Origin: a virus
Lineage: Duplodnaviria; Caudoviricetes
DNA: 64,000 bases
IMG/VR virus record: IMGVR_UViG_3300011116_001007
Reading direction: 5' to 3' (one strand)
Shown: positions 1 through 64,000 of the stretch, one piece after another
How the letters are laid out: each line of letters opens with the position of its first letter
Numbering within the stretch: the stretch's first letter is position 1
Notes under the pieces: model-generated
What the model was told of the DNA's origin: nothing
The model's database searches: none
What the model saw: only the letters and a program-made list of their open reading frames with translations
Position numbers and translations under genes: made by a program

Positions 1-561
1 CTCTCCGCTGCATGGTAATTTGGCACTCACACTAAATGTAACGTCTCTACAAAAGTCAATATCATCATGATATTTCCATGTATGCAGGTATTGTTTGAAT
101 TCAGTTGTTAGTTTTTGAGTGCCATTTGTCTCAAATGTAATTTCTTTAAGACCTTTCATCTTGGGATGTTTCAGCAAGTCTGGAAATTGTTTCTGCCATC
201 CCAGCAATGGTTCGCCTCCGGTGATAACCAAATGCTCATCGCGCCACTCGCCATGCGGAAGTATTTCTATAATACGTTCTACAATGGCATCTGTAGTCAG
301 CATTGGACTTAGGTCTTTGAAACGTGGATCCCAGCTGGCGTAACTGTCACAGCCTGTGCTTACTAATGGCAATTCATTGTATGTACGAAATTTTGTAGGA
401 TCAATGAATTCTGCTTCATCACTCAATTTTCCGCGTGGCATTCCAAAGCCTGCACATTTAAAGTTGCAGCCAAATGTACGTAAGAACACACTGGGCACAC
501 CCATGTAGCGGCCTTCGCCTTGTATGCTGTAGAATAGTTCTGCTATTTTAATTTTGCTCAT
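1..561 (-). CDS. queE: 7-carboxy-7-deazaguanine synthase QueE (radical SAM), 3' end runs off window
   Basis: Absent from the ORF track; manual translation from ATG 561 gives MSKIKIAELFYSIQGEGRYMGVPSVFLRTFGCNFKCAGF...VITGGEP...FETNGT...SVSAKLP, the QueE signature motifs. Confidence 0.93.
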   Translation of the reverse strand, partial: MSKIKIAELFYSIQGEGRYMGVPSVFLRTFGCNFKCAGFGMPRGKLSDEAEFIDPTKFRTYNELPLVSTGCDSYASWDPRFKDLSPMLTTDAIVERIIEILPHGEWRDEHLVITGGEPLLGWQKQFPDLLKHPKMKGLKEITFETNGTQKLTTEFKQYLHTWKYHDDIDFCRDVTFSVSAKLPCSGE

Positions 562-1265
562 AATCTTGTTACCTTGGTCATTCCTGAGTAGTTTGGATCT
601 TTATTTAGATTGATACTGACTTTGTGCATTTTAACACGAGTTTCAGATTTTGTCACCCATCCTGGTAACACTGCATCTAAGTAAGCCAAATGTTCTTCAG
701 GACTGGGGTGCGGATCAGGTCCGGGTTTGGGCCAGTTGTTTTTAAAAACTGTTTTATCGTATCCGGGTAAAATGCAATCTAGCACATTGCTGTAAAGTCG
801 CATGACATCACGATATTGACTCACATCATCGTCGTCATTGGGTCTTGCCATGAGTTCAACCATGCTTAAAAATTTCCAGTCAACTCCTGGACGTGATTCT
901 AACAATGTTTTAACAGCTTTGATATATGCTAAATCTCGTATTAAAAATCCTCGCTCATCAATATGTGAACGAATATATTCTGGATGATACACCGTTTTGG
1001 CAAAATATGCATTTCCCGGTGTATGCCAGCGATTGTCTACATATCTATCTTCACGATCTATACTGGTCCAACACACAACCACAGTGTCACCTGGACCAAA
1101 AGTATTGCGTTGATCACATTCCATTACTGAATTGAATATGTAGTGATTGCCGCCACCGGCCTGTCCCCAATTTTGTGTGTGATCAAACTCAGGCTCTAAA
1201 CAATCCACCCAAGTAGGCCAACGATAGTTGGTAAAACTACAACCAAATGCAAATAATCGGCTCAT
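558..1265 (-). CDS. SGNH/GDSL-like hypothetical protein
   Basis: FAFGCSFT block I and NWGQAGGGN block II; start at 1265 overlaps the upstream stop (ATGA). Confidence 0.55.
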   Translation of the reverse strand: MSRLFAFGCSFTNYRWPTWVDCLEPEFDHTQNWGQAGGGNHYIFNSVMECDQRNTFGPGDTVVVCWTSIDREDRYVDNRWHTPGNAYFAKTVYHPEYIRSHIDERGFLIRDLAYIKAVKTLLESRPGVDWKFLSMVELMARPNDDDDVSQYRDVMRLYSNVLDCILPGYDKTVFKNNWPKPGPDPHPSPEEHLAYLDAVLPGWVTKSETRVKMHKVSINLNKDPNYSGMTKVTRL

Positions 1266-2044
1266 GTTTTCCGAGCTTTGACCAGAAGGTGCCACCCAAG
1301 ATATTCTTTGATGGCATCTCGCATGTCAGCCGGCATGGCCTCAAACCAAGGTTCCAATTCATATCTACCTTGTTTGTAAGCCGGCACATCGTACATGAAA
1401 CAATGTGCCTGGCGCAAACGCTCAATATGAAAACGGTCGCCCAACAATGCATACACTTCTTCATTGGTGTAGGCCTTGGCATACGGGCAACCATTTTGTG
1501 CTTCAAATTGATCGAGACCTTTACGAATCATGCTGTACTTCCAGCTGTTTTTGGCGTATACCAAAAATCTAAATTCGCCGTGAGGCACCAACACGTCATA
1601 TGCATTTTGTATCATATCATCAATCCGTGGAAAGTGATGCATGACTCCGCAACTGTAAACCAAATCAAACTGGCCCAGGCCTTGGTATACCGCAGCATCA
1701 CTGGCATCGCCGCACACAAAGTTTCCATCCAGCCCTTCAACTTTGAATCGTTCTTGAGCTAATTTTACCGTGCGCGGGCTAATGTCAATAGCAGTATAAT
1801 CTGCACCGTATCGGGCAAATTCAGCAGCATCTGTTCCTATGCCACAGCCAATCTCTAACACACGTTTGCCTTGCCAAAGATGAAAGCTGGCAAATTCTCT
1901 TATGTGTGACTCCACTCGATATCTGCGTTCAGATACCTGTTGATAAAATTCCAATGTTCCTACTTCGCTGGTGCCATGTAAAATATTACAAGGTTGATTG
2001 TCCCAGTAGCGTATGATACGCTGTTCAAGTGTTTGGTCGTTCAT
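1262..2044 (-). CDS. Class I SAM-dependent methyltransferase
   Basis: VLEIGCGIGTD motif I, AIDIS, FDLVYSCGVMHH. Confidence 0.88.
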   Translation of the reverse strand: MNDQTLEQRIIRYWDNQPCNILHGTSEVGTLEFYQQVSERRYRVESHIREFASFHLWQGKRVLEIGCGIGTDAAEFARYGADYTAIDISPRTVKLAQERFKVEGLDGNFVCGDASDAAVYQGLGQFDLVYSCGVMHHFPRIDDMIQNAYDVLVPHGEFRFLVYAKNSWKYSMIRKGLDQFEAQNGCPYAKAYTNEEVYALLGDRFHIERLRQAHCFMYDVPAYKQGRYELEPWFEAMPADMRDAIKEYLGWHLLVKARKT

Positions 2045-2047
2045 TGA

Positions 2048-2893
2048 TTATCCTTCCATGATAGATCGTTTGATCTCCATGCTCCATTGTGATTGTTGAT
2101 GATTTACGTCATTGATCTTGAGTTTTTCCCAGGGGTCTTGTGTGCCTCTAAGTACGTTTTTAAAAAACTCAGTGCTCATTCCTATACTTTCCATGTATGC
2201 AGCAATTTTCCTACAATCGCTATATCGTAGTTCTATCACATCCGCGTATAAAAAATCTCTAGGGTCTTTGGGATTGCCTTCCAGCATGGGTCTGTTGTTG
2301 AAAGTAGCGTCTTGATTTTTTCCAGTGAGATCGTAACGTTCATGTGCCACATCAACAGGTATGCGTTCAAACACATCTAGTATGTAGGCCTGTTGACTCA
2401 GCCATGCATCAGAAATTTGATGCGGGCAAAGATATCCCAACAATTCCAGCCACTTGCGTGGCACAATGGGAAAAATACTGTAAGGATGTAAATTGTGTGT
2501 GCAGAATGCCAACAGTTTGAATTTACCTTCATGTTTCATAATTTCACTATCCCATGCAGGCGTCTGCATCACAGCATCGTCATTCCAAATGATATACCAA
2601 CGAGATTTGACCATGCGTGCCATTGCATTCACATATTCGTTCAGTCGAATATACCCCATGGGTTCAAATTTCATTGCGGTGTAGTTGGCTTTGATAGAAT
2701 CCAACCAGGGTTTCAAACTGGTATAAAAATAGTCTGTGCCCACAGCATCGTCCTGATCAAAACCCAGCATTAAGTATATTGACTTTGGGTCAGCTGCATT
2801 GTCGTACAGTGATTGTACACTTCGTCTCAGTGCAGTAGTACGCCCTCGTGTGGGCAACAGCACACTGATATCATACTTGAATTCAGTATCCAT
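2048..2893 (-). CDS. GT-A fold (GT2-like) glycosyltransferase, paralog 1
   Basis: ISVLLPTRGR start, IWNDDA DxD-like motif; start moved to ATG 2893 behind a GAGAG SD. Confidence 0.7.
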   Translation of the reverse strand: MDTEFKYDISVLLPTRGRTTALRRSVQSLYDNAADPKSIYLMLGFDQDDAVGTDYFYTSLKPWLDSIKANYTAMKFEPMGYIRLNEYVNAMARMVKSRWYIIWNDDAVMQTPAWDSEIMKHEGKFKLLAFCTHNLHPYSIFPIVPRKWLELLGYLCPHQISDAWLSQQAYILDVFERIPVDVAHERYDLTGKNQDATFNNRPMLEGNPKDPRDFLYADVIELRYSDCRKIAAYMESIGMSTEFFKNVLRGTQDPWEKLKINDVNHQQSQWSMEIKRSIMEG

Positions 2894-2920
2894 AAATTCT
2901 CTCACAATTATTTTATACAG

Positions 2921-4921
2921 TTAATACGTTTTTTTAATAGAAAAAGTACCTTGTGCTTTGGCAGCACCAGCACCGCGATGTGTACCTTTGAGATTTTCAA
3001 CTCCTACCAAATCCACTGTGGCTTTGCCAAAATTTCTGCGTCTTGCAAAATAAAACAACTCCAAAAATCGATTGCGGCTCATGGTTTTGTCTTCTGGAAA
3101 GTCCAAGCGATATGTTGTGGCAGTCTTCTGTAGAGCTTGGTTGAAACTCAAATAATCCCAAATATTATAGTCCAATTCAAGATTCATTGGATATTGATTT
3201 CTGTCGTTGTATTTGATGTAGTAACCTCTTTGCAGCTTCATCAAACTGGCCAACAAATCTTTGGGTAAGTCGTAACGTTGTAAAAATATTTCCAAGAAAT
3301 CATACAGTTCATCCACACGATCTTCTTGATGCATGTTCATACTGGTTCTATGAATGATATTCCAACCGTGTATCTCCACACCAATCTTGGGATGGTTAAT
3401 TCGACCAGTGGTCATCCAGTTGGAGAAATATTGCCTTGCCTCAGCTTCTTCCTTTTTTAACCAATCGTTGGTCAGAAAGTACGCAAATAAATCTTCATAG
3501 TAGTCGTTGTAACTTAGGCCTTTGTACTTGTTGATGAATCTAGCAACCAGAGTAGCAAATCCATTGATATGGAATGTGGTCTGGAACCACGAAAAGATCT
3601 GTGCATCCAACATCACTGGGGTAGGCATATCTTTGGTGCCTGTTATGACATCAATGCTTTCTTCAATGTGTTCCACACTGTAACTGCCGGCAAAGTAATC
3701 AGTAACAGGTTGACTGGTGATCTTGAACAGTTTCTTTTGCAACAAGTTCATTTCGGCGTTTTCCAACAACTGTGCCTGGAACACAGTGATACCAGTGTGC
3801 TGATTCAAATCATACAATGCATAGAAGTTTTTCTTCCATGATTCCAGTGACTCTCCGGGCAAACCAAGTATGAGTTCTGTGTAGGCAGGAATGTTGCGCT
3901 GGTCGCACAGCTCAAACACTTCTTCTAACTTGTTCATCTCCATGTTTTTTCGACGAATGTTTTCCAGCACATCCAAATCTAAACTTTGTACACTCAGTGT
4001 CAGGCCTTGGTTGAAGCCACGTGCGTCCAACAATTTCTTCACAATGTCTATGACTTCTTTCTTTTGATTTTTAGCCCAGGCCACACTGAATGTTCTCGGA
4101 GATCCGTACTTTTCTTGCATCTCAATGATCTTGTCTGCAATCATGCCATCACGTTCGGGGAACATACCAAAGTTGGCATCTGTAATTGAGATCCAGTCAA
4201 AGTTGTGTTTGGCCATCCATTCCAGTTCCTCAAACACACGTTCTAGTTCGAACTTCTTGACCTTGTTATAGGTCAGACTGCCCCAGTCACAAAATGTGCA
4301 AGCAAATGGGCATCCACGATTGGTTTCCAAAGTACCTTGCCATGTCACGTCAGGATGTTCGGCTATCATTTGATCAAAGATGCCTGCCAAGTACGGACTT
4401 GGCACTTCTTCTAATGATTCAATGCGTTTGGCATCTTGTGTCTTTACTGCTCGACCATCTCTGTTGATCAACACACCGGATACATTTTCCCAATCTTTGG
4501 TTTCAAAATGCTGTAGCACATTTTTGAAAGTTATTTCTCCTTCGTAGCAGATCACGAGATCTATAAAAGGTTCTTTCACAAACAAGTCAGGATCGGTAAT
4601 TGCAACTTCGGGGCCACCAAACACAGTCAACACAGCAGGATTTATTTCTTTGATTCGTTTGGCCAGTGCATAATTGTACCGATGATTCCATACGTAGGTG
4701 CTGAAAGTCACAATTTGATTTTGTGCTAGACGCTGTGCCAATGGTTCTATGGCATCTCTGCGCCAGATCCAATCAGTGGCTTCAAATCGTTCGCGGATCT
4801 CTGGGTCAGCTAGACTGTAACTCCATACTACACCAGCTGAGTAGGGCAGGTAATACGCATTGAACTCTTTGGGACCTTGTTGGAAATTGGGTTGGACCCA
4901 GGCAATTTTATGTTTCATCAT
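2921..4921 (-). CDS. Cobalamin-binding (class B) radical SAM protein
   Basis: N-terminal B12-binding-like domain (FSTYVWN...VFGGPE), RGCPFACTFC CxxxCxxC motif, ELILGLPGES. Confidence 0.88.
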   Translation of the reverse strand: MMKHKIAWVQPNFQQGPKEFNAYYLPYSAGVVWSYSLADPEIRERFEATDWIWRRDAIEPLAQRLAQNQIVTFSTYVWNHRYNYALAKRIKEINPAVLTVFGGPEVAITDPDLFVKEPFIDLVICYEGEITFKNVLQHFETKDWENVSGVLINRDGRAVKTQDAKRIESLEEVPSPYLAGIFDQMIAEHPDVTWQGTLETNRGCPFACTFCDWGSLTYNKVKKFELERVFEELEWMAKHNFDWISITDANFGMFPERDGMIADKIIEMQEKYGSPRTFSVAWAKNQKKEVIDIVKKLLDARGFNQGLTLSVQSLDLDVLENIRRKNMEMNKLEEVFELCDQRNIPAYTELILGLPGESLESWKKNFYALYDLNQHTGITVFQAQLLENAEMNLLQKKLFKITSQPVTDYFAGSYSVEHIEESIDVITGTKDMPTPVMLDAQIFSWFQTTFHINGFATLVARFINKYKGLSYNDYYEDLFAYFLTNDWLKKEEAEARQYFSNWMTTGRINHPKIGVEIHGWNIIHRTSMNMHQEDRVDELYDFLEIFLQRYDLPKDLLASLMKLQRGYYIKYNDRNQYPMNLELDYNIWDYLSFNQALQKTATTYRLDFPEDKTMSRNRFLELFYFARRRNFGKATVDLVGVENLKGTHRGAGAAKAQGTFSIKKTY

Positions 4922-5778
4922 GTACTTATTGATTCTGCAGTCGCCGGTTTGCCAAAGTGTGGATTGTTAAATTGTTTCATTTGATTGTTAGGGTCGTTTT
5001 CTAGCAGTCGCTGCCACGGCTCTTGAGTACCTTTAAACACATTTTCGAAATATTCAGTACTCTGCCCATGCTCTTGCATGTACATGGCCAATTTGGCACA
5101 GTCACCTTGACGTATTTGAAGATTTGGTAAACTATGGAAATCATTTGGATCCAGTGGTTTGCCTTCTAAAATATGTCGGTCCAAGAAAGTGGCATCCCCG
5201 TTGTTGCCAGTAAGATCAAATCGATCGTGTAACACATCAACTGGAATTCTGTGATAGATATCCAACAGGTATGCTTGTTGACTCACCCACCCATCTTGTG
5301 TGCTGTGCGGAGAGATATAACCCAACAAATCAAACCAAGCACGAGGTATAGTGGGAAAGATGCTGTAAGGATGCATGTTATGAGTACAGAAGCCCAACAA
5401 TTTCAAATGCGGATCTGTGTAGCTCATGATCACACTGTCCCATCCTTTGGTTTGCATCACAGCATCATCATTCCAGATCATCAACCATTCGCTGTCAGAC
5501 AGCTTGGCCAATGCATTGTTGTATTTGTGCAGATTCACATAGCCTAACCGATCAAACCGCATGGCCACGTAGGTGACTGATTGAGAATCTAACCAAGGCT
5601 GCAATGTTTCTTTAAAAAAACTTGTGCCTATTTCATCGTCCTTGTCAAATGCAAACATCAATTGCAATTTTTTAGGATCATCTGCCAGTTCTACTAGACT
5701 GCGTATGCTGCGGTCTAGACTGGCAGTGCGGCCACGAGTGGCCAATAGCATGGCTATGTTATAACGATGTTCAGTCAT
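4918..5778 (-). CDS. GT-A fold (GT2-like) glycosyltransferase, paralog 2
   Basis: LLATRGR, IWNDDAVMQT, HPYSIFP blocks shared with 2048-2893. Confidence 0.7.
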   Translation of the reverse strand: MTEHRYNIAMLLATRGRTASLDRSIRSLVELADDPKKLQLMFAFDKDDEIGTSFFKETLQPWLDSQSVTYVAMRFDRLGYVNLHKYNNALAKLSDSEWLMIWNDDAVMQTKGWDSVIMSYTDPHLKLLGFCTHNMHPYSIFPTIPRAWFDLLGYISPHSTQDGWVSQQAYLLDIYHRIPVDVLHDRFDLTGNNGDATFLDRHILEGKPLDPNDFHSLPNLQIRQGDCAKLAMYMQEHGQSTEYFENVFKGTQEPWQRLLENDPNNQMKQFNNPHFGKPATAESIST

Positions 5779-6253
5779 TGAATTCATGGTCCTCTCTGTG
5801 TCCTTGACGTCCTGCCATGTTTGAATCTGTTTCACGAACTTCTACTCTGGTACACCACACACGTCGGGCTTCTTCGCTGCCGCAGTTGGGCAAGAAGATA
5901 GTGTTAATGTATTCATACAAAAAGTCAGCAATGCCTTCACAACCAGTGCGTTCTACTTCAGTAATCTTGGCCAGTTTCAAGCGACCCAGTTCCAACAGGT
6001 GCTCACGCATGGGATCATCTTGTGCCACTAACAAAGTATGGTCAAACCATTCTTCTAGTTTTTCTTTGAGCGGTTTCAGTCCACCAAAGTCAGTGACCCA
6101 GTTACGTGCGTCCAGGGTGTCTGCTTCAAATTCGAAGTGAAAGCTCATTGCGTAACCATGTATGAGATTGCAATGACTATCCGCACGCCATTGACGATAG
6201 GCCACAGGGCCAATTTGCCTGTAAGTTTTTGTTGAAAAATATTTCTTTGCCAT
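5771..6253 (-). CDS. queD: 6-carboxy-5,6,7,8-tetrahydropterin synthase QueD
   Basis: CNLIHGY (CxxxHGH-like), DFGGLK, FDHTLL, EVRET T-fold motifs; deazaguanine gene context. Confidence 0.9.
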   Translation of the reverse strand: MAKKYFSTKTYRQIGPVAYRQWRADSHCNLIHGYAMSFHFEFEADTLDARNWVTDFGGLKPLKEKLEEWFDHTLLVAQDDPMREHLLELGRLKLAKITEVERTGCEGIADFLYEYINTIFLPNCGSEEARRVWCTRVEVRETDSNMAGRQGHREDHEFND

Positions 6254-6330
6254 GATTTTCTCCTATGTTAGATTATAGCATAGGCGGCGGAGTTTGTATA
6301 GCGGGACGATGCCGATAGGCCGCTGTATGG
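6254..6330 (-). promoter_or_regulatory. Structured 5' leader of queD (riboswitch candidate)
   Basis: GC-rich stem AGCGG/CCGCU and SD-sequestering stem CCUAUG/CAUAGG; ATAAATA late-promoter motif just upstream (6332-6338). Confidence 0.5.
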
Positions 6331-6334
6331 ATAT

Positions 6335-6727
6335 TTATGCTGGCTGTTTATAGCCATCTGTTTTGTAGTTGGCCTGCCCAGGTATGACCCCACGCACACC
6401 ACCTATTGGATCAGTACAATCACCGTGCCGCCGAGGGATCAAATGTATGTGTGGATACATCACAGTCTGACCAGCAGCGGTGCCAGAATTAAAACCAATA
6501 TTGTATCCATCATATTCTCCCTGTCTCACCATTCTTTCGCCATATCGTAATGCACTTTCAAATGCATCATTGATCACTGTGAGAGTATTGTAGTTTGGTA
6601 CGAACAGCAAATGTCCCGGTGCGACTGGATAACGATCTTGAAACACGGTGACGTGAAAATCACTGAGGTCTTTAAGATGTTGATCCCACGGTGCTATGCC
6701 TGTTTGTTGTGCTTCTGCTAAATCCAT
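6335..6727 (-). CDS. HIT family nucleotide hydrolase
   Basis: YPVAPGHLLFVP and GQTVMYPHIHLIPR histidine-triad motif. Confidence 0.9.
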   Translation of the reverse strand: MDLAEAQQTGIAPWDQHLKDLSDFHVTVFQDRYPVAPGHLLFVPNYNTLTVINDAFESALRYGERMVRQGEYDGYNIGFNSGTAAGQTVMYPHIHLIPRRHGDCTDPIGGVRGVIPGQANYKTDGYKQPA

Positions 6728-8007
6728 TATAAATCTTTCGTATAAAAAGTGTATTGACCCAGGATGAGATTTTCGTACATTAGCACTTTGTAACTATTGT
6801 TACGGGTTTTGTACAATGTCAAATATTGCATTGATAAATCAGTTGATGTTTTACTAAATGATACAGTATCTTGCTTCCATAATATTGCTGCTGGCGCAGC
6901 CTTACCATCGCCAACGATTAGAGATATTTTTGAACCAGCATCAACCACACGAGAATACATTGCAAAAGCAAAATCATTTGTTTGTGAAGGAAAGTATGTG
7001 TTGGTTTGATCAACAAAGTTAAAATTGCCCTGATTGACCAACACCGTAAATTTACCAGTTGGAGTTGTGGATCTAAAATTGCCATTGTCAAGCAATACCA
7101 CATCCTGGTCACCATCTTTATCTATGTCAACAATCACTACACTAACTATATCGTGAGTGAGATTCATATTGTCTCGTTCTTCACTGCCGGGTAATCCACG
7201 AGTGGTAATATAATTCATGTTTGAATCAAACACTCTCACATAAGCACTGTAATTCCCTTCGGTGGCAACATCGGTTGTGATAATACCAATGTTTCCGGTA
7301 GTTGAATCTTTGACAATGCTGCATGCACCGGCGCTGCTGATGGGTGTGTTGGTAAGCGAGTGATTTACCGTGAATGACCTTGACCCGTTGTTTACCAAAA
7401 TGGTATTGGGGCTGGTTCCATTTGCGCCCATCACAATATCTTTGCGGCCAGTGCCTCGCAAATCTCCTGCACATGCTGCATGTGCCCATACAGATTCTGT
7501 AAAGTCCTGTCGAGTCCATGTTGATCCATTGTTCCAAAACATCACACTGGTGGCCGACCGGCTGGGCACATCCTGAAACCCACCAACAAAAATATCCGGT
7601 CGGCCATCATTATCAAAATCCTCAATGAGAATTCGTTGTGCGCCAGCAATCATATTATTTGATCCCAGCAGTGCATCCGTGCGATCTAATAACGTGCCAT
7701 TTTCTTGTTGTATGAGAATTTTTACAGGCACGTTAGCATTACGAACACCAGACCAACCTGCAGGCATCACCGCCCATCCAGTGACCACAACATCCTCTAA
7801 TCCATCTCCGTTCAAATCAGCCACTGCAACATTGAATGAATGGCTCACACTGTTTTCGTTTTGATAAGCCATCACTTTGTTAGCAGTATTGATCACAGCA
7901 GTTTGGCTAGGCACTGGACTAGGAATTGAGTTATTGCTTGCTGTTCCGTCACCGCCGCCACCACACGCGGATAACAGTATAGTTAACAAAATAAAAATCT
8001 GTTTCAT
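6727..8007 (-). CDS. Lipoprotein with FG-GAP/VCBS repeats (beta-propeller)
   Basis: Signal peptide with lipobox LSAC-GGGG; repeats ADLNGDGLEDVVV, DFDNDGRPDIFV, DIDKDGDQDVVL. Confidence 0.8.
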   Translation of the reverse strand: MKQIFILLTILLSACGGGGDGTASNNSIPSPVPSQTAVINTANKVMAYQNENSVSHSFNVAVADLNGDGLEDVVVTGWAVMPAGWSGVRNANVPVKILIQQENGTLLDRTDALLGSNNMIAGAQRILIEDFDNDGRPDIFVGGFQDVPSRSATSVMFWNNGSTWTRQDFTESVWAHAACAGDLRGTGRKDIVMGANGTSPNTILVNNGSRSFTVNHSLTNTPISSAGACSIVKDSTTGNIGIITTDVATEGNYSAYVRVFDSNMNYITTRGLPGSEERDNMNLTHDIVSVVIVDIDKDGDQDVVLLDNGNFRSTTPTGKFTVLVNQGNFNFVDQTNTYFPSQTNDFAFAMYSRVVDAGSKISLIVGDGKAAPAAILWKQDTVSFSKTSTDLSMQYLTLYKTRNNSYKVLMYENLILGQYTFYTKDL

Positions 8008-8039
8008 AATGTAATCTAAATTGATTAGTGATACTAGAC

Positions 8040-8068
8040 ATTATAACTGAAACATAATTTTGAGTCAA
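8040..8068 (-). promoter_or_regulatory. sigma70 promoter for lipoprotein gene
   Basis: TTGACT-17 bp-TATAAT. Confidence 0.75.
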
Positions 8069-8097
8069 CCTACCAATTTTGTCTCTTTTGAAAAGAT

Positions 8098-8886
8098 TTA
8101 TCTTGGTGCAAATTCTTGTTGTAGTTTGATATTGTCAAAGAACTCTTTCTTTGTGCTTTGATCAGTCTGGAATGCACCTTTGAGCACAGTGGTCTGTGTG
8201 AGACTTGAATGTGCCATGATACCACGATTCTCACAGCAGCCATGAATGGCTTGTACATACACGGCCACATCTTCTGCGTCAGTTGCCTTCATTATTTCTC
8301 TGGCAATGTCGTTGCAGAGTTCTTCCTGCAAAGTACCGCGCCTAGCGCACCACTGAGCAATACGAGTATACTTAGACAACCCAATAAGTTTTTGTGCAGC
8401 GATAATTCCAATGTAGGCAACACCACTAACAGGCTGATGATGGTGACTGCACATACTACGTAACTCGCTACGCACCACCAACATGCCTTCATATCGGTCC
8501 TGCGAATCGTTTGGAAATGCTGTTGCGTCTGGTGCTGGTTCATATCGTCCTGCCATTATCTCGTTGTAATACATCTTGGCCAAACGTCGAGCAGTGCCCT
8601 TACTGTTTGGATCATTTTCACGATCAATCAGCAGTGCGTCCAGCACTTTTTCAAATGCTTCTGCGGCTTCATTGATCAAGTGTTCCTTAGCTGATTCACT
8701 TACGTAGTCTGAGATGTTATCGCCGGCCCAGAATCTCTTGCCATCTGTTTTCATTCGATCGCGCAATGCGGCACTGAGATATTTGCCAGTGGTACCTGGT
8801 TCTTTTTTTACATATAGTTTTTGTTCCATAGGAACGAATTCTTGGTCTTGAGGAGTCAGTAGTGGATCAGGTACAAAGTCGGTCAT
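8098..8886 (-). CDS. folE: GTP cyclohydrolase I
   Basis: SMCSHHHQP, IGLSKYTRI, LQEELC, HGCCENRG motifs. Confidence 0.95.
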   Translation of the reverse strand: MTDFVPDPLLTPQDQEFVPMEQKLYVKKEPGTTGKYLSAALRDRMKTDGKRFWAGDNISDYVSESAKEHLINEAAEAFEKVLDALLIDRENDPNSKGTARRLAKMYYNEIMAGRYEPAPDATAFPNDSQDRYEGMLVVRSELRSMCSHHHQPVSGVAYIGIIAAQKLIGLSKYTRIAQWCARRGTLQEELCNDIAREIMKATDAEDVAVYVQAIHGCCENRGIMAHSSLTQTTVLKGAFQTDQSTKKEFFDNIKLQQEFAPR

Positions 8887-8887
8887 G

Positions 8888-9478
8888 TTATAGTTCGATG
8901 GTTATGGTTCTTAAATCTGGATACGGCACAAACACAGGCTCTTGAGATTGATATTGTTCCAACAATTCCAATCCACGTACTGCATCTTCAATTGAAGGTT
9001 TGTAATGATATCCTATCTGGAAAGTTTTTTGTGACTGCCAGGGCACAGTATTTAGATCGCGACCATCATAACGTTGTTTTATCATGGTATTGTATGCTTT
9101 CTTGTTATCTAACAGTATAGCACCGCCATGGCCTATTTGTAAAGGTTTTGTATGTCCGAAACTCACGCATTGCATCTGTCCAGCTTGATACATGCCAGCT
9201 TCCAAGCGCCTGGCGCTGTCCCATACTCTGGTATACACAAAGTTATATTCGCCTGTCCAAGTTTGTTCAGGTTCGTCCATGTACACATAGTCAATGCCCA
9301 ATTTGTGCATGGTCATTGGTATGCTGAGATAGGTGTAAGGAGTCATTTTAAGACCGCGTACCCGATCATAACGCAAGCACAGTTCAATTGCATGGGTGCA
9401 GCAATCAGTCATGATTGCATAAGGTGCACCAGTGAATTTGGCCAGTGCTTTTTCAAACTCAAAAATTTTATCGAACAT
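8888..9478 (-). CDS. Short DegT/DnrJ/EryC1/StrS-type PLP aminotransferase
   Basis: FEKALAKFTGAPYAIMTDCCTHAI, WDSA, SFGHTK PLP-lysine, GGAIL; only 196 aa. Confidence 0.75.
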   Translation of the reverse strand: MFDKIFEFEKALAKFTGAPYAIMTDCCTHAIELCLRYDRVRGLKMTPYTYLSIPMTMHKLGIDYVYMDEPEQTWTGEYNFVYTRVWDSARRLEAGMYQAGQMQCVSFGHTKPLQIGHGGAILLDNKKAYNTMIKQRYDGRDLNTVPWQSQKTFQIGYHYKPSIEDAVRGLELLEQYQSQEPVFVPYPDLRTITIEL

Positions 9479-10412
9479 ACCAGTTCCAAGAATGTTGTAT
9501 CATATTATCCAATGTGTATTTTTGCCAATGACCGTACTGATCAAATTTATCTGAACTTGCTGTCAACACAGCTGGATCTCCGGCACGTTTAGGCCCTGAT
9601 CTAAAATTCAAAATTTGTTTTGTGATTCGTTGTGCAGCGTCAATAATTTCTAAATTACTCACACCTTGGTTGCTGCCAAGATTATACACACCAGCAGATA
9701 CCTTGGCATCCAATGCTGCAACATGTGCAGCAGCAATGTCTTCCACATGCACATAGTCTCGCACACAAGTACCATCATTGGTAGGATAGTCAATACCGTT
9801 GAGCACAAATTCTTGTCGATCTCTAATGCTTTCTAACACCCGCGAAATGATATGTGTACCACCAGGTTCACTGCCATGGCGTGCCTGGCTGTCGGCACCG
9901 CAGGCATTGAAATATCGAAATGCTACATAGTCTAGTTTATACGCCCGATGATAACTGGCCAGCACCTGTTCAATCATGCGCTTGCTTTCACCGTACGGAC
10001 TCAACGGTTCGCAAGGATCCGTTTCAGCACACGGAGTCATAGTGGGCTCACCATATACTGCTGCACTTGAACTGAAGATAAATCTGGTCTTGGGCAAAGC
10101 AGCAAGTACAAGATCCAACATGTGGATGGTCTTAATAACATTATTGTGATAGTAGTCAGATGGATATCTAATACTGGGGCCTACTAGGCTTGTGCCAGCA
10201 CAATGGATAATGGCATCAGGAACAAATTGTATCAATTTTTTACCAGCTGTGTCACTGTCAAAGTCGGCCAGCACAAACTGATTGAATACTTCTTTGAGAT
10301 GCGACGGGCACGGTCTGCGATCAATACCCAGGACCTCGTGCCCGGCATCTTTCAATGCCAGTGCAATTTGCCCACCGATGTAACCGGCCGAACCAGTGAC
10401 CACTACTTTCAT
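9468..10412 (-). CDS. galE: UDP-glucose 4-epimerase / NAD-dependent sugar epimerase
   Basis: TGSAGYIG, FSSSAAVYG, YGESK, FRYFNACGAD, RDYVHVED, RAGDP. Confidence 0.92.
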   Translation of the reverse strand: MKVVVTGSAGYIGGQIALALKDAGHEVLGIDRRPCPSHLKEVFNQFVLADFDSDTAGKKLIQFVPDAIIHCAGTSLVGPSIRYPSDYYHNNVIKTIHMLDLVLAALPKTRFIFSSSAAVYGEPTMTPCAETDPCEPLSPYGESKRMIEQVLASYHRAYKLDYVAFRYFNACGADSQARHGSEPGGTHIISRVLESIRDRQEFVLNGIDYPTNDGTCVRDYVHVEDIAAAHVAALDAKVSAGVYNLGSNQGVSNLEIIDAAQRITKQILNFRSGPKRAGDPAVLTASSDKFDQYGHWQKYTLDNMIQHSWNWYVR

Positions 10413-11611
10413 GATTCAATCTTTACCACTTGATATTTTTCGTGGGCCACATGATCACGATATCTGTTGCCAGCACGATTCCATTGTTCTCCTGTGCCCT
10501 GCAATATGTCCACCACACGATCCACTGTGCCGTTGTTCCAGTCACTGATCAATCCCATGTTGTGATGCGGATCACGCAAGAGATTTTGCAGTTTGTGATA
10601 GGCATCATCTATTGACCAAGGAACGTAAAGCCTGTTGGGATCGTTTGAGAAAGTTTCGGGGAAACTACGATAGGCAGGATAAAGCACATTACAGCCAAGA
10701 GTGTCAGCCTCGGAAACTGTGTTAGAGACCCAGTCTTGTAAAGCACAATTAAACAACACACGAGTGTTATTGAGGTGAGCGTAGTAATCATTTTTTGTAA
10801 TGTTGTCGTAAATTTTCAACTGTCCGGCTGCTTCCATCCTGCGAGCACGAGTCACATACTCTGGGTTGTTGCTGCGTAACTCACCACCGCTGTAGATCAC
10901 AAACTCACATGGTTCGCTTGTGAGTTCGCCATACATGTCAATCAGATCCATAAAAAAGCCCGGTTGCTTTTCTTGATCAAATCTTGCTGCAAAACCCACA
11001 CGTCTTGGGCGCGCCCCAAATGGTCGAACGTTGCCTGCGCCACCAATGCGTTCCAGCACTTCTTCTTTGCCAAACGCAAGACCGGAGATGTTGTAGATAG
11101 GAGCGGTCCATCCCGCAATACGCATGTGAGCAACCATTTCTTCGTTGGTAGCCAACACGCCTGTCACAAACTGGTTGACCATTTTTTCGTATGTGCTCAT
11201 CCAACCTGCCATGCCCCAAACATGTACAAAGTCGTCAGGATCAATGGCTTGTGCCAGGCAACGTACCCATACCTGTGGACGTAATTCTGCAGGCACCTGG
11301 TCCATGATATATGGCAAACTTTCAATACCTGGCTGGAACATGTCTTCAAAATAGATTACATCTTCGCTGGTGACTTCGCCTTGTTGCATGAGTCTCACCA
11401 GATTCATCATTTGACTCATACCAAAGTAACTGCGGCCGTGTGCATCCAGTACTTGACCAACCACAATCTTTTGGCTGTTGTCTAGGGTGAGTCCAGGCAC
11501 ATATACCACGTCAAGTCCTCGACGGTCAAACACACGCCGGTTCCACTCAGTGAGTTGTAATGTATACCGAGCCTCGTAGCTTTCCAAACCCATGTAAAAT
11601 AATTTTCTCAT
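10409..11611 (-). CDS. GT-B fold glycosyltransferase
   Basis: C-terminal GT-B features: RFDQEKQP, LFNCALQDWVSNTVSEADTLGCNVLYP. Confidence 0.7.
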   Translation of the reverse strand: MRKLFYMGLESYEARYTLQLTEWNRRVFDRRGLDVVYVPGLTLDNSQKIVVGQVLDAHGRSYFGMSQMMNLVRLMQQGEVTSEDVIYFEDMFQPGIESLPYIMDQVPAELRPQVWVRCLAQAIDPDDFVHVWGMAGWMSTYEKMVNQFVTGVLATNEEMVAHMRIAGWTAPIYNISGLAFGKEEVLERIGGAGNVRPFGARPRRVGFAARFDQEKQPGFFMDLIDMYGELTSEPCEFVIYSGGELRSNNPEYVTRARRMEAAGQLKIYDNITKNDYYAHLNNTRVLFNCALQDWVSNTVSEADTLGCNVLYPAYRSFPETFSNDPNRLYVPWSIDDAYHKLQNLLRDPHHNMGLISDWNNGTVDRVVDILQGTGEQWNRAGNRYRDHVAHEKYQVVKIES

Positions 11612-11633
11612 TGTAACAATCCTTTGTTGAAGT

Positions 11634-12506
11634 TTAACATTTTTCTAGTAAGTTGTAAAGAGTTTTAGAATCTGTTGGAAAGATATTTAACCTATCACAG
11701 CGTATCTCATACCCATGTGTTCGCAGTCGTTGTTGAACTATGGCCTCAGCTATGACATGGATGGATTGCCAAGAAAATTCTTGTTGATTGATTGTTGATT
11801 CAACAATCTGATCTAACAAGTTGAATTCATCCAGAATATATTGTTGGGCCAGTTGCCATTTTGTGGCAAAGGACCCAAGATTGCCATCTAATGTAAGACC
11901 GCAATGGTCAATCATTTTAATAAATGTTGACTCTGTATCATACAACAGGTCTGTGTTGACAATTTTCAGAAAGTCGCCGGATACCTGATTTTGTGATTGT
12001 ATCCATTCTTGCACCCATTCTGCATAAAACAAACTGAACCATTCTCGGAGTTCCCAAGGCTGCATTTCCTTCCAGCTTTTGTACGCCGGGTTCCACTGGA
12101 TTATGTTATGAGTGTTGCTGTCACAAAAAATTCCCAGGCCGCACTCTAATCCCACACAAATTTTATAGTATTGAAATAATATATTAAGTTCTGCGGATCT
12201 TAAATTGCTGGCATGAATCAAAATTGATCGACTTTGTTTGTCAATGTACAACTTGTAATAATCTAATATTTCAGGTAGGTGCAGAGTTTTAAAAGGATAT
12301 ATAGGAGTGGTTATCGAATCATGTTGTATTTTTTTTAAATTGTCCAACAAGTTTTGTTGGTAGATATGCAGTTCTTTAGAATAGCTGTGCATGCTCCCGT
12401 CGGCAAGAATGACTCCATTGATAGAATCATGCTCTTTGGTAAATGTTCTTAGTACATATTCTATTGTAGTTCCAAACATTCCGGGAACAAAAAACACATG
12501 AATCAT
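11634..12506 (-). CDS. Hypothetical protein (P-loop/sulfotransferase-like N-terminus)
   Basis: 292-codon ORF; VFFVPGMFGTTI N-terminal loop; AT-richer than neighbours by eye. Confidence 0.45.
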   Translation of the reverse strand: MIHVFFVPGMFGTTIEYVLRTFTKEHDSINGVILADGSMHSYSKELHIYQQNLLDNLKKIQHDSITTPIYPFKTLHLPEILDYYKLYIDKQSRSILIHASNLRSAELNILFQYYKICVGLECGLGIFCDSNTHNIIQWNPAYKSWKEMQPWELREWFSLFYAEWVQEWIQSQNQVSGDFLKIVNTDLLYDTESTFIKMIDHCGLTLDGNLGSFATKWQLAQQYILDEFNLLDQIVESTINQQEFSWQSIHVIAEAIVQQRLRTHGYEIRCDRLNIFPTDSKTLYNLLEKC

Positions 12507-12727
12507 GCACGATGCCCGGCCAATCTACGTGCATCTTCCCACCACATGTTCTTGGCATTCTTGCCTTGGGCATACTTGGTGAACTGTTGCCAAGCATAAC
12601 TTTTGAAGTTGTATAGATCCGCTTCGTTGTAGCGATATCCATAGTCTTTGCAAAACTCTTCGTATTGTTCAAGGTGGTTGAAGATCTCAGCAACGTGAGG
12701 GTTGGTACGGAATGCAATTTTTGCCAT
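12503..12727 (-). CDS. Small hypothetical protein
   Basis: 74 aa ORF with SD, stop overlaps next start. Confidence 0.6.
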   Translation of the reverse strand: MAKIAFRTNPHVAEIFNHLEQYEEFCKDYGYRYNEADLYNFKSYAWQQFTKYAQGKNAKNMWWEDARRLAGHRA

Positions 12728-12738
12728 GTTATTTCCTA

Positions 12739-13191
12739 TTAGATTTTAATTGATTGAGCAGGATAAGTGAGATTGTATTGTATTACAGCGCCGTTCTCAC
12801 CATCTTCGGATACGTTGATCCATACAGCACGGTCTGGATATCTTGCAGCGATTTGATCGTAAAGTTCATCGCTGATCATTTCACAACTCTTGTAATTGAG
12901 TTCAAGTGTGCCGCCAGCATAGAGATTTTCTAGCCAGCGTTTGAACTGAATGAATTCAATGTCACGATCGTTGTGGAATACTTGTATGGTCACTTCAAAG
13001 TGAAATATGTGTCTGTGTGGACTGGCCAAAAAGCTCACATCATACTCATCACCTGTGGCCAATGCAGGATCTGTGGCTGCTGCTGGATAACAATGAATGC
13101 CTTCTTTTTGGAACCGTACAAAAATTGTGCGTACAGCACGATCCTTGATACGTTGTCGTGTTTCTACAAGTGCATGATCGCGTTCGTTCAT
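12739..13191 (-). CDS. QueD-like T-fold protein, DpdL-like (putative CDG decarboxylase)
   Basis: FLASPHRHIFHF (LxxxHRHxF), DIEFI, SCEMI, VSEDGENGA; sits two genes from dpdA. Confidence 0.6.
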   Translation of the reverse strand: MNERDHALVETRQRIKDRAVRTIFVRFQKEGIHCYPAAATDPALATGDEYDVSFLASPHRHIFHFEVTIQVFHNDRDIEFIQFKRWLENLYAGGTLELNYKSCEMISDELYDQIAARYPDRAVWINVSEDGENGAVIQYNLTYPAQSIKI

Positions 13192-13694
13192 AATGTTTCG
13201 TCCTTGGTATATTTAGACCAGTCAGTGAAATGGTCTCGGTTTTGTAAATCATGTATGCTGTGACACCAAACACCTGGATTGGTTGCAGCAAAATCTCGGT
13301 CGTCTAGTTTGAGTGTGGCATTGTAGCCCAACAATTTGATATATGGTAGCTTGACTGATATCATTGGAATAAAGTTGTGATCTTCAGTCAGGCAGGATTC
13401 CAACAAGCCTTCTACGCATTTGACATCAATATCTAACGTACACAGATATCCTTTTTGTAAAAAGGGTAAAATCATATTTTCCCATTGTGTCCACTTCACA
13501 TAGTCGTTAGTGTCAATGTTTGGAAAACTCTGGTTGGCACCAAAGTAAATGTGCTCGCAACCTTGTATATAAGCAGCGATATCATCCTCTGATTGAACGC
13601 CTACCACAAACAATGTTTTTTTGCCCAATGCAGGTGTGTGTTCTACTTCTGTGCCGGTAAAGAATGCAGTATTCTCGTGACCTTCTCGGTTCAT
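13188..13694 (-). CDS. Hypothetical protein of dpd cluster (possible cysteine-less QueE-like barrel)
   Basis: 168 aa; FFTGTEVE..GKKTLFVVG, HIYFGAN, ISVKLP. Confidence 0.45.
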   Translation of the reverse strand: MNREGHENTAFFTGTEVEHTPALGKKTLFVVGVQSEDDIAAYIQGCEHIYFGANQSFPNIDTNDYVKWTQWENMILPFLQKGYLCTLDIDVKCVEGLLESCLTEDHNFIPMISVKLPYIKLLGYNATLKLDDRDFAATNPGVWCHSIHDLQNRDHFTDWSKYTKDETL

Positions 13695-13754
13695 ATCTGA
13701 TCCTGTTCAAGTTGTTGTAATGCTTGTAAGTTTAACTGATCTTGGTAGTCTGTG

Positions 13755-14462
13755 TCAACCTTGATTGTGTTGTATTTCTTGATGTTGGTTGTCTCTTTCA
13801 AAATCGTCAACTATTTTTCTAAAAATTTTAGCAGCTCTATTTCTTTTTTCTTCGAACTCAGGTCCTTGCAACACCGTTTTCTGCCATTCCTCATACAAAA
13901 TATGCAACGCAATTTCTATATCTTGAGTTACTGTTCTATCTATGAATGCGGCCAACTTAATAAATTCTGGTAAGAATTTTTGGTAACCGTTGATAATACT
14001 AGCAAGACTAATTTTATAAACTGATGGATCATTCTTCAAATCAAAACCGTTTTCGAAATTTTTGAAAGTTTGGAAAGAATGTTTGTACTCCCCATTCAAT
14101 ATGACCCAATCTAAATTATTTTCATGATCTATAAAAATGTTAACTGCGGTGTCATCTTTACCGGTAATATTTTTAATATTATTCGCTGGGGCAGGATGCT
14201 TGATCGAAACCCCATTGCCATTGGGGCCTATGTCCCAGTGTGGTTTCACAACATCGTACTCCTTGATCGCACCCTCAAAATCAATCCAGGTAATATACCT
14301 GGATTGATCTTTATAAGTCAATAGGTCCAGTTTTTCTTCCAACGTGTTTGGTATATTTTTTCCGTTAGACCACACATAAGTGTCGTCTAGTAAATTTATG
14401 CACCGGGAAAGAAAATTCCCCGCTGCCCCTGGTATAAAATGCAAAGCAATAAATCGTTTCAA
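13755..14462 (-). CDS. AT-rich accessory protein (P-loop/sulfotransferase-like N-terminus)
   Basis: 235 aa; IALHFIPGAAGNFL; visibly AT-rich; start overlaps dpdA stop. Confidence 0.5.
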   Translation of the reverse strand: MKRFIALHFIPGAAGNFLSRCINLLDDTYVWSNGKNIPNTLEEKLDLLTYKDQSRYITWIDFEGAIKEYDVVKPHWDIGPNGNGVSIKHPAPANNIKNITGKDDTAVNIFIDHENNLDWVILNGEYKHSFQTFKNFENGFDLKNDPSVYKISLASIINGYQKFLPEFIKLAAFIDRTVTQDIEIALHILYEEWQKTVLQGPEFEEKRNRAAKIFRKIVDDFERDNQHQEIQHNQG

Positions 14463-16018
14463 ACTGATTGCTCCAGTTGTTCCAATTTTGTTGTGCCGAG
14501 ATCGTCAGGGTCAGTGTCAACCTCTACCATGTCAAACAATGCATTGAATTGAGTTCTTGCATTCATGGCCTTTTTGCCTTTGAAGCCGCGTGTGCCCACC
14601 ACATCCATCCAGTAGTTGCTGTAGTGCTCGATGATGTCCATGCTGTCTTGCTTGGTCGGCGCAGCAAAGATAGCTTCCACAATGTCATGGAATCGAGCAT
14701 GATCACCCTTTTCATTCCACAGCATGCGCGGCCATTTGGTGCCAGAATCATATTCACGATTGGCACGTTGTACTGACTCCAAGTGTGTCCACACATTGTG
14801 ACCCATCAGCAGTGCATATGAGAAACTATCCCACGATGTCTTGCCTTCTTTGCCAATCTTGTTTAGATCACCAGGCTTGTAGATACAGATGTCCTTCATG
14901 GTCAGGTGGCGACTGATAGGGCTCTCATCAAAGTGATTGACCAATCCATCTGCCACCACAGCCTGTCCATACGGGCGTGTGTCTGTGCTGTATTTCTTGT
15001 CGTCAGCAATGGGACTCATCCTATAAGACCATTTGCTGTTGTGTGTGGTATCAATTTCATGATACACCTGCCCATTGGCAGTGGCCAAGAACGGACTGGC
15101 GCAATCAAAGCTGATGGTAAAAGCAGGATTCACATGCTTTCTTACTGCACGTTGGATGGCAGTCAACAGCACAGCCCATTCCAATTTGCTTGTGCCCAAG
15201 AAGTGCATCCAATCATGCACGCCTTCTTGCAAGAGATTGTCATAGCGCAAAGTGACTAGACGTCGGAGCACAAGATGTACATCGCACATGTTCTGCCCGC
15301 CCATACTCCACCCATCAAAGTGTGTGTCAGGATACACAGCAGGATCACAAAAGTGTTTCATCTCCTCATACCAAGCATCGGCACTGGTATGATTGTCGCC
15401 TTGCAACACATTCAAAATCTTGGTGCCACCATTGCGAACACCTTTGCGATGCCGCATGAAGTATTCGTTGTTGAACTTGGTTGCATCCACTGCTTCTTGC
15501 AGCGTGGTGATCTGGCAGGCCCGGCTGGCTTTTTTATCGTGTATGACCCAGGTTGGAATATCAAGTGTCATGCAATAATCAGAAACATTGTCTAGCCAAT
15601 TGAGAATTGCCTCACGTTTCTTTTGTGCTTTGGCACAGCCCGAGTTGGCTTTCCAGTCACCTTCCCACAGACCCTTGGCGATCTGGAATCCACCTGAGTC
15701 GCCCAGCATGAACGTGCCTGGCTCACGACTGCGAACCATGTCTTCTGACCAGTCTTGCTTGTTGAGATCCAGGTTAGCATGCCCACCTGAATACAGGCTC
15801 CACTTGTAGGGAAACAATGCTTTTTGACTGTTGAGCCAGTTCAGTTGTTCCATGTCTGGTATTCCTGCGGGCATACGTGCAGGATCCACATAAGGTCCAT
15901 TTACTGGATCTCGTTGCTTGCCCACAAAGGTGGCGTAAAAGCCGGATATGGCCGGCAAGAACACAGCATAGTCATTCTGTTTGGCAGTGAGATTGTCTTG
16001 GATTAGATCTTGAGTCAT
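14459..16018 (-). CDS. dpdA: DNA guanine transglycosylase (TGT-fold), DpdA/DpdA2-like
   Basis: GDSGGFQ, CMTLDIP, VLQG, WSMGG, HFLG, SFDCASP TGT motifs; folE/queD/queE context. Confidence 0.85.
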   Translation of the reverse strand: MTQDLIQDNLTAKQNDYAVFLPAISGFYATFVGKQRDPVNGPYVDPARMPAGIPDMEQLNWLNSQKALFPYKWSLYSGGHANLDLNKQDWSEDMVRSREPGTFMLGDSGGFQIAKGLWEGDWKANSGCAKAQKKREAILNWLDNVSDYCMTLDIPTWVIHDKKASRACQITTLQEAVDATKFNNEYFMRHRKGVRNGGTKILNVLQGDNHTSADAWYEEMKHFCDPAVYPDTHFDGWSMGGQNMCDVHLVLRRLVTLRYDNLLQEGVHDWMHFLGTSKLEWAVLLTAIQRAVRKHVNPAFTISFDCASPFLATANGQVYHEIDTTHNSKWSYRMSPIADDKKYSTDTRPYGQAVVADGLVNHFDESPISRHLTMKDICIYKPGDLNKIGKEGKTSWDSFSYALLMGHNVWTHLESVQRANREYDSGTKWPRMLWNEKGDHARFHDIVEAIFAAPTKQDSMDIIEHYSNYWMDVVGTRGFKGKKAMNARTQFNALFDMVEVDTDPDDLGTTKLEQLEQSV

Positions 16019-16362
16019 GACACCAATTCTGTAATTATTTTTAAGTTTGTCTTTGCCTGCTCAACCGCACCAACAGCATCAGCTACAGTGGGATGTTTTT
16101 CAGCTAGTGTTTTCAGTCTCGATTCTTCATCACGTTTTTGCCGTGCCCAGTTGATCAATTCTTCAGCGTCAGGAGTCAATTTCACAGTGGCATAACTTGA
16201 TAATAACGGCTTCCAACTAGAACCGTCATAAACCTGCATCTCCGTACCCCATACACGGATTATACCTTGCATGGGAGTTTCCGTCCGCATATCGATATAC
16301 GGCACAATAGTATCGCCGCCACTGACCATTACTGCGCCAGTGCCCATTAAGCCTTTGATCAT
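16015..16362 (-). CDS. Hypothetical protein
   Basis: 115 aa ORF translationally coupled on both sides. Confidence 0.6.
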   Translation of the reverse strand: MIKGLMGTGAVMVSGGDTIVPYIDMRTETPMQGIIRVWGTEMQVYDGSSWKPLLSSYATVKLTPDAEELINWARQKRDEESRLKTLAEKHPTVADAVGAVEQAKTNLKIITELVS

Positions 16363-17081
16363 TTTGATTGTGCTGGCAAGATGTAGTTGTAAACTGCAAT
16401 GCCTGAATCCACAGTGATCTGTGCAGCACCGTCATCGCTGATACGCATGATCTTGTCTCCGGTCAAGCTCAAGATACTGTGTACCTGTGCAGCAGGCCAA
16501 GCCCATGCACGTTTGAGTGTGCCTTTGACTCCAGGATGGAACACAAAGTTACCAGCATGCGTGGAGTGATCACCAAAGAACAATTTCAAATCACCGTTTT
16601 CAATCTTCACCGTGAAGTTGGGTTCTTCAGCATTGGCAGTCATCTGCCATTTCAATCGCTGTATAGCAGCATTGGTAGGTTCAAATTCCACATGCCATGT
16701 TGCACCTTTGAACTTGGCAGTTTTGAGTTTGTCATTCACAATTGTACTGGCCATAAAGCGATAGGTATTGCGGAAGTCACCAGCTTTGTTTTCAAAGTTG
16801 ATGCCATCTGGTTCGCCATCGGCTCGCTTGGTAATGGCCAATGTGGCATCTTCACGGTATTCCTGCAAGTTGATCAAAGTTTTGAGTTTGCCAAGATTGG
16901 GCATGCCAAACGTGCCAATAAAGTCGGCCACAGGATTTTTAAAATCCGCTTGCACAACCACGCTTAAATCCTCAGCCAATCCACTCATGCTGGTAGCAGC
17001 ATCGGTACCAACGATCTTGACCAAGCTGATACAGCCCAGGTCATATGTGTGTTCAACTAAATCTAACAAATAATCTTTCAT
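16359..17081 (-). CDS. DNA polymerase sliding clamp (gp45-like)
   Basis: 240 aa, two-domain size; FGMPNLGKL, YNYILPA C-terminus; near DNA polymerase. Confidence 0.7.
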   Translation of the reverse strand: MKDYLLDLVEHTYDLGCISLVKIVGTDAATSMSGLAEDLSVVVQADFKNPVADFIGTFGMPNLGKLKTLINLQEYREDATLAITKRADGEPDGINFENKAGDFRNTYRFMASTIVNDKLKTAKFKGATWHVEFEPTNAAIQRLKWQMTANAEEPNFTVKIENGDLKLFFGDHSTHAGNFVFHPGVKGTLKRAWAWPAAQVHSILSLTGDKIMRISDDGAAQITVDSGIAVYNYILPAQSK

Positions 17082-17104
17082 ACTAATCTCCTTGTATTGT
17101 GTAT

Positions 17105-17133
17105 AGTATATAGGTTTTTTTACTATCCTGCAA
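17105..17133 (-). promoter_or_regulatory. sigma70 promoter for clamp gene
   Basis: TTGCAG-17 bp-TATACT, AAGGAG SD downstream. Confidence 0.6.
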
Positions 17134-18064
17134 CTATTTTGGCCAACGACTGGCCGCCTTTTATACTGGTCAAGTGGCCAGGCTTTCGTAATTCTATCCA
17201 GCTGGCATCCAGCAATCCGTTGTGTTCAAAGTTCACTGTGTATCCTTGCTCACGTGCTAGACTGCATACTCGTATTCCGGGTGTGTAACACATGTAGTTC
17301 TTTTCAGCAAACGATACACTGTGCCATCGGTCACAGTTGTTGTAGGTAAAAATCAATATGCCGCCAGGCCGCAACAATTGAAACAGCTCGGCCAAGTAGT
17401 CATTGATAACCGATAATGGTTTAAAGTTAAAGTAATTGTAAGCAAAAATCACACCAAATTGGCCTTTGGGGAAATTTTTAAATATAGGGCGCTGGGCATA
17501 ATCGTTTATGGTGTATGCACGTAATCGTCGCTGGTACTCAGGAAGATACTGTTCCATTGATGGTCTAAGCAGTTCCATGTCATGATCCACCAGATACAAT
17601 GGATCCAATGCTACCATATCATTGATATAGTCTTCTGTTCTGGGTCTTATGATCATGCCGGGCAGTCGCCAATCCCCACAATTTTTTAATCTGGCTCGCA
17701 TTATGGTCTCACTCTCAGTATCAATCAACAGCTTGCGATCCAGTATGTGAGCCACTGTATCTTGTGAAAATTCTTCCTGGTATACTCGCATGCTGTGATT
17801 GTACATGCTTTGATCTTGAGATTCAATCAGTTGCTGTAGCGACTTAGATAGGTTGGCAAAGGATTGCCTAAAAGACTTGACAGATTGTTGTATTGATCCA
17901 AAATCGTTCTCAAGATTCTTGATGTCAGATTCTATTCGAAGTTCTATATTACTGCTGGCATGATACAACAGATTTTCAAAATGCCGTACAGCGTCAGTGC
18001 CTGCAGGATCAGGCTTTAGACTGTCTATCAAATTTTTAAATTGGACTATCTGGCTGAGATTCAT
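17123..18064 (-). CDS. Hypothetical protein, coiled-coil N-terminus plus methyltransferase-like C-terminus
   Basis: FGVIFAYNYFNF, LLRPGGILIFTYN resemble class I MTase C-terminal strands. Confidence 0.5.
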   Translation of the reverse strand: MNLSQIVQFKNLIDSLKPDPAGTDAVRHFENLLYHASSNIELRIESDIKNLENDFGSIQQSVKSFRQSFANLSKSLQQLIESQDQSMYNHSMRVYQEEFSQDTVAHILDRKLLIDTESETIMRARLKNCGDWRLPGMIIRPRTEDYINDMVALDPLYLVDHDMELLRPSMEQYLPEYQRRLRAYTINDYAQRPIFKNFPKGQFGVIFAYNYFNFKPLSVINDYLAELFQLLRPGGILIFTYNNCDRWHSVSFAEKNYMCYTPGIRVCSLAREQGYTVNFEHNGLLDASWIELRKPGHLTSIKGGQSLAKIVAG

Positions 18065-20721
18065 TCGAAAGAAAATAAACTAGTAAATGTGTTTTCTGTG
18101 TTGGTAGCACTGGCAAGATTCCAATTCAACACACCCAACAGGTTGTCAATTTTTTGATCCACCACAGTGGCCTCCATCACTCCGTCGTCAAATGGCAAGT
18201 CTTTAAACCACTGTGGCAAGTGCATTTCATCTGTGGGATAACCAATGCTAGTCCATCCAAGTGCATTGCTTTTTAGTTTGCACACAATGGTCTTCATGCC
18301 ATCTACAATTTGCATACTGTAATTGTCTGAGTTCATCCTGCGTAGATTATTCCAGTTCAATGCAGCTCGCACATGTCCAGGCATGTTGGCTTTGCCCTGC
18401 CGTTCTTCTTCTTTGCCGTACTTGGTCAAGTTGTTCACACGTTTGGGAGATCCTTTTTCCCAGCCTGGCCGCTCTTTGAAAATATATTTGAATTCGCGAA
18501 TCTTTTCAATTATTTGATCACGATCTGCACCTGCCAGTACCTCAGTCAAGATGTTACTGAGAAAGTCTTGGATGACTTTGGGAGTGTCTGATCTTTTGAG
18601 ATCCAGACCAGTGGCTTTGATCTTGCCAGTTTTGCCATTGACATCCAGTCGTTTGCCTTCCAGGTCAATGATGTTTACAGCATAGCGTTTCTTTGTGATA
18701 AACAAAGTGCGGTCTGCTACCATTTCTCTACCGGCTTTGATTAGGCCGCCCATGTCTCGTGGGCAATGGAATGACTGTTCCATAAAGCCAGGAAAACTTT
18801 CATTCACTTGTTCAGCCACGCTGTCATACAATGCAATGGCAGTTTCTTTGCTCCACTCCATGCGACCGTCTGCAACTTCTTTTTCCAACACAGGCCAAGC
18901 ACTGAAATAACAACTGTCAGTGTCGCCGTATATGATTGCCGCACCCATGTGATCGTACTCACCAGTGATGCATTCATTGATATATGCATCCATGTGCTTG
19001 GCAATGCTTCTACCTGTCAGCGTGGTGCTCTGTCCAATGCGTTTGTCAAAGAATCTGCAATGCGGATTGAGAATAGCACCGTACAAACTGTTCAAGTTGA
19101 TCTTCTTGACCAACTGACGCTTGTCCCAGAATGCAATTTCTTTGGCATCTTTTGCTTGTTTCTTCTTGGCCTGCATTTCTTGCCGTTCACTGTACCAACG
19201 TTCTAGCAAGCCTGGAATGATACCTTTCTTCTCATATGTGAGAATAGTACCATTAGCAGTGAGTATCCATGGACGATTGCTGTTGAAGATCATGTGCCAA
19301 ACTTCTGCTGCACCATGCACAGTTTCCTCACCAGTTTCCCATTCAATGGTGATCTCAGTGCCGGGTTTTTGTTCCATCACTGCGGTGTATTCCAAGCTGG
19401 CAAACAAACCTTCCCATGCTGCTGCAAAACTATCACCCTTGGCCATGCGTTCTTTGATGATACGATCGGTCATGTGTTGTTTCAATTGCCCTACCACAGT
19501 TTCTGGACCCATGTTCATGGCACGAATAGCAGTGGGATACAAACTGTTTATGTCCACAGATGCCACCCACTTGTGTATGCCTTTTTTGGGATATGCAACA
19601 TAAGCACCTGCTGCTTGGGTATCTTCATCTACCAGTCGTTGTTTGCGATTGGGCACAACCATGCCACGCTCGTGTGCTTCGTTGATGATGGCCTGTTCGG
19701 TCACGGCCACTGCACCCATTGTGGTCTGCAACAGCACAGTATTGGCATGTGCCAGCTCGCTGGCCAATTCCAAGAATCGCAACTTTTTGTCCAGTTTATT
19801 GACCAGCATGGTATCTTGACGATTGTATTCAATAAACTTTTTAAAATGTTGATTGTACAACTGATCCAAGGTGCCTTCAAACTGTGTTTTGCGTTCACCC
19901 AGTTCGTGTTCGCCAATGGCATCCAAGCTGTAGCTGTGTCGTTCTTCATAGGTGTACTTGCGATACAGTTGCATATAGTCCATATGCACACGGCCGATCA
20001 AATCATAAGTTTGATTCTCTGCACCATATCGTTCAAACATTCTGGGCTTGGGAAACTGTCCCCACAAACAAAACTTGCGTGTGTCATCTTTGCTGAGCAC
20101 ACGAGTGCAACGATTAACAGTGTATGGTATGTCATAGCCTTCACTGTTCCAGCCAGTGAGCACATCCGCATCGTCAATCACATCCAGGAATGTTTTGATC
20201 ATGTCAGCTTCGTTGTCAAACAATATGGTGTTTTCAAAATCAGCCACAAGTTCATGTGCAGTAGCCCAGCTTAGTCCTGCTGGTGGTACTGCTAGTGTGA
20301 TCAGTTGATCCATCCAGTCCAGGTACACAGATATAGCTGTGATAGGGTTGAACGGATCGTCCACTGGGGAGAATCCGCGATCTTTGTCAAATGCAACTTC
20401 AATGTCAAAGAATGCTGTGTGCAGTTCAGGAGCGTCTTGGTCTTTGTAATTTTCTTCAAGGCATCTAAAAATAGGATTGATATCACTTTCGTAAAGATGC
20501 TTGCCTGATTGCACACGTACTTCCTTGCGGAATTCTTTGTTGTTCCTTGTGCTGAATCTGCTCACAGGTGTGCCGTATATGCTACGGAACTTGCCGCGAG
20601 GATCATCGTAGTAAAATATGTAATTGGCAGGATACTCTCGGTATTGCCTTTGACCATTGCGGCGTTCAACCACATGTATGCGATCGTGCTCACGATCAAA
20701 TAACGCATCAATATAACTCAT
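18061..20721 (-). CDS. Family B DNA polymerase (gp43-like)
   Basis: FFDIEV and GWNSEGYDIPY exonuclease motifs; SVDINSLYP, KINLNSLYG, YGDTDS, KKRY; start set at ATG 20721 after GGAG SD; no intein seen. Confidence 0.96.
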   Translation of the reverse strand: MSYIDALFDREHDRIHVVERRNGQRQYREYPANYIFYYDDPRGKFRSIYGTPVSRFSTRNNKEFRKEVRVQSGKHLYESDINPIFRCLEENYKDQDAPELHTAFFDIEVAFDKDRGFSPVDDPFNPITAISVYLDWMDQLITLAVPPAGLSWATAHELVADFENTILFDNEADMIKTFLDVIDDADVLTGWNSEGYDIPYTVNRCTRVLSKDDTRKFCLWGQFPKPRMFERYGAENQTYDLIGRVHMDYMQLYRKYTYEERHSYSLDAIGEHELGERKTQFEGTLDQLYNQHFKKFIEYNRQDTMLVNKLDKKLRFLELASELAHANTVLLQTTMGAVAVTEQAIINEAHERGMVVPNRKQRLVDEDTQAAGAYVAYPKKGIHKWVASVDINSLYPTAIRAMNMGPETVVGQLKQHMTDRIIKERMAKGDSFAAAWEGLFASLEYTAVMEQKPGTEITIEWETGEETVHGAAEVWHMIFNSNRPWILTANGTILTYEKKGIIPGLLERWYSERQEMQAKKKQAKDAKEIAFWDKRQLVKKINLNSLYGAILNPHCRFFDKRIGQSTTLTGRSIAKHMDAYINECITGEYDHMGAAIIYGDTDSCYFSAWPVLEKEVADGRMEWSKETAIALYDSVAEQVNESFPGFMEQSFHCPRDMGGLIKAGREMVADRTLFITKKRYAVNIIDLEGKRLDVNGKTGKIKATGLDLKRSDTPKVIQDFLSNILTEVLAGADRDQIIEKIREFKYIFKERPGWEKGSPKRVNNLTKYGKEEERQGKANMPGHVRAALNWNNLRRMNSDNYSMQIVDGMKTIVCKLKSNALGWTSIGYPTDEMHLPQWFKDLPFDDGVMEATVVDQKIDNLLGVLNWNLASATNTENTFTSLFSFE

Positions 20722-20781
20722 TGTTCTCCGTTTATGGCCGGTGGGCCGTGATTCATGCTCGTGATGTGAGCGACTCAACCT
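20722..20781 (-). promoter_or_regulatory. Two-hairpin 5' leader of DNA polymerase (candidate translational operator)
   Basis: GCUC-ACAUCAC-GAGC and GGCC-CACC-GGCC hairpins directly before CGGAG SD. Confidence 0.45.
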
Positions 20782-20810
20782 AGTATAACAAGTATGTGCC
20801 TGAAAGTCAA
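20782..20810 (-). promoter_or_regulatory. sigma70 promoter for DNA polymerase
   Basis: TTGACT-17 bp-TATACT. Confidence 0.75.
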
Positions 20811-21385
20811 CTGACTTTTCGGGCTGGTGCTCCAACATAGTGTCCGGGCAGTAAAATATTTTTTGTTATCAGCGCACCAGCACCCAGCTGGACATCATCA
20901 CATATATTGACGTTGTCGATGATACTGCTACGCAATCCTAAAATACAAAATTTACCAACGGTGGTTGAACCAGCAATCATTGATCCAGGCATCAACATGG
21001 TTCCTTGCCCGACTACAGATTTATGTGCTATCATACAATATGGAGCAATCAAACAATCCTTACCTATTGTTGATTGATATAGTACTGATACAAATTGAGA
21101 CATAATAGTGCCATCCCCAATTGTTGAGTTAGGATCAACTACGCAACTTTTGTGTATGAATGTAGCTCTTTGTAAATTATCTTGATCAAATTTATTAATA
21201 ATTTGTTTTCGTAAGAGTATATCTCTAGTCACAGTGACAGCAAATTTATCTGTTTTTTCAAATTCGTCATTTAAAAATTTATCAGGATGCAGTATAGTGA
21301 CATTGAGATTGTCATTACAAATCAAATTAAAAATATCATTGGTTATAGTTGCTTCCGGAAACCCTACTAAAACTATTTTACTCAT
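20807..21385 (-). CDS. Hexapeptide-repeat sugar acetyltransferase (PglD/NeuD-like)
   Basis: FIHKSCVVD, IGDGT, IGKDC, VGKFC, IGAGAL-like repeats, GAPARK end. Confidence 0.8.
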   Translation of the reverse strand: MSKIVLVGFPEATITNDIFNLICNDNLNVTILHPDKFLNDEFEKTDKFAVTVTRDILLRKQIINKFDQDNLQRATFIHKSCVVDPNSTIGDGTIMSQFVSVLYQSTIGKDCLIAPYCMIAHKSVVGQGTMLMPGSMIAGSTTVGKFCILGLRSSIIDNVNICDDVQLGAGALITKNILLPGHYVGAPARKVS

Positions 21386-21621
21386 GATTGATTTTGATCT
21401 TCGTTTTCGATAAGTCGTCGAACATGTGGCAAACGCCTCATATTTTTATAAATTTTATAAATTGCAATAGGGCCTTTATTTGCCCAGAACCAAGGAAACA
21501 ATCCATGGATATACCCCATGAATGCTGTATGGATCAGTTTATTGCCAATCTCAACAGAATGCCTAAGATGTTGCCAATAACTCCAATTTGTTTCCTCTAA
21601 ATGCTTTTTTAATCGGCTCAT
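21382..21621 (-). CDS. Small hypothetical protein (DUF6356-like)
   Basis: HLEETNWSYWQHL...IHGLFPW pattern. Confidence 0.5.
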   Translation of the reverse strand: MSRLKKHLEETNWSYWQHLRHSVEIGNKLIHTAFMGYIHGLFPWFWANKGPIAIYKIYKNMRRLPHVRRLIENEDQNQS

Positions 21622-22589
21622 AACGTTAATAACTTTTCGTATGCAATATCAAAGTCAGTCTGAATATTTATCAACCAGTTTTTTTTCATAGATTCTAGTA
21701 GAGATTTGTTCTGATCAGCAGCCTGTTGTGTGCGTTGTAGATTCAATGGTTGGTTAACTAATAATTTACACTGGTCTATTATGGCCAGTTGCCGTTGAAC
21801 AGTGTCGGCAATACAGTCATAGCTGTGGTCTACCAAATCATCCAGCACATCAAACCCTAATGTACGCAGGTTGTCTATTGCAAATTGGCTAGAAAAAAGA
21901 ACCCAGGGCCGGGGCAGTTGCAAACATCTAAATGTTTTTTCACTGTAGGTAATAATTTTATTATCATGAAAAAATGTTTCTAATACAATACTAAATTTTG
22001 AAGCCAAAACTACATTGGTCAAATCACCTGTGTCATTGAAATTTTTGTATGGTATTTGATTCTTAATAATGTTGTGTTCTTTCTCAAATATTGAATTGTA
22101 TTTTTGAAATCCTAACTCAAATCCTTGCGATGGTGATAATCCTACAAACTCCTGGCTGGGAACTCTGTTGTTGTTCATTTCACCGTTAAACGATATGAAT
22201 CCTCGATCAAACAACTCATGTCGAATCAATTGATAAATCCAGCTTTGTCGGAAAATGTCATATCTATTAACAAAACAATTGAAGTCTTTTTCTATCTTTA
22301 CTGAACTGTCGGGAAAATTAAAAAAATACATTCCATAAAAGACAGGATTAACAGTGTGTATATGTTTTTGTTGTTCAGGCAAACATTTAACAACATTATT
22401 GGTTATTATCAGTTTCTTAGAGTAGTCACTATTAAAAAACTTGTCAAGTTCAAGACCGTCACCTCCCCATACATATAATAATTTTCTATCATTATGTGAT
22501 GCACTTAATTTTTTATTTATTTGATCAGCTATTGTAAACAATGACCGACCAACTACTAGATATGAAAAAATAGGATCGGGAGTTATCAT
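21618..22589 (-). CDS. Putative glycosyltransferase-like protein (FSIVLET/SEKT family)
   Basis: FNCFVNR, KFSIVLET, SEKTFRCL, LGFDVLDDLVDHSYD; paralog of 29850-30911. Confidence 0.45.
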   Translation of the reverse strand: MITPDPIFSYLVVGRSLFTIADQINKKLSASHNDRKLLYVWGGDGLELDKFFNSDYSKKLIITNNVVKCLPEQQKHIHTVNPVFYGMYFFNFPDSSVKIEKDFNCFVNRYDIFRQSWIYQLIRHELFDRGFISFNGEMNNNRVPSQEFVGLSPSQGFELGFQKYNSIFEKEHNIIKNQIPYKNFNDTGDLTNVVLASKFSIVLETFFHDNKIITYSEKTFRCLQLPRPWVLFSSQFAIDNLRTLGFDVLDDLVDHSYDCIADTVQRQLAIIDQCKLLVNQPLNLQRTQQAADQNKSLLESMKKNWLINIQTDFDIAYEKLLTL

Positions 22590-22600
22590 ACCGAGTATAA

Positions 22601-22861
22601 TTAAAGAGTTTTGCCTACTGTTTCCAAAATAGTTTCCAGCAGTTCGTGATCTTGTTTGGCCTTGCCAAATTCAGCTTTGTGTGCCAGTTTGATAGCTTTC
22701 TTTAGTACCGCTGGTTTGATTTCCAATTCTTCAGCAATGGCCTTGATGGTGTCGTTGAGGCCGCCTTGCAAGGTATCAATTTCGTGCATGACCTGCATGC
22801 CTTCGTTGATGATTTGTACAAGTTTGATTTTTTGATCGCCGTTGAAAGATTTGTCTGACAT
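22601..22861 (-). CDS. dsDNA-binding protein (T4 DsbA/DUF2312-like)
   Basis: 86 aa helical protein, LNDTIKAIAEELEIKPAVLKKAIKLAHK; AGGAG SD. Confidence 0.6.
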   Translation of the reverse strand: MSDKSFNGDQKIKLVQIINEGMQVMHEIDTLQGGLNDTIKAIAEELEIKPAVLKKAIKLAHKAEFGKAKQDHELLETILETVGKTL

Positions 22862-22882
22862 AATGTCTCCTAATAAAATGCA

Positions 22883-22911
22883 AGTATAGTTGATGTTGCA
22901 GGCAAAGTCAA
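22883..22911 (-). promoter_or_regulatory. sigma70 promoter for dsbA-like gene
   Basis: TTGACT-17 bp-TATACT. Confidence 0.75.
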
Positions 22912-22917
22912 TTGAAA

Positions 22918-23012
22918 TGTGCTCACTTTGGAGAGTTGCCGTAGCGAATGGCTCTTCTCCGGGCAGCAGCCGCCCCACACTTCGGTAACAAGGTACCGGT
23001 CCTAAGGTGTGT
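22918..23012 (-). ncRNA. Candidate structured ncRNA (three stems, possible pseudoknot)
   Basis: CGGUA/UACCG within CACAC-CUU/AAG-UGUG; GGGCGG/CUGCCC; GGAGA/UCUCC enclosing GCC/GGC; GC-rich in an AT-rich context. Confidence 0.5.
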
Positions 23013-24470
23013 TCATTTGGACAATAGTCGGCGTTGGTCGGTAATCTCAATCACTCGTTCTACCAAGTGACTGCGTTGAGCAAATGCCACTTCGTCCAGC
23101 ATGCCATGACGTGTGTATTGACGATCAATGTAGTTCCGAATGTGTCGCACGTCGTCTGCTGTGCTGGCTGTTTTTAACATGGTGTTGACAGTGTTCACAG
23201 TTTCTTTGACTCGTTGTTTCTTTTGTTTTTCTAGTGCAGCAAGGGAATCTTTGGTACGTTGTGCAATAATTTTTTTAACACCTTCTTCACCGCCATTGGC
23301 ATCCATGGTATCTTGATTGAACTTGCCAGTTTTGTAATATTTTGCTGCACCGTCGGCTCCTAGAAATATAGCAATACTTGGTGCTTCGGGGTGTTTATTG
23401 ATGTCTACCCCCAATTGATCCATGCGTTTTAAATTTTTATCATTGACAATATTAAATGCACGGTCCTGGTCTTCAGGTGTCCATTGTTTCAGTGGCTTTT
23501 GCAAGGTGGCATCTTCGCCACGTGCAGCTAAGATTGCAGCATTGGTCAACCCGTATGCACCCCATGCTGTGGTTTTTCTATTGTCTGGCCCTGCCGATCC
23601 AGTACCGGGAGCATAATGATGCCCGATGTCATAATCATCACCTGATTCACGTTTTTTTACTAAACCTGCTAGCCAATTACCTACCTGACCGGCTTTGTCT
23701 GCAGCACCTTTTTCTATACGTTGTATAACGTTAGGCTGCGATGGTGTGGGGGTGACCACATGCTTGGGCAGCACCACCGGGGGTTTTGGTTTTTTGGCAG
23801 TGACAATCTCTTCGCCGGGTGCCATAGAATCTGCAGCAGGCACCATTTCCGGCGCTGCTGCCGCTGATCGTGCCGCCGGTGCTGGGCTGCTGGGCATAAC
23901 AGATGGAGGCACAGCCCGACTACCTTTGGGAGTTAGTTCAGGAAATACATTAGAAACAAACTCGCCCGATGCAACTCGTTTTAATTTATCTACTAAAGAT
24001 GGTGCAGCAACCGGAGCAACAGCTGGCGGTAGATTTCCAGCATTTGGCCAAACTTGTACTTTGGGGTTTGCAATAGGATTTGGATCTTTCCAATTAGGCG
24101 ATCCAGACACCGGATCTCTGTCAGTACTGTGGGTGCCCATTGGTACTTGAGCAGGCACAGCAACTACTGGAGCAACAGACGGCGTTTGTATTTTTTTAGC
24201 TATTTTGGATAAATTATCACCGCGTTGTACTGCATAACTTGAGCCATCGGGCAAACTCAAAACTTGTCCGGGTTTGATAAGATTTGGATTGTTACCAATT
24301 ATGTCTTGATTGTTGAGATAGATTTGATTTACCAAATCTGGATCTATAGACCGATCTTCTTCTTCTAATGTGGGTGCTGCTGGTGCTTGTGGTGCCTTGG
24401 GTAATGCCAATGCAGGTGACCTAGGTGACATTGATGTTTCATTCACTGCAAAGAAATTTTCTAAGATCAT
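23013..24470 (-). CDS. LysM plus Pro/Ala linker plus lysozyme-like domain protein (probable virion protein)
   Basis: NPNLIKPGQVLSLP..YAVQRGDNLSKIA; RESGDDY..AWGAYGL..DQDRAF transglycosylase-like region. Confidence 0.6.
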   Translation of the reverse strand: MILENFFAVNETSMSPRSPALALPKAPQAPAAPTLEEEDRSIDPDLVNQIYLNNQDIIGNNPNLIKPGQVLSLPDGSSYAVQRGDNLSKIAKKIQTPSVAPVVAVPAQVPMGTHSTDRDPVSGSPNWKDPNPIANPKVQVWPNAGNLPPAVAPVAAPSLVDKLKRVASGEFVSNVFPELTPKGSRAVPPSVMPSSPAPAARSAAAAPEMVPAADSMAPGEEIVTAKKPKPPVVLPKHVVTPTPSQPNVIQRIEKGAADKAGQVGNWLAGLVKKRESGDDYDIGHHYAPGTGSAGPDNRKTTAWGAYGLTNAAILAARGEDATLQKPLKQWTPEDQDRAFNIVNDKNLKRMDQLGVDINKHPEAPSIAIFLGADGAAKYYKTGKFNQDTMDANGGEEGVKKIIAQRTKDSLAALEKQKKQRVKETVNTVNTMLKTASTADDVRHIRNYIDRQYTRHGMLDEVAFAQRSHLVERVIEITDQRRLLSK

Positions 24471-24471
24471 T

Positions 24472-25359
24472 TTATTTTTCTTCTAAGTAATCTTGATTTG
24501 AATCCGCAGGTTGACGATTCTGAAACAGTCTCACTGCTATATCAGCATGTTCAAGGTTTGGGAACCGTGTGGGCAAGCTGCGACCCGCATGACGTATTTC
24601 AAATCCGTTTTGTTCGTCACCCCAGCATTCCAATGTTTTGCCATTTTCCATAGCGTAGGTTCTAACTGGTGCATTTTCTTTTACTGGCAATAACGTATTG
24701 GGATTGATCCCTGCTTTTTTTGACTGCTCAGCTGCTTGCAACTCTGCAGGTGACGGCGGCGCCGGAATACCTTTTGCAGCGTTTGTAATTTGTTCATCGT
24801 CGGGCAACCAACTGCCAGTTTTGTACTTGTCTCTTGCGGCCTGCACAGCCATGCTAGGAAAACTCAACGGTGGATATATTCCTGCACCAGAAATACCTGC
24901 ACCAACGTAGTCGCCTAGATTTGCTCTGTTTATAGCATCTTGTGCTTGTAATCCAGCACCAATCACTGGCAGACTTTTTCCAAGTGCTTTGGCACCAACA
25001 GACATTGCACCAGCTTCTTCAACTTCGCCGTGCTCTATTGCGTCCAAGGCTTTGTTTTTTAGTTCGTTGCTGACACGACCTTTCTTTTCCAAGTGGTCAA
25101 GATATTGTGTGAGATCTTTTTTGACTCGACTGACCATGTCTTCTTCAATCTCAGCCATGGCTTCTTCCAAAGCAGTGCCGCGTCGCTCGCCCACCATGTA
25201 TCCATCCATGGGATCAGCAGGATCTGTTTGGCTGCCCAACACACGAATATGCTTGGGTTTGAACAATGCAGGCAGTTGCGGAACTTTCTGTTGTGCAGGG
25301 GACAGGCGTCCTTCCACAGTGGCCAGCCGGTCCAGTATGTGTCTTATGTCGTTGCTCAT
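24472..25359 (-). CDS. Modular hypothetical protein (probable virion internal protein)
   Basis: 295 aa; acidic xxE motifs; Gly/Ala-rich middle insert. Confidence 0.55.
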   Translation of the reverse strand: MSNDIRHILDRLATVEGRLSPAQQKVPQLPALFKPKHIRVLGSQTDPADPMDGYMVGERRGTALEEAMAEIEEDMVSRVKKDLTQYLDHLEKKGRVSNELKNKALDAIEHGEVEEAGAMSVGAKALGKSLPVIGAGLQAQDAINRANLGDYVGAGISGAGIYPPLSFPSMAVQAARDKYKTGSWLPDDEQITNAAKGIPAPPSPAELQAAEQSKKAGINPNTLLPVKENAPVRTYAMENGKTLECWGDEQNGFEIRHAGRSLPTRFPNLEHADIAVRLFQNRQPADSNQDYLEEK

Positions 25360-25796
25360 GCCCGTTCAACTTTTAAATAACTTAACAATTGCCAACGATA
25401 CTTGCCGTGAGCACTGAGTCGTTCTGCTATAAAGTTGGCGATACCTTGCTCGTTTTCTTCGGTGGCAGCAGCAAAGCAACTGTTGAGAATATCAAGCATC
25501 TGATCATTGTTGGCATGCAGTTCCTCCAGCATGAGTCGAGCACGTGGAATTTTTGTCTGTCCTGCAATCTGTGTGAGTTCTGTGAAACGTTCAAAACTGG
25601 CTGGAGAGTATTCGCCCAGGTAGCGTATGTATTCTGCAGTGGGATCAATGGCCGAATAAGCATCTTCGTAAATGCCCTGAAAGAATGTATGCAGCTCTCC
25701 AAAGTCTGGCCCTTCCACATTCCAGTGAAAACCGTGGGCCTTGATGTAGTAAGCAAAATTACTTGCTAGGAGAATTTTTAAACTGTCTGCGAGCAT
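25356..25796 (-). CDS. dps: Dps/ferritin-like DNA-protection protein
   Basis: HGFHWNVEGPDFGELHTFF..YED..D..AEYIR, HGKYRWQL. Confidence 0.88.
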   Translation of the reverse strand: MLADSLKILLASNFAYYIKAHGFHWNVEGPDFGELHTFFQGIYEDAYSAIDPTAEYIRYLGEYSPASFERFTELTQIAGQTKIPRARLMLEELHANNDQMLDILNSCFAAATEENEQGIANFIAERLSAHGKYRWQLLSYLKVERA

Positions 25797-25983
25797 GCTG
25801 GGTCCTTTTGTATTCTTTTGGAGTATTCGGAGTAGGGTCCGAGTCCGTGATATATTTACCAGAAAGCATGGATCCACCTGATCTTGTTTGCATGCCCATG
25901 CCCATGCTTACTGGTGCTATACTGCCACTTGAAGTGCCGCCTGCACTGGCACCATCTTCCATTATGAATTCTTTGGCTCTCAT
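25759..25983 (-). CDS. Small CTS-motif protein (MRAKEFIME)
   Basis: Start at second Met; Gly/Ser-rich. Confidence 0.55.
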   Translation of the reverse strand: MRAKEFIMEDGASAGGTSSGSIAPVSMGMGMQTRSGGSMLSGKYITDSDPTPNTPKEYKRTQHARRQFKNSPSK

Positions 25984-26459
25984 GGTTTGATCAAAACAGG
26001 TGACCATTCACCTGTTTCCTTATTAAAAACTTCAGCATGGCCGGCATTGACTGCTGTGTCGCTGGGTACTTTATCTACAGGCACACGTACTTTGGCATTA
26101 TCGCTTGCATTTTTCCAGTCTCGTCCAAAATGTCCTTCAGCATCTCCTGAAGACCAAAATTTCTGATCTGGAGACCAACCCGGTGTTTTTCCAGGATTGG
26201 GATTGGCTTGAAAATACCCAGTTGTCTGTGCATGTTGTAGCTCTGCAGGGCTCATGTTTCTGTAAGCATGAGTTATATCCTCAGGTTTTGCAGGCACTCG
26301 TCCAGTAAGCATTGATGAGCTAGTAGGCGGCGTCACAACAATATTTTTAACAGCAGGTTCTATCCTGGTTGCTGCCTTGGCCACAGCCGGTTCACCTGCT
26401 TTAAATGCTTTTGCTAAAAAAGAAGTCAATCCTTCACGGACAAATTCTTGGGCTCGCAT
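25980..26459 (-). CDS. CTS-motif protein (MRAQEFVRE)
   Basis: ORF track; coupled starts/stops. Confidence 0.55.
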   Translation of the reverse strand: MRAQEFVREGLTSFLAKAFKAGEPAVAKAATRIEPAVKNIVVTPPTSSSMLTGRVPAKPEDITHAYRNMSPAELQHAQTTGYFQANPNPGKTPGWSPDQKFWSSGDAEGHFGRDWKNASDNAKVRVPVDKVPSDTAVNAGHAEVFNKETGEWSPVLIKP

Positions 26460-27577
26460 CAGCAGTTCCACTTCCTCAGTGCCAGCGCCTTGCGTGTGGG
26501 TTTGCCATTGGGTTTCTTCATTGGACCGTCCACACCACTCATTCTAGCGCAGAAACTCTTGCGACGTTTGGCTGCTTTTGATCCAGGCTTGAGTTTTGAA
26601 GGCTTGGTGGTCACTGCCATCTGCAAATGACTGCCGGGATGTTCTCTGCGATAGCTGGCAACACCTTTGCGATTCAATCCGCCCTTGGCGCTCTTGCCTG
26701 CTTTGCGTCGCCAAGCAGCAGTTTCGCGAACAATCTGTTCATCTGTCACTGTGTCAAATGCATCTTCGGTAAGTCCACGTTCGGCCATGGCCTGTTCAAA
26801 ATCATCAAATATCTCATGAGCTTCCTCCAAGCTGCAGATGCTTTCTGCAGGATTGATGCTTCTGTAACCCAGTGAGTATTGTTCTACTTCTTCGGGATGT
26901 CGTGCTTGCTTGTCTTGCATGGTTTTCAACTGTGTGCGTGGGTTGAGTGTTTTAACTTTTCTGTTGGGATTTTGTTTGACATCACGGCGAGCATCCGCCA
27001 CACCGGCCGCATGCCAATGATTGTTTTCCGCCACACCTTGCTCTTCCACTCGGCCAGCATTGTGTGCTTTCCATGCTGTGGCAAAAGCAATAGATTTTTC
27101 TTGAGGAGTCAGCTTGCCATCCCGGGCATAACCCTGTTTAATGTGTTTGACCATGCGTTCGGCTTTGGCGCCTGGAGGGGCAACTTCAGCCACATCGCGC
27201 ATCAAATGATTGGCATCGCCGGACTTTTTCCATGCATCCCACATGGCTCGGCCGGCTGGCAATTGATTTCTGCTTGGCACAATGGTGTTGCCCAGGGCTC
27301 GCACATAGGCATAGATGTTACGTGCTAGACCTTGACCTTGATATTCAGGACGGAAACTGGTGATCAAGGATACCACGCCTGCTTTGCTTGGTTTGAATTT
27401 GGCAAGACCTGCTTGTTGAAAGTTGTCATCCAGCACTTTGACTGTGAGCACTGGCTTGCCGTATTCTTCTTCCACCGTGGCCCGATATGTCAACCCGTCA
27501 AAAATTTGTGTGTCATTAAATGCTGGATTAAAACAATCTGGATTGATTGCTTCTGTAATAAATTCTTTTGATCTCAT
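26459..27577 (-). CDS. CTS-motif modular protein: GNAT-like domain plus basic C-terminal (DUF6321-like) module
   Basis: MRSKEFITE; PEYQGQGLARNIY..QLPAGRAMW GNAT-like motif; AAWRRKAGK..GGLN..RRKSFCARM..KWNC. Confidence 0.6.
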   Translation of the reverse strand: MRSKEFITEAINPDCFNPAFNDTQIFDGLTYRATVEEEYGKPVLTVKVLDDNFQQAGLAKFKPSKAGVVSLITSFRPEYQGQGLARNIYAYVRALGNTIVPSRNQLPAGRAMWDAWKKSGDANHLMRDVAEVAPPGAKAERMVKHIKQGYARDGKLTPQEKSIAFATAWKAHNAGRVEEQGVAENNHWHAAGVADARRDVKQNPNRKVKTLNPRTQLKTMQDKQARHPEEVEQYSLGYRSINPAESICSLEEAHEIFDDFEQAMAERGLTEDAFDTVTDEQIVRETAAWRRKAGKSAKGGLNRKGVASYRREHPGSHLQMAVTTKPSKLKPGSKAAKRRKSFCARMSGVDGPMKKPNGKPTRKALALRKWNC

Positions 27578-27876
27578 TAAAATATCCTCAACGAAACTTC
27601 GTCACTGCCCACACCAACGATGACACCTGGACCGTCAATCACACGAAAATTGGTCACACGTATGCGCCCTGCTTCTCGGTCCACTGTTTCGTAACGTATG
27701 GGATATGTGCCCGTGGGTGCCATGATCTGATGTGTTTCTTCAAGATAAGTGTCAGTCCAGATCCAATTGCGCTCAGTGAACAATTCGTCATTGACGTATG
27801 CTCGATATCGCAGATTAGCACCCGGATACCGTTTGGCACTGACATCAACAGTAAATTGTATGAATTTAGGCTCCAT
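27577..27876 (-). CDS. Hypothetical late protein
   Basis: 99 aa; TAAATA at 27881-27886 upstream. Confidence 0.55.
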   Translation of the reverse strand: MEPKFIQFTVDVSAKRYPGANLRYRAYVNDELFTERNWIWTDTYLEETHQIMAPTGTYPIRYETVDREAGRIRVTNFRVIDGPGVIVGVGSDEVSLRIF

Positions 27877-27880
27877 AATT

Positions 27881-27908
27881 TATTTAGCAAAATATGCACC
27901 TATAAATA
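27881..27908. promoter_or_regulatory. Divergent T4-type late promoters (TAAATA minus 27881-27886; TATAAATA plus 27901-27908)
   Basis: Exact T4 late consensus TATAAATA 5 nt before ATG 27914; the same hexamer precedes many other ORFs (e.g. 35093, 36174, 37669, 38874, 43309, 44266, 45068, 46051, 52133, 60875, 60986, 61806). Confidence 0.7.
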
Positions 27909-27913
27909 TCTAT

Positions 27914-28954
27914 ATGCTTAAATTAGTTGACGTGCGGCAGATTCAAATTGAACTCACCACAAGATGCAACGCTCGTTGCCCCATGTGCATGCGAAACTAT
28001 CGAGGTATTGACTACAATTCGGGATATCCTGTGTGCGAACTCGGCCTTGCTGATTTCAAAAAAATACTCACACCTGCAATATTGACTGGAATCATGAGAT
28101 CAGACCCGCCAGTGAATGGAAGAGTTCCGATCAACTACAACTTTCAAGGCATCAATTTCAATGGCAATCTTGGCGATTTTTCCAACGCAAAAGATGGTGC
28201 AGAGATTGTGGAGTATCTGGTAGAGCACGGAGTTAATGTTCGTATCAATACCAATGGCAGTACCAGAACTCCAGATTGGTGGGCAAGATTGGCCCGTCCC
28301 GGAGTCTCAATAGGATTTGCATTAGATGGCCTGGCTGACACCCATCATCTGTACAGGCAGGACACAGACTGGCACAAAATAATAGCAAATGCCCAGGCGT
28401 TTATCAACGCAGGTGGGCATGCAGAATGGAGATTTGCGCCATTTGATCACAATCGCCATCAACAAGATGCATGCGAGAAATTATCTCGCGTGATGGGATT
28501 TGCTAGATTTGAAAACATATATGATGGCCGTGATCGCGGGCCAGTGTTCAATCGAGATCAAACATTCAGCCATCATATCGGCGAACCTGTTGGTCCAGCT
28601 CCGGATGTGCAGCCCATGTTGGAAAGTCATATCACATGGTATGATTCACGCACATTCCGCAGCGAAAAAGATTCCACCACATTGAATTTGCAATGCACAC
28701 ACAAAATGAACAGAGAGATATACATAGCAGCAGATGGATCTGTGTATCCTTGTTGCTATTTGGGGTTCTATCCAAAAACGATGAATTATCCAGGCAACAA
28801 AGAACTGGCACCCATGGTGCAACAAAACAATGCATTGGAACACACACTGGAGCATTGCCTGGAATGGTTTGAATCCATTGAACAGTCCTGGGCCAAAGAC
28901 AGTATCAGTCAAGGCCGAACATATCAATGCATAACTACATGTAATCGTGTATGA
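27914..28954 (+). CDS. Radical SAM/SPASM-twitch protein
   Basis: CNARCPMC, NGNLGD, NTNGS, YIAADGSVYPCCY; start moved to ATG 27914. Confidence 0.82.
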   Translation: MLKLVDVRQIQIELTTRCNARCPMCMRNYRGIDYNSGYPVCELGLADFKKILTPAILTGIMRSDPPVNGRVPINYNFQGINFNGNLGDFSNAKDGAEIVEYLVEHGVNVRINTNGSTRTPDWWARLARPGVSIGFALDGLADTHHLYRQDTDWHKIIANAQAFINAGGHAEWRFAPFDHNRHQQDACEKLSRVMGFARFENIYDGRDRGPVFNRDQTFSHHIGEPVGPAPDVQPMLESHITWYDSRTFRSEKDSTTLNLQCTHKMNREIYIAADGSVYPCCYLGFYPKTMNYPGNKELAPMVQQNNALEHTLEHCLEWFESIEQSWAKDSISQGRTYQCITTCNRV

Positions 28955-28990
28955 ATGCATGGCCTTATCATATCAATTTAGGAACATATT

Positions 28991-29869
28991 ATGACATCAG
29001 CAAAAATTTTATATCTAGCACGCTATCGCGTGCCACACGCAATCATGAGTTTGCAACCAGAGTTTACCCGGCACCTTATTGGTGTGGATAGAACCTGTAT
29101 TGCCAGCCCTGTGCCCAAAGATGAACTTTGGACTGTGTTCGAACAGTACGGCGTAGATACATCAAAATTTGACTACGCACCAGATTCAGAAATTTATAGA
29201 CTATACCCCGAAGTCAACAACTGGGTGTTTGACGGGGACTACAGAACATACTGGTTGCGCCAGCAGGCCATCAAGTTTGCTTTTTTAGACATGTTGGATT
29301 ATGATCTCATGATCATGCATGACTGCGATTGCTTGTTGATCAAAGACTATGAACCCTTTAAAGATGGCCGGCTCAACTTCATGGTGTTGGAAAATGAACG
29401 CCACAGTTGGGGCTATTACGAAAGTATCAAAAATGCACTGGGCTTTGAACGACTGACACCGCATTGCTTTATCAGTGAGTTTGTGCCTGTGCTCAAGAAA
29501 GACTTCAACGACCTTGTGAAATTTCTAGAAGACAAACACAAAAAGAAATGGCTGGATGCCATGATTGATTCATGTCCACCTGAGCCCACCGTACCGCCCT
29601 GGGGCAACGGCGAGCTCATACGCTGGTTCTCGGAGTACGAGTTCATTGGCAACTGGGCCATGAGTCGCAATGACATCACCATGGAATTCCAACGACGCTA
29701 TCACTACGATAGCATGGAAAAGATTGGCGACTTTGATCCCACATATCATACTGCTGTGTGTGATGCTGTGCCTGACCTTAGATTTAGTTTGCAATATGAC
29801 TGGGATAAAAAAGAGATTCCCCAGTTTGAATACTACATGGACAAGATACGTGAGCGCCTGGCCCGATAA
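28991..29869 (+). CDS. DUF6492-like putative glycosyltransferase
   Basis: WLRQQAIKF, HDCDCLL, FSEYEFIG; resembles 32223-33071. Confidence 0.45.
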   Translation: MTSAKILYLARYRVPHAIMSLQPEFTRHLIGVDRTCIASPVPKDELWTVFEQYGVDTSKFDYAPDSEIYRLYPEVNNWVFDGDYRTYWLRQQAIKFAFLDMLDYDLMIMHDCDCLLIKDYEPFKDGRLNFMVLENERHSWGYYESIKNALGFERLTPHCFISEFVPVLKKDFNDLVKFLEDKHKKKWLDAMIDSCPPEPTVPPWGNGELIRWFSEYEFIGNWAMSRNDITMEFQRRYHYDSMEKIGDFDPTYHTAVCDAVPDLRFSLQYDWDKKEIPQFEYYMDKIRERLAR

Positions 29870-30911
29870 ACTTCAAGTATTCTCTCCAGGATATCAAGCC
29901 ATTGAATGGGGGTTTGGGTATGATCAAATTGTAGACCTTGACACAGCATTGAGCCAGCCTCACAAAATAGCTGTGATGCCAGTTTTTTACAGTTTACCCA
30001 ACAAGTTTGATTATCGACCCGAGTACATGCAATTTCCGTTGCACAAATTTGACCTGGTGTTGTTTACTGACATTGAATGGCATTCAAAAACTGAACTGAT
30101 TGCTTGGATAGAAACTACAGGTATCAGCAACTGGTTGTTGCACACAGCAGGTGTATGGTTGGATGAGCCACATGACCCAAGAGTGATCTATCGACCAGCC
30201 TGGAGTTTTAATTTCTTGCGATGGAATCCGCCCCGAGAAGATTTCCCCCTAGAACGTCCATTTGCATTTGAATGTTTGTTGGGAGCCCGACGTGAACACA
30301 GAGATTTTGTCATGCTGAGCTTGCAAAAATCTAACCTGTTGGAACAGAACATCGTGACCTATCGTGATTTATTTGTGGGTCACTGGATTGATCAGACTCC
30401 TGAACGTGTGGCTCGACTGTTTGACAACACTGTTTTACAGTATCCTTACGTGAGCGCCAATCTTGACCCTGCGTGGGAAGTCAAAAAAGACATGGACAAT
30501 TCAGTCAGTGGGCTGGTGCCCTGGGAGATCTACAATAGAACTTGGTTTAGTGTGGTATGCGAAACACTGGCACAAGGTCGTGTGTTTTTGTCAGCAGAAA
30601 AAATTGCCAAATGCCTACAGGCACGTAGATTGTTTGTGGTGTTTGGCATACAGGGATTTTTGCAGCACTATAGAGACTGGGGTTTTGAAACATTTGGCGA
30701 TGTAATAGATGAAACCTACGACTCAGAGCCCGATGATATAACACGTTGGGGCTGTGCATTTGAACAGGTAAAATCATTGTGCAATCAAGACTTACCGGTT
30801 CTGCTGAAAAAACTGCAACCCAGGCTGGATCACAACCACCACAGACTGTATGCTCTTGAACAAGAAAAACGTCAAGAGCTACAGAATTTTGTGGTTGATC
30901 ACTTGAAGTGA
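29850..30911 (+). CDS. Putative glycosyltransferase-like protein (FSVVCET/AEK family)
   Basis: FECLLGARREHR, WFSVVCET, AEKIAKCL, GFETFGDVIDETYD; probable GTG start 29850. Confidence 0.45.
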   Translation: MSAWPDKLQVFSPGYQAIEWGFGYDQIVDLDTALSQPHKIAVMPVFYSLPNKFDYRPEYMQFPLHKFDLVLFTDIEWHSKTELIAWIETTGISNWLLHTAGVWLDEPHDPRVIYRPAWSFNFLRWNPPREDFPLERPFAFECLLGARREHRDFVMLSLQKSNLLEQNIVTYRDLFVGHWIDQTPERVARLFDNTVLQYPYVSANLDPAWEVKKDMDNSVSGLVPWEIYNRTWFSVVCETLAQGRVFLSAEKIAKCLQARRLFVVFGIQGFLQHYRDWGFETFGDVIDETYDSEPDDITRWGCAFEQVKSLCNQDLPVLLKKLQPRLDHNHHRLYALEQEKRQELQNFVVDHLK

Positions 30912-31699
30912 GTGATCCAGTGCTGATAGAAATTGTCAGCTATGATCTGTTGCCCAGCCGGGCTGGAATGATAACCTGGATCCTCACCTTCAAACGGATT
31001 GTTACCGCAGATGGCCTGCAGTGATTCGTTCAAGTTGATATAATGATCGGGTATGATAGCAGGAAATGCATCTCGCCATAGCGACTGATTGTCTGGGTCA
31101 AATGGCCACAACAAGTTTGGTAGCACTATGAACTTTATGCCATCCAGGAACATCATGAGTATGCCTTCCCGTATGATCCATTCATCTTGTTGTTTTTTCC
31201 ACGCATTGTCATAAATGCTGTCAATCCAATGTCTGATACCTATTTGAGCTTGCTTGGTTATGCGACCCATTCGATACGGATGCTCGTAATTTTCGGCCAA
31301 GGTGAATATGGTTTCACATATCATGTTTGACGATTCTGTGCCGTAGTTGACATTGCGTATGCCATCTTCTCTACGATAGCCATTGCCTAGTTTTCTATTT
31401 TGAAGATGTTGCTCCAATGGAGGATTTTCTCCTGTGCTTGGTGCTCGGTTCCAGTCATACGGTGCAGAGTCAGCAGGTATTTCCATACGGTCCCAGAACG
31501 TGGGGCCAATGATGGCTAGATCTGGCCGTTGCCGACGAATCTCATCTATCTGTATGCGTATGCCGCCGTTGCTGCAACCTTGGCGTGCTAGATTTACTAG
31601 ATCCCATCCTAGTTTCTGCGCCAATCGTTCGCTCCAGGCTGTGCCTGGTAATGTTTTACTCACAGCACTGAAGCTGCATCCTGCTACCATTAGTTTCAT
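30899..31699 (-). CDS. SGNH/GDSL-like protein
   Basis: VAGCSFS, NLARQGCSN, C-terminal GYHSS. Confidence 0.6.
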   Translation of the reverse strand: MKLMVAGCSFSAVSKTLPGTAWSERLAQKLGWDLVNLARQGCSNGGIRIQIDEIRRQRPDLAIIGPTFWDRMEIPADSAPYDWNRAPSTGENPPLEQHLQNRKLGNGYRREDGIRNVNYGTESSNMICETIFTLAENYEHPYRMGRITKQAQIGIRHWIDSIYDNAWKKQQDEWIIREGILMMFLDGIKFIVLPNLLWPFDPDNQSLWRDAFPAIIPDHYINLNESLQAICGNNPFEGEDPGYHSSPAGQQIIADNFYQHWITHFK

Positions 31700-32226
31700 G
31701 GTGATATCTCCTGTTGTGGTTCTGTGTAACTGTTTTTGTGCTCGGCCACGTGAAAGCCTGCAATAATGTTGCCATGACATGGCAATTCGTCTAGACTGTA
31801 TGTTCCTGGTGCCACTCTCAATGTTGTTGTGCCTTGCCCGTGCGGCGCAAATGTCACTAGATTGCAATGGCGTCGAACGCTGTCATGCACCAGTTGGTGA
31901 TGTATGTGACCATAGTCACCGTGTTGATCATGTGTGAGAACCAGCGCATATTGTTTGGCCAGTTCCCAACATTTGACCAGGGCCGATTGGTGATCCCACC
32001 GAGTAAACTGTTGTTGTTCCTGATCGTGCCAGTGATCTTCAAAGCCAAGAAACACAGTGTCAATGCCCCGACGACGCCAAAATGCTGACATCTCTGCGCC
32101 ACGTGGATCTGATTCTGTATAAGTTAAATATGCAATGGTCCAAGCATGTTCAGGATGGTTGTGAATATAACTGTAGGCAAATATCACACAGTCGTCTGGA
32201 TGAGCAACCAAGCAAAGTGCTTTCAT
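31696..32226 (-). CDS. PIG-L/LmbE family deacetylase
   Basis: VAHPDDC and THDQHGDYGHIHH zinc motifs. Confidence 0.8.
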   Translation of the reverse strand: MKALCLVAHPDDCVIFAYSYIHNHPEHAWTIAYLTYTESDPRGAEMSAFWRRRGIDTVFLGFEDHWHDQEQQQFTRWDHQSALVKCWELAKQYALVLTHDQHGDYGHIHHQLVHDSVRRHCNLVTFAPHGQGTTTLRVAPGTYSLDELPCHGNIIAGFHVAEHKNSYTEPQQEISP

Positions 32227-33071
32227 AAAGTAATACCTCGCTGGCTAAGGAATGACTGATATTGTTGTTGTTGATCAGGCAACAGCCTGGACCAGGCATT
32301 GCGATGTATGCTTACTGTCGAACTGTGTGACATTTCAATAAATTTTCTATCAAATGCTGCAACTTCGCTGTGACATAGATTGCACGGTTGCAGGCCAACT
32401 TGATCAGTGTTGTACAACACATCCATCATGTGCTTGGATTCCAAGTATCCTGAATACAAGATGAATTCAGTCACTGAGCCTTGTTGTTGAAACCATGCAG
32501 GGAATGACTGATTGGTACGGTGTTCTATATCAACAATCATGGCGCGAGTCATTTGTGTATTGAACAGAAATGGCACGCCGCCGGGACCTAATTGTGTTGT
32601 CACATCAACTTCAAACAACTTGCTTACTTTGATTCTACTGGATTCAAACACTGGGTATATTTCTAACTTACCAGTACGTGGACGGCCTTGACTGTCCATG
32701 ACATCAGTCAATTTTAATGATTTTACAAACAGTGTTTTGGCATCCAGTGCCATGCACCAGGTGTTGTAACTTGTGGCAGCGCCCAATATTTTGAGCACTT
32801 GTTGGCTGACCCAGCCATTGTCAACCAACTCAGCAGAGAATGCTCTGCATGGCAACACAGTCACACAATGTTGGAGACTGCCCCACCAGGCAGTATCAAT
32901 CTGACTGGCCACTGTGTCTGAGTCATTGACTATGACATAGATATTCTTTATTCCTATGTCTTGGCAGTAGAGATCAATGCTGTGTGCCTGGGCTTGCAGA
33001 ACTGACAGTTCTGGCTCAAATACCACTGTAACAATATCAATCATGATTGGGTCATAAAAAACGGCATACAT
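32223..33071 (-). CDS. DUF6492-like putative glycosyltransferase
   Basis: GWVSQQVLKI, ALDAKT, TEFILY; start may be 33044. Confidence 0.5.
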   Translation of the reverse strand: MYAVFYDPIMIDIVTVVFEPELSVLQAQAHSIDLYCQDIGIKNIYVIVNDSDTVASQIDTAWWGSLQHCVTVLPCRAFSAELVDNGWVSQQVLKILGAATSYNTWCMALDAKTLFVKSLKLTDVMDSQGRPRTGKLEIYPVFESSRIKVSKLFEVDVTTQLGPGGVPFLFNTQMTRAMIVDIEHRTNQSFPAWFQQQGSVTEFILYSGYLESKHMMDVLYNTDQVGLQPCNLCHSEVAAFDRKFIEMSHSSTVSIHRNAWSRLLPDQQQQYQSFLSQRGITL

Positions 33072-33099
33072 TATGTATGCCGCGTGGATTGAGTGGTTT

Positions 33100-35085
33100 T
33101 TATTTTTTGCGGATGCCAGCTAAATTTTGCATGCGATTGATATCTTCGTTAAAATGCTGTGATTGCATTTTGGCCAGTTCGGCTGCAGGGACATTCTTTT
33201 GAAATGTTGTTGTGGGTGTACCATTCACATCCTGCTTGTGCATGTAATCTCCGGTGCCGGTCGCAGGATTTGTCGCTATAGTAACATCGCTGTAGTTACG
33301 GTTGGCCTGACCGTTTTTGGCTGCGGTGGTATCACGTGAGATTGTGCTTATGTTTGTGTTTAGATCTGGGCGAGTAGGCGGCGTTGCCTGTTTGTAAGAA
33401 TTGGTTGGTGCATGGTATTGCATCGTGGAGCCATCCTGCATGGGCATGGTTGCACTGCCCCATTTGAATCCGTCATCCATGGTGTCACCCGTGTCAGTTT
33501 CTTTTACTGAAGTTTTCCTTGGCTGACTGGCAGGTGTTCCGGCATTATATCCACCTTGACGATATCGATTCGCAATACCTGACAAGGTATCTCCTTTGTC
33601 AACCACAGCAAAAGTACCATTGGGCAGTTTGATTTGCTGCCCAGGATAGATACGATCAGGATTGGCTATTTTATTTGCTTGAGCTATGTCTTGCCACAAT
33701 GGTGCTGTTGTTTTTGATGCGGTTGTACCACCGGCCGCCGGTGCATTTTGTTTTGCTGCCCATGCTCTAGCACGATCTATTGTGGCTTGATCAATGCGAC
33801 CTTTACTTCCACCAGTGATTTCGCCATTATCACCGGCACCGTTGCCCATGGTCATGCTCATACGCACTGGCTGTGTTTTACCAGTGGATGATACTGCGTT
33901 GCCTGCTGGCACTGAGTTAGCTGCTGGTTCAGACTGGCGGTACGCTGGATTTATTACATATTGCCACGTAGTGCCGGCAGGCAGTCTGTTAGGATTGCTT
34001 GGGTCAGCTGCTGCACCAGATGCACCATCTCCAGCTTTTTTGCTATACTCGCCATTGACTTGCCCTGCTGGCAATATCACACTTGGCGGTGGGTATTCTG
34101 TGTTACTATTACTGCCGCCTGTGTTGGGTACTGAAAATTCTTCGCCATTGGCACCCTTATAAACGGTTGGCGCCGCAAATGGGTCTGGTAGATTGTTCAT
34201 CTTTGTTTGCCAACGGTTGATGTGGTTTCTTACGGCTGCTTCTTCTTCACTGTCCAGCGGTTTTATTTCCTGACCAGGCTTGAGGTTTTTGCCAAAGCGG
34301 TCCCAATTTTTCATGATATCCGGGCCATCATCGGTGTTGTTGGACATCGACCCAGCAACATCAGCAGGAGAAGGATAAGCATCGGCGGTTTCCATGGGCT
34401 GCATCATGTTATCATAATTGGCATTGGGGTTGGCTGTTGCTGGGCGTGTGTCTAGTCTAGGAGTTTCTTTGCCAGTTCCTGTCGCTGGCCTGCTGTCTAA
34501 GTAATTGGGTTTTTGTGTCAACGGTGTTGTGTGCATTTGGGGCGTTTCATTGCCTGTTCCTGTTGCCACTGGATGATTGATATAATCAGTTTCTGCTCGA
34601 CCTACCAGCTTTGTGAGTGCGTTGAGATTTTTTGTAAGTTCAGGATTTTGAAATGCTTTCATGCCTTTGTTAAAAGTTCCAGACACATCCACATCGCCTT
34701 TGGGATTCAAAGCCATTGAATTTTTAACTGCGGCCGGATCAGGAGCAGCCATGCCGCGTTCAGCAGCAGTTGAATACATGTTCTTGACATAATCTGTAGT
34801 GGGCATTGATCCTAGACTGCCAGGTGGCAACTCATTGGCGTCTTCCGCTAAATTCTGCTGACCATACATGTCAAGAATTTGATCAACGTAAAAACTATAA
34901 AAGCCGCGGCGGCCGTTGTATTCTCTGTCTCCCAACACTCGCTTTAGTGCCAGCACAGCGTCACTCACTGTTGGACCTTGCATCACTCGTAATGCGTCAG
35001 TGACAAGTGAGTCAACTCTTTGCGAGTTTTCTGTCACATTGCGTGCAGATCTTTTGGGGTTGGTAAAAAAATCGTTGATGATCAT
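33100..35085 (-). CDS. Modular LysM-containing probable virion protein
   Basis: IANPDRIYPGQQIKLP..VVDKGDTLSGIA; low-complexity linkers; C-terminal RMQNLAGI; late promoter upstream. Confidence 0.6.
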   Translation of the reverse strand: MIINDFFTNPKRSARNVTENSQRVDSLVTDALRVMQGPTVSDAVLALKRVLGDREYNGRRGFYSFYVDQILDMYGQQNLAEDANELPPGSLGSMPTTDYVKNMYSTAAERGMAAPDPAAVKNSMALNPKGDVDVSGTFNKGMKAFQNPELTKNLNALTKLVGRAETDYINHPVATGTGNETPQMHTTPLTQKPNYLDSRPATGTGKETPRLDTRPATANPNANYDNMMQPMETADAYPSPADVAGSMSNNTDDGPDIMKNWDRFGKNLKPGQEIKPLDSEEEAAVRNHINRWQTKMNNLPDPFAAPTVYKGANGEEFSVPNTGGSNSNTEYPPPSVILPAGQVNGEYSKKAGDGASGAAADPSNPNRLPAGTTWQYVINPAYRQSEPAANSVPAGNAVSSTGKTQPVRMSMTMGNGAGDNGEITGGSKGRIDQATIDRARAWAAKQNAPAAGGTTASKTTAPLWQDIAQANKIANPDRIYPGQQIKLPNGTFAVVDKGDTLSGIANRYRQGGYNAGTPASQPRKTSVKETDTGDTMDDGFKWGSATMPMQDGSTMQYHAPTNSYKQATPPTRPDLNTNISTISRDTTAAKNGQANRNYSDVTIATNPATGTGDYMHKQDVNGTPTTTFQKNVPAAELAKMQSQHFNEDINRMQNLAGIRKK

Positions 35086-35100
35086 GATGTTTTATTTACC

Positions 35101-35124
35101 AAAAAAAAGAGCCTTGCGGCTCTT
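35101..35124 (-). terminator. Intrinsic terminator
   Basis: AAGAGCC-GCAA-GGCUCUU followed by a U6 run. Confidence 0.85.
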
Positions 35125-35193
35125 AGTGCTGGTTACGAGTTCCAGCAGCCTCTCAATCTTGAGGTCGGTTTAAATGGGGTTTTACCCAGACAA

Positions 35194-36126
35194 TCACTTG
35201 CCCAATAGGCCGTTAACCTTGATTTCAACAGCATCTAGACGAGCTTCAATGGCATCCAGTTCTGGGTCAGCAGATGTGGCAATTGCTTCTTCGACTTGTT
35301 GAACCACTTCGGCAGCAACTTGTTCAACACCTGTTGCAGCAGCAATAATATCAATAACTGCGTCAACCACTTGCTGTACCACTTCTGGTGCTGGCGCAGC
35401 AGCTGGTGGATAGAAAGTGTATACTTTGCCCGAAGCTGGAATAACAGCGGTACCACCTGCATCAGCCACACTAATGTGATAGATTCCATCGTGACTGTCA
35501 CCACTGGTAACAATGCCAGAAGTCACGTCTGCTTCTGGAGCAAACCAGGTGTAACCACTAGTGATCAACAGCGTATCTTCCCACTGTGCAGCACTCATGT
35601 TGCCTTGATACAACCATACTCGCTCATTGCCTGGCGCACAGATATTTTGATTTGCTACAACATGTCCTACGGACACAGGCAGCGGTGCGTCAGCAACTGC
35701 GGCTATGATAGCTTCAGTGATGGCCACTGGGTCAATAACAACTTCTGGCTGTGCGGTAACAACTGCGGCAACTGCGGCAGCAATAATGTCAGCAACTTCT
35801 GGGTGATCCACTGGATCTGCTTCCACGTGTGCTGCAACAACATCAGTCACAATGTCGGCTGCTGCTGGCACTTCTGCGCTGGGCGATAGTGCAACCACTT
35901 GTTCAACTGTGACAGGGGCAGCATCGGCTGGTGCTGCAACAATAGCTTCAATGTGGCTTTGAGTCTTTTCAGCAATCATTTGGTTGACCTGGGATTCAAC
36001 AGCAGTCAATCTCATGTCAAGTTGGTCAATGGTAGCAGGTGCTACTGTGTCAATTGTGGTGCCGGTCAGTGTGGCCAATTTGGCTTCAACTGCTTGCAGG
36101 CGTAAGGCTAGGTCTTCAAATCTCAT
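35194..36126 (-). CDS. Acidic Ala/Val-rich protein with terminal coiled coils and central globular insert
   Basis: Start after AAGGAG SD at 36126; LQAVEAKL and LDAIEARLDAVE heptads. Confidence 0.6.
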   Translation of the reverse strand: MRFEDLALRLQAVEAKLATLTGTTIDTVAPATIDQLDMRLTAVESQVNQMIAEKTQSHIEAIVAAPADAAPVTVEQVVALSPSAEVPAAADIVTDVVAAHVEADPVDHPEVADIIAAAVAAVVTAQPEVVIDPVAITEAIIAAVADAPLPVSVGHVVANQNICAPGNERVWLYQGNMSAAQWEDTLLITSGYTWFAPEADVTSGIVTSGDSHDGIYHISVADAGGTAVIPASGKVYTFYPPAAAPAPEVVQQVVDAVIDIIAAATGVEQVAAEVVQQVEEAIATSADPELDAIEARLDAVEIKVNGLLGK

Positions 36127-36179
36127 GGGTTGCTCCTTTGGGTTATTGGGTTTGTGCCACCATGGCACACAAGTATTTA

Positions 36180-36208
36180 AAGACATTACCGTTACACTAA
36201 TATTACGT
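36180..36208 (-). promoter_or_regulatory. Possible Pho-box-like triple 11-bp direct repeat
   Basis: ACGTAAT-ATTA-GTGTAAC-GGTA-ATGTCTT, overlapping a TAAATA motif. Confidence 0.3.
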
Positions 36209-36913
36209 CCAATATTTGCTATTATCTAAACTGTCCCAGTATGTTTTATTATTGCGATTGATAAAATTCTTAACCAAGTATCGGGCCATGCCCATGTAGC
36301 CCATTTTTTTAAACCTGCGTGAATCTTGGCCAAGATGATGTCGGACAATTCTAAACTTTCTTGGACTGTACTTTCTAGACAAAAAGTAGTCTTCGCTTGT
36401 GGTCAGCTGTTCGGGAAATCCGCCATATTCTTCAAATCGATCCCTACGTGTGAGCATAAAAGCACCAACGGCAAATGGTGAGAAATATTTCAATGTGTGA
36501 TTTATAGTGTTAAAAATAGTAAACCCAAACTTTGCTCTTATGTCATTGTCATAGCACTTGATGTTCAATCCAACAAGATCAAGGTTCATTGATTCAATTT
36601 TATTGACAGCATCATGGATCACATCGTATTTAAAAAAACGAACATCAGCGTCAATGAATAAGATGTAGGGAGTAGTAACTAATCTTGCCCCATTGTTCTT
36701 GGCCACTGAAACAGGTCCTCCCTCAATGATCTCAACATTCAATTCCCAACTGTTATCACGTATAACTTGTCTGGTGTTATCCGTAGAACAATCAGCAATA
36801 ATGACTCTAGTATCACCTATGTTTTGTGAGCGTAATGAATCTAACAAATGATGAATATAATTTTCTTCATTCTTGCAAGGCACAACTATGGTAATTTTAT
36901 CACTTAATTTCAT
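36203..36913 (-). CDS. GT2 family glycosyltransferase
   Basis: ITIVVPCKNEE, IIADCS, KNNGA, LFIDADV, FPEQLTTSED. Confidence 0.88.
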   Translation of the reverse strand: MKLSDKITIVVPCKNEENYIHHLLDSLRSQNIGDTRVIIADCSTDNTRQVIRDNSWELNVEIIEGGPVSVAKNNGARLVTTPYILFIDADVRFFKYDVIHDAVNKIESMNLDLVGLNIKCYDNDIRAKFGFTIFNTINHTLKYFSPFAVGAFMLTRRDRFEEYGGFPEQLTTSEDYFLSRKYSPRKFRIVRHHLGQDSRRFKKMGYMGMARYLVKNFINRNNKTYWDSLDNSKYWT

Positions 36914-37664
36914 TGTCCTTCTCCCGGGTCCATGTGATGATTTCCCAACGACCGTCGTGATGTTCAACCAGTGCTGTGCATGATTCCACCCAGTCGCCGT
37001 CGTTCATGTATCGAACACCATCTATATCTTTGATCTCGGCATGGTGTATGTGGCCGCAGATAACCCCATCATATCCGCGTTTCTTACAGTAAGCGGCAAG
37101 ATTCTTTTCAAAGTGGAATATAAAATCTACTGCTTTCTTTACTCTTGCTTTGAGATATTGACTAAGACTAAAGTACCCAAAACCCATGCGATGGCGTAGC
37201 CAATTGAATTTGCTATTAACTGATAAAATGACATCATATGCTTTGTCTCCTAAAAAACTTATCCAAGGTGCCAATCTAGTTATACCGTCAAACAAGTCTC
37301 CGTGTACCACAAGATAATGTCGACCGTCTGCACCTATATGTTCCGTTTGATTGTGTATCTCAACCAGGCCAAAACTGAACCCATATGGAATCATGGGTCT
37401 TAAAAATTCGTCGTGATTACCTGCAATATAAACAACACGAGTGCCGCGTTTAGCATGACCGAGAACACGACGGACCACATTAGTGTGGCTTTGTTTCCAG
37501 CGCCATTTGTTTTGTTGGATTCTCCAGGCATCAATTATATCTCCCACAAGGTATAAAGTGTCACAGGTGTTGTGTTTGAGGAAATTGTTGAGTCGGTCTG
37601 CTTGACAATCCCTTGTGCCAAGATGCACATCGGAGATAAAGATACTGCGATATGTTTTCTCCAT
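36900..37664 (-). CDS. LpxH-like metallophosphoesterase, PlcP-type phospholipase C candidate
   Basis: SIFISDVHLG, LVGDIID, GNHDE, VHGDLFD, CGHIHH, YMNDGDWVESCTALVE. Confidence 0.8.
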   Translation of the reverse strand: MEKTYRSIFISDVHLGTRDCQADRLNNFLKHNTCDTLYLVGDIIDAWRIQQNKWRWKQSHTNVVRRVLGHAKRGTRVVYIAGNHDEFLRPMIPYGFSFGLVEIHNQTEHIGADGRHYLVVHGDLFDGITRLAPWISFLGDKAYDVILSVNSKFNWLRHRMGFGYFSLSQYLKARVKKAVDFIFHFEKNLAAYCKKRGYDGVICGHIHHAEIKDIDGVRYMNDGDWVESCTALVEHHDGRWEIITWTREKDNEIK

Positions 37665-37685
37665 GCTGTATTTACAAAGATGATT

Positions 37686-37703
37686 GTTACAACAGCATTA
37701 CAG
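37686..37703 (-). promoter_or_regulatory. Pho-box-like site upstream of PlcP-like gene
   Basis: CTGTAAT-GCTG-TTGTAAC versus PhoB consensus CTGTCAT-n4-CTGTCA(C/T); 11-bp period. Confidence 0.5.
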
Positions 37704-37705
37704 TA

Positions 37706-38365
37706 TCAATACACAGGTTGTTTGACCAGTTGATTCACAAAGCTCAGCAGCAATTGATGATGGCGCCGTTCATGCCAGTGCGGTTTCATCCAACTCCAGC
37801 CGTTGTACCAGAACTTTTCACTTTCGGGGTGACAGCCTATCAGGCCTATGCGGCCCTGCATGATGGCCATGGCATCGCCATTGGCGTATGTGGCAACAGT
37901 TTTGAATCGTTTTGGATTGCCTACCAACGCACACCCGTCATAAAAAAACATCTTTTCTTCGCGGCCGCGCCAGGTCACATCAAGTCCTTTGGCATGCGGC
38001 CGTCGAGTGTCTGTGCCGGGACGCCGGATGTATTGTGCGGCATCCACACCGTCAAGTATATCAAAGTAATGACTGCCGGCCCAGTAAGCACCCATGCAGA
38101 TGCCCAGATAGTAACCGCCTTTTTGCACGAAGTCTATCACTCGATCGCCATTGTTGCGGAACAAGCGATAGAAGCTGTCTGAGTCTCCTATGCCGCCAGG
38201 AAACGCCACGATGTCCACGTCATCAAAGAAACAATCTTCCAAGACATTTTTTCCAAACATCTTGAAGTTATACTGTGGTGACAACGCCTGCATCATACCA
38301 TTGACACTTTGCACTGAACATTTGGGATCGGCTACAAAAAGTGCTATGGTTTTGCGGACTGTCAT
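37706..38365 (-). CDS. BPL-N / class I glutamine amidotransferase-like protein
   Basis: FPGGIGDS, GGYYLGICMGAY nucleophile elbow, GCHPE. Confidence 0.75.
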   Translation of the reverse strand: MTVRKTIALFVADPKCSVQSVNGMMQALSPQYNFKMFGKNVLEDCFFDDVDIVAFPGGIGDSDSFYRLFRNNGDRVIDFVQKGGYYLGICMGAYWAGSHYFDILDGVDAAQYIRRPGTDTRRPHAKGLDVTWRGREEKMFFYDGCALVGNPKRFKTVATYANGDAMAIMQGRIGLIGCHPESEKFWYNGWSWMKPHWHERRHHQLLLSFVNQLVKQPVY

Positions 38366-38868
38366 GATAGGTCAATGATAGGAATTGGGCCGTCAAATGG
38401 CCTACTGTTTACCACAGTTTTGAGTTTGAACAACATGTTCTGGCTGCTGATACGTCGCATGCCCAAGCCCAGTTGTGTTTCGGGATCATAAGCCCATACT
38501 TGTGTGTTGGGTTCTACCTGTGCCAGCTGATCAGCAATGCCGTTTAATTTCTTTAGACTTTGATCTATGGCATGTGGATTGATACCACGTGTGCGTGTGC
38601 GATCCACAGCATGATCGTCTATTGCCACAGTCAGCTGAGGAAAGTGTAGATTGCCAATTATGGTTTCGTTGGTCTTTTTGCGCTTGCCACTTTTCATGTT
38701 GGCCATCCAGTGGGCTAGTTGTGCTGCCCTGCCCGAGTGATTTTTAGCAAATTTGCGTAAGTTGCTCACACTGGATTTAGTGGGCACATGATGGCGTTTT
38801 GAATCACCTTTGTCTTCAGGATGTCGACCATCAGCAAAGTTTTCGGTAATAAATTCTCTTGCTCGCAT
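38362..38868 (-). CDS. CTS-motif two-module protein (MRAREFITE)
   Basis: ENFADG..WMANMKSGK basic module, then TNE junction and a second domain; TAAATA upstream. Confidence 0.6.
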   Translation of the reverse strand: MRAREFITENFADGRHPEDKGDSKRHHVPTKSSVSNLRKFAKNHSGRAAQLAHWMANMKSGKRKKTNETIIGNLHFPQLTVAIDDHAVDRTRTRGINPHAIDQSLKKLNGIADQLAQVEPNTQVWAYDPETQLGLGMRRISSQNMLFKLKTVVNSRPFDGPIPIIDLS

Positions 38869-38911
38869 ATGGGTATTTAGCGTGTGGTCAATCAGCCGAA
38901 TTAGAGCTATT

Positions 38912-41900
38912 TTACTGGGCTTGACGCACACTGTAGTCAGCAGGGTTGAGTGTTATGCCAGTGTCGTTGCTGGTTTGTTGTACCCATTGACGACCTTCTG
39001 CCCAGGCCGCAGCTTGTGTGGCAGCATCCAACGGGAACATGCTCACTCCATCACTACGTCGATACACTTCCCACTGGGGCGCGGCTGCTGGCTGCGATGT
39101 ATACTGTGCAACATCTGGCTCAATGTCTTGCACTCCAGGAATTGGAGTAGGTGTCCGACGGTTAGCAGCATGTTCTGCATCAGCGGCCATGCTGGCTGCT
39201 GCTATTGCATTATAGCGTTGACGAGCTAGATCCAAGGTGCTGCCTGGGATGGGTGCTCGACGAACACCAAACGCTGCTGTGGCCTGCTGCGAATTTAATG
39301 TATGCGGACCCATGCTTCTATATTGATTCAAGAATTCTAAAGCTGCTGCATCATTGGCCGCTTGGAATGTTTCTAAGGGGCTGCTGTCCTCTCGGTCGTA
39401 AATCTCGTAAGTGACTGTGTCTGCATCAGCGGGTACTTCAGCAGGCACAGGAACCACTTCAAACGGTCCGCGAGCAGCCATATTAAGTGGCGGTAGCCAA
39501 TGGGCTTGCACCCATGCTAGTGCTGCTGCGTTGGCATCTGCTTGCACATTTCTATTCCAGAAAGTATGCACAACATCTCCGTCGTCGGCAACAATGTTCC
39601 ATTGCACACTACCGGCTTCGGGTGCTGATGCAGGTGCTGCAAACTGCGTGGTATCCACAATCATGTAATCAGCAGCATTTGCATTTTCTCGAGCAGCCCA
39701 GGCCGACATCACAGAACGAAGTTGGGCTTGGCTATAGCCGTCCCCTAGGGTAAATCTAAACAAGTAGTCTGGTGCAGGTCCTGATGTTCCGCTGCCGTAG
39801 CTGTAGACTCGAGGATCATCACGTCGCACTATGGCCAGTTGACCGTTGGGGTCATTGGGTCTGCCACGGCCTTGGGGATGTGATGCTGTGGTACTGGCTC
39901 CTGCTGCGGGCTCATCCAGTCTGGTCACAGTCAGTGCATCATCATGAAATCTCCAGTTGGGCTGCTGTTTTATGGCCTGCTTCTTGGCATCTACAGGGTC
40001 AGCGGCAATCACTTCTACCACGCCGCCACCCAATTCAGGCTTCAATGACACTCTCCATCGATGACCATTCACAATGTCCTCACCAGACTTCTTGGCCTTG
40101 CGGTCGGCTTGTGCTTGCCGCACAAAACTCTTTAGCGCAGCAGCAGGTAGTTCGCCTGCGGCATACTTGGCAAATACAGCCAGGGGATCTTTTTCATCTT
40201 TGGGTGCCAATATCTTGTATAGTTTTTTCAGATACTCTTGTCTATACGCTTCAGGATCTAATGCAGCACTCATGGCCACTGTGAATCTCATGAGAGTGTT
40301 TTCAATCTTGTCAAAGTTGTCGTCCAACCAGTCTCCGCCGGGGCTACGAAACTCAATGTGCCCATCCTTGGTGTTGATACTGGTGTATTTTTCTGTTGAG
40401 CCCGAGTGTATGGCTTTACTAGCCAAAGCACCCATGTGCCCTTTCATCTTGTCCAACAAATATTTTGCTTCATAAGGCCGTTGACGCACATGATCACGCA
40501 CTTTGCCCATGGCACTCTTGGCGTAGGAGTTACCTGCCCGCCCAAACTGCTCTAACACATATTCGTCGCCCATCAGCAGGGCCAGCTTTACAAAATCCAG
40601 TCGATTCTGGCTGTAATTGGGCACTGAGATATTGATGTGTAGCCCAGTAGAATCATTGGTGTAGCAGCCCATGCGATTGGCCCAGGCTTTGACCTTGTTC
40701 AAGTCACTCATGATGTCATCTATAGGCAATGGTGGGCTCACAAACTCCAGGCCTGAATCTTGTGGGTCATCCGGTTCCAAACTGCCATCGGGTTCTACCA
40801 CATAGAAGTTTTTGCCCGGCGCAGGACGCTCCACACTGCTGGAATGATACCCTGAAGATGCCTTTACAGGACGACCCACCGCCCGACTGAAATCGTCTGC
40901 TATATCTTCAACGCTGGTGCCACCAGCAAGACTGCTGGTATAGTGTGGCCAATGTATAATTCCATTATAACGATGATAGATATCACTCATGTGGCCCAGG
41001 CCAGAGTCACCCAACCATTCTTCAAAATTGTCATTTTCGTAGAACTCATCGCGGGACTGTTCCAATGCATCATCATAGAAAGGTTGTAGTTGTTCAGTAA
41101 CAATCATGTCCGCAGCCAGTTGATATTCTTTTTTACCAAGCTCGTCCTCTGATTCTAGATCCAACAACTCTCTGATGCTATCTTCGTCAACATTTTCTCG
41201 GATGTAATCGTAGATGAATGTTTTAGCATCTGAATCCCAGCGAGTATCAAACTGTTCCACTTGCCAGTCGCCGTAATCATCCAGCATGCGATCAACCAAC
41301 TCCTGGGCATTTCTGCGACCGTTGTAGTCACCATCATAGAAAAAATCTTGAATATCTCTAGGGCTGCTGGCACGTTCATCAGAATCAAAGTCGGGTTCTA
41401 GTTCATCATCTTCGGATGAAGTGTTGGGCACAATCATTTCAAATTCCATACCAGCCAGGGCACCTGTCTTGGCTGCTTCTCGACGCAGATTCTTGCCACC
41501 CATGTTGATTTCAAACAGATCCTGATCTTCAAACAATCTCAATTCTTGTCGCAGGCTTGCTACCAATTTATTTTCAGCCACATTGTAGGTAGGGTCAGTT
41601 TTTTGACGCTTCATGCCTTTGGGCTGGTTAGGATCAACAGGATCAATGTCAGTGGTTGATAACCCTAATTTTTCTAACTTATTGATGTACTTGTGTTCAG
41701 TATCTTCGTCACCAAAGCTCACAATAGTGCTGGGTGGCCCTTTGCCAAATTCGCTGGGATCAGCACGATCCAGATTGGCAATGTGCTTGCCCAACTTGTA
41801 CCAGTCATACACGTCACTCACATCTACTCGTACTGTGCCTTTGGGCATGGTGGGTTTGAATTCAGGCCCCAATGGCTCATTGAGGTCACGATACTTGCCC

Positions 41901-43300
41901 TGACCCTGCGACGGTTGCGGCATAGAACTTTCACGTAGATTCACAGACTTGATCAACAACTTGGGCTCTCCGTTGGGCCCTGTTTGCAATGCCATCTTGT
42001 TGGCTTCTCGGCCTGTTTGTCCCGGACGCACATCCACACTCAAGGCCATGGCATACTGTGGCATGGCCGCTTCCTTTTTGTTCTTGGGAATGTATCCTGA
42101 CGCACCTTCGCCCAGGGATTCTGCGGCAAAGTATTCAGGATGTGACGCAGCAAAATCTCGCATGATGATGCCAGCTCTGGCATTGGCATCATTTTCGTAT
42201 TCACTGCCAGTTTCTCCAGCATCCAGTGGCAGGCCACCTTGCGTCTGATGTTGATCACAATGCACCAGTTCATGTGCTATGGTGCGGAACACATCCAGGA
42301 TATGGCGATTGGGCAAGCTCACATTGAGAGTGTTTGATTCTGGCTCATAACGTCCAAAGCTGTGATTGCCTTCACTCCATTCAGGATCTGTGTGTATGAC
42401 TATTTTGGGAGCAGGATCAATGCCCAGTTCCGTGACCACATGCTGGATAAAATCATTCACTGCCTGATTGTCCTCGTCGCCTTTTTCACTCAAGAACATT
42501 CGGGTACTGGCACTGACCCCATCTGGAGTTATTGTGACATCTTCTGCGATGCGATGGCCAAACCCATAGGTCACACGACCTTTTTCTCTGTTCTTTTCCA
42601 CTAGACTCATGGCATGATCTTGTGCTGCCACGTGAGCATCTTTCAGCAGTCGGATGCAGCCTTGATCGCGCAGCACTTTGAACGTGATGTTTTCGCAACC
42701 AAATTCCCCATGCTGTTCCAGCCCAATTTGGCGCATGGCTTTGATCTTGTTCCACAGGGTGGACATCATATCAGCATTGCCAGACTCAACAGCAGCGTGT
42801 ATTCTAGCGTCTAGATCAGCTGCTTTGTCACGCACACATGAGTCATCAATCTGTGCTCGTCGGCGGCGCGGCACTTGTATCCATTTGCCATCCTTGACTG
42901 AATAAATGCCCTGACTCACATGCGGCTGGCCTGCAGGTTGCACATACAATTCCACATCAGCACCGCCAATGGTCAAATTGTGTTCGTCGTTGTATTGGTA
43001 TTTTTTAGCGTTGAACAGTTCCTGATACACAGGATCATCAGGCATGTCCACTATCAAATGTAGATCAATGTCGCTGTGGTCAGTATAGTTGTATGCTGCA
43101 TTTGACCCCGACAGTGTGATGTCTTGCACTCGGAGATTGTCCACTCCCAAGAATTCACGGAAGTCTTCTGCAATTGCCAGCAGTTTGTCACGAACATCTG
43201 GCAGCAGATGTTCATTTGAACCCCACAACCGACGGTTAAGTCGATTATGGTATTTTACAGTGTCGCTCAGGCGGAATTGATCTAGTTCATTGAAGTTCAT
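38912..43300 (-). CDS. 1462-aa polyvalent protein: Pol-beta-type nucleotidyltransferase, HExxH zincin, amidoligase (COOH-NH2 ligase), C-terminal repeats
   Basis: GSNAAYNYTDHSDIDLH; AHELVH; GMEFEM..EPDGSL..GLEFVSPP..STGLHINIS..IEFRSPGG. Confidence 0.75.
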   Translation of the reverse strand: MNFNELDQFRLSDTVKYHNRLNRRLWGSNEHLLPDVRDKLLAIAEDFREFLGVDNLRVQDITLSGSNAAYNYTDHSDIDLHLIVDMPDDPVYQELFNAKKYQYNDEHNLTIGGADVELYVQPAGQPHVSQGIYSVKDGKWIQVPRRRRAQIDDSCVRDKAADLDARIHAAVESGNADMMSTLWNKIKAMRQIGLEQHGEFGCENITFKVLRDQGCIRLLKDAHVAAQDHAMSLVEKNREKGRVTYGFGHRIAEDVTITPDGVSASTRMFLSEKGDEDNQAVNDFIQHVVTELGIDPAPKIVIHTDPEWSEGNHSFGRYEPESNTLNVSLPNRHILDVFRTIAHELVHCDQHQTQGGLPLDAGETGSEYENDANARAGIIMRDFAASHPEYFAAESLGEGASGYIPKNKKEAAMPQYAMALSVDVRPGQTGREANKMALQTGPNGEPKLLIKSVNLRESSMPQPSQGQGKYRDLNEPLGPEFKPTMPKGTVRVDVSDVYDWYKLGKHIANLDRADPSEFGKGPPSTIVSFGDEDTEHKYINKLEKLGLSTTDIDPVDPNQPKGMKRQKTDPTYNVAENKLVASLRQELRLFEDQDLFEINMGGKNLRREAAKTGALAGMEFEMIVPNTSSEDDELEPDFDSDERASSPRDIQDFFYDGDYNGRRNAQELVDRMLDDYGDWQVEQFDTRWDSDAKTFIYDYIRENVDEDSIRELLDLESEDELGKKEYQLAADMIVTEQLQPFYDDALEQSRDEFYENDNFEEWLGDSGLGHMSDIYHRYNGIIHWPHYTSSLAGGTSVEDIADDFSRAVGRPVKASSGYHSSSVERPAPGKNFYVVEPDGSLEPDDPQDSGLEFVSPPLPIDDIMSDLNKVKAWANRMGCYTNDSTGLHINISVPNYSQNRLDFVKLALLMGDEYVLEQFGRAGNSYAKSAMGKVRDHVRQRPYEAKYLLDKMKGHMGALASKAIHSGSTEKYTSINTKDGHIEFRSPGGDWLDDNFDKIENTLMRFTVAMSAALDPEAYRQEYLKKLYKILAPKDEKDPLAVFAKYAAGELPAAALKSFVRQAQADRKAKKSGEDIVNGHRWRVSLKPELGGGVVEVIAADPVDAKKQAIKQQPNWRFHDDALTVTRLDEPAAGASTTASHPQGRGRPNDPNGQLAIVRRDDPRVYSYGSGTSGPAPDYLFRFTLGDGYSQAQLRSVMSAWAARENANAADYMIVDTTQFAAPASAPEAGSVQWNIVADDGDVVHTFWNRNVQADANAAALAWVQAHWLPPLNMAARGPFEVVPVPAEVPADADTVTYEIYDREDSSPLETFQAANDAAALEFLNQYRSMGPHTLNSQQATAAFGVRRAPIPGSTLDLARQRYNAIAAASMAADAEHAANRRTPTPIPGVQDIEPDVAQYTSQPAAAPQWEVYRRSDGVSMFPLDAATQAAAWAEGRQWVQQTSNDTGITLNPADYSVRQAQ

Positions 43301-43324
43301 ACGAACTATATTTACCGCAAACCT

Positions 43325-44251
43325 TTAGGCTTGAGTTTCTGCTGCTTCTTCAACTACAGCTTCCACAGGCTCGCTAGACGCCATGATTTCAGCCACGGGT
43401 TCTGCTGCCATCAGCTCAGGAGTGACTGCATGTGCCAGCGACGGTGCAGGTTCCGCAGCAGGTGCTGGTTGAATAGCTTTGAGATCCTGATACAACTTGT
43501 CCTGTGTGGTAAAATCAAATGTGTATGTGCCTGTGTGCTTGAGCAACACACGATTGTCTACAAAGATCTGACCGCCTAGATCGCGCCAGTTTTCACAGAA
43601 TGTCCAGTCTTCGGAGTAGTAGCGACCTTCGCGAACTGCTGTGTCAAAGTAGGTTTTCATGTAAGGATCCAGTTCAGCAGGCATGCCAATGTCGTTGGCA
43701 AAGTTACGTACCGCAGGATGTGCATTCAGCTTGTCAAACACATCGCGCTTGATCAGCATGAATCCTGTGCCAGTTTTGCTAACTTCGGTAAGATGACCCA
43801 CTGGTTCCATTCCAGGAATACCGTTGACACACCATTTCACAGGCAGGCTTTTCATTGGGTACAAACCGCCAATCACATCTTTCTGGCTGTCTAGCAACAC
43901 CAACAGGTGCCAAGGTTCCCAGCCAATGTCGGCGTCAATAAACATCAAGTGGGTGGATTCTTTTGTGTGCAAGAACTTGGCAGTGAGTGTGTTTCTGGCT
44001 CTGCTGATCAAGCTCTCATTGGTCATGGTTTCCACAGTCCATTCAAGACCCAATTGTCTTGCGGTGTTGGCCCATTTGATATAACTCATGAATGTGCTTT
44101 CGGTCAACTGACCGCCATAGCAAGGCATCATGATGTGTACTCTTGTGGTACGCAGATAATCTATGTTGACTTGAACAGTTTGTTGTGCAGTTGCAGCGGG
44201 ATCGCTAGGTGGGGTTGTGGTGGGTTGGGCGTCAGCCATTGGGTTCTCCAT
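43325..44251 (-). CDS. GT-A fold glycosyltransferase-like protein
   Basis: HIMMPCYGG, ESLISRARN, HLMFIDADIGW, GTGFMLI, SEDWTFC. Confidence 0.7.
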   Translation of the reverse strand: MENPMADAQPTTTPPSDPAATAQQTVQVNIDYLRTTRVHIMMPCYGGQLTESTFMSYIKWANTARQLGLEWTVETMTNESLISRARNTLTAKFLHTKESTHLMFIDADIGWEPWHLLVLLDSQKDVIGGLYPMKSLPVKWCVNGIPGMEPVGHLTEVSKTGTGFMLIKRDVFDKLNAHPAVRNFANDIGMPAELDPYMKTYFDTAVREGRYYSEDWTFCENWRDLGGQIFVDNRVLLKHTGTYTFDFTTQDKLYQDLKAIQPAPAAEPAPSLAHAVTPELMAAEPVAEIMASSEPVEAVVEEAAETQA

Positions 44252-44308
44252 TAAAAGTATGCTGTTATTTACAGAGTATAACAGGTCAGCAGATTTTTTG
44301 CAACCAGT

Positions 44309-45061
44309 TTAGACAGATGTCTTTTCCTGAACGTAGTCTTCGTTGACAGGTTGATTTTCACGGGCTTGGTAACTGGCCGTCATGCCGCCTACAAAATTCT
44401 GTGCGGCAGTTTCGGCTATGGTTCCCATTGCGGTGTTCAGCATCCCGGCTACATTTTTAGCCAAGGCCGGGTTGGTCTGTGTAGCAGGATACAAACTCAT
44501 AACCAGAGCTACCTTACGTTTTTCGTTCAATTGCGGCCACGCTGTGCGTATTTCAGTGGCAGATTGCATGCCTGGCCCAAATTCCTCAGTGGGCAAGTAG
44601 GCCATGTAAGCATGTTGGGTCATGGGCTGTATGTTGTCCTCGTTGCCAGCAAGATATTGCAGATAATCACTCACTGGCTGGCCTTTGTTTGGGCCACGTT
44701 TGGCCCTGGGCAATTGTCCTGTGGCAGGATCCAGTGCAGCAGGCAATGGCGGTTGATTCTGATCCTTGTCGCTTCTGACAAAAATCAACACAGTATCATT
44801 GGGATTTTTAATCCTTCTGGCAATTGCCGGTTCCATAGCATTGAATTGTCTAGACACTTCGACAAAATCTCTAGGTGGCACTCCAGATACTTGTGCTAAT
44901 TTTTGTTTTATTTTGAATGGAAACGGTCTTGAACTGGTGTCGTTGGTAGCTGCCACAACCACATCGGCACCAGGGAATGTTGCCTTTGCGGCTTGATAAA
45001 GTGATAAGTGCCCTGGGTGAAAAGGGTGGAAGCCGCCAGAAATTAGTACTAACTGTTTCAT
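44309..45061 (-). CDS. HIGH-superfamily cytidylyl/nucleotidyltransferase
   Basis: GGFHPFHPGH, SATEIR. Confidence 0.75.
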   Translation of the reverse strand: MKQLVLISGGFHPFHPGHLSLYQAAKATFPGADVVVAATNDTSSRPFPFKIKQKLAQVSGVPPRDFVEVSRQFNAMEPAIARRIKNPNDTVLIFVRSDKDQNQPPLPAALDPATGQLPRAKRGPNKGQPVSDYLQYLAGNEDNIQPMTQHAYMAYLPTEEFGPGMQSATEIRTAWPQLNEKRKVALVMSLYPATQTNPALAKNVAGMLNTAMGTIAETAAQNFVGGMTASYQARENQPVNEDYVQEKTSV

Positions 45062-45075
45062 AGCTAGTATTTAGT

Positions 45076-45513
45076 TTACGTATGCTCCAGCAGCCACAGG
45101 TAACTGGGAGTGGTAAATTCAAGTACTACCGAACCATTGCAGCCCATGTTTCCAAAAAATTTATCCAAAAACTGGGGTTGGGTGCCATTGAAGTCATGTT
45201 GGTACGTTGCAAGTGTATGAACTATGTTGTCAATGTTTATGCCGCCTAGTGCAATGCCACGTATGTTCAACATGGCATCTTTTGTAATATTTCCATCATC
45301 ATCCAGTTGTGTATGTTTTTCAGTTTTTCCGGTCAGCACAATCTTTAATCGATGTGATTTCTCTTCATCATCGTCAATTTCGTGTCGAAATTGATAAGTC
45401 TCAGCCACATGGCTGTGTTGATGTATACAAAGATCATCAACCCATACTTGGATTCCTAATTTGGCAGCAGTATCAGTTGAGCTGATTTCAAATTCAATGG
45501 GTAAAAGGTTCAT
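45076..45513 (-). CDS. Hypothetical protein
   Basis: 145 aa ORF. Confidence 0.55.
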   Translation of the reverse strand: MNLLPIEFEISSTDTAAKLGIQVWVDDLCIHQHSHVAETYQFRHEIDDDEEKSHRLKIVLTGKTEKHTQLDDDGNITKDAMLNIRGIALGGINIDNIVHTLATYQHDFNGTQPQFLDKFFGNMGCNGSVVLEFTTPSYLWLLEHT

Positions 45514-45516
45514 GTG

Positions 45517-45879
45517 TTAATAAGTGATTGTGATGTTGTTGATAGTGCCGCCGCTGAACCCCACCACACGTATACGCATCCAGGTGAAATTTCCAGTCAC
45601 AGTTGCTGGATAGTAGTCGGTCAGCGGAACTGAAGATCCATCGCCGTACACCAGCGTTTCAAACCAAGCAGCTGATTCGGGATCTGTGTCCAAAGTAGCA
45701 TCCAGGTGCATGACACCTTCAAATGCGTCCACGCTGAACTGTATGGTTTGTACACTGCCGCGCCCGCGATAGTAATTGGCAGCTTGTACTGCATCTCCTG
45801 CCCAATCTTGACTGGACCCATCATAGTTGCCCGATGGTGTACCGTAAGTTGTGGCTGGTAAGAGTACCGCGGTGGCCAT
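45517..45879 (-). CDS. Hypothetical beta-rich (probable structural) protein
   Basis: 120 aa, Thr/Gly rich. Confidence 0.55.
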   Translation of the reverse strand: MATAVLLPATTYGTPSGNYDGSSQDWAGDAVQAANYYRGRGSVQTIQFSVDAFEGVMHLDATLDTDPESAAWFETLVYGDGSSVPLTDYYPATVTGNFTWMRIRVVGFSGGTINNITITY

Positions 45880-46043
45880 TATGCTCGTTCCGCTTCCACT
45901 ACCACGCCTGCGCCAGCCAGTTCTTCAGCCACTTGCTGTAGCGCAGTGATAATGTCGTCGCTGGCAATGGGTTCTGCTGCGGCGTCTTCTCGGATCAATT
46001 TTGATAGTTTGATCACAACTATTTCTTCGTGTATTTTTGCCAT
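45879..46043 (-). CDS. Small acidic protein (54 aa, below ORF-track cutoff)
   Basis: MAKIHEEIVVIKLSKLIREDAAAEPIASDDIITALQQVAEELAGAGVVVEAERA; TAAATA at 46051-46056. Confidence 0.6.
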   Translation of the reverse strand: MAKIHEEIVVIKLSKLIREDAAAEPIASDDIITALQQVAEELAGAGVVVEAERA

Positions 46044-46049
46044 GGTGTA

Positions 46050-46691
46050 TTATTTAGCCTGTATTGGCACAGTCTTGCGAACAATTCCCGGCAGAACGAG
46101 ATTCAACATCAGCGCATCATTGATGTCATGATGATCGATAAAATTCCAGTCATTGGTGTAAAAATGCTTGTAATGAAACATCCGCCCGTCATCGCCAATC
46201 AATCGAGACTGCAAGCCCGGCGTGATCCTAAAATAGTCCGGGCGGTTGGCAAAAAATTGTATAAATCTATCGCGCTCAATGTCGTTGAAATATTTGCCTC
46301 TGAGATAAGTTCTGTATTGATGTTGTGTTTTTTCAAGCACAACCACATCCTTTGCTCGATCAACCACACATTGATTGTACTTGGCTGTTCTTGTTATGTA
46401 GGACAAGGCCGCCAAGTCTTTTAACAGTGTTAAATTATTGGTGTAAACATATACCCAACTGCCGTAGATGATAGATTTATGTGCATCTTTGTCGGCTGCC
46501 AACAGCATGGCCACTTCGCCCACATCAGAATACTCGGGCATACGCTCCACAAAGTCTTTTATATCTTTTGTATTGGAATATTTGAATAATCTACGCCATC
46601 TGCCAACTTCTTCCAATCTAAAATCTATGGCATACTCGTACTGATCATAGTACAAACTGCCTCGGGACACGTATTTGAAGTCAATCATCAA
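46050..46691 (-). CDS. Hypothetical protein
   Basis: 213 aa, coupled to clpA stop. Confidence 0.55.
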   Translation of the reverse strand: MMIDFKYVSRGSLYYDQYEYAIDFRLEEVGRWRRLFKYSNTKDIKDFVERMPEYSDVGEVAMLLAADKDAHKSIIYGSWVYVYTNNLTLLKDLAALSYITRTAKYNQCVVDRAKDVVVLEKTQHQYRTYLRGKYFNDIERDRFIQFFANRPDYFRITPGLQSRLIGDDGRMFHYKHFYTNDWNFIDHHDINDALMLNLVLPGIVRKTVPIQAK

Positions 46692-48949
46692 GTGCCTGCT
46701 GCTGGGAATCTAATGATGCCATCTACATCTACCACAGGAATCACATGTGCTTGAGTTTCAAAATGCACTTGATCATCCACTAGTGTTGCAGTGATATCAC
46801 AATCGGTCAGTCGATCAAACAGGATCCGCTTGCTCAATGGCACACGGATCAACTGATCAATCTTGCGGCTTAGGGGTCTTGCACCCATTTTGTTATCATA
46901 GCCTTTTTCAGCCAGGTAATCAATCACGGGCTCTGTCAACACCAAGCGTATGCGTTTGCTTTCCAAACTGGTCTTGAGCTCATCCACAAATTTAAGCACA
47001 ATCTTTTTAATGGCCAAAGTATCCAGTTTCACAAACTTACACACTTGATCAATACGATTACGCATTTCGGGCTTGAAGAACTCTTTCATGGCACGGTCTT
47101 CTTCTCCGGTCTTTTCTTGTGAGCCAAAGCCGATGGCATTGCTTTCGCTGTCCCTGGAACCCAGATTTGAAGTCATGATAATGATGCAGTTCTTCACATT
47201 GGCCTTTTTGCCATTGCTGCTGGTCAACACACCTTCGTCCAGCATCTGCAGCAAGATGTTGCTGACATCTGGATGTGCCTTTTCAATTTCGTCAAACAAG
47301 ATCACAGAAAAGGGATTCTTGCTGATGTCGGCGATCAACTTGCCGCCGCCTATGTTGCCGTCCTCAAATCCCACATAGCCTGGAGGTGCACCAATCAAGC
47401 CTGACACACTGTGACGTTCTTGATACTCACTCATGTCGTATTTCAACAATGGCATGTCCAGGTGCTGGCTCAACAGTCTGGCCAATTCAGTTTTGCCTGT
47501 GCCAGTGGGCCCCGTAAACAAGAAACTGGCCATGGGCCGTCGTTCGTTGCCAATACCTGAGAAGTTGATGTACACACGATCCAACACAGCATCCACCGCA
47601 GCGTCTTGCCCGTAGAGATGTTGTTTGATATTGCTTTCAAGATCCACAATCTTGGCTGATCGCTCATTCTGCAATCGATCTGTGGGCACACCTGTCACAC
47701 GGGCCACTTGTGCTTCAATCAATTCTTTAGTGATGGTCGCGGTGCCTGCATCTCGAACACGTTCTCGGGCACAGGCTGCATCCAACAGATCAATACACTT
47801 GTCAGGATTCTTTCGATCGTGAATGTATCGATTGCCCAGTTCCACAGCAGTGGTCATTGCCGCTGTGTCGATCATGACATTGTGGAATGCTTCCAGTCTG
47901 GGTGAGAGCCCGATCAGGATCTTTTCAGTGGTCGCAGTGTCCGGTTCGTCAATCGACAACCTGTAGAAACGGCGCATGAGAGCACGATCCTTTTCGAAGC
48001 TCTCGTAAAATTCTTCCCAGGTGGTACTGGCCACAACCTTGAGTGTGCCACGTGTGATGGCTGGTTTCAGCATGTTGGCAAAGTCTAGACTGCTTCCCGA
48101 ACTGCCTGCACCTGCACCTTTCATGGTGTGTGCTTCGTCCACAAACAAGATGCAGTTCTTTTTGGCTTCCAAGGCTGCCAGTACCACCTTGAGTTTTTCT
48201 TCAAACTCGCCGCGGTATTTGCTTCCGGCCAGCAAACTACCAATTTCCAAACTCCATACTTCGTAGCCTTTGAGGAACTCAGGCACACGCCCTGCATTGA
48301 TTTCCTGTGCTAGTCCTTCCACAATGCAGGTCTTGCCCACACCAGGATCGCCTACCATGAGCACGTTGGCTTTGAAACGACGTGCCAGCACAGCAATCAT
48401 TTCTTCCAGTTCAGTTGCACGACCAATCAGCGGTTCCAATTGATTGGCAGCGGCCTGTGCAGTGAGACTGGTACAGTATTCGGTCAGTACTTCGTCTGCT
48501 TGATTGGATGTCATTTTGCTGTCTACCTGTGTGTGATTTTTCTGATAGAATTCCACAAACTCAGACTTCTTCATCCCGTACTTGAGCAAAAAGTAGTGTG
48601 CATGGCTGTTGGTTTCGGCCATGATGCTGAGATACACATCCAACAGGTTCATGGCTCTGCGGCCAGTGAACATGACCTGCACGTTGGCTCGATTGAACAC
48701 ACGTTCCAGGCTTTGTGTTTTTTTGGGCTGTACATCACCTGTCTTGACCAGGTTCATCAGACTGTTCAAGTATGCATCCAGCTCTTGATCCAGCATGTCT
48801 ATTTCCACGCCAAACTGTTCAACCAGTCTACGGAAGTGTCCTTGGCGCAGCATGGCCAATAACAAGTGTTCGGTCATCACATATTCGTGACTTTTTTCTT
48901 TAGCTATTTTTACAGCGTTGTCAACAATGCTTTCGATTTCGTGTGCCAT
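46688..48949 (-). CDS. clpA: ClpA-like AAA+ unfoldase
   Basis: Clp-N domain, GDPGVGKT, FVDEAH, GPTGTGKT, FDEIEKAHP, IGF ClpP-docking loop (NAIGFG). Confidence 0.9.
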   Translation of the reverse strand: MAHEIESIVDNAVKIAKEKSHEYVMTEHLLLAMLRQGHFRRLVEQFGVEIDMLDQELDAYLNSLMNLVKTGDVQPKKTQSLERVFNRANVQVMFTGRRAMNLLDVYLSIMAETNSHAHYFLLKYGMKKSEFVEFYQKNHTQVDSKMTSNQADEVLTEYCTSLTAQAAANQLEPLIGRATELEEMIAVLARRFKANVLMVGDPGVGKTCIVEGLAQEINAGRVPEFLKGYEVWSLEIGSLLAGSKYRGEFEEKLKVVLAALEAKKNCILFVDEAHTMKGAGAGSSGSSLDFANMLKPAITRGTLKVVASTTWEEFYESFEKDRALMRRFYRLSIDEPDTATTEKILIGLSPRLEAFHNVMIDTAAMTTAVELGNRYIHDRKNPDKCIDLLDAACARERVRDAGTATITKELIEAQVARVTGVPTDRLQNERSAKIVDLESNIKQHLYGQDAAVDAVLDRVYINFSGIGNERRPMASFLFTGPTGTGKTELARLLSQHLDMPLLKYDMSEYQERHSVSGLIGAPPGYVGFEDGNIGGGKLIADISKNPFSVILFDEIEKAHPDVSNILLQMLDEGVLTSSNGKKANVKNCIIIMTSNLGSRDSESNAIGFGSQEKTGEEDRAMKEFFKPEMRNRIDQVCKFVKLDTLAIKKIVLKFVDELKTSLESKRIRLVLTEPVIDYLAEKGYDNKMGARPLSRKIDQLIRVPLSKRILFDRLTDCDITATLVDDQVHFETQAHVIPVVDVDGIIRFPAAGT

Positions 48950-48978
48950 TAATGGTCCTTGTGTGGATAACAGTTTGT

Positions 48979-49007
48979 ATTATACTACTTAACTTGAATT
49001 GACGCAA
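48979..49007 (-). promoter_or_regulatory. sigma70 promoter for clpA
   Basis: TTGCGT-17 bp-TATAAT. Confidence 0.55.
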
Positions 49008-49021
49008 TCATTCTGGTAGTA

Positions 49022-49807
49022 TTATTGGTGTTGTTGGATGGCATCTAACAATGCATCGGGAATGGCATCAGGAATTCGAGCCTGCATGCGTACCAAAATG
49101 TCGCCAGGCGGTCCATCTTTGCTGACCAAGCCCTGACCTTTCAATCGCATGATCGAACCTGGTTGTGTGCGCGGTGGCACAGTCATGCTCAGTGTACTGC
49201 CAGTGGGTGTGTGTATTTCAACATCTGAGCCCAGGATCAGTTTCCAAATGTCCACTTTGCGTTCGCAATGCAGGTTGAATCCATCTCTATGCCAAACTGG
49301 ATCAGGATTGATTCTAAACTGCACAATCAGATCCATACCGCCAGGTGCTATGCCACCGTATTGCACATTGTCGCCGTCTTGAATGGATCGAGGAATGTCA
49401 ATCTGCACAGTGGTAGTGCCCACAGCAGTGCTCACGCTCACAGTTTTTGCACCACCGCGTATGGCATCGGCTAGCGATATCCACAAGTTCATGGTGACCT
49501 GACGGCGCTGTTGCTGTTGTTGGGCATGCATCTGCTGGCCAAACATTTGGCTGAATATGTTGTTGAGATCAAACGGATTGCCCGGAAATCCACCACCAAA
49601 ATGCTGTGTGTGTTGCTGCGGATTGTTGTAGGCTGCTCGCTTTTGATCGTCGCTGAGTGTTTCGTAAGCAGCTTGGATTTGTTGGAATTTGGCAGTGTCA
49701 CCACCTTTGTCAGGATGATGCTGACTGGCCAACCGACGATAGGCCTTTTTTATGTCATCAGCAGATGCTGTGCGCGGTACACCCAGGGTGTCATAATAAT
49801 CACTCAT
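49022..49807 (-). CDS. DnaJ/CbpA-like co-chaperone (no zinc finger)
   Basis: [23 protein letters not shown] domain, G/F region, DnaJ-C. Confidence 0.9.
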
Positions 49808-49815
49808 AGTATGTA

Positions 49816-49844
49816 ATTATACACACTCTTGAACAGTTGAGCAA
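49816..49844 (-). promoter_or_regulatory. sigma70 promoter for dnaJ-like gene (near-leaderless)
   Basis: TTGCTC-17 bp-TATAAT ending 8 nt before ATG. Confidence 0.5.
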
Positions 49845-49855
49845 TTAATGTTGAC

Positions 49856-50050
49856 TCATTTCTTTTCAGGAACTGGGGTGCCTTCGAGTTTCTTGTGCTT
49901 CTTTATGGTTCGGCAGTTTTGTCTGACCTTGCCTGTTTTGTCTTTGACTGGCACACCTGCTTTGTCTTTGACATCCACGCACACCTGCGTGGTTTCGGCG
50001 TGAACCAGACCGAATATAGTGAGTGCAATTAGTACAAATGGTTTTTTCAT
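49856..50050 (-). CDS. Small secreted basic peptide
   Basis: Signal peptide ending VHA, two Cys, VKDKxG repeat. Confidence 0.55.
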   Translation of the reverse strand: MKKPFVLIALTIFGLVHAETTQVCVDVKDKAGVPVKDKTGKVRQNCRTIKKHKKLEGTPVPEKK

Positions 50051-50059
50051 ATATTGTCC

Positions 50060-50644
50060 TTAAATTTCTGGGAAGTCAGGTTGTGGGGGTGCTTTTTTTC
50101 CTCCCCATCCTGTGGTAACCGTTCCTGCTCCAAAGCCTGGATTGCCACCAAAGCCTGTTGGTGCTGGTGAATTAAAGCCACTGGCGTTGCCGAAGCCTCC
50201 TGTTGCTGGTGTTGTTGTGTTGCCATATGCATTTCCTCCAAATCCTCCTCCAACTAAGTTGGGTTGGTTACTCACATTAACTGTATTTTGTGCGCCTGGC
50301 GGTACGTATGTGGTACCTGCATTGGCCGGCAGTTGTATGCCACCATTGTTGGCTCCGCCTAGTTTTTCCTGTGTGCGGCCATATGCAGCAATGCCCAACA
50401 CAGCACCCATGGCAATATGGAACAGTCCTGCACCTTGCAGTGTGAGTGGTTGCCATTGGCTATTGATTGCGCCGTGACTGAGACTTTGCAACAGACTCCA
50501 TAGTACAGGAAACAGCATGAAATCACATGTGCAAACAGCCATGTACATCCAACCCATCATTGGGCGCCATTTTGAATTCATCCAATCTTCTTTTTTCTTT
50601 TCGCTCTCACTTGCGACCGGTTCTTGCCAATTTTGATCAGCCAT
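50060..50644 (-). CDS. 3TM holin-like protein
   Basis: KWRPMMGWMY..DF, hydrophobic helices, Gly-rich tail; in lysis cassette. Confidence 0.65.
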   Translation of the reverse strand: MADQNWQEPVASESEKKKEDWMNSKWRPMMGWMYMAVCTCDFMLFPVLWSLLQSLSHGAINSQWQPLTLQGAGLFHIAMGAVLGIAAYGRTQEKLGGANNGGIQLPANAGTTYVPPGAQNTVNVSNQPNLVGGGFGGNAYGNTTTPATGGFGNASGFNSPAPTGFGGNPGFGAGTVTTGWGGKKAPPQPDFPEI

Positions 50645-50646
50645 GA

Positions 50647-50775
50647 TTATTCTCCTTTTTGTTTTTTGGCAAATGCCGCTTGTATTTTTTCTTGAACAAT
50701 TTTAGCCCAAAATGGTTGTGGAAAATTCCACCCTACGAATGCCCCCAGTGCGATCCAGATCAGTGTGTCTAACAT
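50647..50775 (-). CDS. Small single-TM protein (42 aa)
   Basis: MLDTLIWIALGAFVGWNFPQPFWAK...; between endolysin and holin. Confidence 0.55.
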   Translation of the reverse strand: MLDTLIWIALGAFVGWNFPQPFWAKIVQEKIQAAFAKKQKGE

Positions 50776-50776
50776 A

Positions 50777-51397
50777 TCAAACTCCCATCACATGTAATGC
50801 ATGTTCATAATGGCTGATACGGTCTTCCAGGCCAATGTAGCCACCGTTGATGGCCCGAGTCAGCCCTTTGATGTCTCCTGAATCAGCATAACGATTCAAG
50901 TTGTTGGTTTCCCAAAACCAGCAGGCGCTTTGTGCTGCACCTTCAAATGTGCTCAAGTAATCGCTGGCTTCTTCTACATCAATACCCAAACTGCCGGCAA
51001 AGAATGTGTAGTTGTCACGCCCTGTGAGTTGTATCAGTCCGCGGCCACAAAAACGATAACCATCACCTGACGCTTCGTCGCCGTTGCCCATTCTGCTGGC
51101 ATATACTCTGTTGGCAATCTTTTCTGGACGATTGGCATATTGCTGGGCCAATTCCATTGTGGGGAAATACTTGCCAAATGTTTTCATCAGGCTGGCAGCC
51201 CGGTAGTTGAGATTTTCCTTGATGAACACAAAACTGCCCGACTCGTGAGCGCACTGTGCAACGAATGCTGCCACTCGTGCAGGTGTGTTGATTTCATAAT
51301 CAGGCAACAATTGATCAATGGCTTCGTACCAGTGGTCAATGTGCGGATTACGAACCATTTGTTTTAGTTGATTCAATTGCAGTATTGAATTGCTCAT
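50777..51397 (-). CDS. GH19 chitinase-like endolysin
   Basis: AAFVAQCAHESG, ENLNY, GRGLIQLTGRDNY, SACWFW, INGGYIGLEDR. Confidence 0.92.
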   Translation of the reverse strand: MSNSILQLNQLKQMVRNPHIDHWYEAIDQLLPDYEINTPARVAAFVAQCAHESGSFVFIKENLNYRAASLMKTFGKYFPTMELAQQYANRPEKIANRVYASRMGNGDEASGDGYRFCGRGLIQLTGRDNYTFFAGSLGIDVEEASDYLSTFEGAAQSACWFWETNNLNRYADSGDIKGLTRAINGGYIGLEDRISHYEHALHVMGV

Positions 51398-51657
51398 TTT
51401 ACTTCCTCCCATATTTGTTTTTGTCGTGTGTACCATTCTTGCCAGGCTTCTGTTTGTGCTGCACATTCATGGTATGTGGTGTAATTTTGTGTCACAGTTC
51501 GGGTGAAATCCACAATCGTGACCCGGTCACCTGTGATGGTTTTTAATTCAGGACACTTGACCATTAATACATCAGGTGCTGCGGGAAATGCTGTTGTGAC
51601 AGGTACTGTGGTACAGGCTGACAGAAACAATACAAATACAAAGATTAGATATTTCAT
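51394..51657 (-). CDS. o-spanin (Rz1-like lipoprotein)
   Basis: Lipobox LSAC, Pro-rich, C..C. Confidence 0.75.
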   Translation of the reverse strand: MKYLIFVFVLFLSACTTVPVTTAFPAAPDVLMVKCPELKTITGDRVTIVDFTRTVTQNYTTYHECAAQTEAWQEWYTRQKQIWEEVK

Positions 51658-52127
51658 TTCTTTTCTCCCACGGGCCGATTGGCCGCTGCGGCATTGTGTG
51701 TGTTCACAATGACTTCGGGAATGGGACAGTTTTCTACAAACCGGATCACTTCTTGATTTTTAACAACTTCGCGGTCCAGGTACTGCACAATGTCATTGCC
51801 GCGTTCTTTAATTACCTTGGTCTTGGTAACTATTTTGGTCACAATTTCAGTGTTGACTTGGGCACTTTGTTTTTCAGCCTCGGCCAATTTGAGTTCTAGT
51901 TCAGCCACTCGCTCGCGCCATTCTGATTCCACAGCATAACCGCCGCGCCAGTATACCCCGATCACCAGCAGAGCGATGCCCAGGACCTGTGCAGGCAACC
52001 GATATTGGTTCAGTAGCGGTACGGTTTGTATAAAAAAAGCAGCCACGGTGAGCAAGAAGCCTGCTGCTAGTAAACTGTTACAGATCCATAAGATCAAAGT
52101 GTCGGGCAATAAATGTAATATCCACAT
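51654..52127 (-). CDS. i-spanin (Rz-like)
   Basis: N-terminal TM helices, coiled coil, C-terminal CPIP. Confidence 0.7.
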   Translation of the reverse strand: MWILHLLPDTLILWICNSLLAAGFLLTVAAFFIQTVPLLNQYRLPAQVLGIALLVIGVYWRGGYAVESEWRERVAELELKLAEAEKQSAQVNTEIVTKIVTKTKVIKERGNDIVQYLDREVVKNQEVIRFVENCPIPEVIVNTHNAAAANRPVGEKK

Positions 52128-52151
52128 GTAGATATTTATCTACTAGTATTA

Positions 52152-53009
52152 TTATTCTAACCCCATGCTTTTGCGTATGTTTGTGGCACTGATACTGTGT
52201 GTTTTTTCGTCAAATGTTTCTTGCTCAATGCGGTAACCTACATCACGTCCGTAAGTGATATTTACAATGTTGGGCACAACTTGTATTTCGTATTGCCCTT
52301 GATACACAGGGTCTAGATCTCTGCGTATATTATTCTTCACTTGATCAATTGCAAAAGGATTGGACCCTTGCCAGCCTTGACAATCTCTCACCTGGATTAC
52401 AACCTGCCCAGTTTTGGCTATGGCACGGTCAAACAAGGCACGATGTCCTGCATGCCATGGTTGCCAGCGACCCAGCATCTGCACAGTTTCTTTTTGCCAA
52501 TCAAACACAGGGCGTCGGCGATTGTCCAGGATGTGTTGCCCAACAAACTCAGCCCACTTGTCGGCGTTTTGCTCTGTGATACGGAAGTCGTATACTTCAG
52601 GTGGCACAAACGCTTGGTTGGTATCTTCAAAGCGTCCACGATCAATTGTGTCCATCCAAATGGTCCAGTCTGCCTTGAAGTTGTTGCGTTGTTCTGTTAA
52701 TGGTGCCACAAAGTCGCAGATCACATAGTCGCCTGAACATTTTAATGCAAATTCAGCCATGCGTAAACTTTGACGGATACGGCCTTCCCGACTGAAATCC
52801 CAGTCGTTGTAACGTTTGCGTATCTCGTCGGCATTGAACCAATCCACTTGAGAATGATATGCTGTGGGCACGGATTCCATGTTCACGGTTCTATACATGG
52901 GCATGGTCTTTATGCTGCTGTTATCTTCCAGGTATTTTTTTAGTGCTGTGGCCAGATAAGTTTTGCCTGAGCCGGGCAGGCCCATGATCAAGATTTTTTG
53001 TGGACTCAT
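52152..53009 (-). CDS. Adenylylsulfate kinase-like domain fused to HxGH nucleotidyltransferase domain
   Basis: GLPGSGKT, NADEIRK..DFSREGR, CDFVAP; C-terminal GRWQPWHAGH..ISATNIR. Confidence 0.75.
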   Translation of the reverse strand: MSPQKILIMGLPGSGKTYLATALKKYLEDNSSIKTMPMYRTVNMESVPTAYHSQVDWFNADEIRKRYNDWDFSREGRIRQSLRMAEFALKCSGDYVICDFVAPLTEQRNNFKADWTIWMDTIDRGRFEDTNQAFVPPEVYDFRITEQNADKWAEFVGQHILDNRRRPVFDWQKETVQMLGRWQPWHAGHRALFDRAIAKTGQVVIQVRDCQGWQGSNPFAIDQVKNNIRRDLDPVYQGQYEIQVVPNIVNITYGRDVGYRIEQETFDEKTHSISATNIRKSMGLE

Positions 53010-53058
53010 GTTATTTCTATTTGTTTGAAGTGTGGTGTGCTATTATTTACCGAGCATG

Positions 53059-53979
53059 TTATACTAACTGTGTAATTTTGCTCACAAAATAACCAGCAGT
53101 TTTAACACCATAATGACTCATGTCACGACCCCAATCCATAGTCGCAAATGCCGGCACAAATTTAGCACCTATTTGCACTAGATGTTTTTCAATTACCGGT
53201 ATTTGATCCCCGGGAGCAAACTCAGGAACAAAACTGTGTATCACAGTGATATTGTGTTGCTGTGCCAGTTGTTCAACGCAATTAATACAGTCAATTGTAT
53301 TTTGTGTGTCATCTTGTGTTGTGGCGTTTTCTGAATAATGAAGAAACCGTTCCTCGTCGTACATACCATTGGTGCAATCAAAGTTAAATCTTTCTTTCTC
53401 AGCATCATAATGTATTTCTTTTATTTCTTTTTGCACATGCAGGGGCAGGGTGTGAAAATCCTCAAATTTTACGTCACTTGGCCAGGTTGCATCTTTGATA
53501 TTCTTGTAGAATTTTTTCCAATCAGAATTAATTAAATCGATTAAAATGGAATCTGGTTTTTCTCGACGGTGCGTGTAACTCCAGTGTATTACAATAGTAG
53601 GAGGGGTAATTTCAGTCAACAGATTTTGAATTTTTCTAGTGATCCATTCATTGCTTTGCCCGGCCATACTTACGTTGATACAACGTTGATCTAGTGCTTG
53701 TTCTAGTAGATAAACCCAGTTGTGTGATATTGGGTTACCAATGCCCACAGTCTGACTGTCGCCAAAGCACCAAACGCACTGCTGCAATTGTTCAACAGTG
53801 TCAGGCCATTCGTGATCTCTGAATCCTCTGCTGTTGTGATGGTAGGTAATTGGGTACAAGAACGCATTGTAATGATCAATGTCATGGCACTTTGTTGGCG
53901 AATCAATTTGAAGTTCTGTTGATCGTGCATTGCGTAAACTCCACCAGAGAAAATTAGGTAATATCTTTGCCATGGCCAT
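53059..53979 (-). CDS. SGNH-like protein
   Basis: CFGDSQTVG, NVSMAGQSN, DMSHYG. Confidence 0.55.
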   Translation of the reverse strand: MAMAKILPNFLWWSLRNARSTELQIDSPTKCHDIDHYNAFLYPITYHHNSRGFRDHEWPDTVEQLQQCVWCFGDSQTVGIGNPISHNWVYLLEQALDQRCINVSMAGQSNEWITRKIQNLLTEITPPTIVIHWSYTHRREKPDSILIDLINSDWKKFYKNIKDATWPSDVKFEDFHTLPLHVQKEIKEIHYDAEKERFNFDCTNGMYDEERFLHYSENATTQDDTQNTIDCINCVEQLAQQHNITVIHSFVPEFAPGDQIPVIEKHLVQIGAKFVPAFATMDWGRDMSHYGVKTAGYFVSKITQLV

Positions 53980-54571
53980 TTCTTTGAATCTTTTCCACAA
54001 TCAAATCGTAAATTATCTTGTTGCCACGGTCAGTATAGTGATTCATAAAGCCGTTGTGTTTTTTAAATACCCATTCAAAGTTCATCATATTATCAAATTG
54101 ATGTAAATTGTCCCAGGGAGAGTGTACAACATGCAAAATTTTTCCCGTCGCAGTGGTCAATAAATTTTGTATTTTTTCACAGGTCATTGAATGCACAAAT
54201 TTTGCATATTCTAAATCAAAATAGTTTTCATAATAATCAACTATAGAACTCAATGATTTATCATTTTTTGCGTGTGCCAGGATGTCTGTGTAAATTAAAT
54301 CACTATTTTTATGCAGTACATCGTTGTGATGCACAGGATGAGTTCGAACATATATACGATTGGGGCTGGTATGTGATACCAAGATTGTATTAAATTTGTT
54401 TATGTCAACAGATAGCAACTGCTGATATATTTTGTATTCGCCGCAGCCGGGCTGTGCAAGATTAGTTACATCAAAACATTCGGCCAATTTATTAGGCCAA
54501 CCCCACCCAGGATATTTAACTGTCCAATCTGCGGCAAAACTATCGCCGCAGATCAAAAGTTTGTCAGACAT
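53954..54571 (-). CDS. SGNH-like protein
   Basis: ICGDSFA, NLAQPGCGE, NHYT. Confidence 0.55.
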   Translation of the reverse strand: MSDKLLICGDSFAADWTVKYPGWGWPNKLAECFDVTNLAQPGCGEYKIYQQLLSVDINKFNTILVSHTSPNRIYVRTHPVHHNDVLHKNSDLIYTDILAHAKNDKSLSSIVDYYENYFDLEYAKFVHSMTCEKIQNLLTTATGKILHVVHSPWDNLHQFDNMMNFEWVFKKHNGFMNHYTDRGNKIIYDLIVEKIQRNGHGKDIT

Positions 54572-54574
54572 AAC

Positions 54575-55234
54575 TTAGATTCTTCCCAATTTAATTTGCT
54601 GTAGGAATTGTTCAGTTTGAGCAGTGCGAATTCCAGTGATTTGCAGTGTGGCTCTGGGCACATGACCAGCATTGGCTGTGGCATGTGGCACATTGATCCA
54701 GTCAAATGTGGTCACACTTCCGGCTGACCAGCCAGACCACATGTAGTTGCCGTAACTCCAAAAATGACCCTGCTGCCAGTCTGTGAGTTGTACAAAATAA
54801 CGCACCACTTGACTGGGATCAGCAGGCATCCATTTTTCCAATTTGTCCAGGTGTAAATTCCACACTTGCCCGGGGTGCTGTACATGTATACGGGCCATGA
54901 CCGAGTCCAATGCAAATTGATTTGCAATTTGCTGAAACACCGGAGCAAGCTCATAGTTCAAATTGCTCACAACATAATCTTTGCTCATGCCGTATGATTC
55001 TAAATCGTATTCTTCACGGTCGTGTTCTTCGCTGCTGCGAACCTTGGCATCATTGGGCTGGCCTCTTGTGCGCCATGTCACAGGTCGACTGGTTTCTATT
55101 GCTGTGGCCAGTTCTTGATCCCAGTTGGGTGTTATGTGTCCCAGGCGTTCAACTCTGTCCCATTTGGGATTCCAGCGTTCTGTGTCAAAATGATATTGAC
55201 TGCGTTGTTTTGTCAATTCCCAATTTGAGTTCAT
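54575..55234 (-). CDS. 2OG-Fe(II)/cupin oxygenase (aspartyl beta-hydroxylase-like)
   Basis: HLD (HxD) motif and distal PHATANAG..R..LQITG. Confidence 0.65.
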   Translation of the reverse strand: MNSNWELTKQRSQYHFDTERWNPKWDRVERLGHITPNWDQELATAIETSRPVTWRTRGQPNDAKVRSSEEHDREEYDLESYGMSKDYVVSNLNYELAPVFQQIANQFALDSVMARIHVQHPGQVWNLHLDKLEKWMPADPSQVVRYFVQLTDWQQGHFWSYGNYMWSGWSAGSVTTFDWINVPHATANAGHVPRATLQITGIRTAQTEQFLQQIKLGRI

Positions 55235-55848
55235 ATCACTGTTACCCTTACGTCTGACATTGCGTAATTTTGTTTATATTCTGCTGGCGGCGGTTGTAGA
55301 TTTAGCATGTTGCACAGCATGATATTGTCCAATGGATTGCGCCCGGGATATTTCATTGCAGCATTGACTATGCCGCTATTCTGTTGTTTGATGATGGTGG
55401 CCATTGTTTTTAAATTTTTGTAGTGGCCGTGATACAGTGGATAAGTGATGTCAAAATGCCCGCACTTGACCCACCAGCCCAAACACGCATCGTCGGGTCG
55501 ATGTACCAGTACAACAGGACAATCAGGCCAACATGCCCGTAAAAAATCAATGTTGTTGGCAAATATATGACTTTTGATAATACGCACACCAGTACCAGTG
55601 AATGCACTGTTGAATATATCCTCCAGTGCATCTTTACTCAGTGCAAACAAGTCAGGAGGCAAATCAAACTCCATGCCAGGATCAAAGTATGCACCCAAGT
55701 GCATTAACTCCGTCTGCCCACTGGCATCGTGATGATAAGTCCTGGCATCACTGTAATCACTGTGATCCAGGCTGGGGCTGTAATAGATGTTCTTAACTAC
55801 GCTGCTCCATTTTGAGCCAGGAGCGCCGGCTACAAAGATATATTTCAT
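55231..55848 (-). CDS. P-loop/sulfotransferase-like protein
   Basis: FVAGAPGSKWS, IIKSH, VLVHRP. Confidence 0.5.
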   Translation of the reverse strand: MKYIFVAGAPGSKWSSVVKNIYYSPSLDHSDYSDARTYHHDASGQTELMHLGAYFDPGMEFDLPPDLFALSKDALEDIFNSAFTGTGVRIIKSHIFANNIDFLRACWPDCPVVLVHRPDDACLGWWVKCGHFDITYPLYHGHYKNLKTMATIIKQQNSGIVNAAMKYPGRNPLDNIMLCNMLNLQPPPAEYKQNYAMSDVRVTVI

Positions 55849-56804
55849 TCAGGTTTGAATCGTTGTGCTATGGGTTGCCATTCTTTGCGTAATTTAATCA
55901 TACTGTTATTTAATCCCTCAGCTGTGTGCTCTTTGGGATTTGTGAACATCATGTTTTCATCAAACTTTTGTTTGGCTTCTCGACTGTTGATGGCAGGTAT
56001 GAAGTTGGCGCGATACCAGTCTTGTATGTCTTTTGGCGTGCCTTTTGGCAGTATAAGATTCCAACAACCATAAATGTTTAGTCCCGGTGCGTAATCTTTC
56101 ATCAATGGTGTTTTTTCCAATCCGTGAATAGGTACTTCACTTGCTAGTCCAATCAACTTCAATTTGCCCGCCGGTACATAAGGATATCCCACTGCCACCG
56201 GAGTCACTCCAAACTCCACATGCCCGCCCATTACATCTAATAGTGCTTGTGCCGGACCTTTGTACATCACAGTTTCTACTCGATCTCCTGACACATTCAA
56301 TTTGCTGGTCAAGTATTCTACTGCTAGTTTGTGTCCGCCGCCACCAATGGCAAAATTGATAGGTCTTTGTTTGGATCGAATTTCATTTATCAATTCTTCA
56401 GGTGTGTTTACTCGGCTACTGGGATGAGCCCAGAACGCCAGCGGGCTTTTGGCAATGTTAGCAATTGGTTCAAATTCAAAAATATTGTATTTGATCAGCT
56501 GTGGATACCATATTTCGGCTGTGACCCATTGACTGTTACAAGCAGGCACCGACACAGTGTGCCCGTCATTGGCCACTGTGTTGAAATAATTAGTGGCGAG
56601 ATTACCGTCAGCACCTGGCCGATAGTCAGATACAAATTTTGCGCCGGTGTTGCGTTCCACGATATCTGCTGCAATTTTAAAACTTATTTCATTGCCCGCA
56701 CCCGGACCGTTTGGATATATCACAGTAATTTGTTTAGTGGGTTCCCAGGCCAATGCCATTGCTGGTAACAAAATCAAAACAGCCAGTATTTTTTTGATGT
56801 GCAT
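55845..56804 (-). CDS. Tripartite tricarboxylate transporter substrate-binding protein (Bug/TctC)
   Basis: Signal peptide, PGAG, RPGADG, YKGPAQALLDVMGGHV, GKLKLIG. Confidence 0.85.
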   Translation of the reverse strand: MHIKKILAVLILLPAMALAWEPTKQITVIYPNGPGAGNEISFKIAADIVERNTGAKFVSDYRPGADGNLATNYFNTVANDGHTVSVPACNSQWVTAEIWYPQLIKYNIFEFEPIANIAKSPLAFWAHPSSRVNTPEELINEIRSKQRPINFAIGGGGHKLAVEYLTSKLNVSGDRVETVMYKGPAQALLDVMGGHVEFGVTPVAVGYPYVPAGKLKLIGLASEVPIHGLEKTPLMKDYAPGLNIYGCWNLILPKGTPKDIQDWYRANFIPAINSREAKQKFDENMMFTNPKEHTAEGLNNSMIKLRKEWQPIAQRFKPE

Positions 56805-56855
56805 AACTTCTCCTTAAATATGTTTGAAATCAAAGTTATTTACCAAAAATTTTAT

Positions 56856-57590
56856 ATGAACACAAAAATTTTCTCCTTAATCACAAAAAATTTGCAGAGT
56901 GCGTTTATTTTGCCCAAGTATAGCAAAATTTCTATTACTGAACATACAGTGGTAGATCAGTTGCCCTGGACACCAGCACGCTACAGCAAGTTCAAAGATG
57001 CTGTGGAAGCTGAACTGGGCTTGAGTTGTGAATATCGCGGCACCTTGAAAGAAATTGTAGCAGACTTGTCAGAACGTTACACACACAGATTCTTTGCTGA
57101 AATTTGGCGGCCGCGCACAGGCGAATATGATCATTCAGGCTGGGCCTTGGTAGACGAAATCAATCAGTTAAATCCACAAAAGGTCCTGGACGTGGGCTGT
57201 GGATATCATCCGTTTAAGGGTCGCATACACAACATCGTCGGCATTGATCCGTACAACGATGCAGCTGATTATGAAGTGGATATCCTGGACTATCGAGTCA
57301 AACCCGAAAGTCACGACGTGATCATTGCACTGGGTTCGATCAACTTCAACTCCAAGGACGAAATTGAACAGCGGTTTGCACACTGCGTGAGTTTGTTAAA
57401 GCCCGGTGGTCGATTCTTTTTGCGGGCCAATCCTGGACTGCTGCACAAAACAGGTCCTTATGTGGATATATTTCCTTGGACATTCGAAATAGTAAATGAA
57501 TTTGCCGAAAAGTACAATCTAAGTCTAGATACCTTTAAGAAAGAACCCACCGAACTGGGGCGTCTTTATTTTGTGTATACCAAAAAGTAA
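56856..57590 (+). CDS. Class I SAM methyltransferase with small helical (ACP-like?) N-terminal domain
   Basis: VLDVGCG, GIDPY, LLKPGG; start at ATG 56856. Confidence 0.7.
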   Translation: MNTKIFSLITKNLQSAFILPKYSKISITEHTVVDQLPWTPARYSKFKDAVEAELGLSCEYRGTLKEIVADLSERYTHRFFAEIWRPRTGEYDHSGWALVDEINQLNPQKVLDVGCGYHPFKGRIHNIVGIDPYNDAADYEVDILDYRVKPESHDVIIALGSINFNSKDEIEQRFAHCVSLLKPGGRFFLRANPGLLHKTGPYVDIFPWTFEIVNEFAEKYNLSLDTFKKEPTELGRLYFVYTKK

Positions 57591-57592
57591 CG

Positions 57593-58228
57593 TTATCTGC
57601 CGGCCGCAGCCAACGCTGCACCGCGGTTGAAACTGTCAGACCAGCTGGCAGCATGAACGTTGCCGCGGGCCTTGGACCAACGATATCCGGCTCTGTGTCC
57701 CGAACAATCTTTGGTGCAAGGGCTTCCTAAGAAACTCAATTCATCCAGTTGCTGTGTGGGCTCCAAGAATGTGGCAGCAAACTGATGGCACAGTTCATGC
57801 AGTTTGCGATTTCTTGTGCATTCGGTGTGAAATCGCTTGTGGCCGACTCGTTGTGTGGGATCTTGATAGCCGCAGTACACTTTGTGTATGCCGTGTTCAT
57901 GCAAGAGATCGGTACAAGGAGCGCCGTCACGTTCGTCCATGTGTTCGCTGCAAGGACTCAGCGTGGTGATCACTATGCTGCCCCTGGGCACAGCGCCAAA
58001 CTGCTGAGTGTAAGCATTGATAGCAGCACGTTCAGCATGCACACGATGACCAGTGTCACTGGGATGATTGATGCTGGCTATGCATTGATTGTCAGGATCC
58101 AGCACCGCAGCAGCCACCATGCCCAGATCAGGATTCTGTTGTTGGCCGCGAATGACCATTTCGCATAACTGTGCAAGTATGCGATCTAGTTTGTCGTGGT
58201 CGTGTATTTGGAAATCTTCAGCTCTCAT
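57593..58228 (-). CDS. Zn-dependent deaminase (RibD/CDA-like) with extra C-terminal Cys module
   Basis: HAE and TLSPC-x11-C; then LDELSFLGSPCTKDCSGHRAGY. Confidence 0.75.
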   Translation of the reverse strand: MRAEDFQIHDHDKLDRILAQLCEMVIRGQQQNPDLGMVAAAVLDPDNQCIASINHPSDTGHRVHAERAAINAYTQQFGAVPRGSIVITTLSPCSEHMDERDGAPCTDLLHEHGIHKVYCGYQDPTQRVGHKRFHTECTRNRKLHELCHQFAATFLEPTQQLDELSFLGSPCTKDCSGHRAGYRWSKARGNVHAASWSDSFNRGAALAAAGR

Positions 58229-58392
58229 TGCATTCGAAATGACATACTGATAGGGATCATTCTGGTGGATCTACGCACTTTGCGTTGTTGACGTTCAGAT
58301 GTTTGCGGCGTTTCAGGACCTGCTGGTGCATCAAGTCGGATGGGCGCACCGGGCAGTGGACGTATAGGGCGGCCATTGGCAGTGCGTTTCAT
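58225..58392 (-). CDS. Possible small basic protein (55 aa)
   Basis: Fills the gap with ATGA overlaps on both sides; no recognisable motif. Confidence 0.35.
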   Translation of the reverse strand: MKRTANGRPIRPLPGAPIRLDAPAGPETPQTSERQQRKVRRSTRMIPISMSFRMQ

Positions 58393-59762
58393 CGTGGTTG
58401 CACCGCTGTGGGCATGTGACGATACTGACGTGGACCATTAGGTGCGGCTGCAGGCGGCGTTGTGACACCGGCCAGTCGACGCATGGCCGCAAGTGAATCT
58501 TCTGCTAATCCTGCTTGTCTCTCGTCTGTGGTGTCGCCGGTGACCTGATATGTTTTTCCATGTACTACAAATGTGTCTTGGTCGGCTTTGATAGCATTCA
58601 TTCTAGCATCAGTGAATACATTGGATTCCGCCATGCCCTGTTGTCCGTATGCAGGATCTTTGTATTTGTCCAGGGCTCGAGGTATATCACGGTTAACTAT
58701 TCGCGCGGCTTTTTTGTTATTGGTTGTGGCCAATCCAGCAGGGCCTTTTATTCTAGCGGGTTGTGCTCGAACGTAATTTCTTAATGTGTCTTTTGAAAGT
58801 TCGTCCAGTTGATCTTCATCCACTTGCTCTGCAGCTTTTCTGAATCCTTTGTTGGGAATCCATCCTGCAATGGGCTTGCACTTGCAACTATCACCAGGGC
58901 ACTTGCAGTTGATCATGCCACATTGGCGACAGCGGTTTTCTTCGCTTTCCTCTATGCTTTCGTTGGGCACACAGTTGCGAACTTGCCCACCATTTTTGCC
59001 TGTTTTGGTGCCTTCGGCATGCTTGCCTGGCCAGCAACGAGTGTAGCCATTGCTGTCTTTCTCGCCCTTTTTAATTTCGTTTAGACTGCCGTGTGTTTGA
59101 CACATGCCACAGTCTTCACACACCATTTCCATTTCAATTGATTCATTGTGCTTCTGTTTACCGGCACAGTGCGCCTTTTGGCTGAAACCTTTGGGGTGGC
59201 TGCAATTGATTGAATTCTTGTACTTTTGACTCCACTCCTCCGCCACACCTTTGACTGGTTTGATGTCAATGATGTCTAGATCATATTCGTTGGCCAATTT
59301 CCATGCTGCTTCAAAGTCAGGAGCGTCAATAGTCATCTTGCCACCTTCACCATGTGATCCACTATGAATCACCAGCCACTTTCGCATGCCTTCCGCCACA
59401 CTTTGTTTGTTGATATCTTTTTGACGCAGACTGTTTTTCATTGTGTCAATCTTCTTGCCTGCACCCACTTGGTCAGCATTGGCATCTTTAGCAGCCTGGT
59501 TGTAGGCACGTTTTCGTTTCTTGAGTTCTGCGTTCTCCGCCACACCTTGCTTGTTTAGATCTTTCAATTTAGCTAGTTTGGCATCATTATCAAACTGTTT
59601 TATGGTAGCAGCATTTATGCCTTTAAAACGTTTGTGACCGCGAGCAAAATTGCCCGCTGCGTCTGCTGCTGCGGCGTCGGCACCTGCGTCAGTTTTGTAT
59701 TTTGTTAATTTTTCGTTGGCTTTTAATAGCCGTTCTTTTTCATCAAATTCTCGTAGTCTCAT
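58389..59762 (-). CDS. CTS-motif multi-module polyprotein
   Basis: MRLREF; short modules separated by GVAE/SVAE/GMAE/GLAE; several Cys-rich modules; C-terminal MRRLAGV. Confidence 0.65.
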   Translation of the reverse strand: MRLREFDEKERLLKANEKLTKYKTDAGADAAAADAAGNFARGHKRFKGINAATIKQFDNDAKLAKLKDLNKQGVAENAELKKRKRAYNQAAKDANADQVGAGKKIDTMKNSLRQKDINKQSVAEGMRKWLVIHSGSHGEGGKMTIDAPDFEAAWKLANEYDLDIIDIKPVKGVAEEWSQKYKNSINCSHPKGFSQKAHCAGKQKHNESIEMEMVCEDCGMCQTHGSLNEIKKGEKDSNGYTRCWPGKHAEGTKTGKNGGQVRNCVPNESIEESEENRCRQCGMINCKCPGDSCKCKPIAGWIPNKGFRKAAEQVDEDQLDELSKDTLRNYVRAQPARIKGPAGLATTNNKKAARIVNRDIPRALDKYKDPAYGQQGMAESNVFTDARMNAIKADQDTFVVHGKTYQVTGDTTDERQAGLAEDSLAAMRRLAGVTTPPAAAPNGPRQYRHMPTAVQPR

Positions 59763-60289
59763 ATCAACCCCGCAATAGATTGTAATGCACGAACATCATC
59801 CTGCACTTCGTGTATGCGCTTGGGAGAAATCCCAGCAGCAATACGCCATTCGTTAAGGTCGCCATTGGTAGTGCGACGATATTCATTTGGCGTCATTGGC
59901 ACTGTTTTTGCAAAAGCTTCTTCTGACCAAGGCCAGTGACGATTTTTGTAGTGTACTGTCCAGTCTTCAGGATCAAATTCTGTTAAGGTGCTGAGATCGT
60001 CCAACAAGATCTGTATGTTCTGTGCTGCTGTGCTGCGTCTGCGTATTTCCACATACACCAAATAGCGTGACGGTTTGATTTCGCCGGGGCTGCGGTCAGC
60101 GTCAATCACAAAGTCGTAGCCCTTTTCAAACCAACCCATCAGGTCCTTGGCAGCTTGTAGATCACGCACAAAGAAGCTGAGCACAATGATGTCTTCATCG
60201 TCGCCCATTTTGCTGGAAAATTCGTCCACATGCATGGTGGGCTTCATGATGCCGTCTAGGTCTTTGTATTGCAGGCCTTCAGCCAGCAT
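59759..60289 (-). CDS. Hypothetical protein
   Basis: Start MLAEGL directly after upstream TAA; C-terminal ALQSIAGLI. Confidence 0.55.
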   Translation of the reverse strand: MLAEGLQYKDLDGIMKPTMHVDEFSSKMGDDEDIIVLSFFVRDLQAAKDLMGWFEKGYDFVIDADRSPGEIKPSRYLVYVEIRRRSTAAQNIQILLDDLSTLTEFDPEDWTVHYKNRHWPWSEEAFAKTVPMTPNEYRRTTNGDLNEWRIAAGISPKRIHEVQDDVRALQSIAGLI

Positions 60290-60290
60290 T

Positions 60291-60869
60291 TTATTGTGGT
60301 TGTGGTTCATTGGAGTTGAGTTCATCTTGTGCTTTCTGACTTTCCTGGTCACTTTGTACAGCATCTTTGTCTAGATCCTCGTCATAAGCAGCATCCAGTT
60401 CGTCCAGATCAATGTCCTGATCTTCCATTTCAATTGAGCCAGTGCGTATGTCATTCATCAAGGCCTTGGGCATGGTGATTGACACCAGCCATACATCTTT
60501 GGTCATTAGTTTGGCTTTGTGTGTGCCTGGAATGTAATCTGAAGGATCAGTGATCTTCACCGGGATCTTTATTTCTTTGCGTTGATATTCCACTTTGCAA
60601 TCAAACGGCAGCAGCCGCCTGGCACCACGTGGATCAGGCATGAGTTTTTCGGGCCACATGAATGTGCATTCCACACGATATTTGCCAATTTCTGGACCAG
60701 CCACAAGTTCGCCGATTTCCCAGTTTTTGAATGCGTACAAATCCACTTCGTCCAGCACACGCTCAAAGTCCAACAGTGTGGTCAAACTGCCGTCGCTCAT
60801 GTAGATGTCGCGGATGTTGTCGGCCACTTGCCAGTAGTCGGTGTGGTCTTTGAAGAGTTCTTTGTCCAT
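60291..60869 (-). CDS. Hypothetical acidic late protein
   Basis: 192 aa; TAAATA at 60875-60880. Confidence 0.6.
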   Translation of the reverse strand: MDKELFKDHTDYWQVADNIRDIYMSDGSLTTLLDFERVLDEVDLYAFKNWEIGELVAGPEIGKYRVECTFMWPEKLMPDPRGARRLLPFDCKVEYQRKEIKIPVKITDPSDYIPGTHKAKLMTKDVWLVSITMPKALMNDIRTGSIEMEDQDIDLDELDAAYDEDLDKDAVQSDQESQKAQDELNSNEPQPQ

Positions 60870-61028
60870 GTGATTATTTATGTGATTAGGATCATAGCTT
60901 GTGATCTCTAGAAACAGTAGCCTGGTCTGTATTTAGTGCCCATATTTCCAATATCACTCAGCACATTTATTAAAATTTGCGGCCGTAAATAGGTTGGTCC
61001 GAGAGGACATTTACTAGGAGAATTTGAT

Positions 61029-61766
61029 TTGAGTAGAAACCGCGCCGTCAAAGCACAAAACAAACGTATGATTCAATCTGTAGAAAACACCATCAGTTTT
61101 AACCCAGTATCTAAGGCGACACCACGTCGCATAGACTTGATCCCTCGCACACGAAATCAAGAACGCTTGGTGTTGGCACTACAAGATAACGATCAACATA
61201 TTGTGGTCACTGCAGGACCTGCAGGCACAGGTAAAACATACTTGGCCATGCAGGCAGCAGTAAAAGCACTTAGAGAAGGAGCATGTGATCGATTGGTAAT
61301 GACTCGCCCAGCAGTGGGAGTAGAAGGGGAACAACACGGTTTCCTCCCCGGCAACCTAGTGGCCAAAATGGAACCATGGACCCGTCCTTTGTTAGACGTC
61401 ATGCGTGAATATTATCGCGCCCAGGACATCGTAGCCATGATAGAAGATCAGGTTGTGGAAATTGCGCCTCTGGCATTCATGCGCGGCCGCACCTTTAAAA
61501 ACTCGTGGATAATAGCAGACGAAATGCAAAATGCAACTCCTGCCCAGGTGAAGATGTTGATGACCCGCATTGGACAAAATTCCAAAATCGTCATAACCGG
61601 CGATGTAGAACAAGCTGATCGAGCAACTGGAGACAACGGTCTATTGGACCTGTGTGAACGATTGCAAAAACGACCAGTGGAGGGAATAGCTGTGTGTGCC
61701 TTAGAAGCTCGTGACGTTCAACGTCACAAGATCATAGGGTCGGTACTAAAATTATACACAAATTAG
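61029..61766 (+). CDS. phoH: PhoH-like ATPase
   Basis: GPAGTGKT, GFLPG, AFMRGRT, DEMQN, GDVEQ; TTG start with AGGAG SD. Confidence 0.95.
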   Translation: MSRNRAVKAQNKRMIQSVENTISFNPVSKATPRRIDLIPRTRNQERLVLALQDNDQHIVVTAGPAGTGKTYLAMQAAVKALREGACDRLVMTRPAVGVEGEQHGFLPGNLVAKMEPWTRPLLDVMREYYRAQDIVAMIEDQVVEIAPLAFMRGRTFKNSWIIADEMQNATPAQVKMLMTRIGQNSKIVITGDVEQADRATGDNGLLDLCERLQKRPVEGIAVCALEARDVQRHKIIGSVLKLYTN

Positions 61767-61817
61767 TAGGCATCTTTAGATATTTTGCAATCAAAATGGG
61801 GCAAGTAAATAGTCATT

Positions 61818-62071
61818 ATGAATTTACTTGCTTCATTTCCTAGAATTGTTGTGGCCTCCTGGGGAAGATCTGGATCTGCCCTGTTGAGTGAAAAAATTGG
61901 GCTTGCACTAGATACACACCCAATGTTTCCAATTCAGAATTAATTAAAAACTACGATGAAGTAAAGAAAGCAATTGAAGTCTATCAACCGGCAATGCAAA
62001 TGGCCACGGAACCATTTAGAAAATTTCAAAACAGCGTTGATATTTCTGAATGCATCAAGCACCGCCAGTGA
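61818..62071 (+). pseudogene. Internally deleted sulfotransferase-like gene remnant
   Basis: 41-aa ORF MNLLASFPRIVVASWGRSGSALLSEK (PAPS-loop-like) joined out of frame to IKNYDEVKKAIEVYQP...HRQ*. Confidence 0.45.
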
Positions 62072-62654
62072 CCAACTGGTAAAATTCTTGCCAGTTTTGT
62101 ACCACGGGTATGCGGGGATTGTGATAATTCTTGTTGTATCCGTGGTACATCAGTACTGAATTCAATCCAAACGTCAATCCAACTTCGGCATTTTCGGCCT
62201 TGTCCTCAAACCACCAACAGCCTGAGTTTTGATATTCTACCAAAGCTTCGTGTTTGTCTGCACCTGTGCCCAAGAACACAAAACGACTGAATGCTGTGTG
62301 GCCAAACAGATTTTGCATGTTGTATTCTCTAGCACGGCCGGCATAAACATCTTGGCTCAAACTGGTGATCAAGTGAAATGTATATCCATGTTGTTCATGC
62401 AATTGCTGTACATATTGTTGAGCATCACGCAATGGATCTAGGTAGCCAATGGCTGCGGATTCATTGAATTGCTTGATACAAGCACGGCCATGATTGAAAC
62501 TCACATCAAAACGTTCGTCTATTAGATATGCGTCAATATTTAATAATCGATGACCATTAACAATCATCCATTGGTCAAATCTTGCAGCCCAGTCCAACAG
62601 CACGCCGTCGGCGTCAACCAGGATCAAGTTGTGTTTGTTCAGGTTTGAATTCAA
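62055..62654 (-). CDS. HAD-superfamily 5'(3')-nucleotidase-like protein
   Basis: DADGVLLDW motif I, LITS, WFEDK; TTG start after GGAG. Confidence 0.7.
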   Translation of the reverse strand: MNSNLNKHNLILVDADGVLLDWAARFDQWMIVNGHRLLNIDAYLIDERFDVSFNHGRACIKQFNESAAIGYLDPLRDAQQYVQQLHEQHGYTFHLITSLSQDVYAGRAREYNMQNLFGHTAFSRFVFLGTGADKHEALVEYQNSGCWWFEDKAENAEVGLTFGLNSVLMYHGYNKNYHNPRIPVVQNWQEFYQLVTGGA

Positions 62655-62655
62655 T

Positions 62656-63555
62656 TTATTCTCCACAATTGTATTGACAAGCTGACTGCTCAATCAAGTT
62701 ATTATAAAATCCAACCACTGCGGATTTTTCTAGTATCTTACTTAATGTAGTATCTTCAATGGCATACTGTTTTTTATTCTTACCAAATTGTGTTTTATAA
62801 TAAAATCGGTGATCCCCTACATAACAGCATGGCGTGTAATGGCCATCAGCTGAAACATAATGTGCATGCCCATTATGACATTTGGGGGTTAATTTGTTTA
62901 TTGTTTGAGACTGTTTCCAATTTTGTTGATTGTGCCATCTTATTCCAATTTGGTTCTCTGCAGGTTTCAGATGCATGGTGACTTCATCAAATCGATCGCT
63001 GTTGGAAATTTGGAATTGATCTATTCCCAAGTCTCGGCTTAGTTGTTTTGCCTGTTCTATATTGTGTTCGTTAAAGGAAAAAGGAATGTATTTCCATTTG
63101 GTTTGGCAAGATGCTGCTGCACAGATTTCAACAGCCGCCTGGATTGTTTCCCAATCACCATTTATCCTGTATTGTGTAAAATTTTCTGGAATACCATCTA
63201 TAGAGAATGTCACACAATCAGCTGCCGAAAGCTCATTCACCAGATTTTCCCACCAACTTTGTTTTCGGTGACTGCCATTTGTAGTGATTGATATGACTGC
63301 GCCGCGGGCTTTAAGATCCTGCACCATTCCTGCCAGGTCCTGGTGATAGATTGGATCACCATAATTACCACACATGTTTATTTCTACATTCTCTAAATCA
63401 AGATCTAGAAACTGCATTAACACTGATCTATCTAGACTGTGATTTTTCCAATGTTTCGGCCATTGATCGATAAATCTAGTTCTGGCACAACCGGGACATT
63501 TTAATGTGCATATATTGGTCGGCTCAAGATGGATACCTTTAACTTGCGGGATCAT
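62656..63555 (-). CDS. Radical SAM/SPASM-twitch protein, paralog of 27914-28954
   Basis: CTLKCPGC, GNYGDP, TTNGS, FSIDG, YVSADGHYTPCCY. Confidence 0.82.
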   Translation of the reverse strand: MIPQVKGIHLEPTNICTLKCPGCARTRFIDQWPKHWKNHSLDRSVLMQFLDLDLENVEINMCGNYGDPIYHQDLAGMVQDLKARGAVISITTNGSHRKQSWWENLVNELSAADCVTFSIDGIPENFTQYRINGDWETIQAAVEICAAASCQTKWKYIPFSFNEHNIEQAKQLSRDLGIDQFQISNSDRFDEVTMHLKPAENQIGIRWHNQQNWKQSQTINKLTPKCHNGHAHYVSADGHYTPCCYVGDHRFYYKTQFGKNKKQYAIEDTTLSKILEKSAVVGFYNNLIEQSACQYNCGE

Positions 63556-63841
63556 TCGCTGCTTTGAGAGAAGTCTCTTTGTAGTCAATCTCATAGCCAT
63601 TTTCTTTGAACAATCGCTCAATGGTACTTTTGTAATGCTGCAGATAATATTCAACAATCCGGTTGAAATCCTTTGGCACAGTGGTACCATTTAGATGTGC
63701 TTTTACCACTTGTAGTTTTTTGAAATCCAATATCACACTGGCTGTTTGAATGTCTCGAGCTCTAATACTGCTGGACACAGCCATGCTCTCGTCCATTTTG
63801 CCATCAGCTTTGGCGTAGTAAGTCAGTATTAGATATCTCAT
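63539..63841 (-). CDS. Hypothetical protein
   Basis: 100 aa, coupled to upstream stop. Confidence 0.55.
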   Translation of the reverse strand: MRYLILTYYAKADGKMDESMAVSSSIRARDIQTASVILDFKKLQVVKAHLNGTTVPKDFNRIVEYYLQHYKSTIERLFKENGYEIDYKETSLKAANDPAS

Positions 63842-64000
63842 GCGATGTTACTTAATTCAATCAGTGTGGCCGATAAATTGATTTCGGCATCTGCCACAGC
63901 ATTGTGTTTGACCAGGCCGTCACGGATGATCACTATGGCTTGATCTTGCTTTTCGACAGTATTGCCCCACAATTCAAGATTGTCGTACATCCAACGAAAT
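63838..64000 (-). CDS. Clamp-loader (gp44/RFC-like) subunit, C-terminal fragment
   Basis: Manual translation FRWMYDNLELWG..AIVIIRDGLVKHNAVADAEINLSATLIEL; this C-terminus resembles clamp loaders. Confidence 0.65.
   Translation of the reverse strand, partial: FRWMYDNLELWGNTVEKQDQAIVIIRDGLVKHNAVADAEINLSATLIELSNIA

Follow-up and report, generated by a model that had tools for sequence, protein, structure and literature searches.

In a large, uncultured, T4-like freshwater phage and in its many relatives from metagenomes, a short linker, Q-G-V-A-E, connects small, mutually unrelated protein modules in frame. Its DNA, AAGGTGTGGCGGA, looks like a recombination joint at which modules are gained, lost and swapped, and the head protease probably also cuts at the linker. 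The window analysed here, a stretch of 64,000 nucleotides, contains three genes with such 'beads-on-a-string' products, one of which, a protein of 457 aa, was found in identical form on contigs of up to 308,552 bp. The linker has the consensus (Q/E/K)-G-V-A-E-G in protein and (C/G/A)AA GGT GTG GCG GA(A/G) in DNA, its reading frame is the same at every junction, and its silent positions are kept at hundreds of junctions that share no homology, in many different uncultured phages. On balance, we consider it somewhat more likely than not that modules are shuffled at this short homology by phage recombination and that the prohead protease releases them.

The 457-aa protein P0002 (58389-59762, on the minus strand like all features described here) begins with MRLREFDEKE and has no Pfam match. 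Residues 1-71 form a conserved N-terminal module and residues 422-457 (...RRLAGV...) a conserved C-terminal tail, with four cassettes in between. Orthologs of P0002 (P0004, P0005, P0009, P0010 and P0018) keep both ends, with unrelated modules in the interior, and relatives match it module by module, with match ends at residues 72-76, 124 and 173-175, which bears out the original prediction that the junctions separate unrelated modules. Compared with the six segments of P0002, relatives have up to eight (L043, 1233 aa), again with unrelated modules. Junction 1, CAAGGTGTGGCGGAG (59535-59549), encodes Q-G-V-A-E (KQGVAE, residues 72-76) and adjoins a contig joint at 59560, while junction 2, CAAAGTGTGGCGGAA (59391-59405), encodes Q-S-V-A-E (KQSVAE, residues 120-124) and lies next to the positions, 59386-59388, at which river-metagenome contigs carrying module 2 alone break off. 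Junction 3, AAAGGTGTGGCGGAG (59238-59252), encodes K-G-V-A-E (residues 171-175); a contig joint is located at 59251, and the matches of many relatives begin at residue 173-175. At junction 4 the motif variant CAGGGCATGGCGGAA (58626-58640) encodes Q-G-M-A-E (residues 375-379), and the module that follows it is absent from P0005 and P0010. The boundary of the conserved tail coincides in all P0002 orthologs with a junction-like Q-A-G-L-A-E (58500-58517, residues 416-421), which uses GCA and is off the DNA consensus.

The 372-aa protein P0001 (26459-27577) has a capsid-targeting-like start, MRSKEFITE, followed by an acetyltransferase-like module (recognised by eye only and without a Pfam match), a small helical module, a junction and a C-terminal DUF6321 domain. 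The junction, CAAGGTGTGGCGGAA (27026-27040), encodes Q-G-V-A-E (EQGVAE, residues 180-184), and the modules of P0001 are found again, but without the linker, in proteins of T4-like cyanophages. The third product, the 661-aa protein P0003 (33100-35085), opens with a module of 76 residues, carries a LysM domain and has ...NLAGIRKK as its C-terminal tail; its ATG is preceded by a terminator and TAAATA. Its diverged junction, CAGAATTTAGCGGAA (34843-34857), encodes Q-N-L-A-E at the end of a module that in relatives (homologous 62-aa modules in L010, L018, L029 and L033) ends in QQG(V/L/M)AE. Modules with a recognisable activity are few, namely LysM, DUF6321 and the acetyltransferase-like motif. All six 15-mers that had been predicted on the minus strand are thus present and in frame; they are spread over three separate genes, which does not support the in-frame array first proposed.

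Conservation of the linker was found to extend to nucleotides that the protein does not require. At 75 unique GVAE sites in the window and 80 related IMG/VR loci, the codons GGT, GTG and GCG are used in 92%, 73% and 79% of cases, far over the backgrounds of 40%, 25% and 8%, and GAA is used at its background level. In the window ORFs, GCG accounts for 108 of 1556 Ala codons (7%), and among the 35 [VILMF]-A-E sites of the window it occurs at all six junctions and at none of the other 29, confirming the earlier impression of a codon that is rare elsewhere; at other [VILM]AE sites in the window and related loci GCG use is 7%. A control is provided by 44 capsid-targeting-like N-termini (M-x-A-x-E-F-h-x-E), which are as conserved as the linker at the protein level yet show background codon usage (GCA 24, GCT 10, GCC 9 and GCG 1). 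The motif logo is sharp across about 13-17 nt with random flanking sequence, and the variants are one-nucleotide neighbours of the consensus (Q, E and K are all xAA, Ser is AGT and Met is ATG). In the window, GTGTGGCGGA has 5 copies versus 0.16 expected (at least 5 in 0 of 100 shuffles), and the 13-mer, allowing at most 2 mismatches, has 5 versus 1.1 expected. Of 78 unique copies of a 10-mer of the motif, 75 are open in the VAE frame; when IMG/VR was scanned independently, 94% of 167 copies lay in frames open for 100 aa or more and 33 of 120 open stretches held more than one copy, while a synonymous control 15-mer gave no open stretch with multiple copies. These data support the view, already part of the original prediction, that conservation acts on DNA as well as on protein, in which purifying selection on nucleotides and homogenisation by recombination are not separable with the present comparison of junctions.

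One explanation of such a pattern would be an mRNA or translation function that keeps the silent positions, with recombination incidental, for example a ribosome pause (through the rare GCG and/or the Shine-Dalgarno-like AGGUG) that aids module folding. GCG is indeed the rarest Ala codon (7-8%), AGGTG is found within the motif, the motif sits exactly at domain boundaries, and in locus L057 a stop codon directly follows it and a new ORF begins 4 nt later, implying that it can occupy the position of a ribosome-binding site. We nevertheless regard this explanation as very unlikely, considering that GGT, already the commonest Gly codon, is still raised, that a pause signal needs no single fixed 13-mer, and that a start codon is not consistently found downstream. 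In addition, the folding energies of 75-nt windows around five window junctions fall within the shuffled range, with no stem-loop, and a two-tetrad G-quadruplex is marginal (-1.4 kcal/mol).

Comparisons between related genes show that entire modules have been added, removed or exchanged between motif copies, and that homology breaks fall at the motif. DNA breakpoints were taken as the internal ends of matches of at least 85% identity between loci; 175 of 832 such ends lie at most 5 nt from a motif, versus 11 for random positions (16-fold), and the corresponding figure for protein-level match ends is 186 of 568 versus 42. Two loci with about 98% identity, L007 and L010, differ by a 162-nt module between perfect 17-nt direct repeats, which a purely translational role would leave unexplained, and their homology stops at the next motif. 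The window gene for P0002 and its counterpart in L326 are about 96% identical outside an interval between two motif copies and unrelated inside it, junctions 1 and 3 being the left and right edges of this cassette replacement, in which the left-side divergence begins 11 nt upstream of the motif. Some other breakpoints also sit a few codons off the motif, and the same module boundary is also seen beside linkers that depart from the consensus, for example ...LGE and ...LDE. The breakpoints of module gains, losses and replacements map to a short conserved DNA site, as the idea of cassette exchange had anticipated, and each of the three outcomes named beforehand as evidence against that idea is contradicted: the silent positions do not vary freely, GCG is enriched at junctions, and breakpoints are not independent of the motif. 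It counts against our reading that selection for domain integrity alone would put many breakpoints at linkers.

The linker copies might also be alike simply because the junctions are young, each having been copied with a neighbouring module from a recent ancestor, with no present function at the DNA level. Partner turnover is very high, with one flank recurring elsewhere beside a different partner at 109 of 125 junctions, and the non-consensus codons at the 75 sites (GTA 17 and GCA 14) are mostly single transitions, both of which would suit this explanation. However, the flanks of most junctions are unrelated, meaning that the motif was not inherited with both neighbours; the same 13-mer occurs in hundreds of contexts in contigs of many samples; and modules have diverged down to 45-60% amino-acid identity with the motif unchanged (a direct test on homologous flanks is underpowered). 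We judge this explanation quite unlikely.

As for the machinery, the original prediction called the system 'integron-like' and suggested a search for a co-occurring recombinase. No match to Phage_integrase (PF00589) or Resolvase (PF00239) was obtained in four 99-100% complete relatives and one partial relative, and a Pfam scan of 30 of the larger ORFs at 24-64 kb of the window revealed no recombinase, whereas a RecA/UvsX-like recombinase gene is present in all four complete relatives. The 13-mer is not self-complementary and has no dyad symmetry or inverted repeat, and junction flanks contain no conserved sequence. In these relatives and the scanned part of the window, the integron-like mechanism is not supported. 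A dedicated site-specific system, an 'in-frame integron' in which a phage recombinase or nuclease recognises the 13-mer and moves cassettes, would accord with the very uniform DNA core, the precise cassette edges and the concerted silent variants of individual genomes (p = 0.003; GCG at 0 of 5 sites and GCA at 4 of 5 in L018, GAG at 4 of 4 in L073), which could represent co-evolution with a recognition factor. Against it stand the missing tyrosine or serine recombinase in the four complete relatives and the 30 window ORFs, the lack of inverted-repeat architecture, the breakpoints offset from the motif and the low copy number in complete relatives of 345-525 kb (only 0-6), and we judge it quite unlikely. 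It is likewise improbable that the 13-mer serves as a dedicated recombination signal, either read by a factor of the phage or preferred as a hotspot by its recombination machinery, for a programmed in-frame exchange of cassettes of injected proteins, with one sequence as both DNA joint and protease site.

Since the four complete relatives encode a RecA/UvsX-like recombinase and no tyrosine or serine recombinase, recombination at short homology is the simpler explanation. The 13-17-nt copies would serve as short homologies at which the general recombination and replication machinery of the phage (UvsX/RecA-like) joins or deletes modules in frame, in a mode akin to the conserved-motif shuffling of T4-type phages; in T-even tail-fibre adhesins, recombination takes place between conserved 'His-box' motifs. 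Junctions with an intact motif would recombine and spread, which may make the silent positions uniform with or without added selection. For homologous recombination to be efficient, 13-17 nt is a short stretch, and we know of no measurement of recombination efficiency at this length in such phages.

The second role proposed for the linker concerns packaging. The T4 CTS ends in I-A-E (MKTYQEFIAE), and a similar start, M-(K/R)-x-x-(E/D)-(F/I/L)-x-x-E, was detected in 139 distinct ORFs of the window and related loci; the N-termini of P0001 and P0002 have a short capsid-targeting-like peptide ending in the hydrophobic-x-Glu type. Seven of ten related contigs (4 of 5 and 3 of 5) encode a Peptidase_S77 of the T4 gp21 type. 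A WSQKYK module follows the N-terminal ...ITE in some proteins and an internal ...VAE in others, and some ORFs terminate exactly at ...QGVAE. In addition, the gp22-like scaffold of one relative contains five h-A-E sites and the RLAG tail of the cargo proteins. It counts against cleavage at V-A-E that the major capsid protein of a relative apparently uses another h-x-E site. The biology of CTS and gp21 is known from T4 (PMC9026906, PMC5694885), where the LIE-9 site conforms to the gp21 cleavage logo (PMC9026906). By analogy, the proteins may enter the prohead by means of an N-terminal capsid-targeting peptide like that of T4 and/or the C-terminal ...RLAG tail common with the scaffold, after which a gp21-type prohead protease would cut after the Glu of V-A-E and each module would be released as a separate internal, probably ejected, protein; such cleavage is plausible from the sequences.

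If the linker were only a flexible spacer, the multidomain proteins would stay uncleaved and perhaps unpackaged, and the likeness to a protease site would be coincidental; an AlphaFold model was uninformative. However, V-A-E fits the hydrophobic-x-Glu pattern of the T4 examples, which argues against a coincidental resemblance, as do the CTS-like N-termini, the tail common with the scaffold protein, the occurrence of one module behind either a CTS or the linker, the ORFs that end at the motif, and the annotation of DUF6321 homologs as 'structural protein' in two cyanophages (S-E7 and S-P4). A mere spacer is highly doubtful, and probable release by the prohead protease is the preferred reading. 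The internal proteins that T4-like phages eject serve as front-line weapons against defence and change quickly between phages, yet little is understood of how a phage gains new ones. If the joint and the processing site are one, any module between two copies would automatically be expressed, packaged, released and delivered, and the motif would provide a clear natural case of silent-site conservation that results from recombination and not from coding or RNA structure. As a cheap marker, it could yield hundreds of candidate injected modules from metagenome scans for functional screens, and the linker could help to package several foreign proteins in T4-type capsids.

Several known systems share some of these features. 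In PeSL-mediated modular shuffling of T4-type phages (Arbiol et al. 2010, PMC2839356; Comeau et al. 2014, PMC4122927), a short DNA motif conserved amid unrelated sequence is likewise the point of exchange at which T4-like genomes acquire indels and replacements by the homologous recombination of the phage itself, which would also operate here. A PeSL, however, is an intergenic cassette with promoter and stem-loop, some tens of bases long, by which entire genes are swapped, whereas the present motif of 13-17 nt is intragenic, keeps one frame, encodes a linker and swaps modules within one polypeptide; an intergenic early promoter and stem-loop terminator are not found at its swap boundaries. It functions like a PeSL as an exchange point, yet is not a PeSL. 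Internal proteins of T4 (IPI-III and Alt; PMC3012670, PMC9026906, PMC5694885), which bear a CTS and are cut by the gp21 prohead protease, are also diverse, fast-changing cargo with a common short targeting/cleavage peptide ending in hydrophobic-x-Glu, and relatives of the present phage have a gp21-type protease and cargo that is presumably ejected. T4 cargo is encoded by separate genes with one N-terminal CTS each, whereas here one ORF strings several modules together and contains internal V-A-E sites, which, unlike the N-terminal site, are conserved at silent positions. With polyvalent proteins (Iyer et al. 2017, PMC5512222), predicted to be packaged, processed and injected, P0002 has in common many disparate domains in one polypeptide, within the range of two to fifteen; those proteins mostly have large enzymatic domains and zincin-like or assemblin-like peptidases, no conserved linker or nucleotide junction motif is mentioned, and recombinational variability was raised for cassette-like small ORFs neighbouring some of them. 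Head and ejection proteins of phiKZ and SPN3US (PMC5694885, PMC10052503) are similarly cut at several internal sites after the Glu of a three-residue motif, but by a protease of family S80 at S/A/G-x-E or A-x-E, with no cassette shuffling or DNA-level site conservation reported. Like integron gene cassettes, the modules form an exchangeable cargo array bounded by a recurring short site. Integrons require the IntI tyrosine recombinase and a structured attC, and each of their cassettes is a complete gene that lacks a promoter; no such feature was found in the phage sequences examined.

A seventh copy of the motif, absent from the original prediction, is located 11 codons past the P0001 junction (26994-27006). 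This degenerate copy, CCGGTGTGGCGGA(T), encodes A-G-V-A-D, retaining the DNA core with Glu replaced by Asp; processing in T4 is blocked when the cleavage position is occupied by Asp (PMC9026906).

All six copies of the Q-G-V-A-E linker sequence named in the original prediction (27026-27040, 34843-34857, 58626-58640, 59238-59252, 59391-59405 and 59535-59549) were found at the positions, on the minus strand and in the reading frame proposed, and they are spread over three genes, encoding P0001 (372 aa, 26459-27577), P0002 (457 aa, 58389-59762) and P0003 (661 aa, 33100-35085). The 10-mer GTGTGGCGGA occurs five times in the window, compared to 0.16 copies expected. GCG makes up 7% of the alanine codons of the window; among the 35 hydrophobic-Ala-Glu sites of its ORFs, this codon is used at all six junctions and at none of the other 29, as had been suspected. 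A seventh, degenerate copy of the DNA core was also observed at 26994-27006 (minus strand), 11 codons past the junction of P0001, where it reads A-G-V-A-D and may be a decayed junction left by a lost cassette.

Codon usage was compared across the window and 80 IMG/VR loci retrieved by a search with P0002, whose matches in IMG/VR cover one module at a time and end at junction residues. In this set, GTGTGGCGGA has 78 unique occurrences, 75 of which are open in the V-A-E frame. At the 75 unique G-V-A-E sites, glycine is encoded by GGT in 92% of cases (background 40%), valine by GTG in 73% (25%), alanine by GCG in 79% (8%) and glutamate by GAA in 76% (80%), while GCG accounts for 7% at 276 other [VILM]-A-E sites. 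The sequence logo forms the block (C/G/A)AA GGT GTG GCG GA(A/G) G(GC) with random flanks, and the amino-acid variants allowed (Q/E/K, G/S and V/M) each lie one base off a single DNA consensus. Conservation had been proposed to act on DNA as well as on protein, and this is borne out by silent positions that are held at the 75 G-V-A-E sites, unlike those at other [VILM]-A-E sites. As a control, the N-terminus resembling the capsid-targeting sequence (CTS), M-x-A-x-E-F-h-x-E, is equally conserved as a peptide, but its 44 unique copies use background alanine codons, including only one GCG; the silent-site conservation is thus specific to the internal linker and not general to protease or targeting sites. 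When IMG/VR was scanned for exact matches to the 15-mer, the matches listed comprised at least 167 copies, with two to four copies in 33 stretches, and 94% of the copies fall in long open frames that are read as Q-G-V-A-E; a synonymous control 15-mer gave at least 120 matches, never twice per stretch among those listed.

The uniform silent positions may reflect selection, or they may be a by-product of the spread of the motif through recombination. A comparison of silent-site identity between the motif and its homologous flanks gave a weak trend toward the motif, with only 36 ungapped pairs, and in a comparison of stable and shuffled junctions just 2 of 125 count as stable. Silent variants of the motif are correlated within genomes (p = 0.003), which fits homogenisation between copies and would equally fit a co-evolving recognition factor.

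Evidence for cassette exchange comes from the positions at which homology stops. DNA matches with 85% identity or more were collected across the window and 204 related loci; of their 832 internal ends, 175 are no more than 5 nt away from the motif, compared to 11 for random positions. Among the 568 ends of protein matches, 186 fall within 8 residues of a junction, against 42, and 109 of 125 junctions have one flank that is found elsewhere beside another partner. Two individual events can be read directly. The related loci L007 and L010 share approximately 98% identity over two modules, and L007 has an extra 162-nt zinc-ribbon-like module, absent from L010, with a perfect direct repeat of 17 nt, AAGGTGTGGCGGAAGGC, at its two ends; past this module, homology between the two loci ends at the following motif. 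In L326, a sediment-metagenome ortholog of the P0002 gene that is approximately 96% identical to the window save for one interval, a single unrelated module takes the place of the two modules that the window carries between its motif copies at 59535-59549 and 59238-59252. The same replacement is seen in contigs aligned to the window as a joint of 59251 to 59560, and separate high-depth contigs from other river samples carry module 2 alone and end at both motif edges. In P0002 orthologs generally, the N-terminal module and C-terminal tail are constant and the interior is variable. Assembly chimeras were considered as the source of this shuffling and rejected, since the repeat of 13-17 nt is shorter than common assembler k-mers and the same architectures recur in independent IMG/VR, ENA and Logan assemblies.

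The original prediction therefore held for the exchange of cassettes at a nucleotide-conserved site, at which match ends cluster and by which the differing cassettes of L007/L010 and window/L326 are bounded, and was not supported for the integron-like mechanism: no tyrosine or serine recombinase was found in four motif-carrying relatives that are 99-100% complete, in a search in which control genomes score, and the motif shows neither dyad symmetry nor notable structure. A Pfam scan of 30 of the larger ORFs in 24-64 kb of the window likewise detected no recombinase or homing nuclease. Folding of the motif as a hairpin, G-quadruplex or attC-like element received no support, and a DNA signal that works regardless of reading frame, such as a Chi-like one, is unlikely because essentially all copies lie in one coding frame. 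All four complete relatives encode a RecA/UvsX-like protein. On the simplest reading, general phage machinery would recombine or anneal DNA at a short shared sequence, and modules would thereby be exchanged. PeSL motifs of T4-type phages are sites of shuffling at short shared sequences (PMC2839356, PMC4122927); the principle is the same, but here it would operate inside genes and in frame.

With regard to processing, cleavage after V-A-E is likely, judging from several lines of sequence evidence. Of 10 related contigs, 7 carry Peptidase_S77, the family of the T4 prohead protease gp21, and some of these were picked by the DNA motif alone; beside the protease, the related locus L084 encodes a gp23-like capsid protein and a gp22-like scaffold that contains five h-A-E sites and ends in ...RLAGLN, a C-terminus to which the window polyprotein tails ...RLAG and ...NLAGI are similar. 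In T4, internal proteins carry a 10-residue N-terminal targeting peptide that is removed by gp21 after Glu (PMC9026906; PMC5694885), and Asp at the cleavage position blocks processing (PMC9026906). The WSQKYK module stands straight after ...ITE at the N-terminus in several relatives and internally after ...VAE in the window and L007, and some ORFs have ...QGVAE as their very last residues, the next ORF beginning 4 nt on.

At one such gene boundary (L057:2900-2935), which coincides exactly with the motif, QGVAE is followed directly by TAA and 4 nt later by ATG, and GGCGGA occupies the position expected of a ribosome-binding site. The ORF after this stop opens with h-x-x-h-K/R-R/N-L-A-G-h, a motif that also ends P0002 (58392-58499, minus strand), P0003 (33103-33150, minus strand) and the gp22-like scaffold (L084:267-1355, minus strand) and may be a second signal, binding the prohead core. 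A CTS-like start, mostly M-R-A-x-E-F-(I/L/V)-x-E with freely varying codons, was found in 139 distinct ORFs of the window and L001-L204, suggesting that the set of head-packaged proteins is unusually large in this phage clade. AlphaFold2 modelling of P0002 from a 6-row alignment gave a mean pLDDT of 43.5, with any confidence in module 1 only, and an Atlas search returned only low-scoring viral DUF clusters.

At the protein level, P0001-P0003 resemble polyvalent proteins (PMC5512222) or virion cargo proteins of the CTS type (PMC3012670), and at the DNA level the process is of the same kind as the motif-mediated shuffling known in T4-like phages. What is new is the combination of a 13-17-nt in-frame linker, silent conservation, which extends over hundreds of unrelated junctions, breakpoints at the linker, and a translation matching a protease site. 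No description of the linker motif was found in literature on phage GVAE, prohead protease, polyprotein and shuffling. Among cultured phages, protein searches revealed only single modules, WSQKYK-type and DUF6321, which occur in T4-like cyanophages and pelagiphages and lack the linker. The cultured T4-like cyanophage P-HM2 of Prochlorococcus has a gene (106111-107004), lying between those for the small and large terminase, in which homologs of the APxGAK helical module and of DUF6321, both modules of P0001, are joined by different linkers, with no QGVAE.

The window has a G+C content of 44.7% and carries nearly all its genes on the minus strand, including those for a T4-type family-B DNA polymerase, ClpB-like ATPase, DnaJ, Dps-like ferritin, radical-SAM enzymes, glycosyltransferases, PhoH and dCMP deaminase. 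A nucleotide search of 50,697 deposited phage genome records with two window genes gave no match, and an exact 40-mer from the window had none in IMG/VR; the exact P0002 sequence has been recorded on three contigs, of which the longest has 308,552 bp, and near-identical window DNA is present in river and viral-fraction metagenomes. Gene content, database matches and metagenome occurrence together indicate that the source is a large, uncultured phage of freshwater whose core is T4-like. A homolog of TctC-type periplasmic binding proteins (tripartite tricarboxylate transporter receptor) at 55845-56804 (minus strand) may be a pointer to the host, as this family is expanded in Betaproteobacteria. 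The full-length ClpB-like double-AAA ATPase and the adjacent DnaJ, with J and C-terminal domains, form a chaperone pair (46688-48949 and 49022-49807, minus strand), and the ferritin/Dps-like gene (25356-25877, minus strand) lies downstream of P0001 in the same gene string, with one ORF between. A 1462-aa protein (38912-43300, minus strand) contains a mid-protein amidoligase_2 domain (residues 794-990) and an N-terminal region similar to a PHROG of unknown function.

Follow-up and report, generated by a model that had tools for sequence, protein, structure and literature searches.

Polyvalent proteins, as described by Iyer, Burroughs, Anand, de Souza and Aravind in 2017 (PMC5512222), join unrelated enzyme domains in one chain with a zincin as hub; Pol-beta nucleotidyltransferases and GNAT, ParB and lysozyme-type modules occur among them, their architectures are combinatorial, and they are predicted to be delivered with the DNA. 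The gene analyzed here resembles them in each of these respects (the GNAT, ParB and lysozyme-type modules being found in its relatives) but differs in others. Release by an embedded peptidase was proposed in that study, which describes neither Glu joints matching the T4-type head-protease site nor modules that alternate between a leader-tagged single gene and a fused position, as is seen in the family described below. An amidoligase domain is never mentioned there (0 occurrences), and the nucleotidyltransferases it reports are from firmicute conjugative elements, fused to ArdC-N (PMC5512222).

The internal proteins of T4 provide a second parallel. The T4 capsid-targeting tag is MKTYQEFIAE (PMC8442874); gp21 cleaves after the Glu of this 10-residue tag, and Alt is trimmed at both ends (PMC9026906). 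As in IPI, IPII, IPIII and Alt (PMC9026906), short MKTYQEFIAE-like leaders are found here on neighbouring and stand-alone modules, cuts are predicted after the Glu of hydrophobic-x-Glu sites, related genomes encode a gp21-type protease, and the cargo would be enzymatic, as Alt is. On the other hand, each T4 cargo protein has a single domain and a gene of its own and is trimmed only at its ends, whereas members of the polyprotein family have up to six or more modules and internal sites. In phiKZ (gp175), 201phi2-1 and SPN3US, a protease related to gp21 cleaves many head-internal proteins at multiple positions, each time behind a Glu (PMC9026906), a pattern that is predicted here; these giant phages, however, form a separate lineage, use another motif, and process inner-body or ejection proteins rather than shuffled chains of unrelated enzymes. 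Our analysis suggests that the gene, which belongs to a jumbo phage related to T4, probably encodes a polyvalent protein that is expressed late and processed in the head as a cargo polyprotein.

The polyprotein gene and its promoter-like motif

The window is the whole 64,000-nucleotide stretch of DNA that was analyzed (IMG/VR record IMGVR_UViG_3300011116_001007); its source is an uncultured freshwater giant phage, a T4-related jumbo phage. The polyprotein open reading frame occupies 1462 uninterrupted codons on the minus strand (window 38912-43300). It and its surroundings comprise the following features.

43309..43314, minus strand: TAAATA motif, late-promoter-like, 8 nt before the polyprotein ATG
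42542..43300, minus strand: module A, residues 1-253, Pol-beta-type nucleotidyltransferase lobe plus helical lobe
42107..42541, minus strand: module B, residues 254-398, minimal zincin metallopeptidase, ending in LGE398
41930..42106, minus strand: module C, residues 399-457, small conserved unit (ASGYIPKNK...), ending in LRE457
41573..41929, minus strand: module D, residues 458-576, mobile, highly conserved, about 100 aa, ending in NVAE576
41510..41572, minus strand: junction peptide, residues 577-597, with two LFE sites
40076..41509, minus strand: module E, residues 598-1075, glutamine-synthetase-like amidoligase (Pfam Amidoligase_2)
38915..40075, minus strand: C-terminal region, residues 1076-1462, with three copies of a repeat of about 52 aa
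39449-39604, minus strand: repeat copy 1, residues 1233-1284
39257-39412, minus strand: repeat copy 2, residues 1297-1348
38921-39076, minus strand: repeat copy 3, residues 1409-1460
38362..38868, minus strand: downstream gene, 168 aa, starting MRAREFITE/NFADG.. (slashes mark putative joints throughout), with TAAATA 5 nt upstream (38874-38879)

An earlier note on this DNA had quoted a series of motifs, every one of which is present in this reading frame: LSGS..DIDLH (residues 63-81), RTIAHELVH (340-348), GMEFEM (617-622), EPDGSL (836-841), and likewise LEFVSPP, GLHIN and IEFR. It had also claimed a TAAATA promoter, and here the late-type motif is confirmed; it resembles the core of T4's TATAAATA and is kept upstream of the start in 29 of 29 distinct related loci, with a spacing of 10-27 nt (10-16 nt in 28 of them). 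In the related genome G002 the motif [GA]TAAATA also precedes the portal gene, the head-protease operon, and the baseplate and tape-measure-like genes. Against the late-cargo reading, TAAATA is also found before window genes that are not obviously late, among them a metallophosphoesterase and a cytidylyltransferase-like gene.

Enzyme modules

In alignments of diverse relatives (16-21 per module), the GS, DxD and third-Glu residues of module A (G65, S66, D77, D79 and E117) are invariant. Its Pfam nucleotidyltransferase matches are weak, with NTP_transf_2 at 16 bits against a cut-off of 21. The predicted model (pLDDT 73) finds AAD(9)/AadA as its best Foldseek match (E 3e-4, probability 0.97), with CD-NTases and FAM46 ranking next, and VIA gives Z 6-6.8 over about 103 residues to 2rff, FAM46 and AadA. 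Because the NTP_transf_2 score is below the cut-off, the membership of module A in the Pol-beta superfamily of nucleotidyltransferases rests on motif and fold. In module B, H343, E344, H347 and E369 (HExxH plus a downstream Glu) are invariant in 18 relatives. Its predicted model (pLDDT 84) has three strands and two C-terminal helices; Foldseek matches it to abylysin, jannalysin, selecase, IrrE, lethal factor, SPRTN, Wss1 and CapP, an unbiased VIA comparison gives YbeY (Z 9.1), SPRTN (8.6) and Wss1 (8.2), and nearly all of the best 50 of 48,161 solved chains in VIA are zincins. In a Pfam search of module B all peptidase families fell below threshold; motif and modelled fold place it among the zincin-like metallopeptidases, and a zincin is found in every long relative. 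Both enzymes had been claimed in the earlier note, which proposed domain-wise structure prediction and turned on the integrity of the catalytic residues; both folds were recovered from the predicted models, and the catalytic motifs are intact and invariant.

The "two small modules" that had been noticed between the enzymes are genuine units. Module C shifts among relatives as one unit, and module D is placed differently in most of them; shorter stand-alone proteins pair module D with the zincin in either order. A family search gave no match for module C, and Pfam and Atlas searches gave none for module D.

The Amidoligase_2-type domain claimed for module E stands well above the Pfam threshold (PF12224, E 2e-7, 31.5 bits against a cut-off of 22, residues 794-990), and its catalytic columns are invariant: E619, E621, E836, D838, E852, H888, N890, R921, E983 and R985 in 21 relatives. 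The Amidoligase_2 HMM did not match the E-x-E strand at 617-622, which is followed by an acidic insert of about 170 aa; comparison with stand-alone homologues suggests that this is the family's first strand, split off by the insert. By sequence, module E belongs to Pfam Amidoligase_2.

One such homologue is gp196 of Agrobacterium phage Atu_ph07 (AUZ94978.1), which matches module E with E 7e-31 and 31% identity over 275 residues, itself passes Pfam Amidoligase_2, and has the same arrangement of an E-x-E strand followed by an acidic insert. It carries a short leader ending in LTE, and its gene adjoins the portal gene. Unlike the polyprotein, it is a single module of 500 aa with no nucleotidyltransferase, zincin or repeats, and it is annotated as a hypothetical protein. 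ESI-MS/MS of the virion identified this 57.94-kDa protein from 14 peptides that cover 30% of it (PMC6102473 supplement); the phage was PEG-purified and the same list includes a topoisomerase subunit (PMC6102473 supplement), so carry-over is possible.

Module shuffling, glutamate joints and leaders

There are 879 long metagenomic relatives (804-2559 aa), which share a common core with the modules rearranged and which may include deaminase (PF00383), GNAT, GH19 (chitinase) plus LysM, SET, ParB, NUDIX, M48 and U49 modules; 1351 additional shorter proteins hold subsets of the polyprotein modules. Among 50,697 cultured-phage records there were zero full-length relatives. The polyvalent character that the earlier note had proposed is borne out in that nucleotidyltransferase, zincin and Amidoligase_2 modules lie in one reading frame and the architectures are combinatorial; two of the properties by which polyvalent proteins are recognized, unrelated catalytic domains in one chain and combinatorial variation with a zincin hub, are both seen.

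The same note had the modules separated by IAE, LGE, VAE and FE sites, and Glu-ending joints do lie at the module borders (IAE251-253, LGE396-398, LRE455-457, VAE574-576, LFE589-591 and LFE595-597); short x-x-E motifs are common, however, with 33 [LIVMFA]xE in the polyprotein itself, and the IAE253 joint is poorly conserved among relatives. Sequence similarity within the family breaks off precisely behind conserved LEE/LGE, LRE and NV[DA]E, and the modules downstream of these points differ. An [LIVMF]xE lies at most two residues from 128 of 559 distinct family junctions (only about a quarter of them), against an expectation from random positions of 46 +/- 6.6 (2.8-fold; the highest value in 500 trials was 65).

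Some of these joints have counterparts at the starts of free-standing proteins. The junction peptide can be aligned to the leaders with which stand-alone amidoligases begin; these are 9-13 residues long and end in LxE at the position of LFE597 (..KKLTE/LKMNSS in Atu_ph07 gp196, ..KLSE/LKMDMS in RsoM2USA_26, ..DLFE/INMGGK in the polyprotein). At the other end of the chain, the C-terminal region matched nothing in Pfam and Atlas searches, and an iterated HMM finds one to three copies of its repeat in 120 of 120 relatives. The downstream NFADG gene follows the polyprotein in 43 loci, and in many relatives the polyprotein C-terminus carries the N-terminal module of its predicted mature product in fused form, where the joints read NVDE/NFADG, MAE/NFADG, SVNE/NFADG or SIDE/NFADG. 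The basic NFADG module, together with a location in the head, would place the enzymes beside DNA, and other phages have amidoligase-type genes linked with clusters for base hypermodification (PMC8989533). On such a reading the amidoligase and nucleotidyltransferase would act on the DNA or virion proteins of the phage itself, ahead of packaging or in its course, rather than on host targets after injection. We think this very improbable: across the 47 loci examined, the family shows neither fusion nor synteny with a DNA-modification gene such as one for a kinase, aGPT-Pplase or DpdA, and the added chitinase plus LysM, M48 and U49 modules fit entry or host attack better.

Leaders of this kind are not confined to amidoligases. 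Four other genes in the window (at 38868, 27577, 26459 and 25983) begin MR[AS]xEF[IV]xE, which is close to the T4 capsid-targeting tag, and stand-alone proteins made of the zincin and module D begin MLLRELLSE, MNIRELISE, MFLRELVSE and similar. The start of the polyprotein itself, MNFNELDQF, has M-x-[IF]-x-E-L in common with MNIRELISE and other such leaders; MNFNEL is like the first half of such a leader, the second Glu being absent. Of six related records with a completeness of at least 90%, five encode a gp21-type protease (Peptidase_S77 or a homologue); searches of two less complete related records and of the near-complete relative G001 gave none, and no protease gene of gp21 type is present in the 64-kb window. 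In G002 the protease lies in a T4-like block that closely follows the portal gene and also encodes a 293-aa acidic protein of no assigned family, a scaffold-like protein and a major-capsid-like protein; the capsid-like protein has an LKE site before its conserved core.

If the polyprotein is packaged, the chain might be cut by its own zincin module instead of by a prohead protease. For polyvalent proteins such as P1 DdrB, Iyer et al. 2017 suggest that the zincin domains within the chain free its parts by autoproteolysis (PMC5512222). The HExxH..E site of module B is intact, and every long relative has the zincin; but the Glu-ending leaders are also present on zincin-free genes (the four window genes above and the Atu_ph07 and RsoM2USA amidoligases), the joint motif fits T4 gp21 specificity, and related genomes encode a gp21-like protease. 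We know of no zincin with a P1-Glu specificity of this kind, and self-cutting seems to us distinctly unlikely.

The neighbours of the gene are of metabolic type and are not head genes (cytidylyltransferase-like, GATase-like BPL_N, glycosyltransferase and phosphoesterase), as might be expected of an uncut, unpackaged cytoplasmic multi-enzyme that serves a biosynthetic or modification pathway with them, its Glu-rich joints being ordinary linkers. About 40 loci keep the synteny of the upstream block, which runs from a Clp-type ATPase to the cytidylyltransferase-like gene and a phrog_1574 gene; in cyanophage S-CRM01 a stand-alone homologue of the nucleotidyltransferase lies amid replication genes and not structural ones, which speaks against the cargo reading; and the thymidine-hypermodification clusters of other phages include amidoligase and amidotransferase genes (PMC8989533). 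The GATase, phosphoesterase and glycosyltransferase neighbours, however, occur in just 1 of 47 loci, that of the nearest relative, and the swapping of chitinase plus LysM, SET, ParB, deaminase and NUDIX modules would be unexpected in a pathway enzyme. A place in the capsid is indicated by the leaders that stand-alone modules carry and by the presence of Atu_ph07 gp196 in a virion proteome, and on balance we judge a cytoplasmic role rather unlikely.

A proposed path from synthesis to the next host

Packaging in the head and cutting by a T4-type prohead protease are favoured on indirect evidence, namely the leaders, the gp21-like protease of related genomes and the virion homologue in Atu_ph07. 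We infer packaging, cleavage and ejection of the polyprotein, as well as any host target, as follows. The polyprotein would be synthesized late from its TAAATA-type promoter and would enter the prohead, where a gp21-type protease would cleave it after the Glu of the [LIV]-x-E joints, at about residues 253, 398, 457, 576 and 591/597 and possibly at more. The predicted products are a nucleotidyltransferase (about 28 kDa), a minimal zincin (about 16 kDa), the two small modules, an amidoligase that depends on ATP and a C-terminal piece that bears the repeats. These would remain in the head, pass with the DNA into the next host cell, and there presumably act early in infection by modifying or cleaving components of the host. 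The earlier note's further idea, that the pieces make up a writer/eraser set for nucleotidyl or peptide tags on host targets, draws no support from the present results, and none of them ties the zincin to tag removal.

More tentatively, freshwater T4-related jumbo phages may possess a modular "cargo polyprotein" system, in which the leader or joint peptide would serve at once as capsid-loading tag, head-protease site and recombination point for module swapping, and in which the polyprotein would deliver an amidoligase along with a nucleotidyltransferase and a zincin; we regard this broader scheme as possible but doubtful. If it is true, the amidoligase so delivered would be the first known to be virion-borne, and therefore an undescribed early modification of the host would be expected, for example an ATP-dependent attachment of amide tags to a host protein or metabolite.

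The polyprotein, its modules and its family

The minus strand at 38912–43300 carries one reading frame, 1462 codons long. The motifs quoted in the earlier note, which had seen a nucleotidyltransferase (NTase), a zincin peptidase and an amidoligase in one product, are all found in this polyprotein. The family-B DNA polymerase of the window shares 46–49% identity with its counterparts in Sinorhizobium phage Phosso and Agrobacterium phage Atu_ph07, which are T4-related, Rak2-like jumbo phages, and the window is from an uncultured freshwater jumbo phage. Sequencing runs with matching DNA are viral, riverine and lake metagenomes, with no RNA runs among those listed, and members of the polyprotein family are common in viromes from rivers and lakes. 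The full chain is absent from cultured phages: among 50,697 phage records there were zero megablast matches to the gene, and in tblastn with the protein none of these records reached 80% coverage and all matches were to single modules. Module borders were taken from BLAST comparison with 120 long relatives, as the limits of independently moving units.

Modules of the polyprotein
A (Pol-beta NTase): residues 1–253
B (zincin): residues 254–398
C (small unit): residues 399–457
D (small unit; 41573–41929, minus strand): residues 458–576
Junction peptide: residues 577–597
E (Amidoligase_2): residues 598–1075
Repeat-bearing tail: residues 1076–1462

The family comprises 879 matching proteins of 804–2559 amino acids (AAs), on contigs of up to 365 kb, and 1351 additional, shorter proteins have some of the modules. 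Its members have a common core to which are added cytidine/dCMP deaminase, GNAT, GH19 chitinase with LysM, PG_binding_1, SET, ParB, NUDIX, and M48 or U49 peptidase domains. Domains combined in many ways about a zincin hub are the hallmark of the polyvalent proteins (Iyer et al. 2017, PMC5512222); however, that paper never mentions an amidoligase, and the NTases it describes belong to firmicute conjugative elements. Nor is this family described in that group's 2021 survey of jumbo phages.

In module A, G65-S66, D77-x-D79 and E117 are unchanged across 16 diverse relatives. All comparisons with Pfam NTase families are sub-threshold (NTP_transf_2 scores 16 bits against a required 21; Polbeta and NTP_transf_7 are weaker). 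Its predicted model (pLDDT 73) is matched by Foldseek to the AAD(9) and AadA aminoglycoside adenylyltransferases (E 3e-4 to 1e-3, probability 0.97), and next to CD-NTases, FAM46/TENT5 and the MntA antitoxin. Realignment of the NTase lobe gives Z 6.0–6.8 across about 103 residues, values that are middling and that we accept only jointly with the motif. Homologues of the NTase also stand alone, in cyanophages of fresh and marine waters and in Maribacter and Lak phages. PDB sequences, searched with modules A, B and E both by sequence and by profile, gave nothing significant, the best match being the minimal NTase 2rff (E 0.76).

Module B has H343-E344-x-x-H347 and E369 invariant among its relatives, and its model (pLDDT 84) has three strands and two C-terminal helices. 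Foldseek matches it to abylysin, jannalysin, selecase, IrrE/PprI, lethal factor, SPRTN, Wss1, CapP and ArdC. A Foldseek-independent search of 48,161 chains returned zincin-fold hydrolases in nearly all of the best 50 rows, among them YbeY (Z 9.1), SPRTN (8.6) and Wss1 (8.2).

Module E exceeds the Pfam Amidoligase_2 threshold (31.5 bits, cut-off 22), and 21 relatives keep without exception the acidic, His and Arg columns that a glutamine-synthetase-like ligase should have. Its E-x-E strand (residues 617–622) precedes the HMM match by about 170 residues and by itself finds no Pfam family. The tblastn search of phage records found stand-alone amidoligase homologues in Atu_ph07 and Ralstonia phage RsoM2USA; both have the same strand and acidic insert, so we take the insert to be typical of the family.

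Searched one by one, module C, module D, the acidic insert and the C-terminal region match no Pfam family, and an ESM Atlas feature search with module D and the C-terminal region gave no usable match. The tail contains three copies of a repeat of about 52 AAs, and an iterated HMM finds one to three copies in 120 of 120 relatives, though BLAST of the C-terminus against itself misses them. Module D, followed here into the relatives P0200–P0244, keeps 66–84% identity across proteins that otherwise diverge. Shorter stand-alone proteins pair it with the zincin in either order, and some of these also have, as a fusion, a cytidylyltransferase-like HIGH-motif domain (PF01467) such as the gene two places upstream of the polyprotein encodes in the window. 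Complex prediction for the zincin and module D, run without controls, gave scores of 0.02 and 0.06.

Glutamate-ending joints and leader peptides

Similarity between relatives breaks directly behind a conserved hydrophobic-x-Glu, which we call a joint. It does so immediately after L[EG]E398; at least five different modules follow LRE457 among the relatives, and many different sequences follow NV[DA]E576. Elsewhere in the family the joints include VAE|SREITKL, MAE|NFADG, SVNE|NFADG, SIDE|NFADG, VTE|GKV, IAE|EEE, VSE|SIS and MSE|ASGYIP. After similar contexts were collapsed there were 559 distinct junctions, and [LIVMF]xE lies at most two residues from 128 of these, against 46 ± 6.6 (maximum 65 in 500 trials) for random positions in the same proteins. 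At many more junctions Glu comes last but the hydrophobic residue is missing. Conservation is lowest at the A|B joint (IAE253), where x-x-E is displaced by a few residues in most subgroups, and the motif is absent from the junctions in the repeat region. Directly behind an LRE joint of the related protein P0077 (residues ~447–480) lies a stretch like a twin-arginine signal peptide, ..SEIDRRGVLKAIGAGAAAAAVPGVAQA, which cleavage would expose; the window's polyprotein has no equivalent.

Four window genes begin with nearly identical nine residues.

Leader-bearing genes of the window (minus strand)
Start 27577: MRSKEFITE
Start 26459: MRAQEFVRE
Start 25983: MRAKEFIME
Start 38868: MRAREFITE, gene directly downstream of the polyprotein (38362–38868)

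These leaders closely resemble the capsid targeting sequence of T4, MKTYQEFIAE (PMC8442874). In T4 ten tag residues suffice for prohead loading, tag residues 8 and 10 direct cutting after Glu by gp21, and Alt is trimmed at its two termini (PMC9026906). The first three genes in the list are consecutive (25759–27577, minus strand) and encode 372, 159 and 74 AAs; the 372-AA product ends in a DUF6321 domain, and once mature it would start with AINPDCFNP, which is like a module fused inside P0016, a relative of the polyprotein (..ETINPDCFDP). The fourth, whose mature product would start with NFADG, likely begins at the ATG at 38868, which has TAAATA 5 nt upstream, rather than at the GTG chosen by the ORF finder. 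This NFADG module is free in the window and is fused to the polyprotein C-terminus behind an x-x-E joint in many relatives. Stand-alone proteins of zincin plus module D on other contigs begin with MLLRELLSE, MFLRELVSE, MNIRELISE, MKVIQILRE or MRARDILPE, and the 9–13-residue leaders of stand-alone amidoligases end in LSE or LTE and align with LFE597 of the polyprotein. Certain joints resemble fossil gene starts (for example ..DIVPE-MNESLRE|YKMPQP). The N-terminus of the polyprotein itself, MNFNELDQF (family consensus MNIxELDSY), has only the first half of the leader in common, and this is where its link to head targeting is weakest. The polyprotein may have been born of in-frame fusions of leader-tagged cargo genes, whose former leaders would now be internal cutting sites.

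Head protease, promoter-like signal and virion proteins

A Peptidase_S77 (gp21-type) gene or a close homologue is present in five of the six related records of 90% completeness or more. It was not found in two less complete related records searched, and there is no match in one near-complete relative or in the 64-kb window. In the related genome G002 the protease lies in a T4-like block consisting of an acidic protein of 293 AAs that has no family assignment, the protease itself (262536–263171), a scaffold-like gene and a gp23-like capsid protein that has LKE just before its conserved core; the portal gene is just upstream of this block.

TAAATA lies 8 nt before the polyprotein ATG, and 10–27 nt before it in all 29 distinct related loci (10–16 nt in 28), while the surrounding spacer diverges. 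In G002, [GA]TAAATA precedes the genes for the portal, a baseplate protein and a tape-measure-like protein as well as the head-protease operon. GTAAATA occurs at 10 sites in the window (6 expected), mostly directly before starts, some of them of genes without an obvious late role; for this reason we call [GA]TAAATA late-promoter-like and not proven late. A single exact match to the T4 late promoter TATAAATA is present in the window, as chance would predict, and only the shorter form is enriched near starts. TAAATA is found 4–14 nt before many ATGs with no Shine-Dalgarno sequence between (minus-strand starts 35085, 37664, 38868, 43300, 44251, 45061, 46043 and 52127); should it act as a late −10 element of the T4 type, those mRNAs would be leaderless or nearly so.

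ESI-MS/MS of Atu_ph07 placed gp196 (hypothetical, 57.94 kDa) among the virion proteins, with 14 peptides and 30.2% coverage (supplement, PMC6102473), and its gene adjoins gp197 and the portal gene, gp198 (PMC6102473). By position and mass we assign gp196 to AUZ94978.1, which matches module E (E 7e-31) and also passes Amidoligase_2. Atu_ph07 encodes a gp21 homologue, gp204. The virion preparation was PEG-purified and the protein list contains a topoisomerase subunit (PMC6102473), so the detection of gp196 is supportive and not conclusive. The amidoligase of RsoM2USA, ORF26, is not in the identified set of that phage's virion proteins, which covers just ten major bands and so says nothing either way. 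Atu_ph07 gp195, an annotated nucleotidyltransferase beside gp196 (7133–8125 in the Atu_ph07 record; its annotation cites T4 GC1542), was considered as a relative of module A, and profile comparison shows no relation.

Gene neighbourhood and significance

In about 40 loci the order is a 261-AA gene, a ClpA/B-like ATPase, two small genes, a cytidylyltransferase-like gene, a phrog_1574 gene, the polyprotein and the NFADG gene.

Neighbours of the polyprotein gene
46688–48949 (minus) through 43325–44251 (minus): block syntenic with it in about 40 related loci, including the ATPase (two-ring AAA+, phrog_4871) and the phrog_1574 protein (70–85% identity across loci)
37706–38365 (minus): 219-AA protein matching the N-terminal amidotransferase-like domain of biotin-protein ligase (BPL_N, E 3e-11)

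A conserved pairing of the amidoligase with a GATase was ruled out, as a BPL_N-type gene is present in one of 47 related loci. This gene and the downstream metallophosphoesterase and GT2 genes are shared with the nearest relative only, which counts against a conserved pathway with them.

The best-supported reading, which we hold to be somewhat favoured on comparative and indirect grounds, is that the polyprotein is a polyvalent cargo protein, packaged in the head and processed by a protease. It would be a variant form of two kinds already described, the polyvalent proteins and the capsid-targeted internal proteins of T4. The results so far lend no support to the earlier note's idea of a writer/eraser set for tags on host targets. 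If this reading of a packaged cargo protein is correct, a single late gene would deliver a set of enzymes that enters the host with the DNA, ahead of any phage gene expression, and phages could re-assort that set simply through recombination at the joints, which would explain the variability of polyvalent proteins. The internal-protein paradigm of T4, so far one of single small proteins, would be widened to take in shuffled chains of several enzymes, and a leader together with a Glu joint would become a rule by which the injected effectors of uncultured jumbo phages can be recognized. Both the amidoligase and the ANT-like NTase are candidates for a new chemistry of anti-defence or host takeover.
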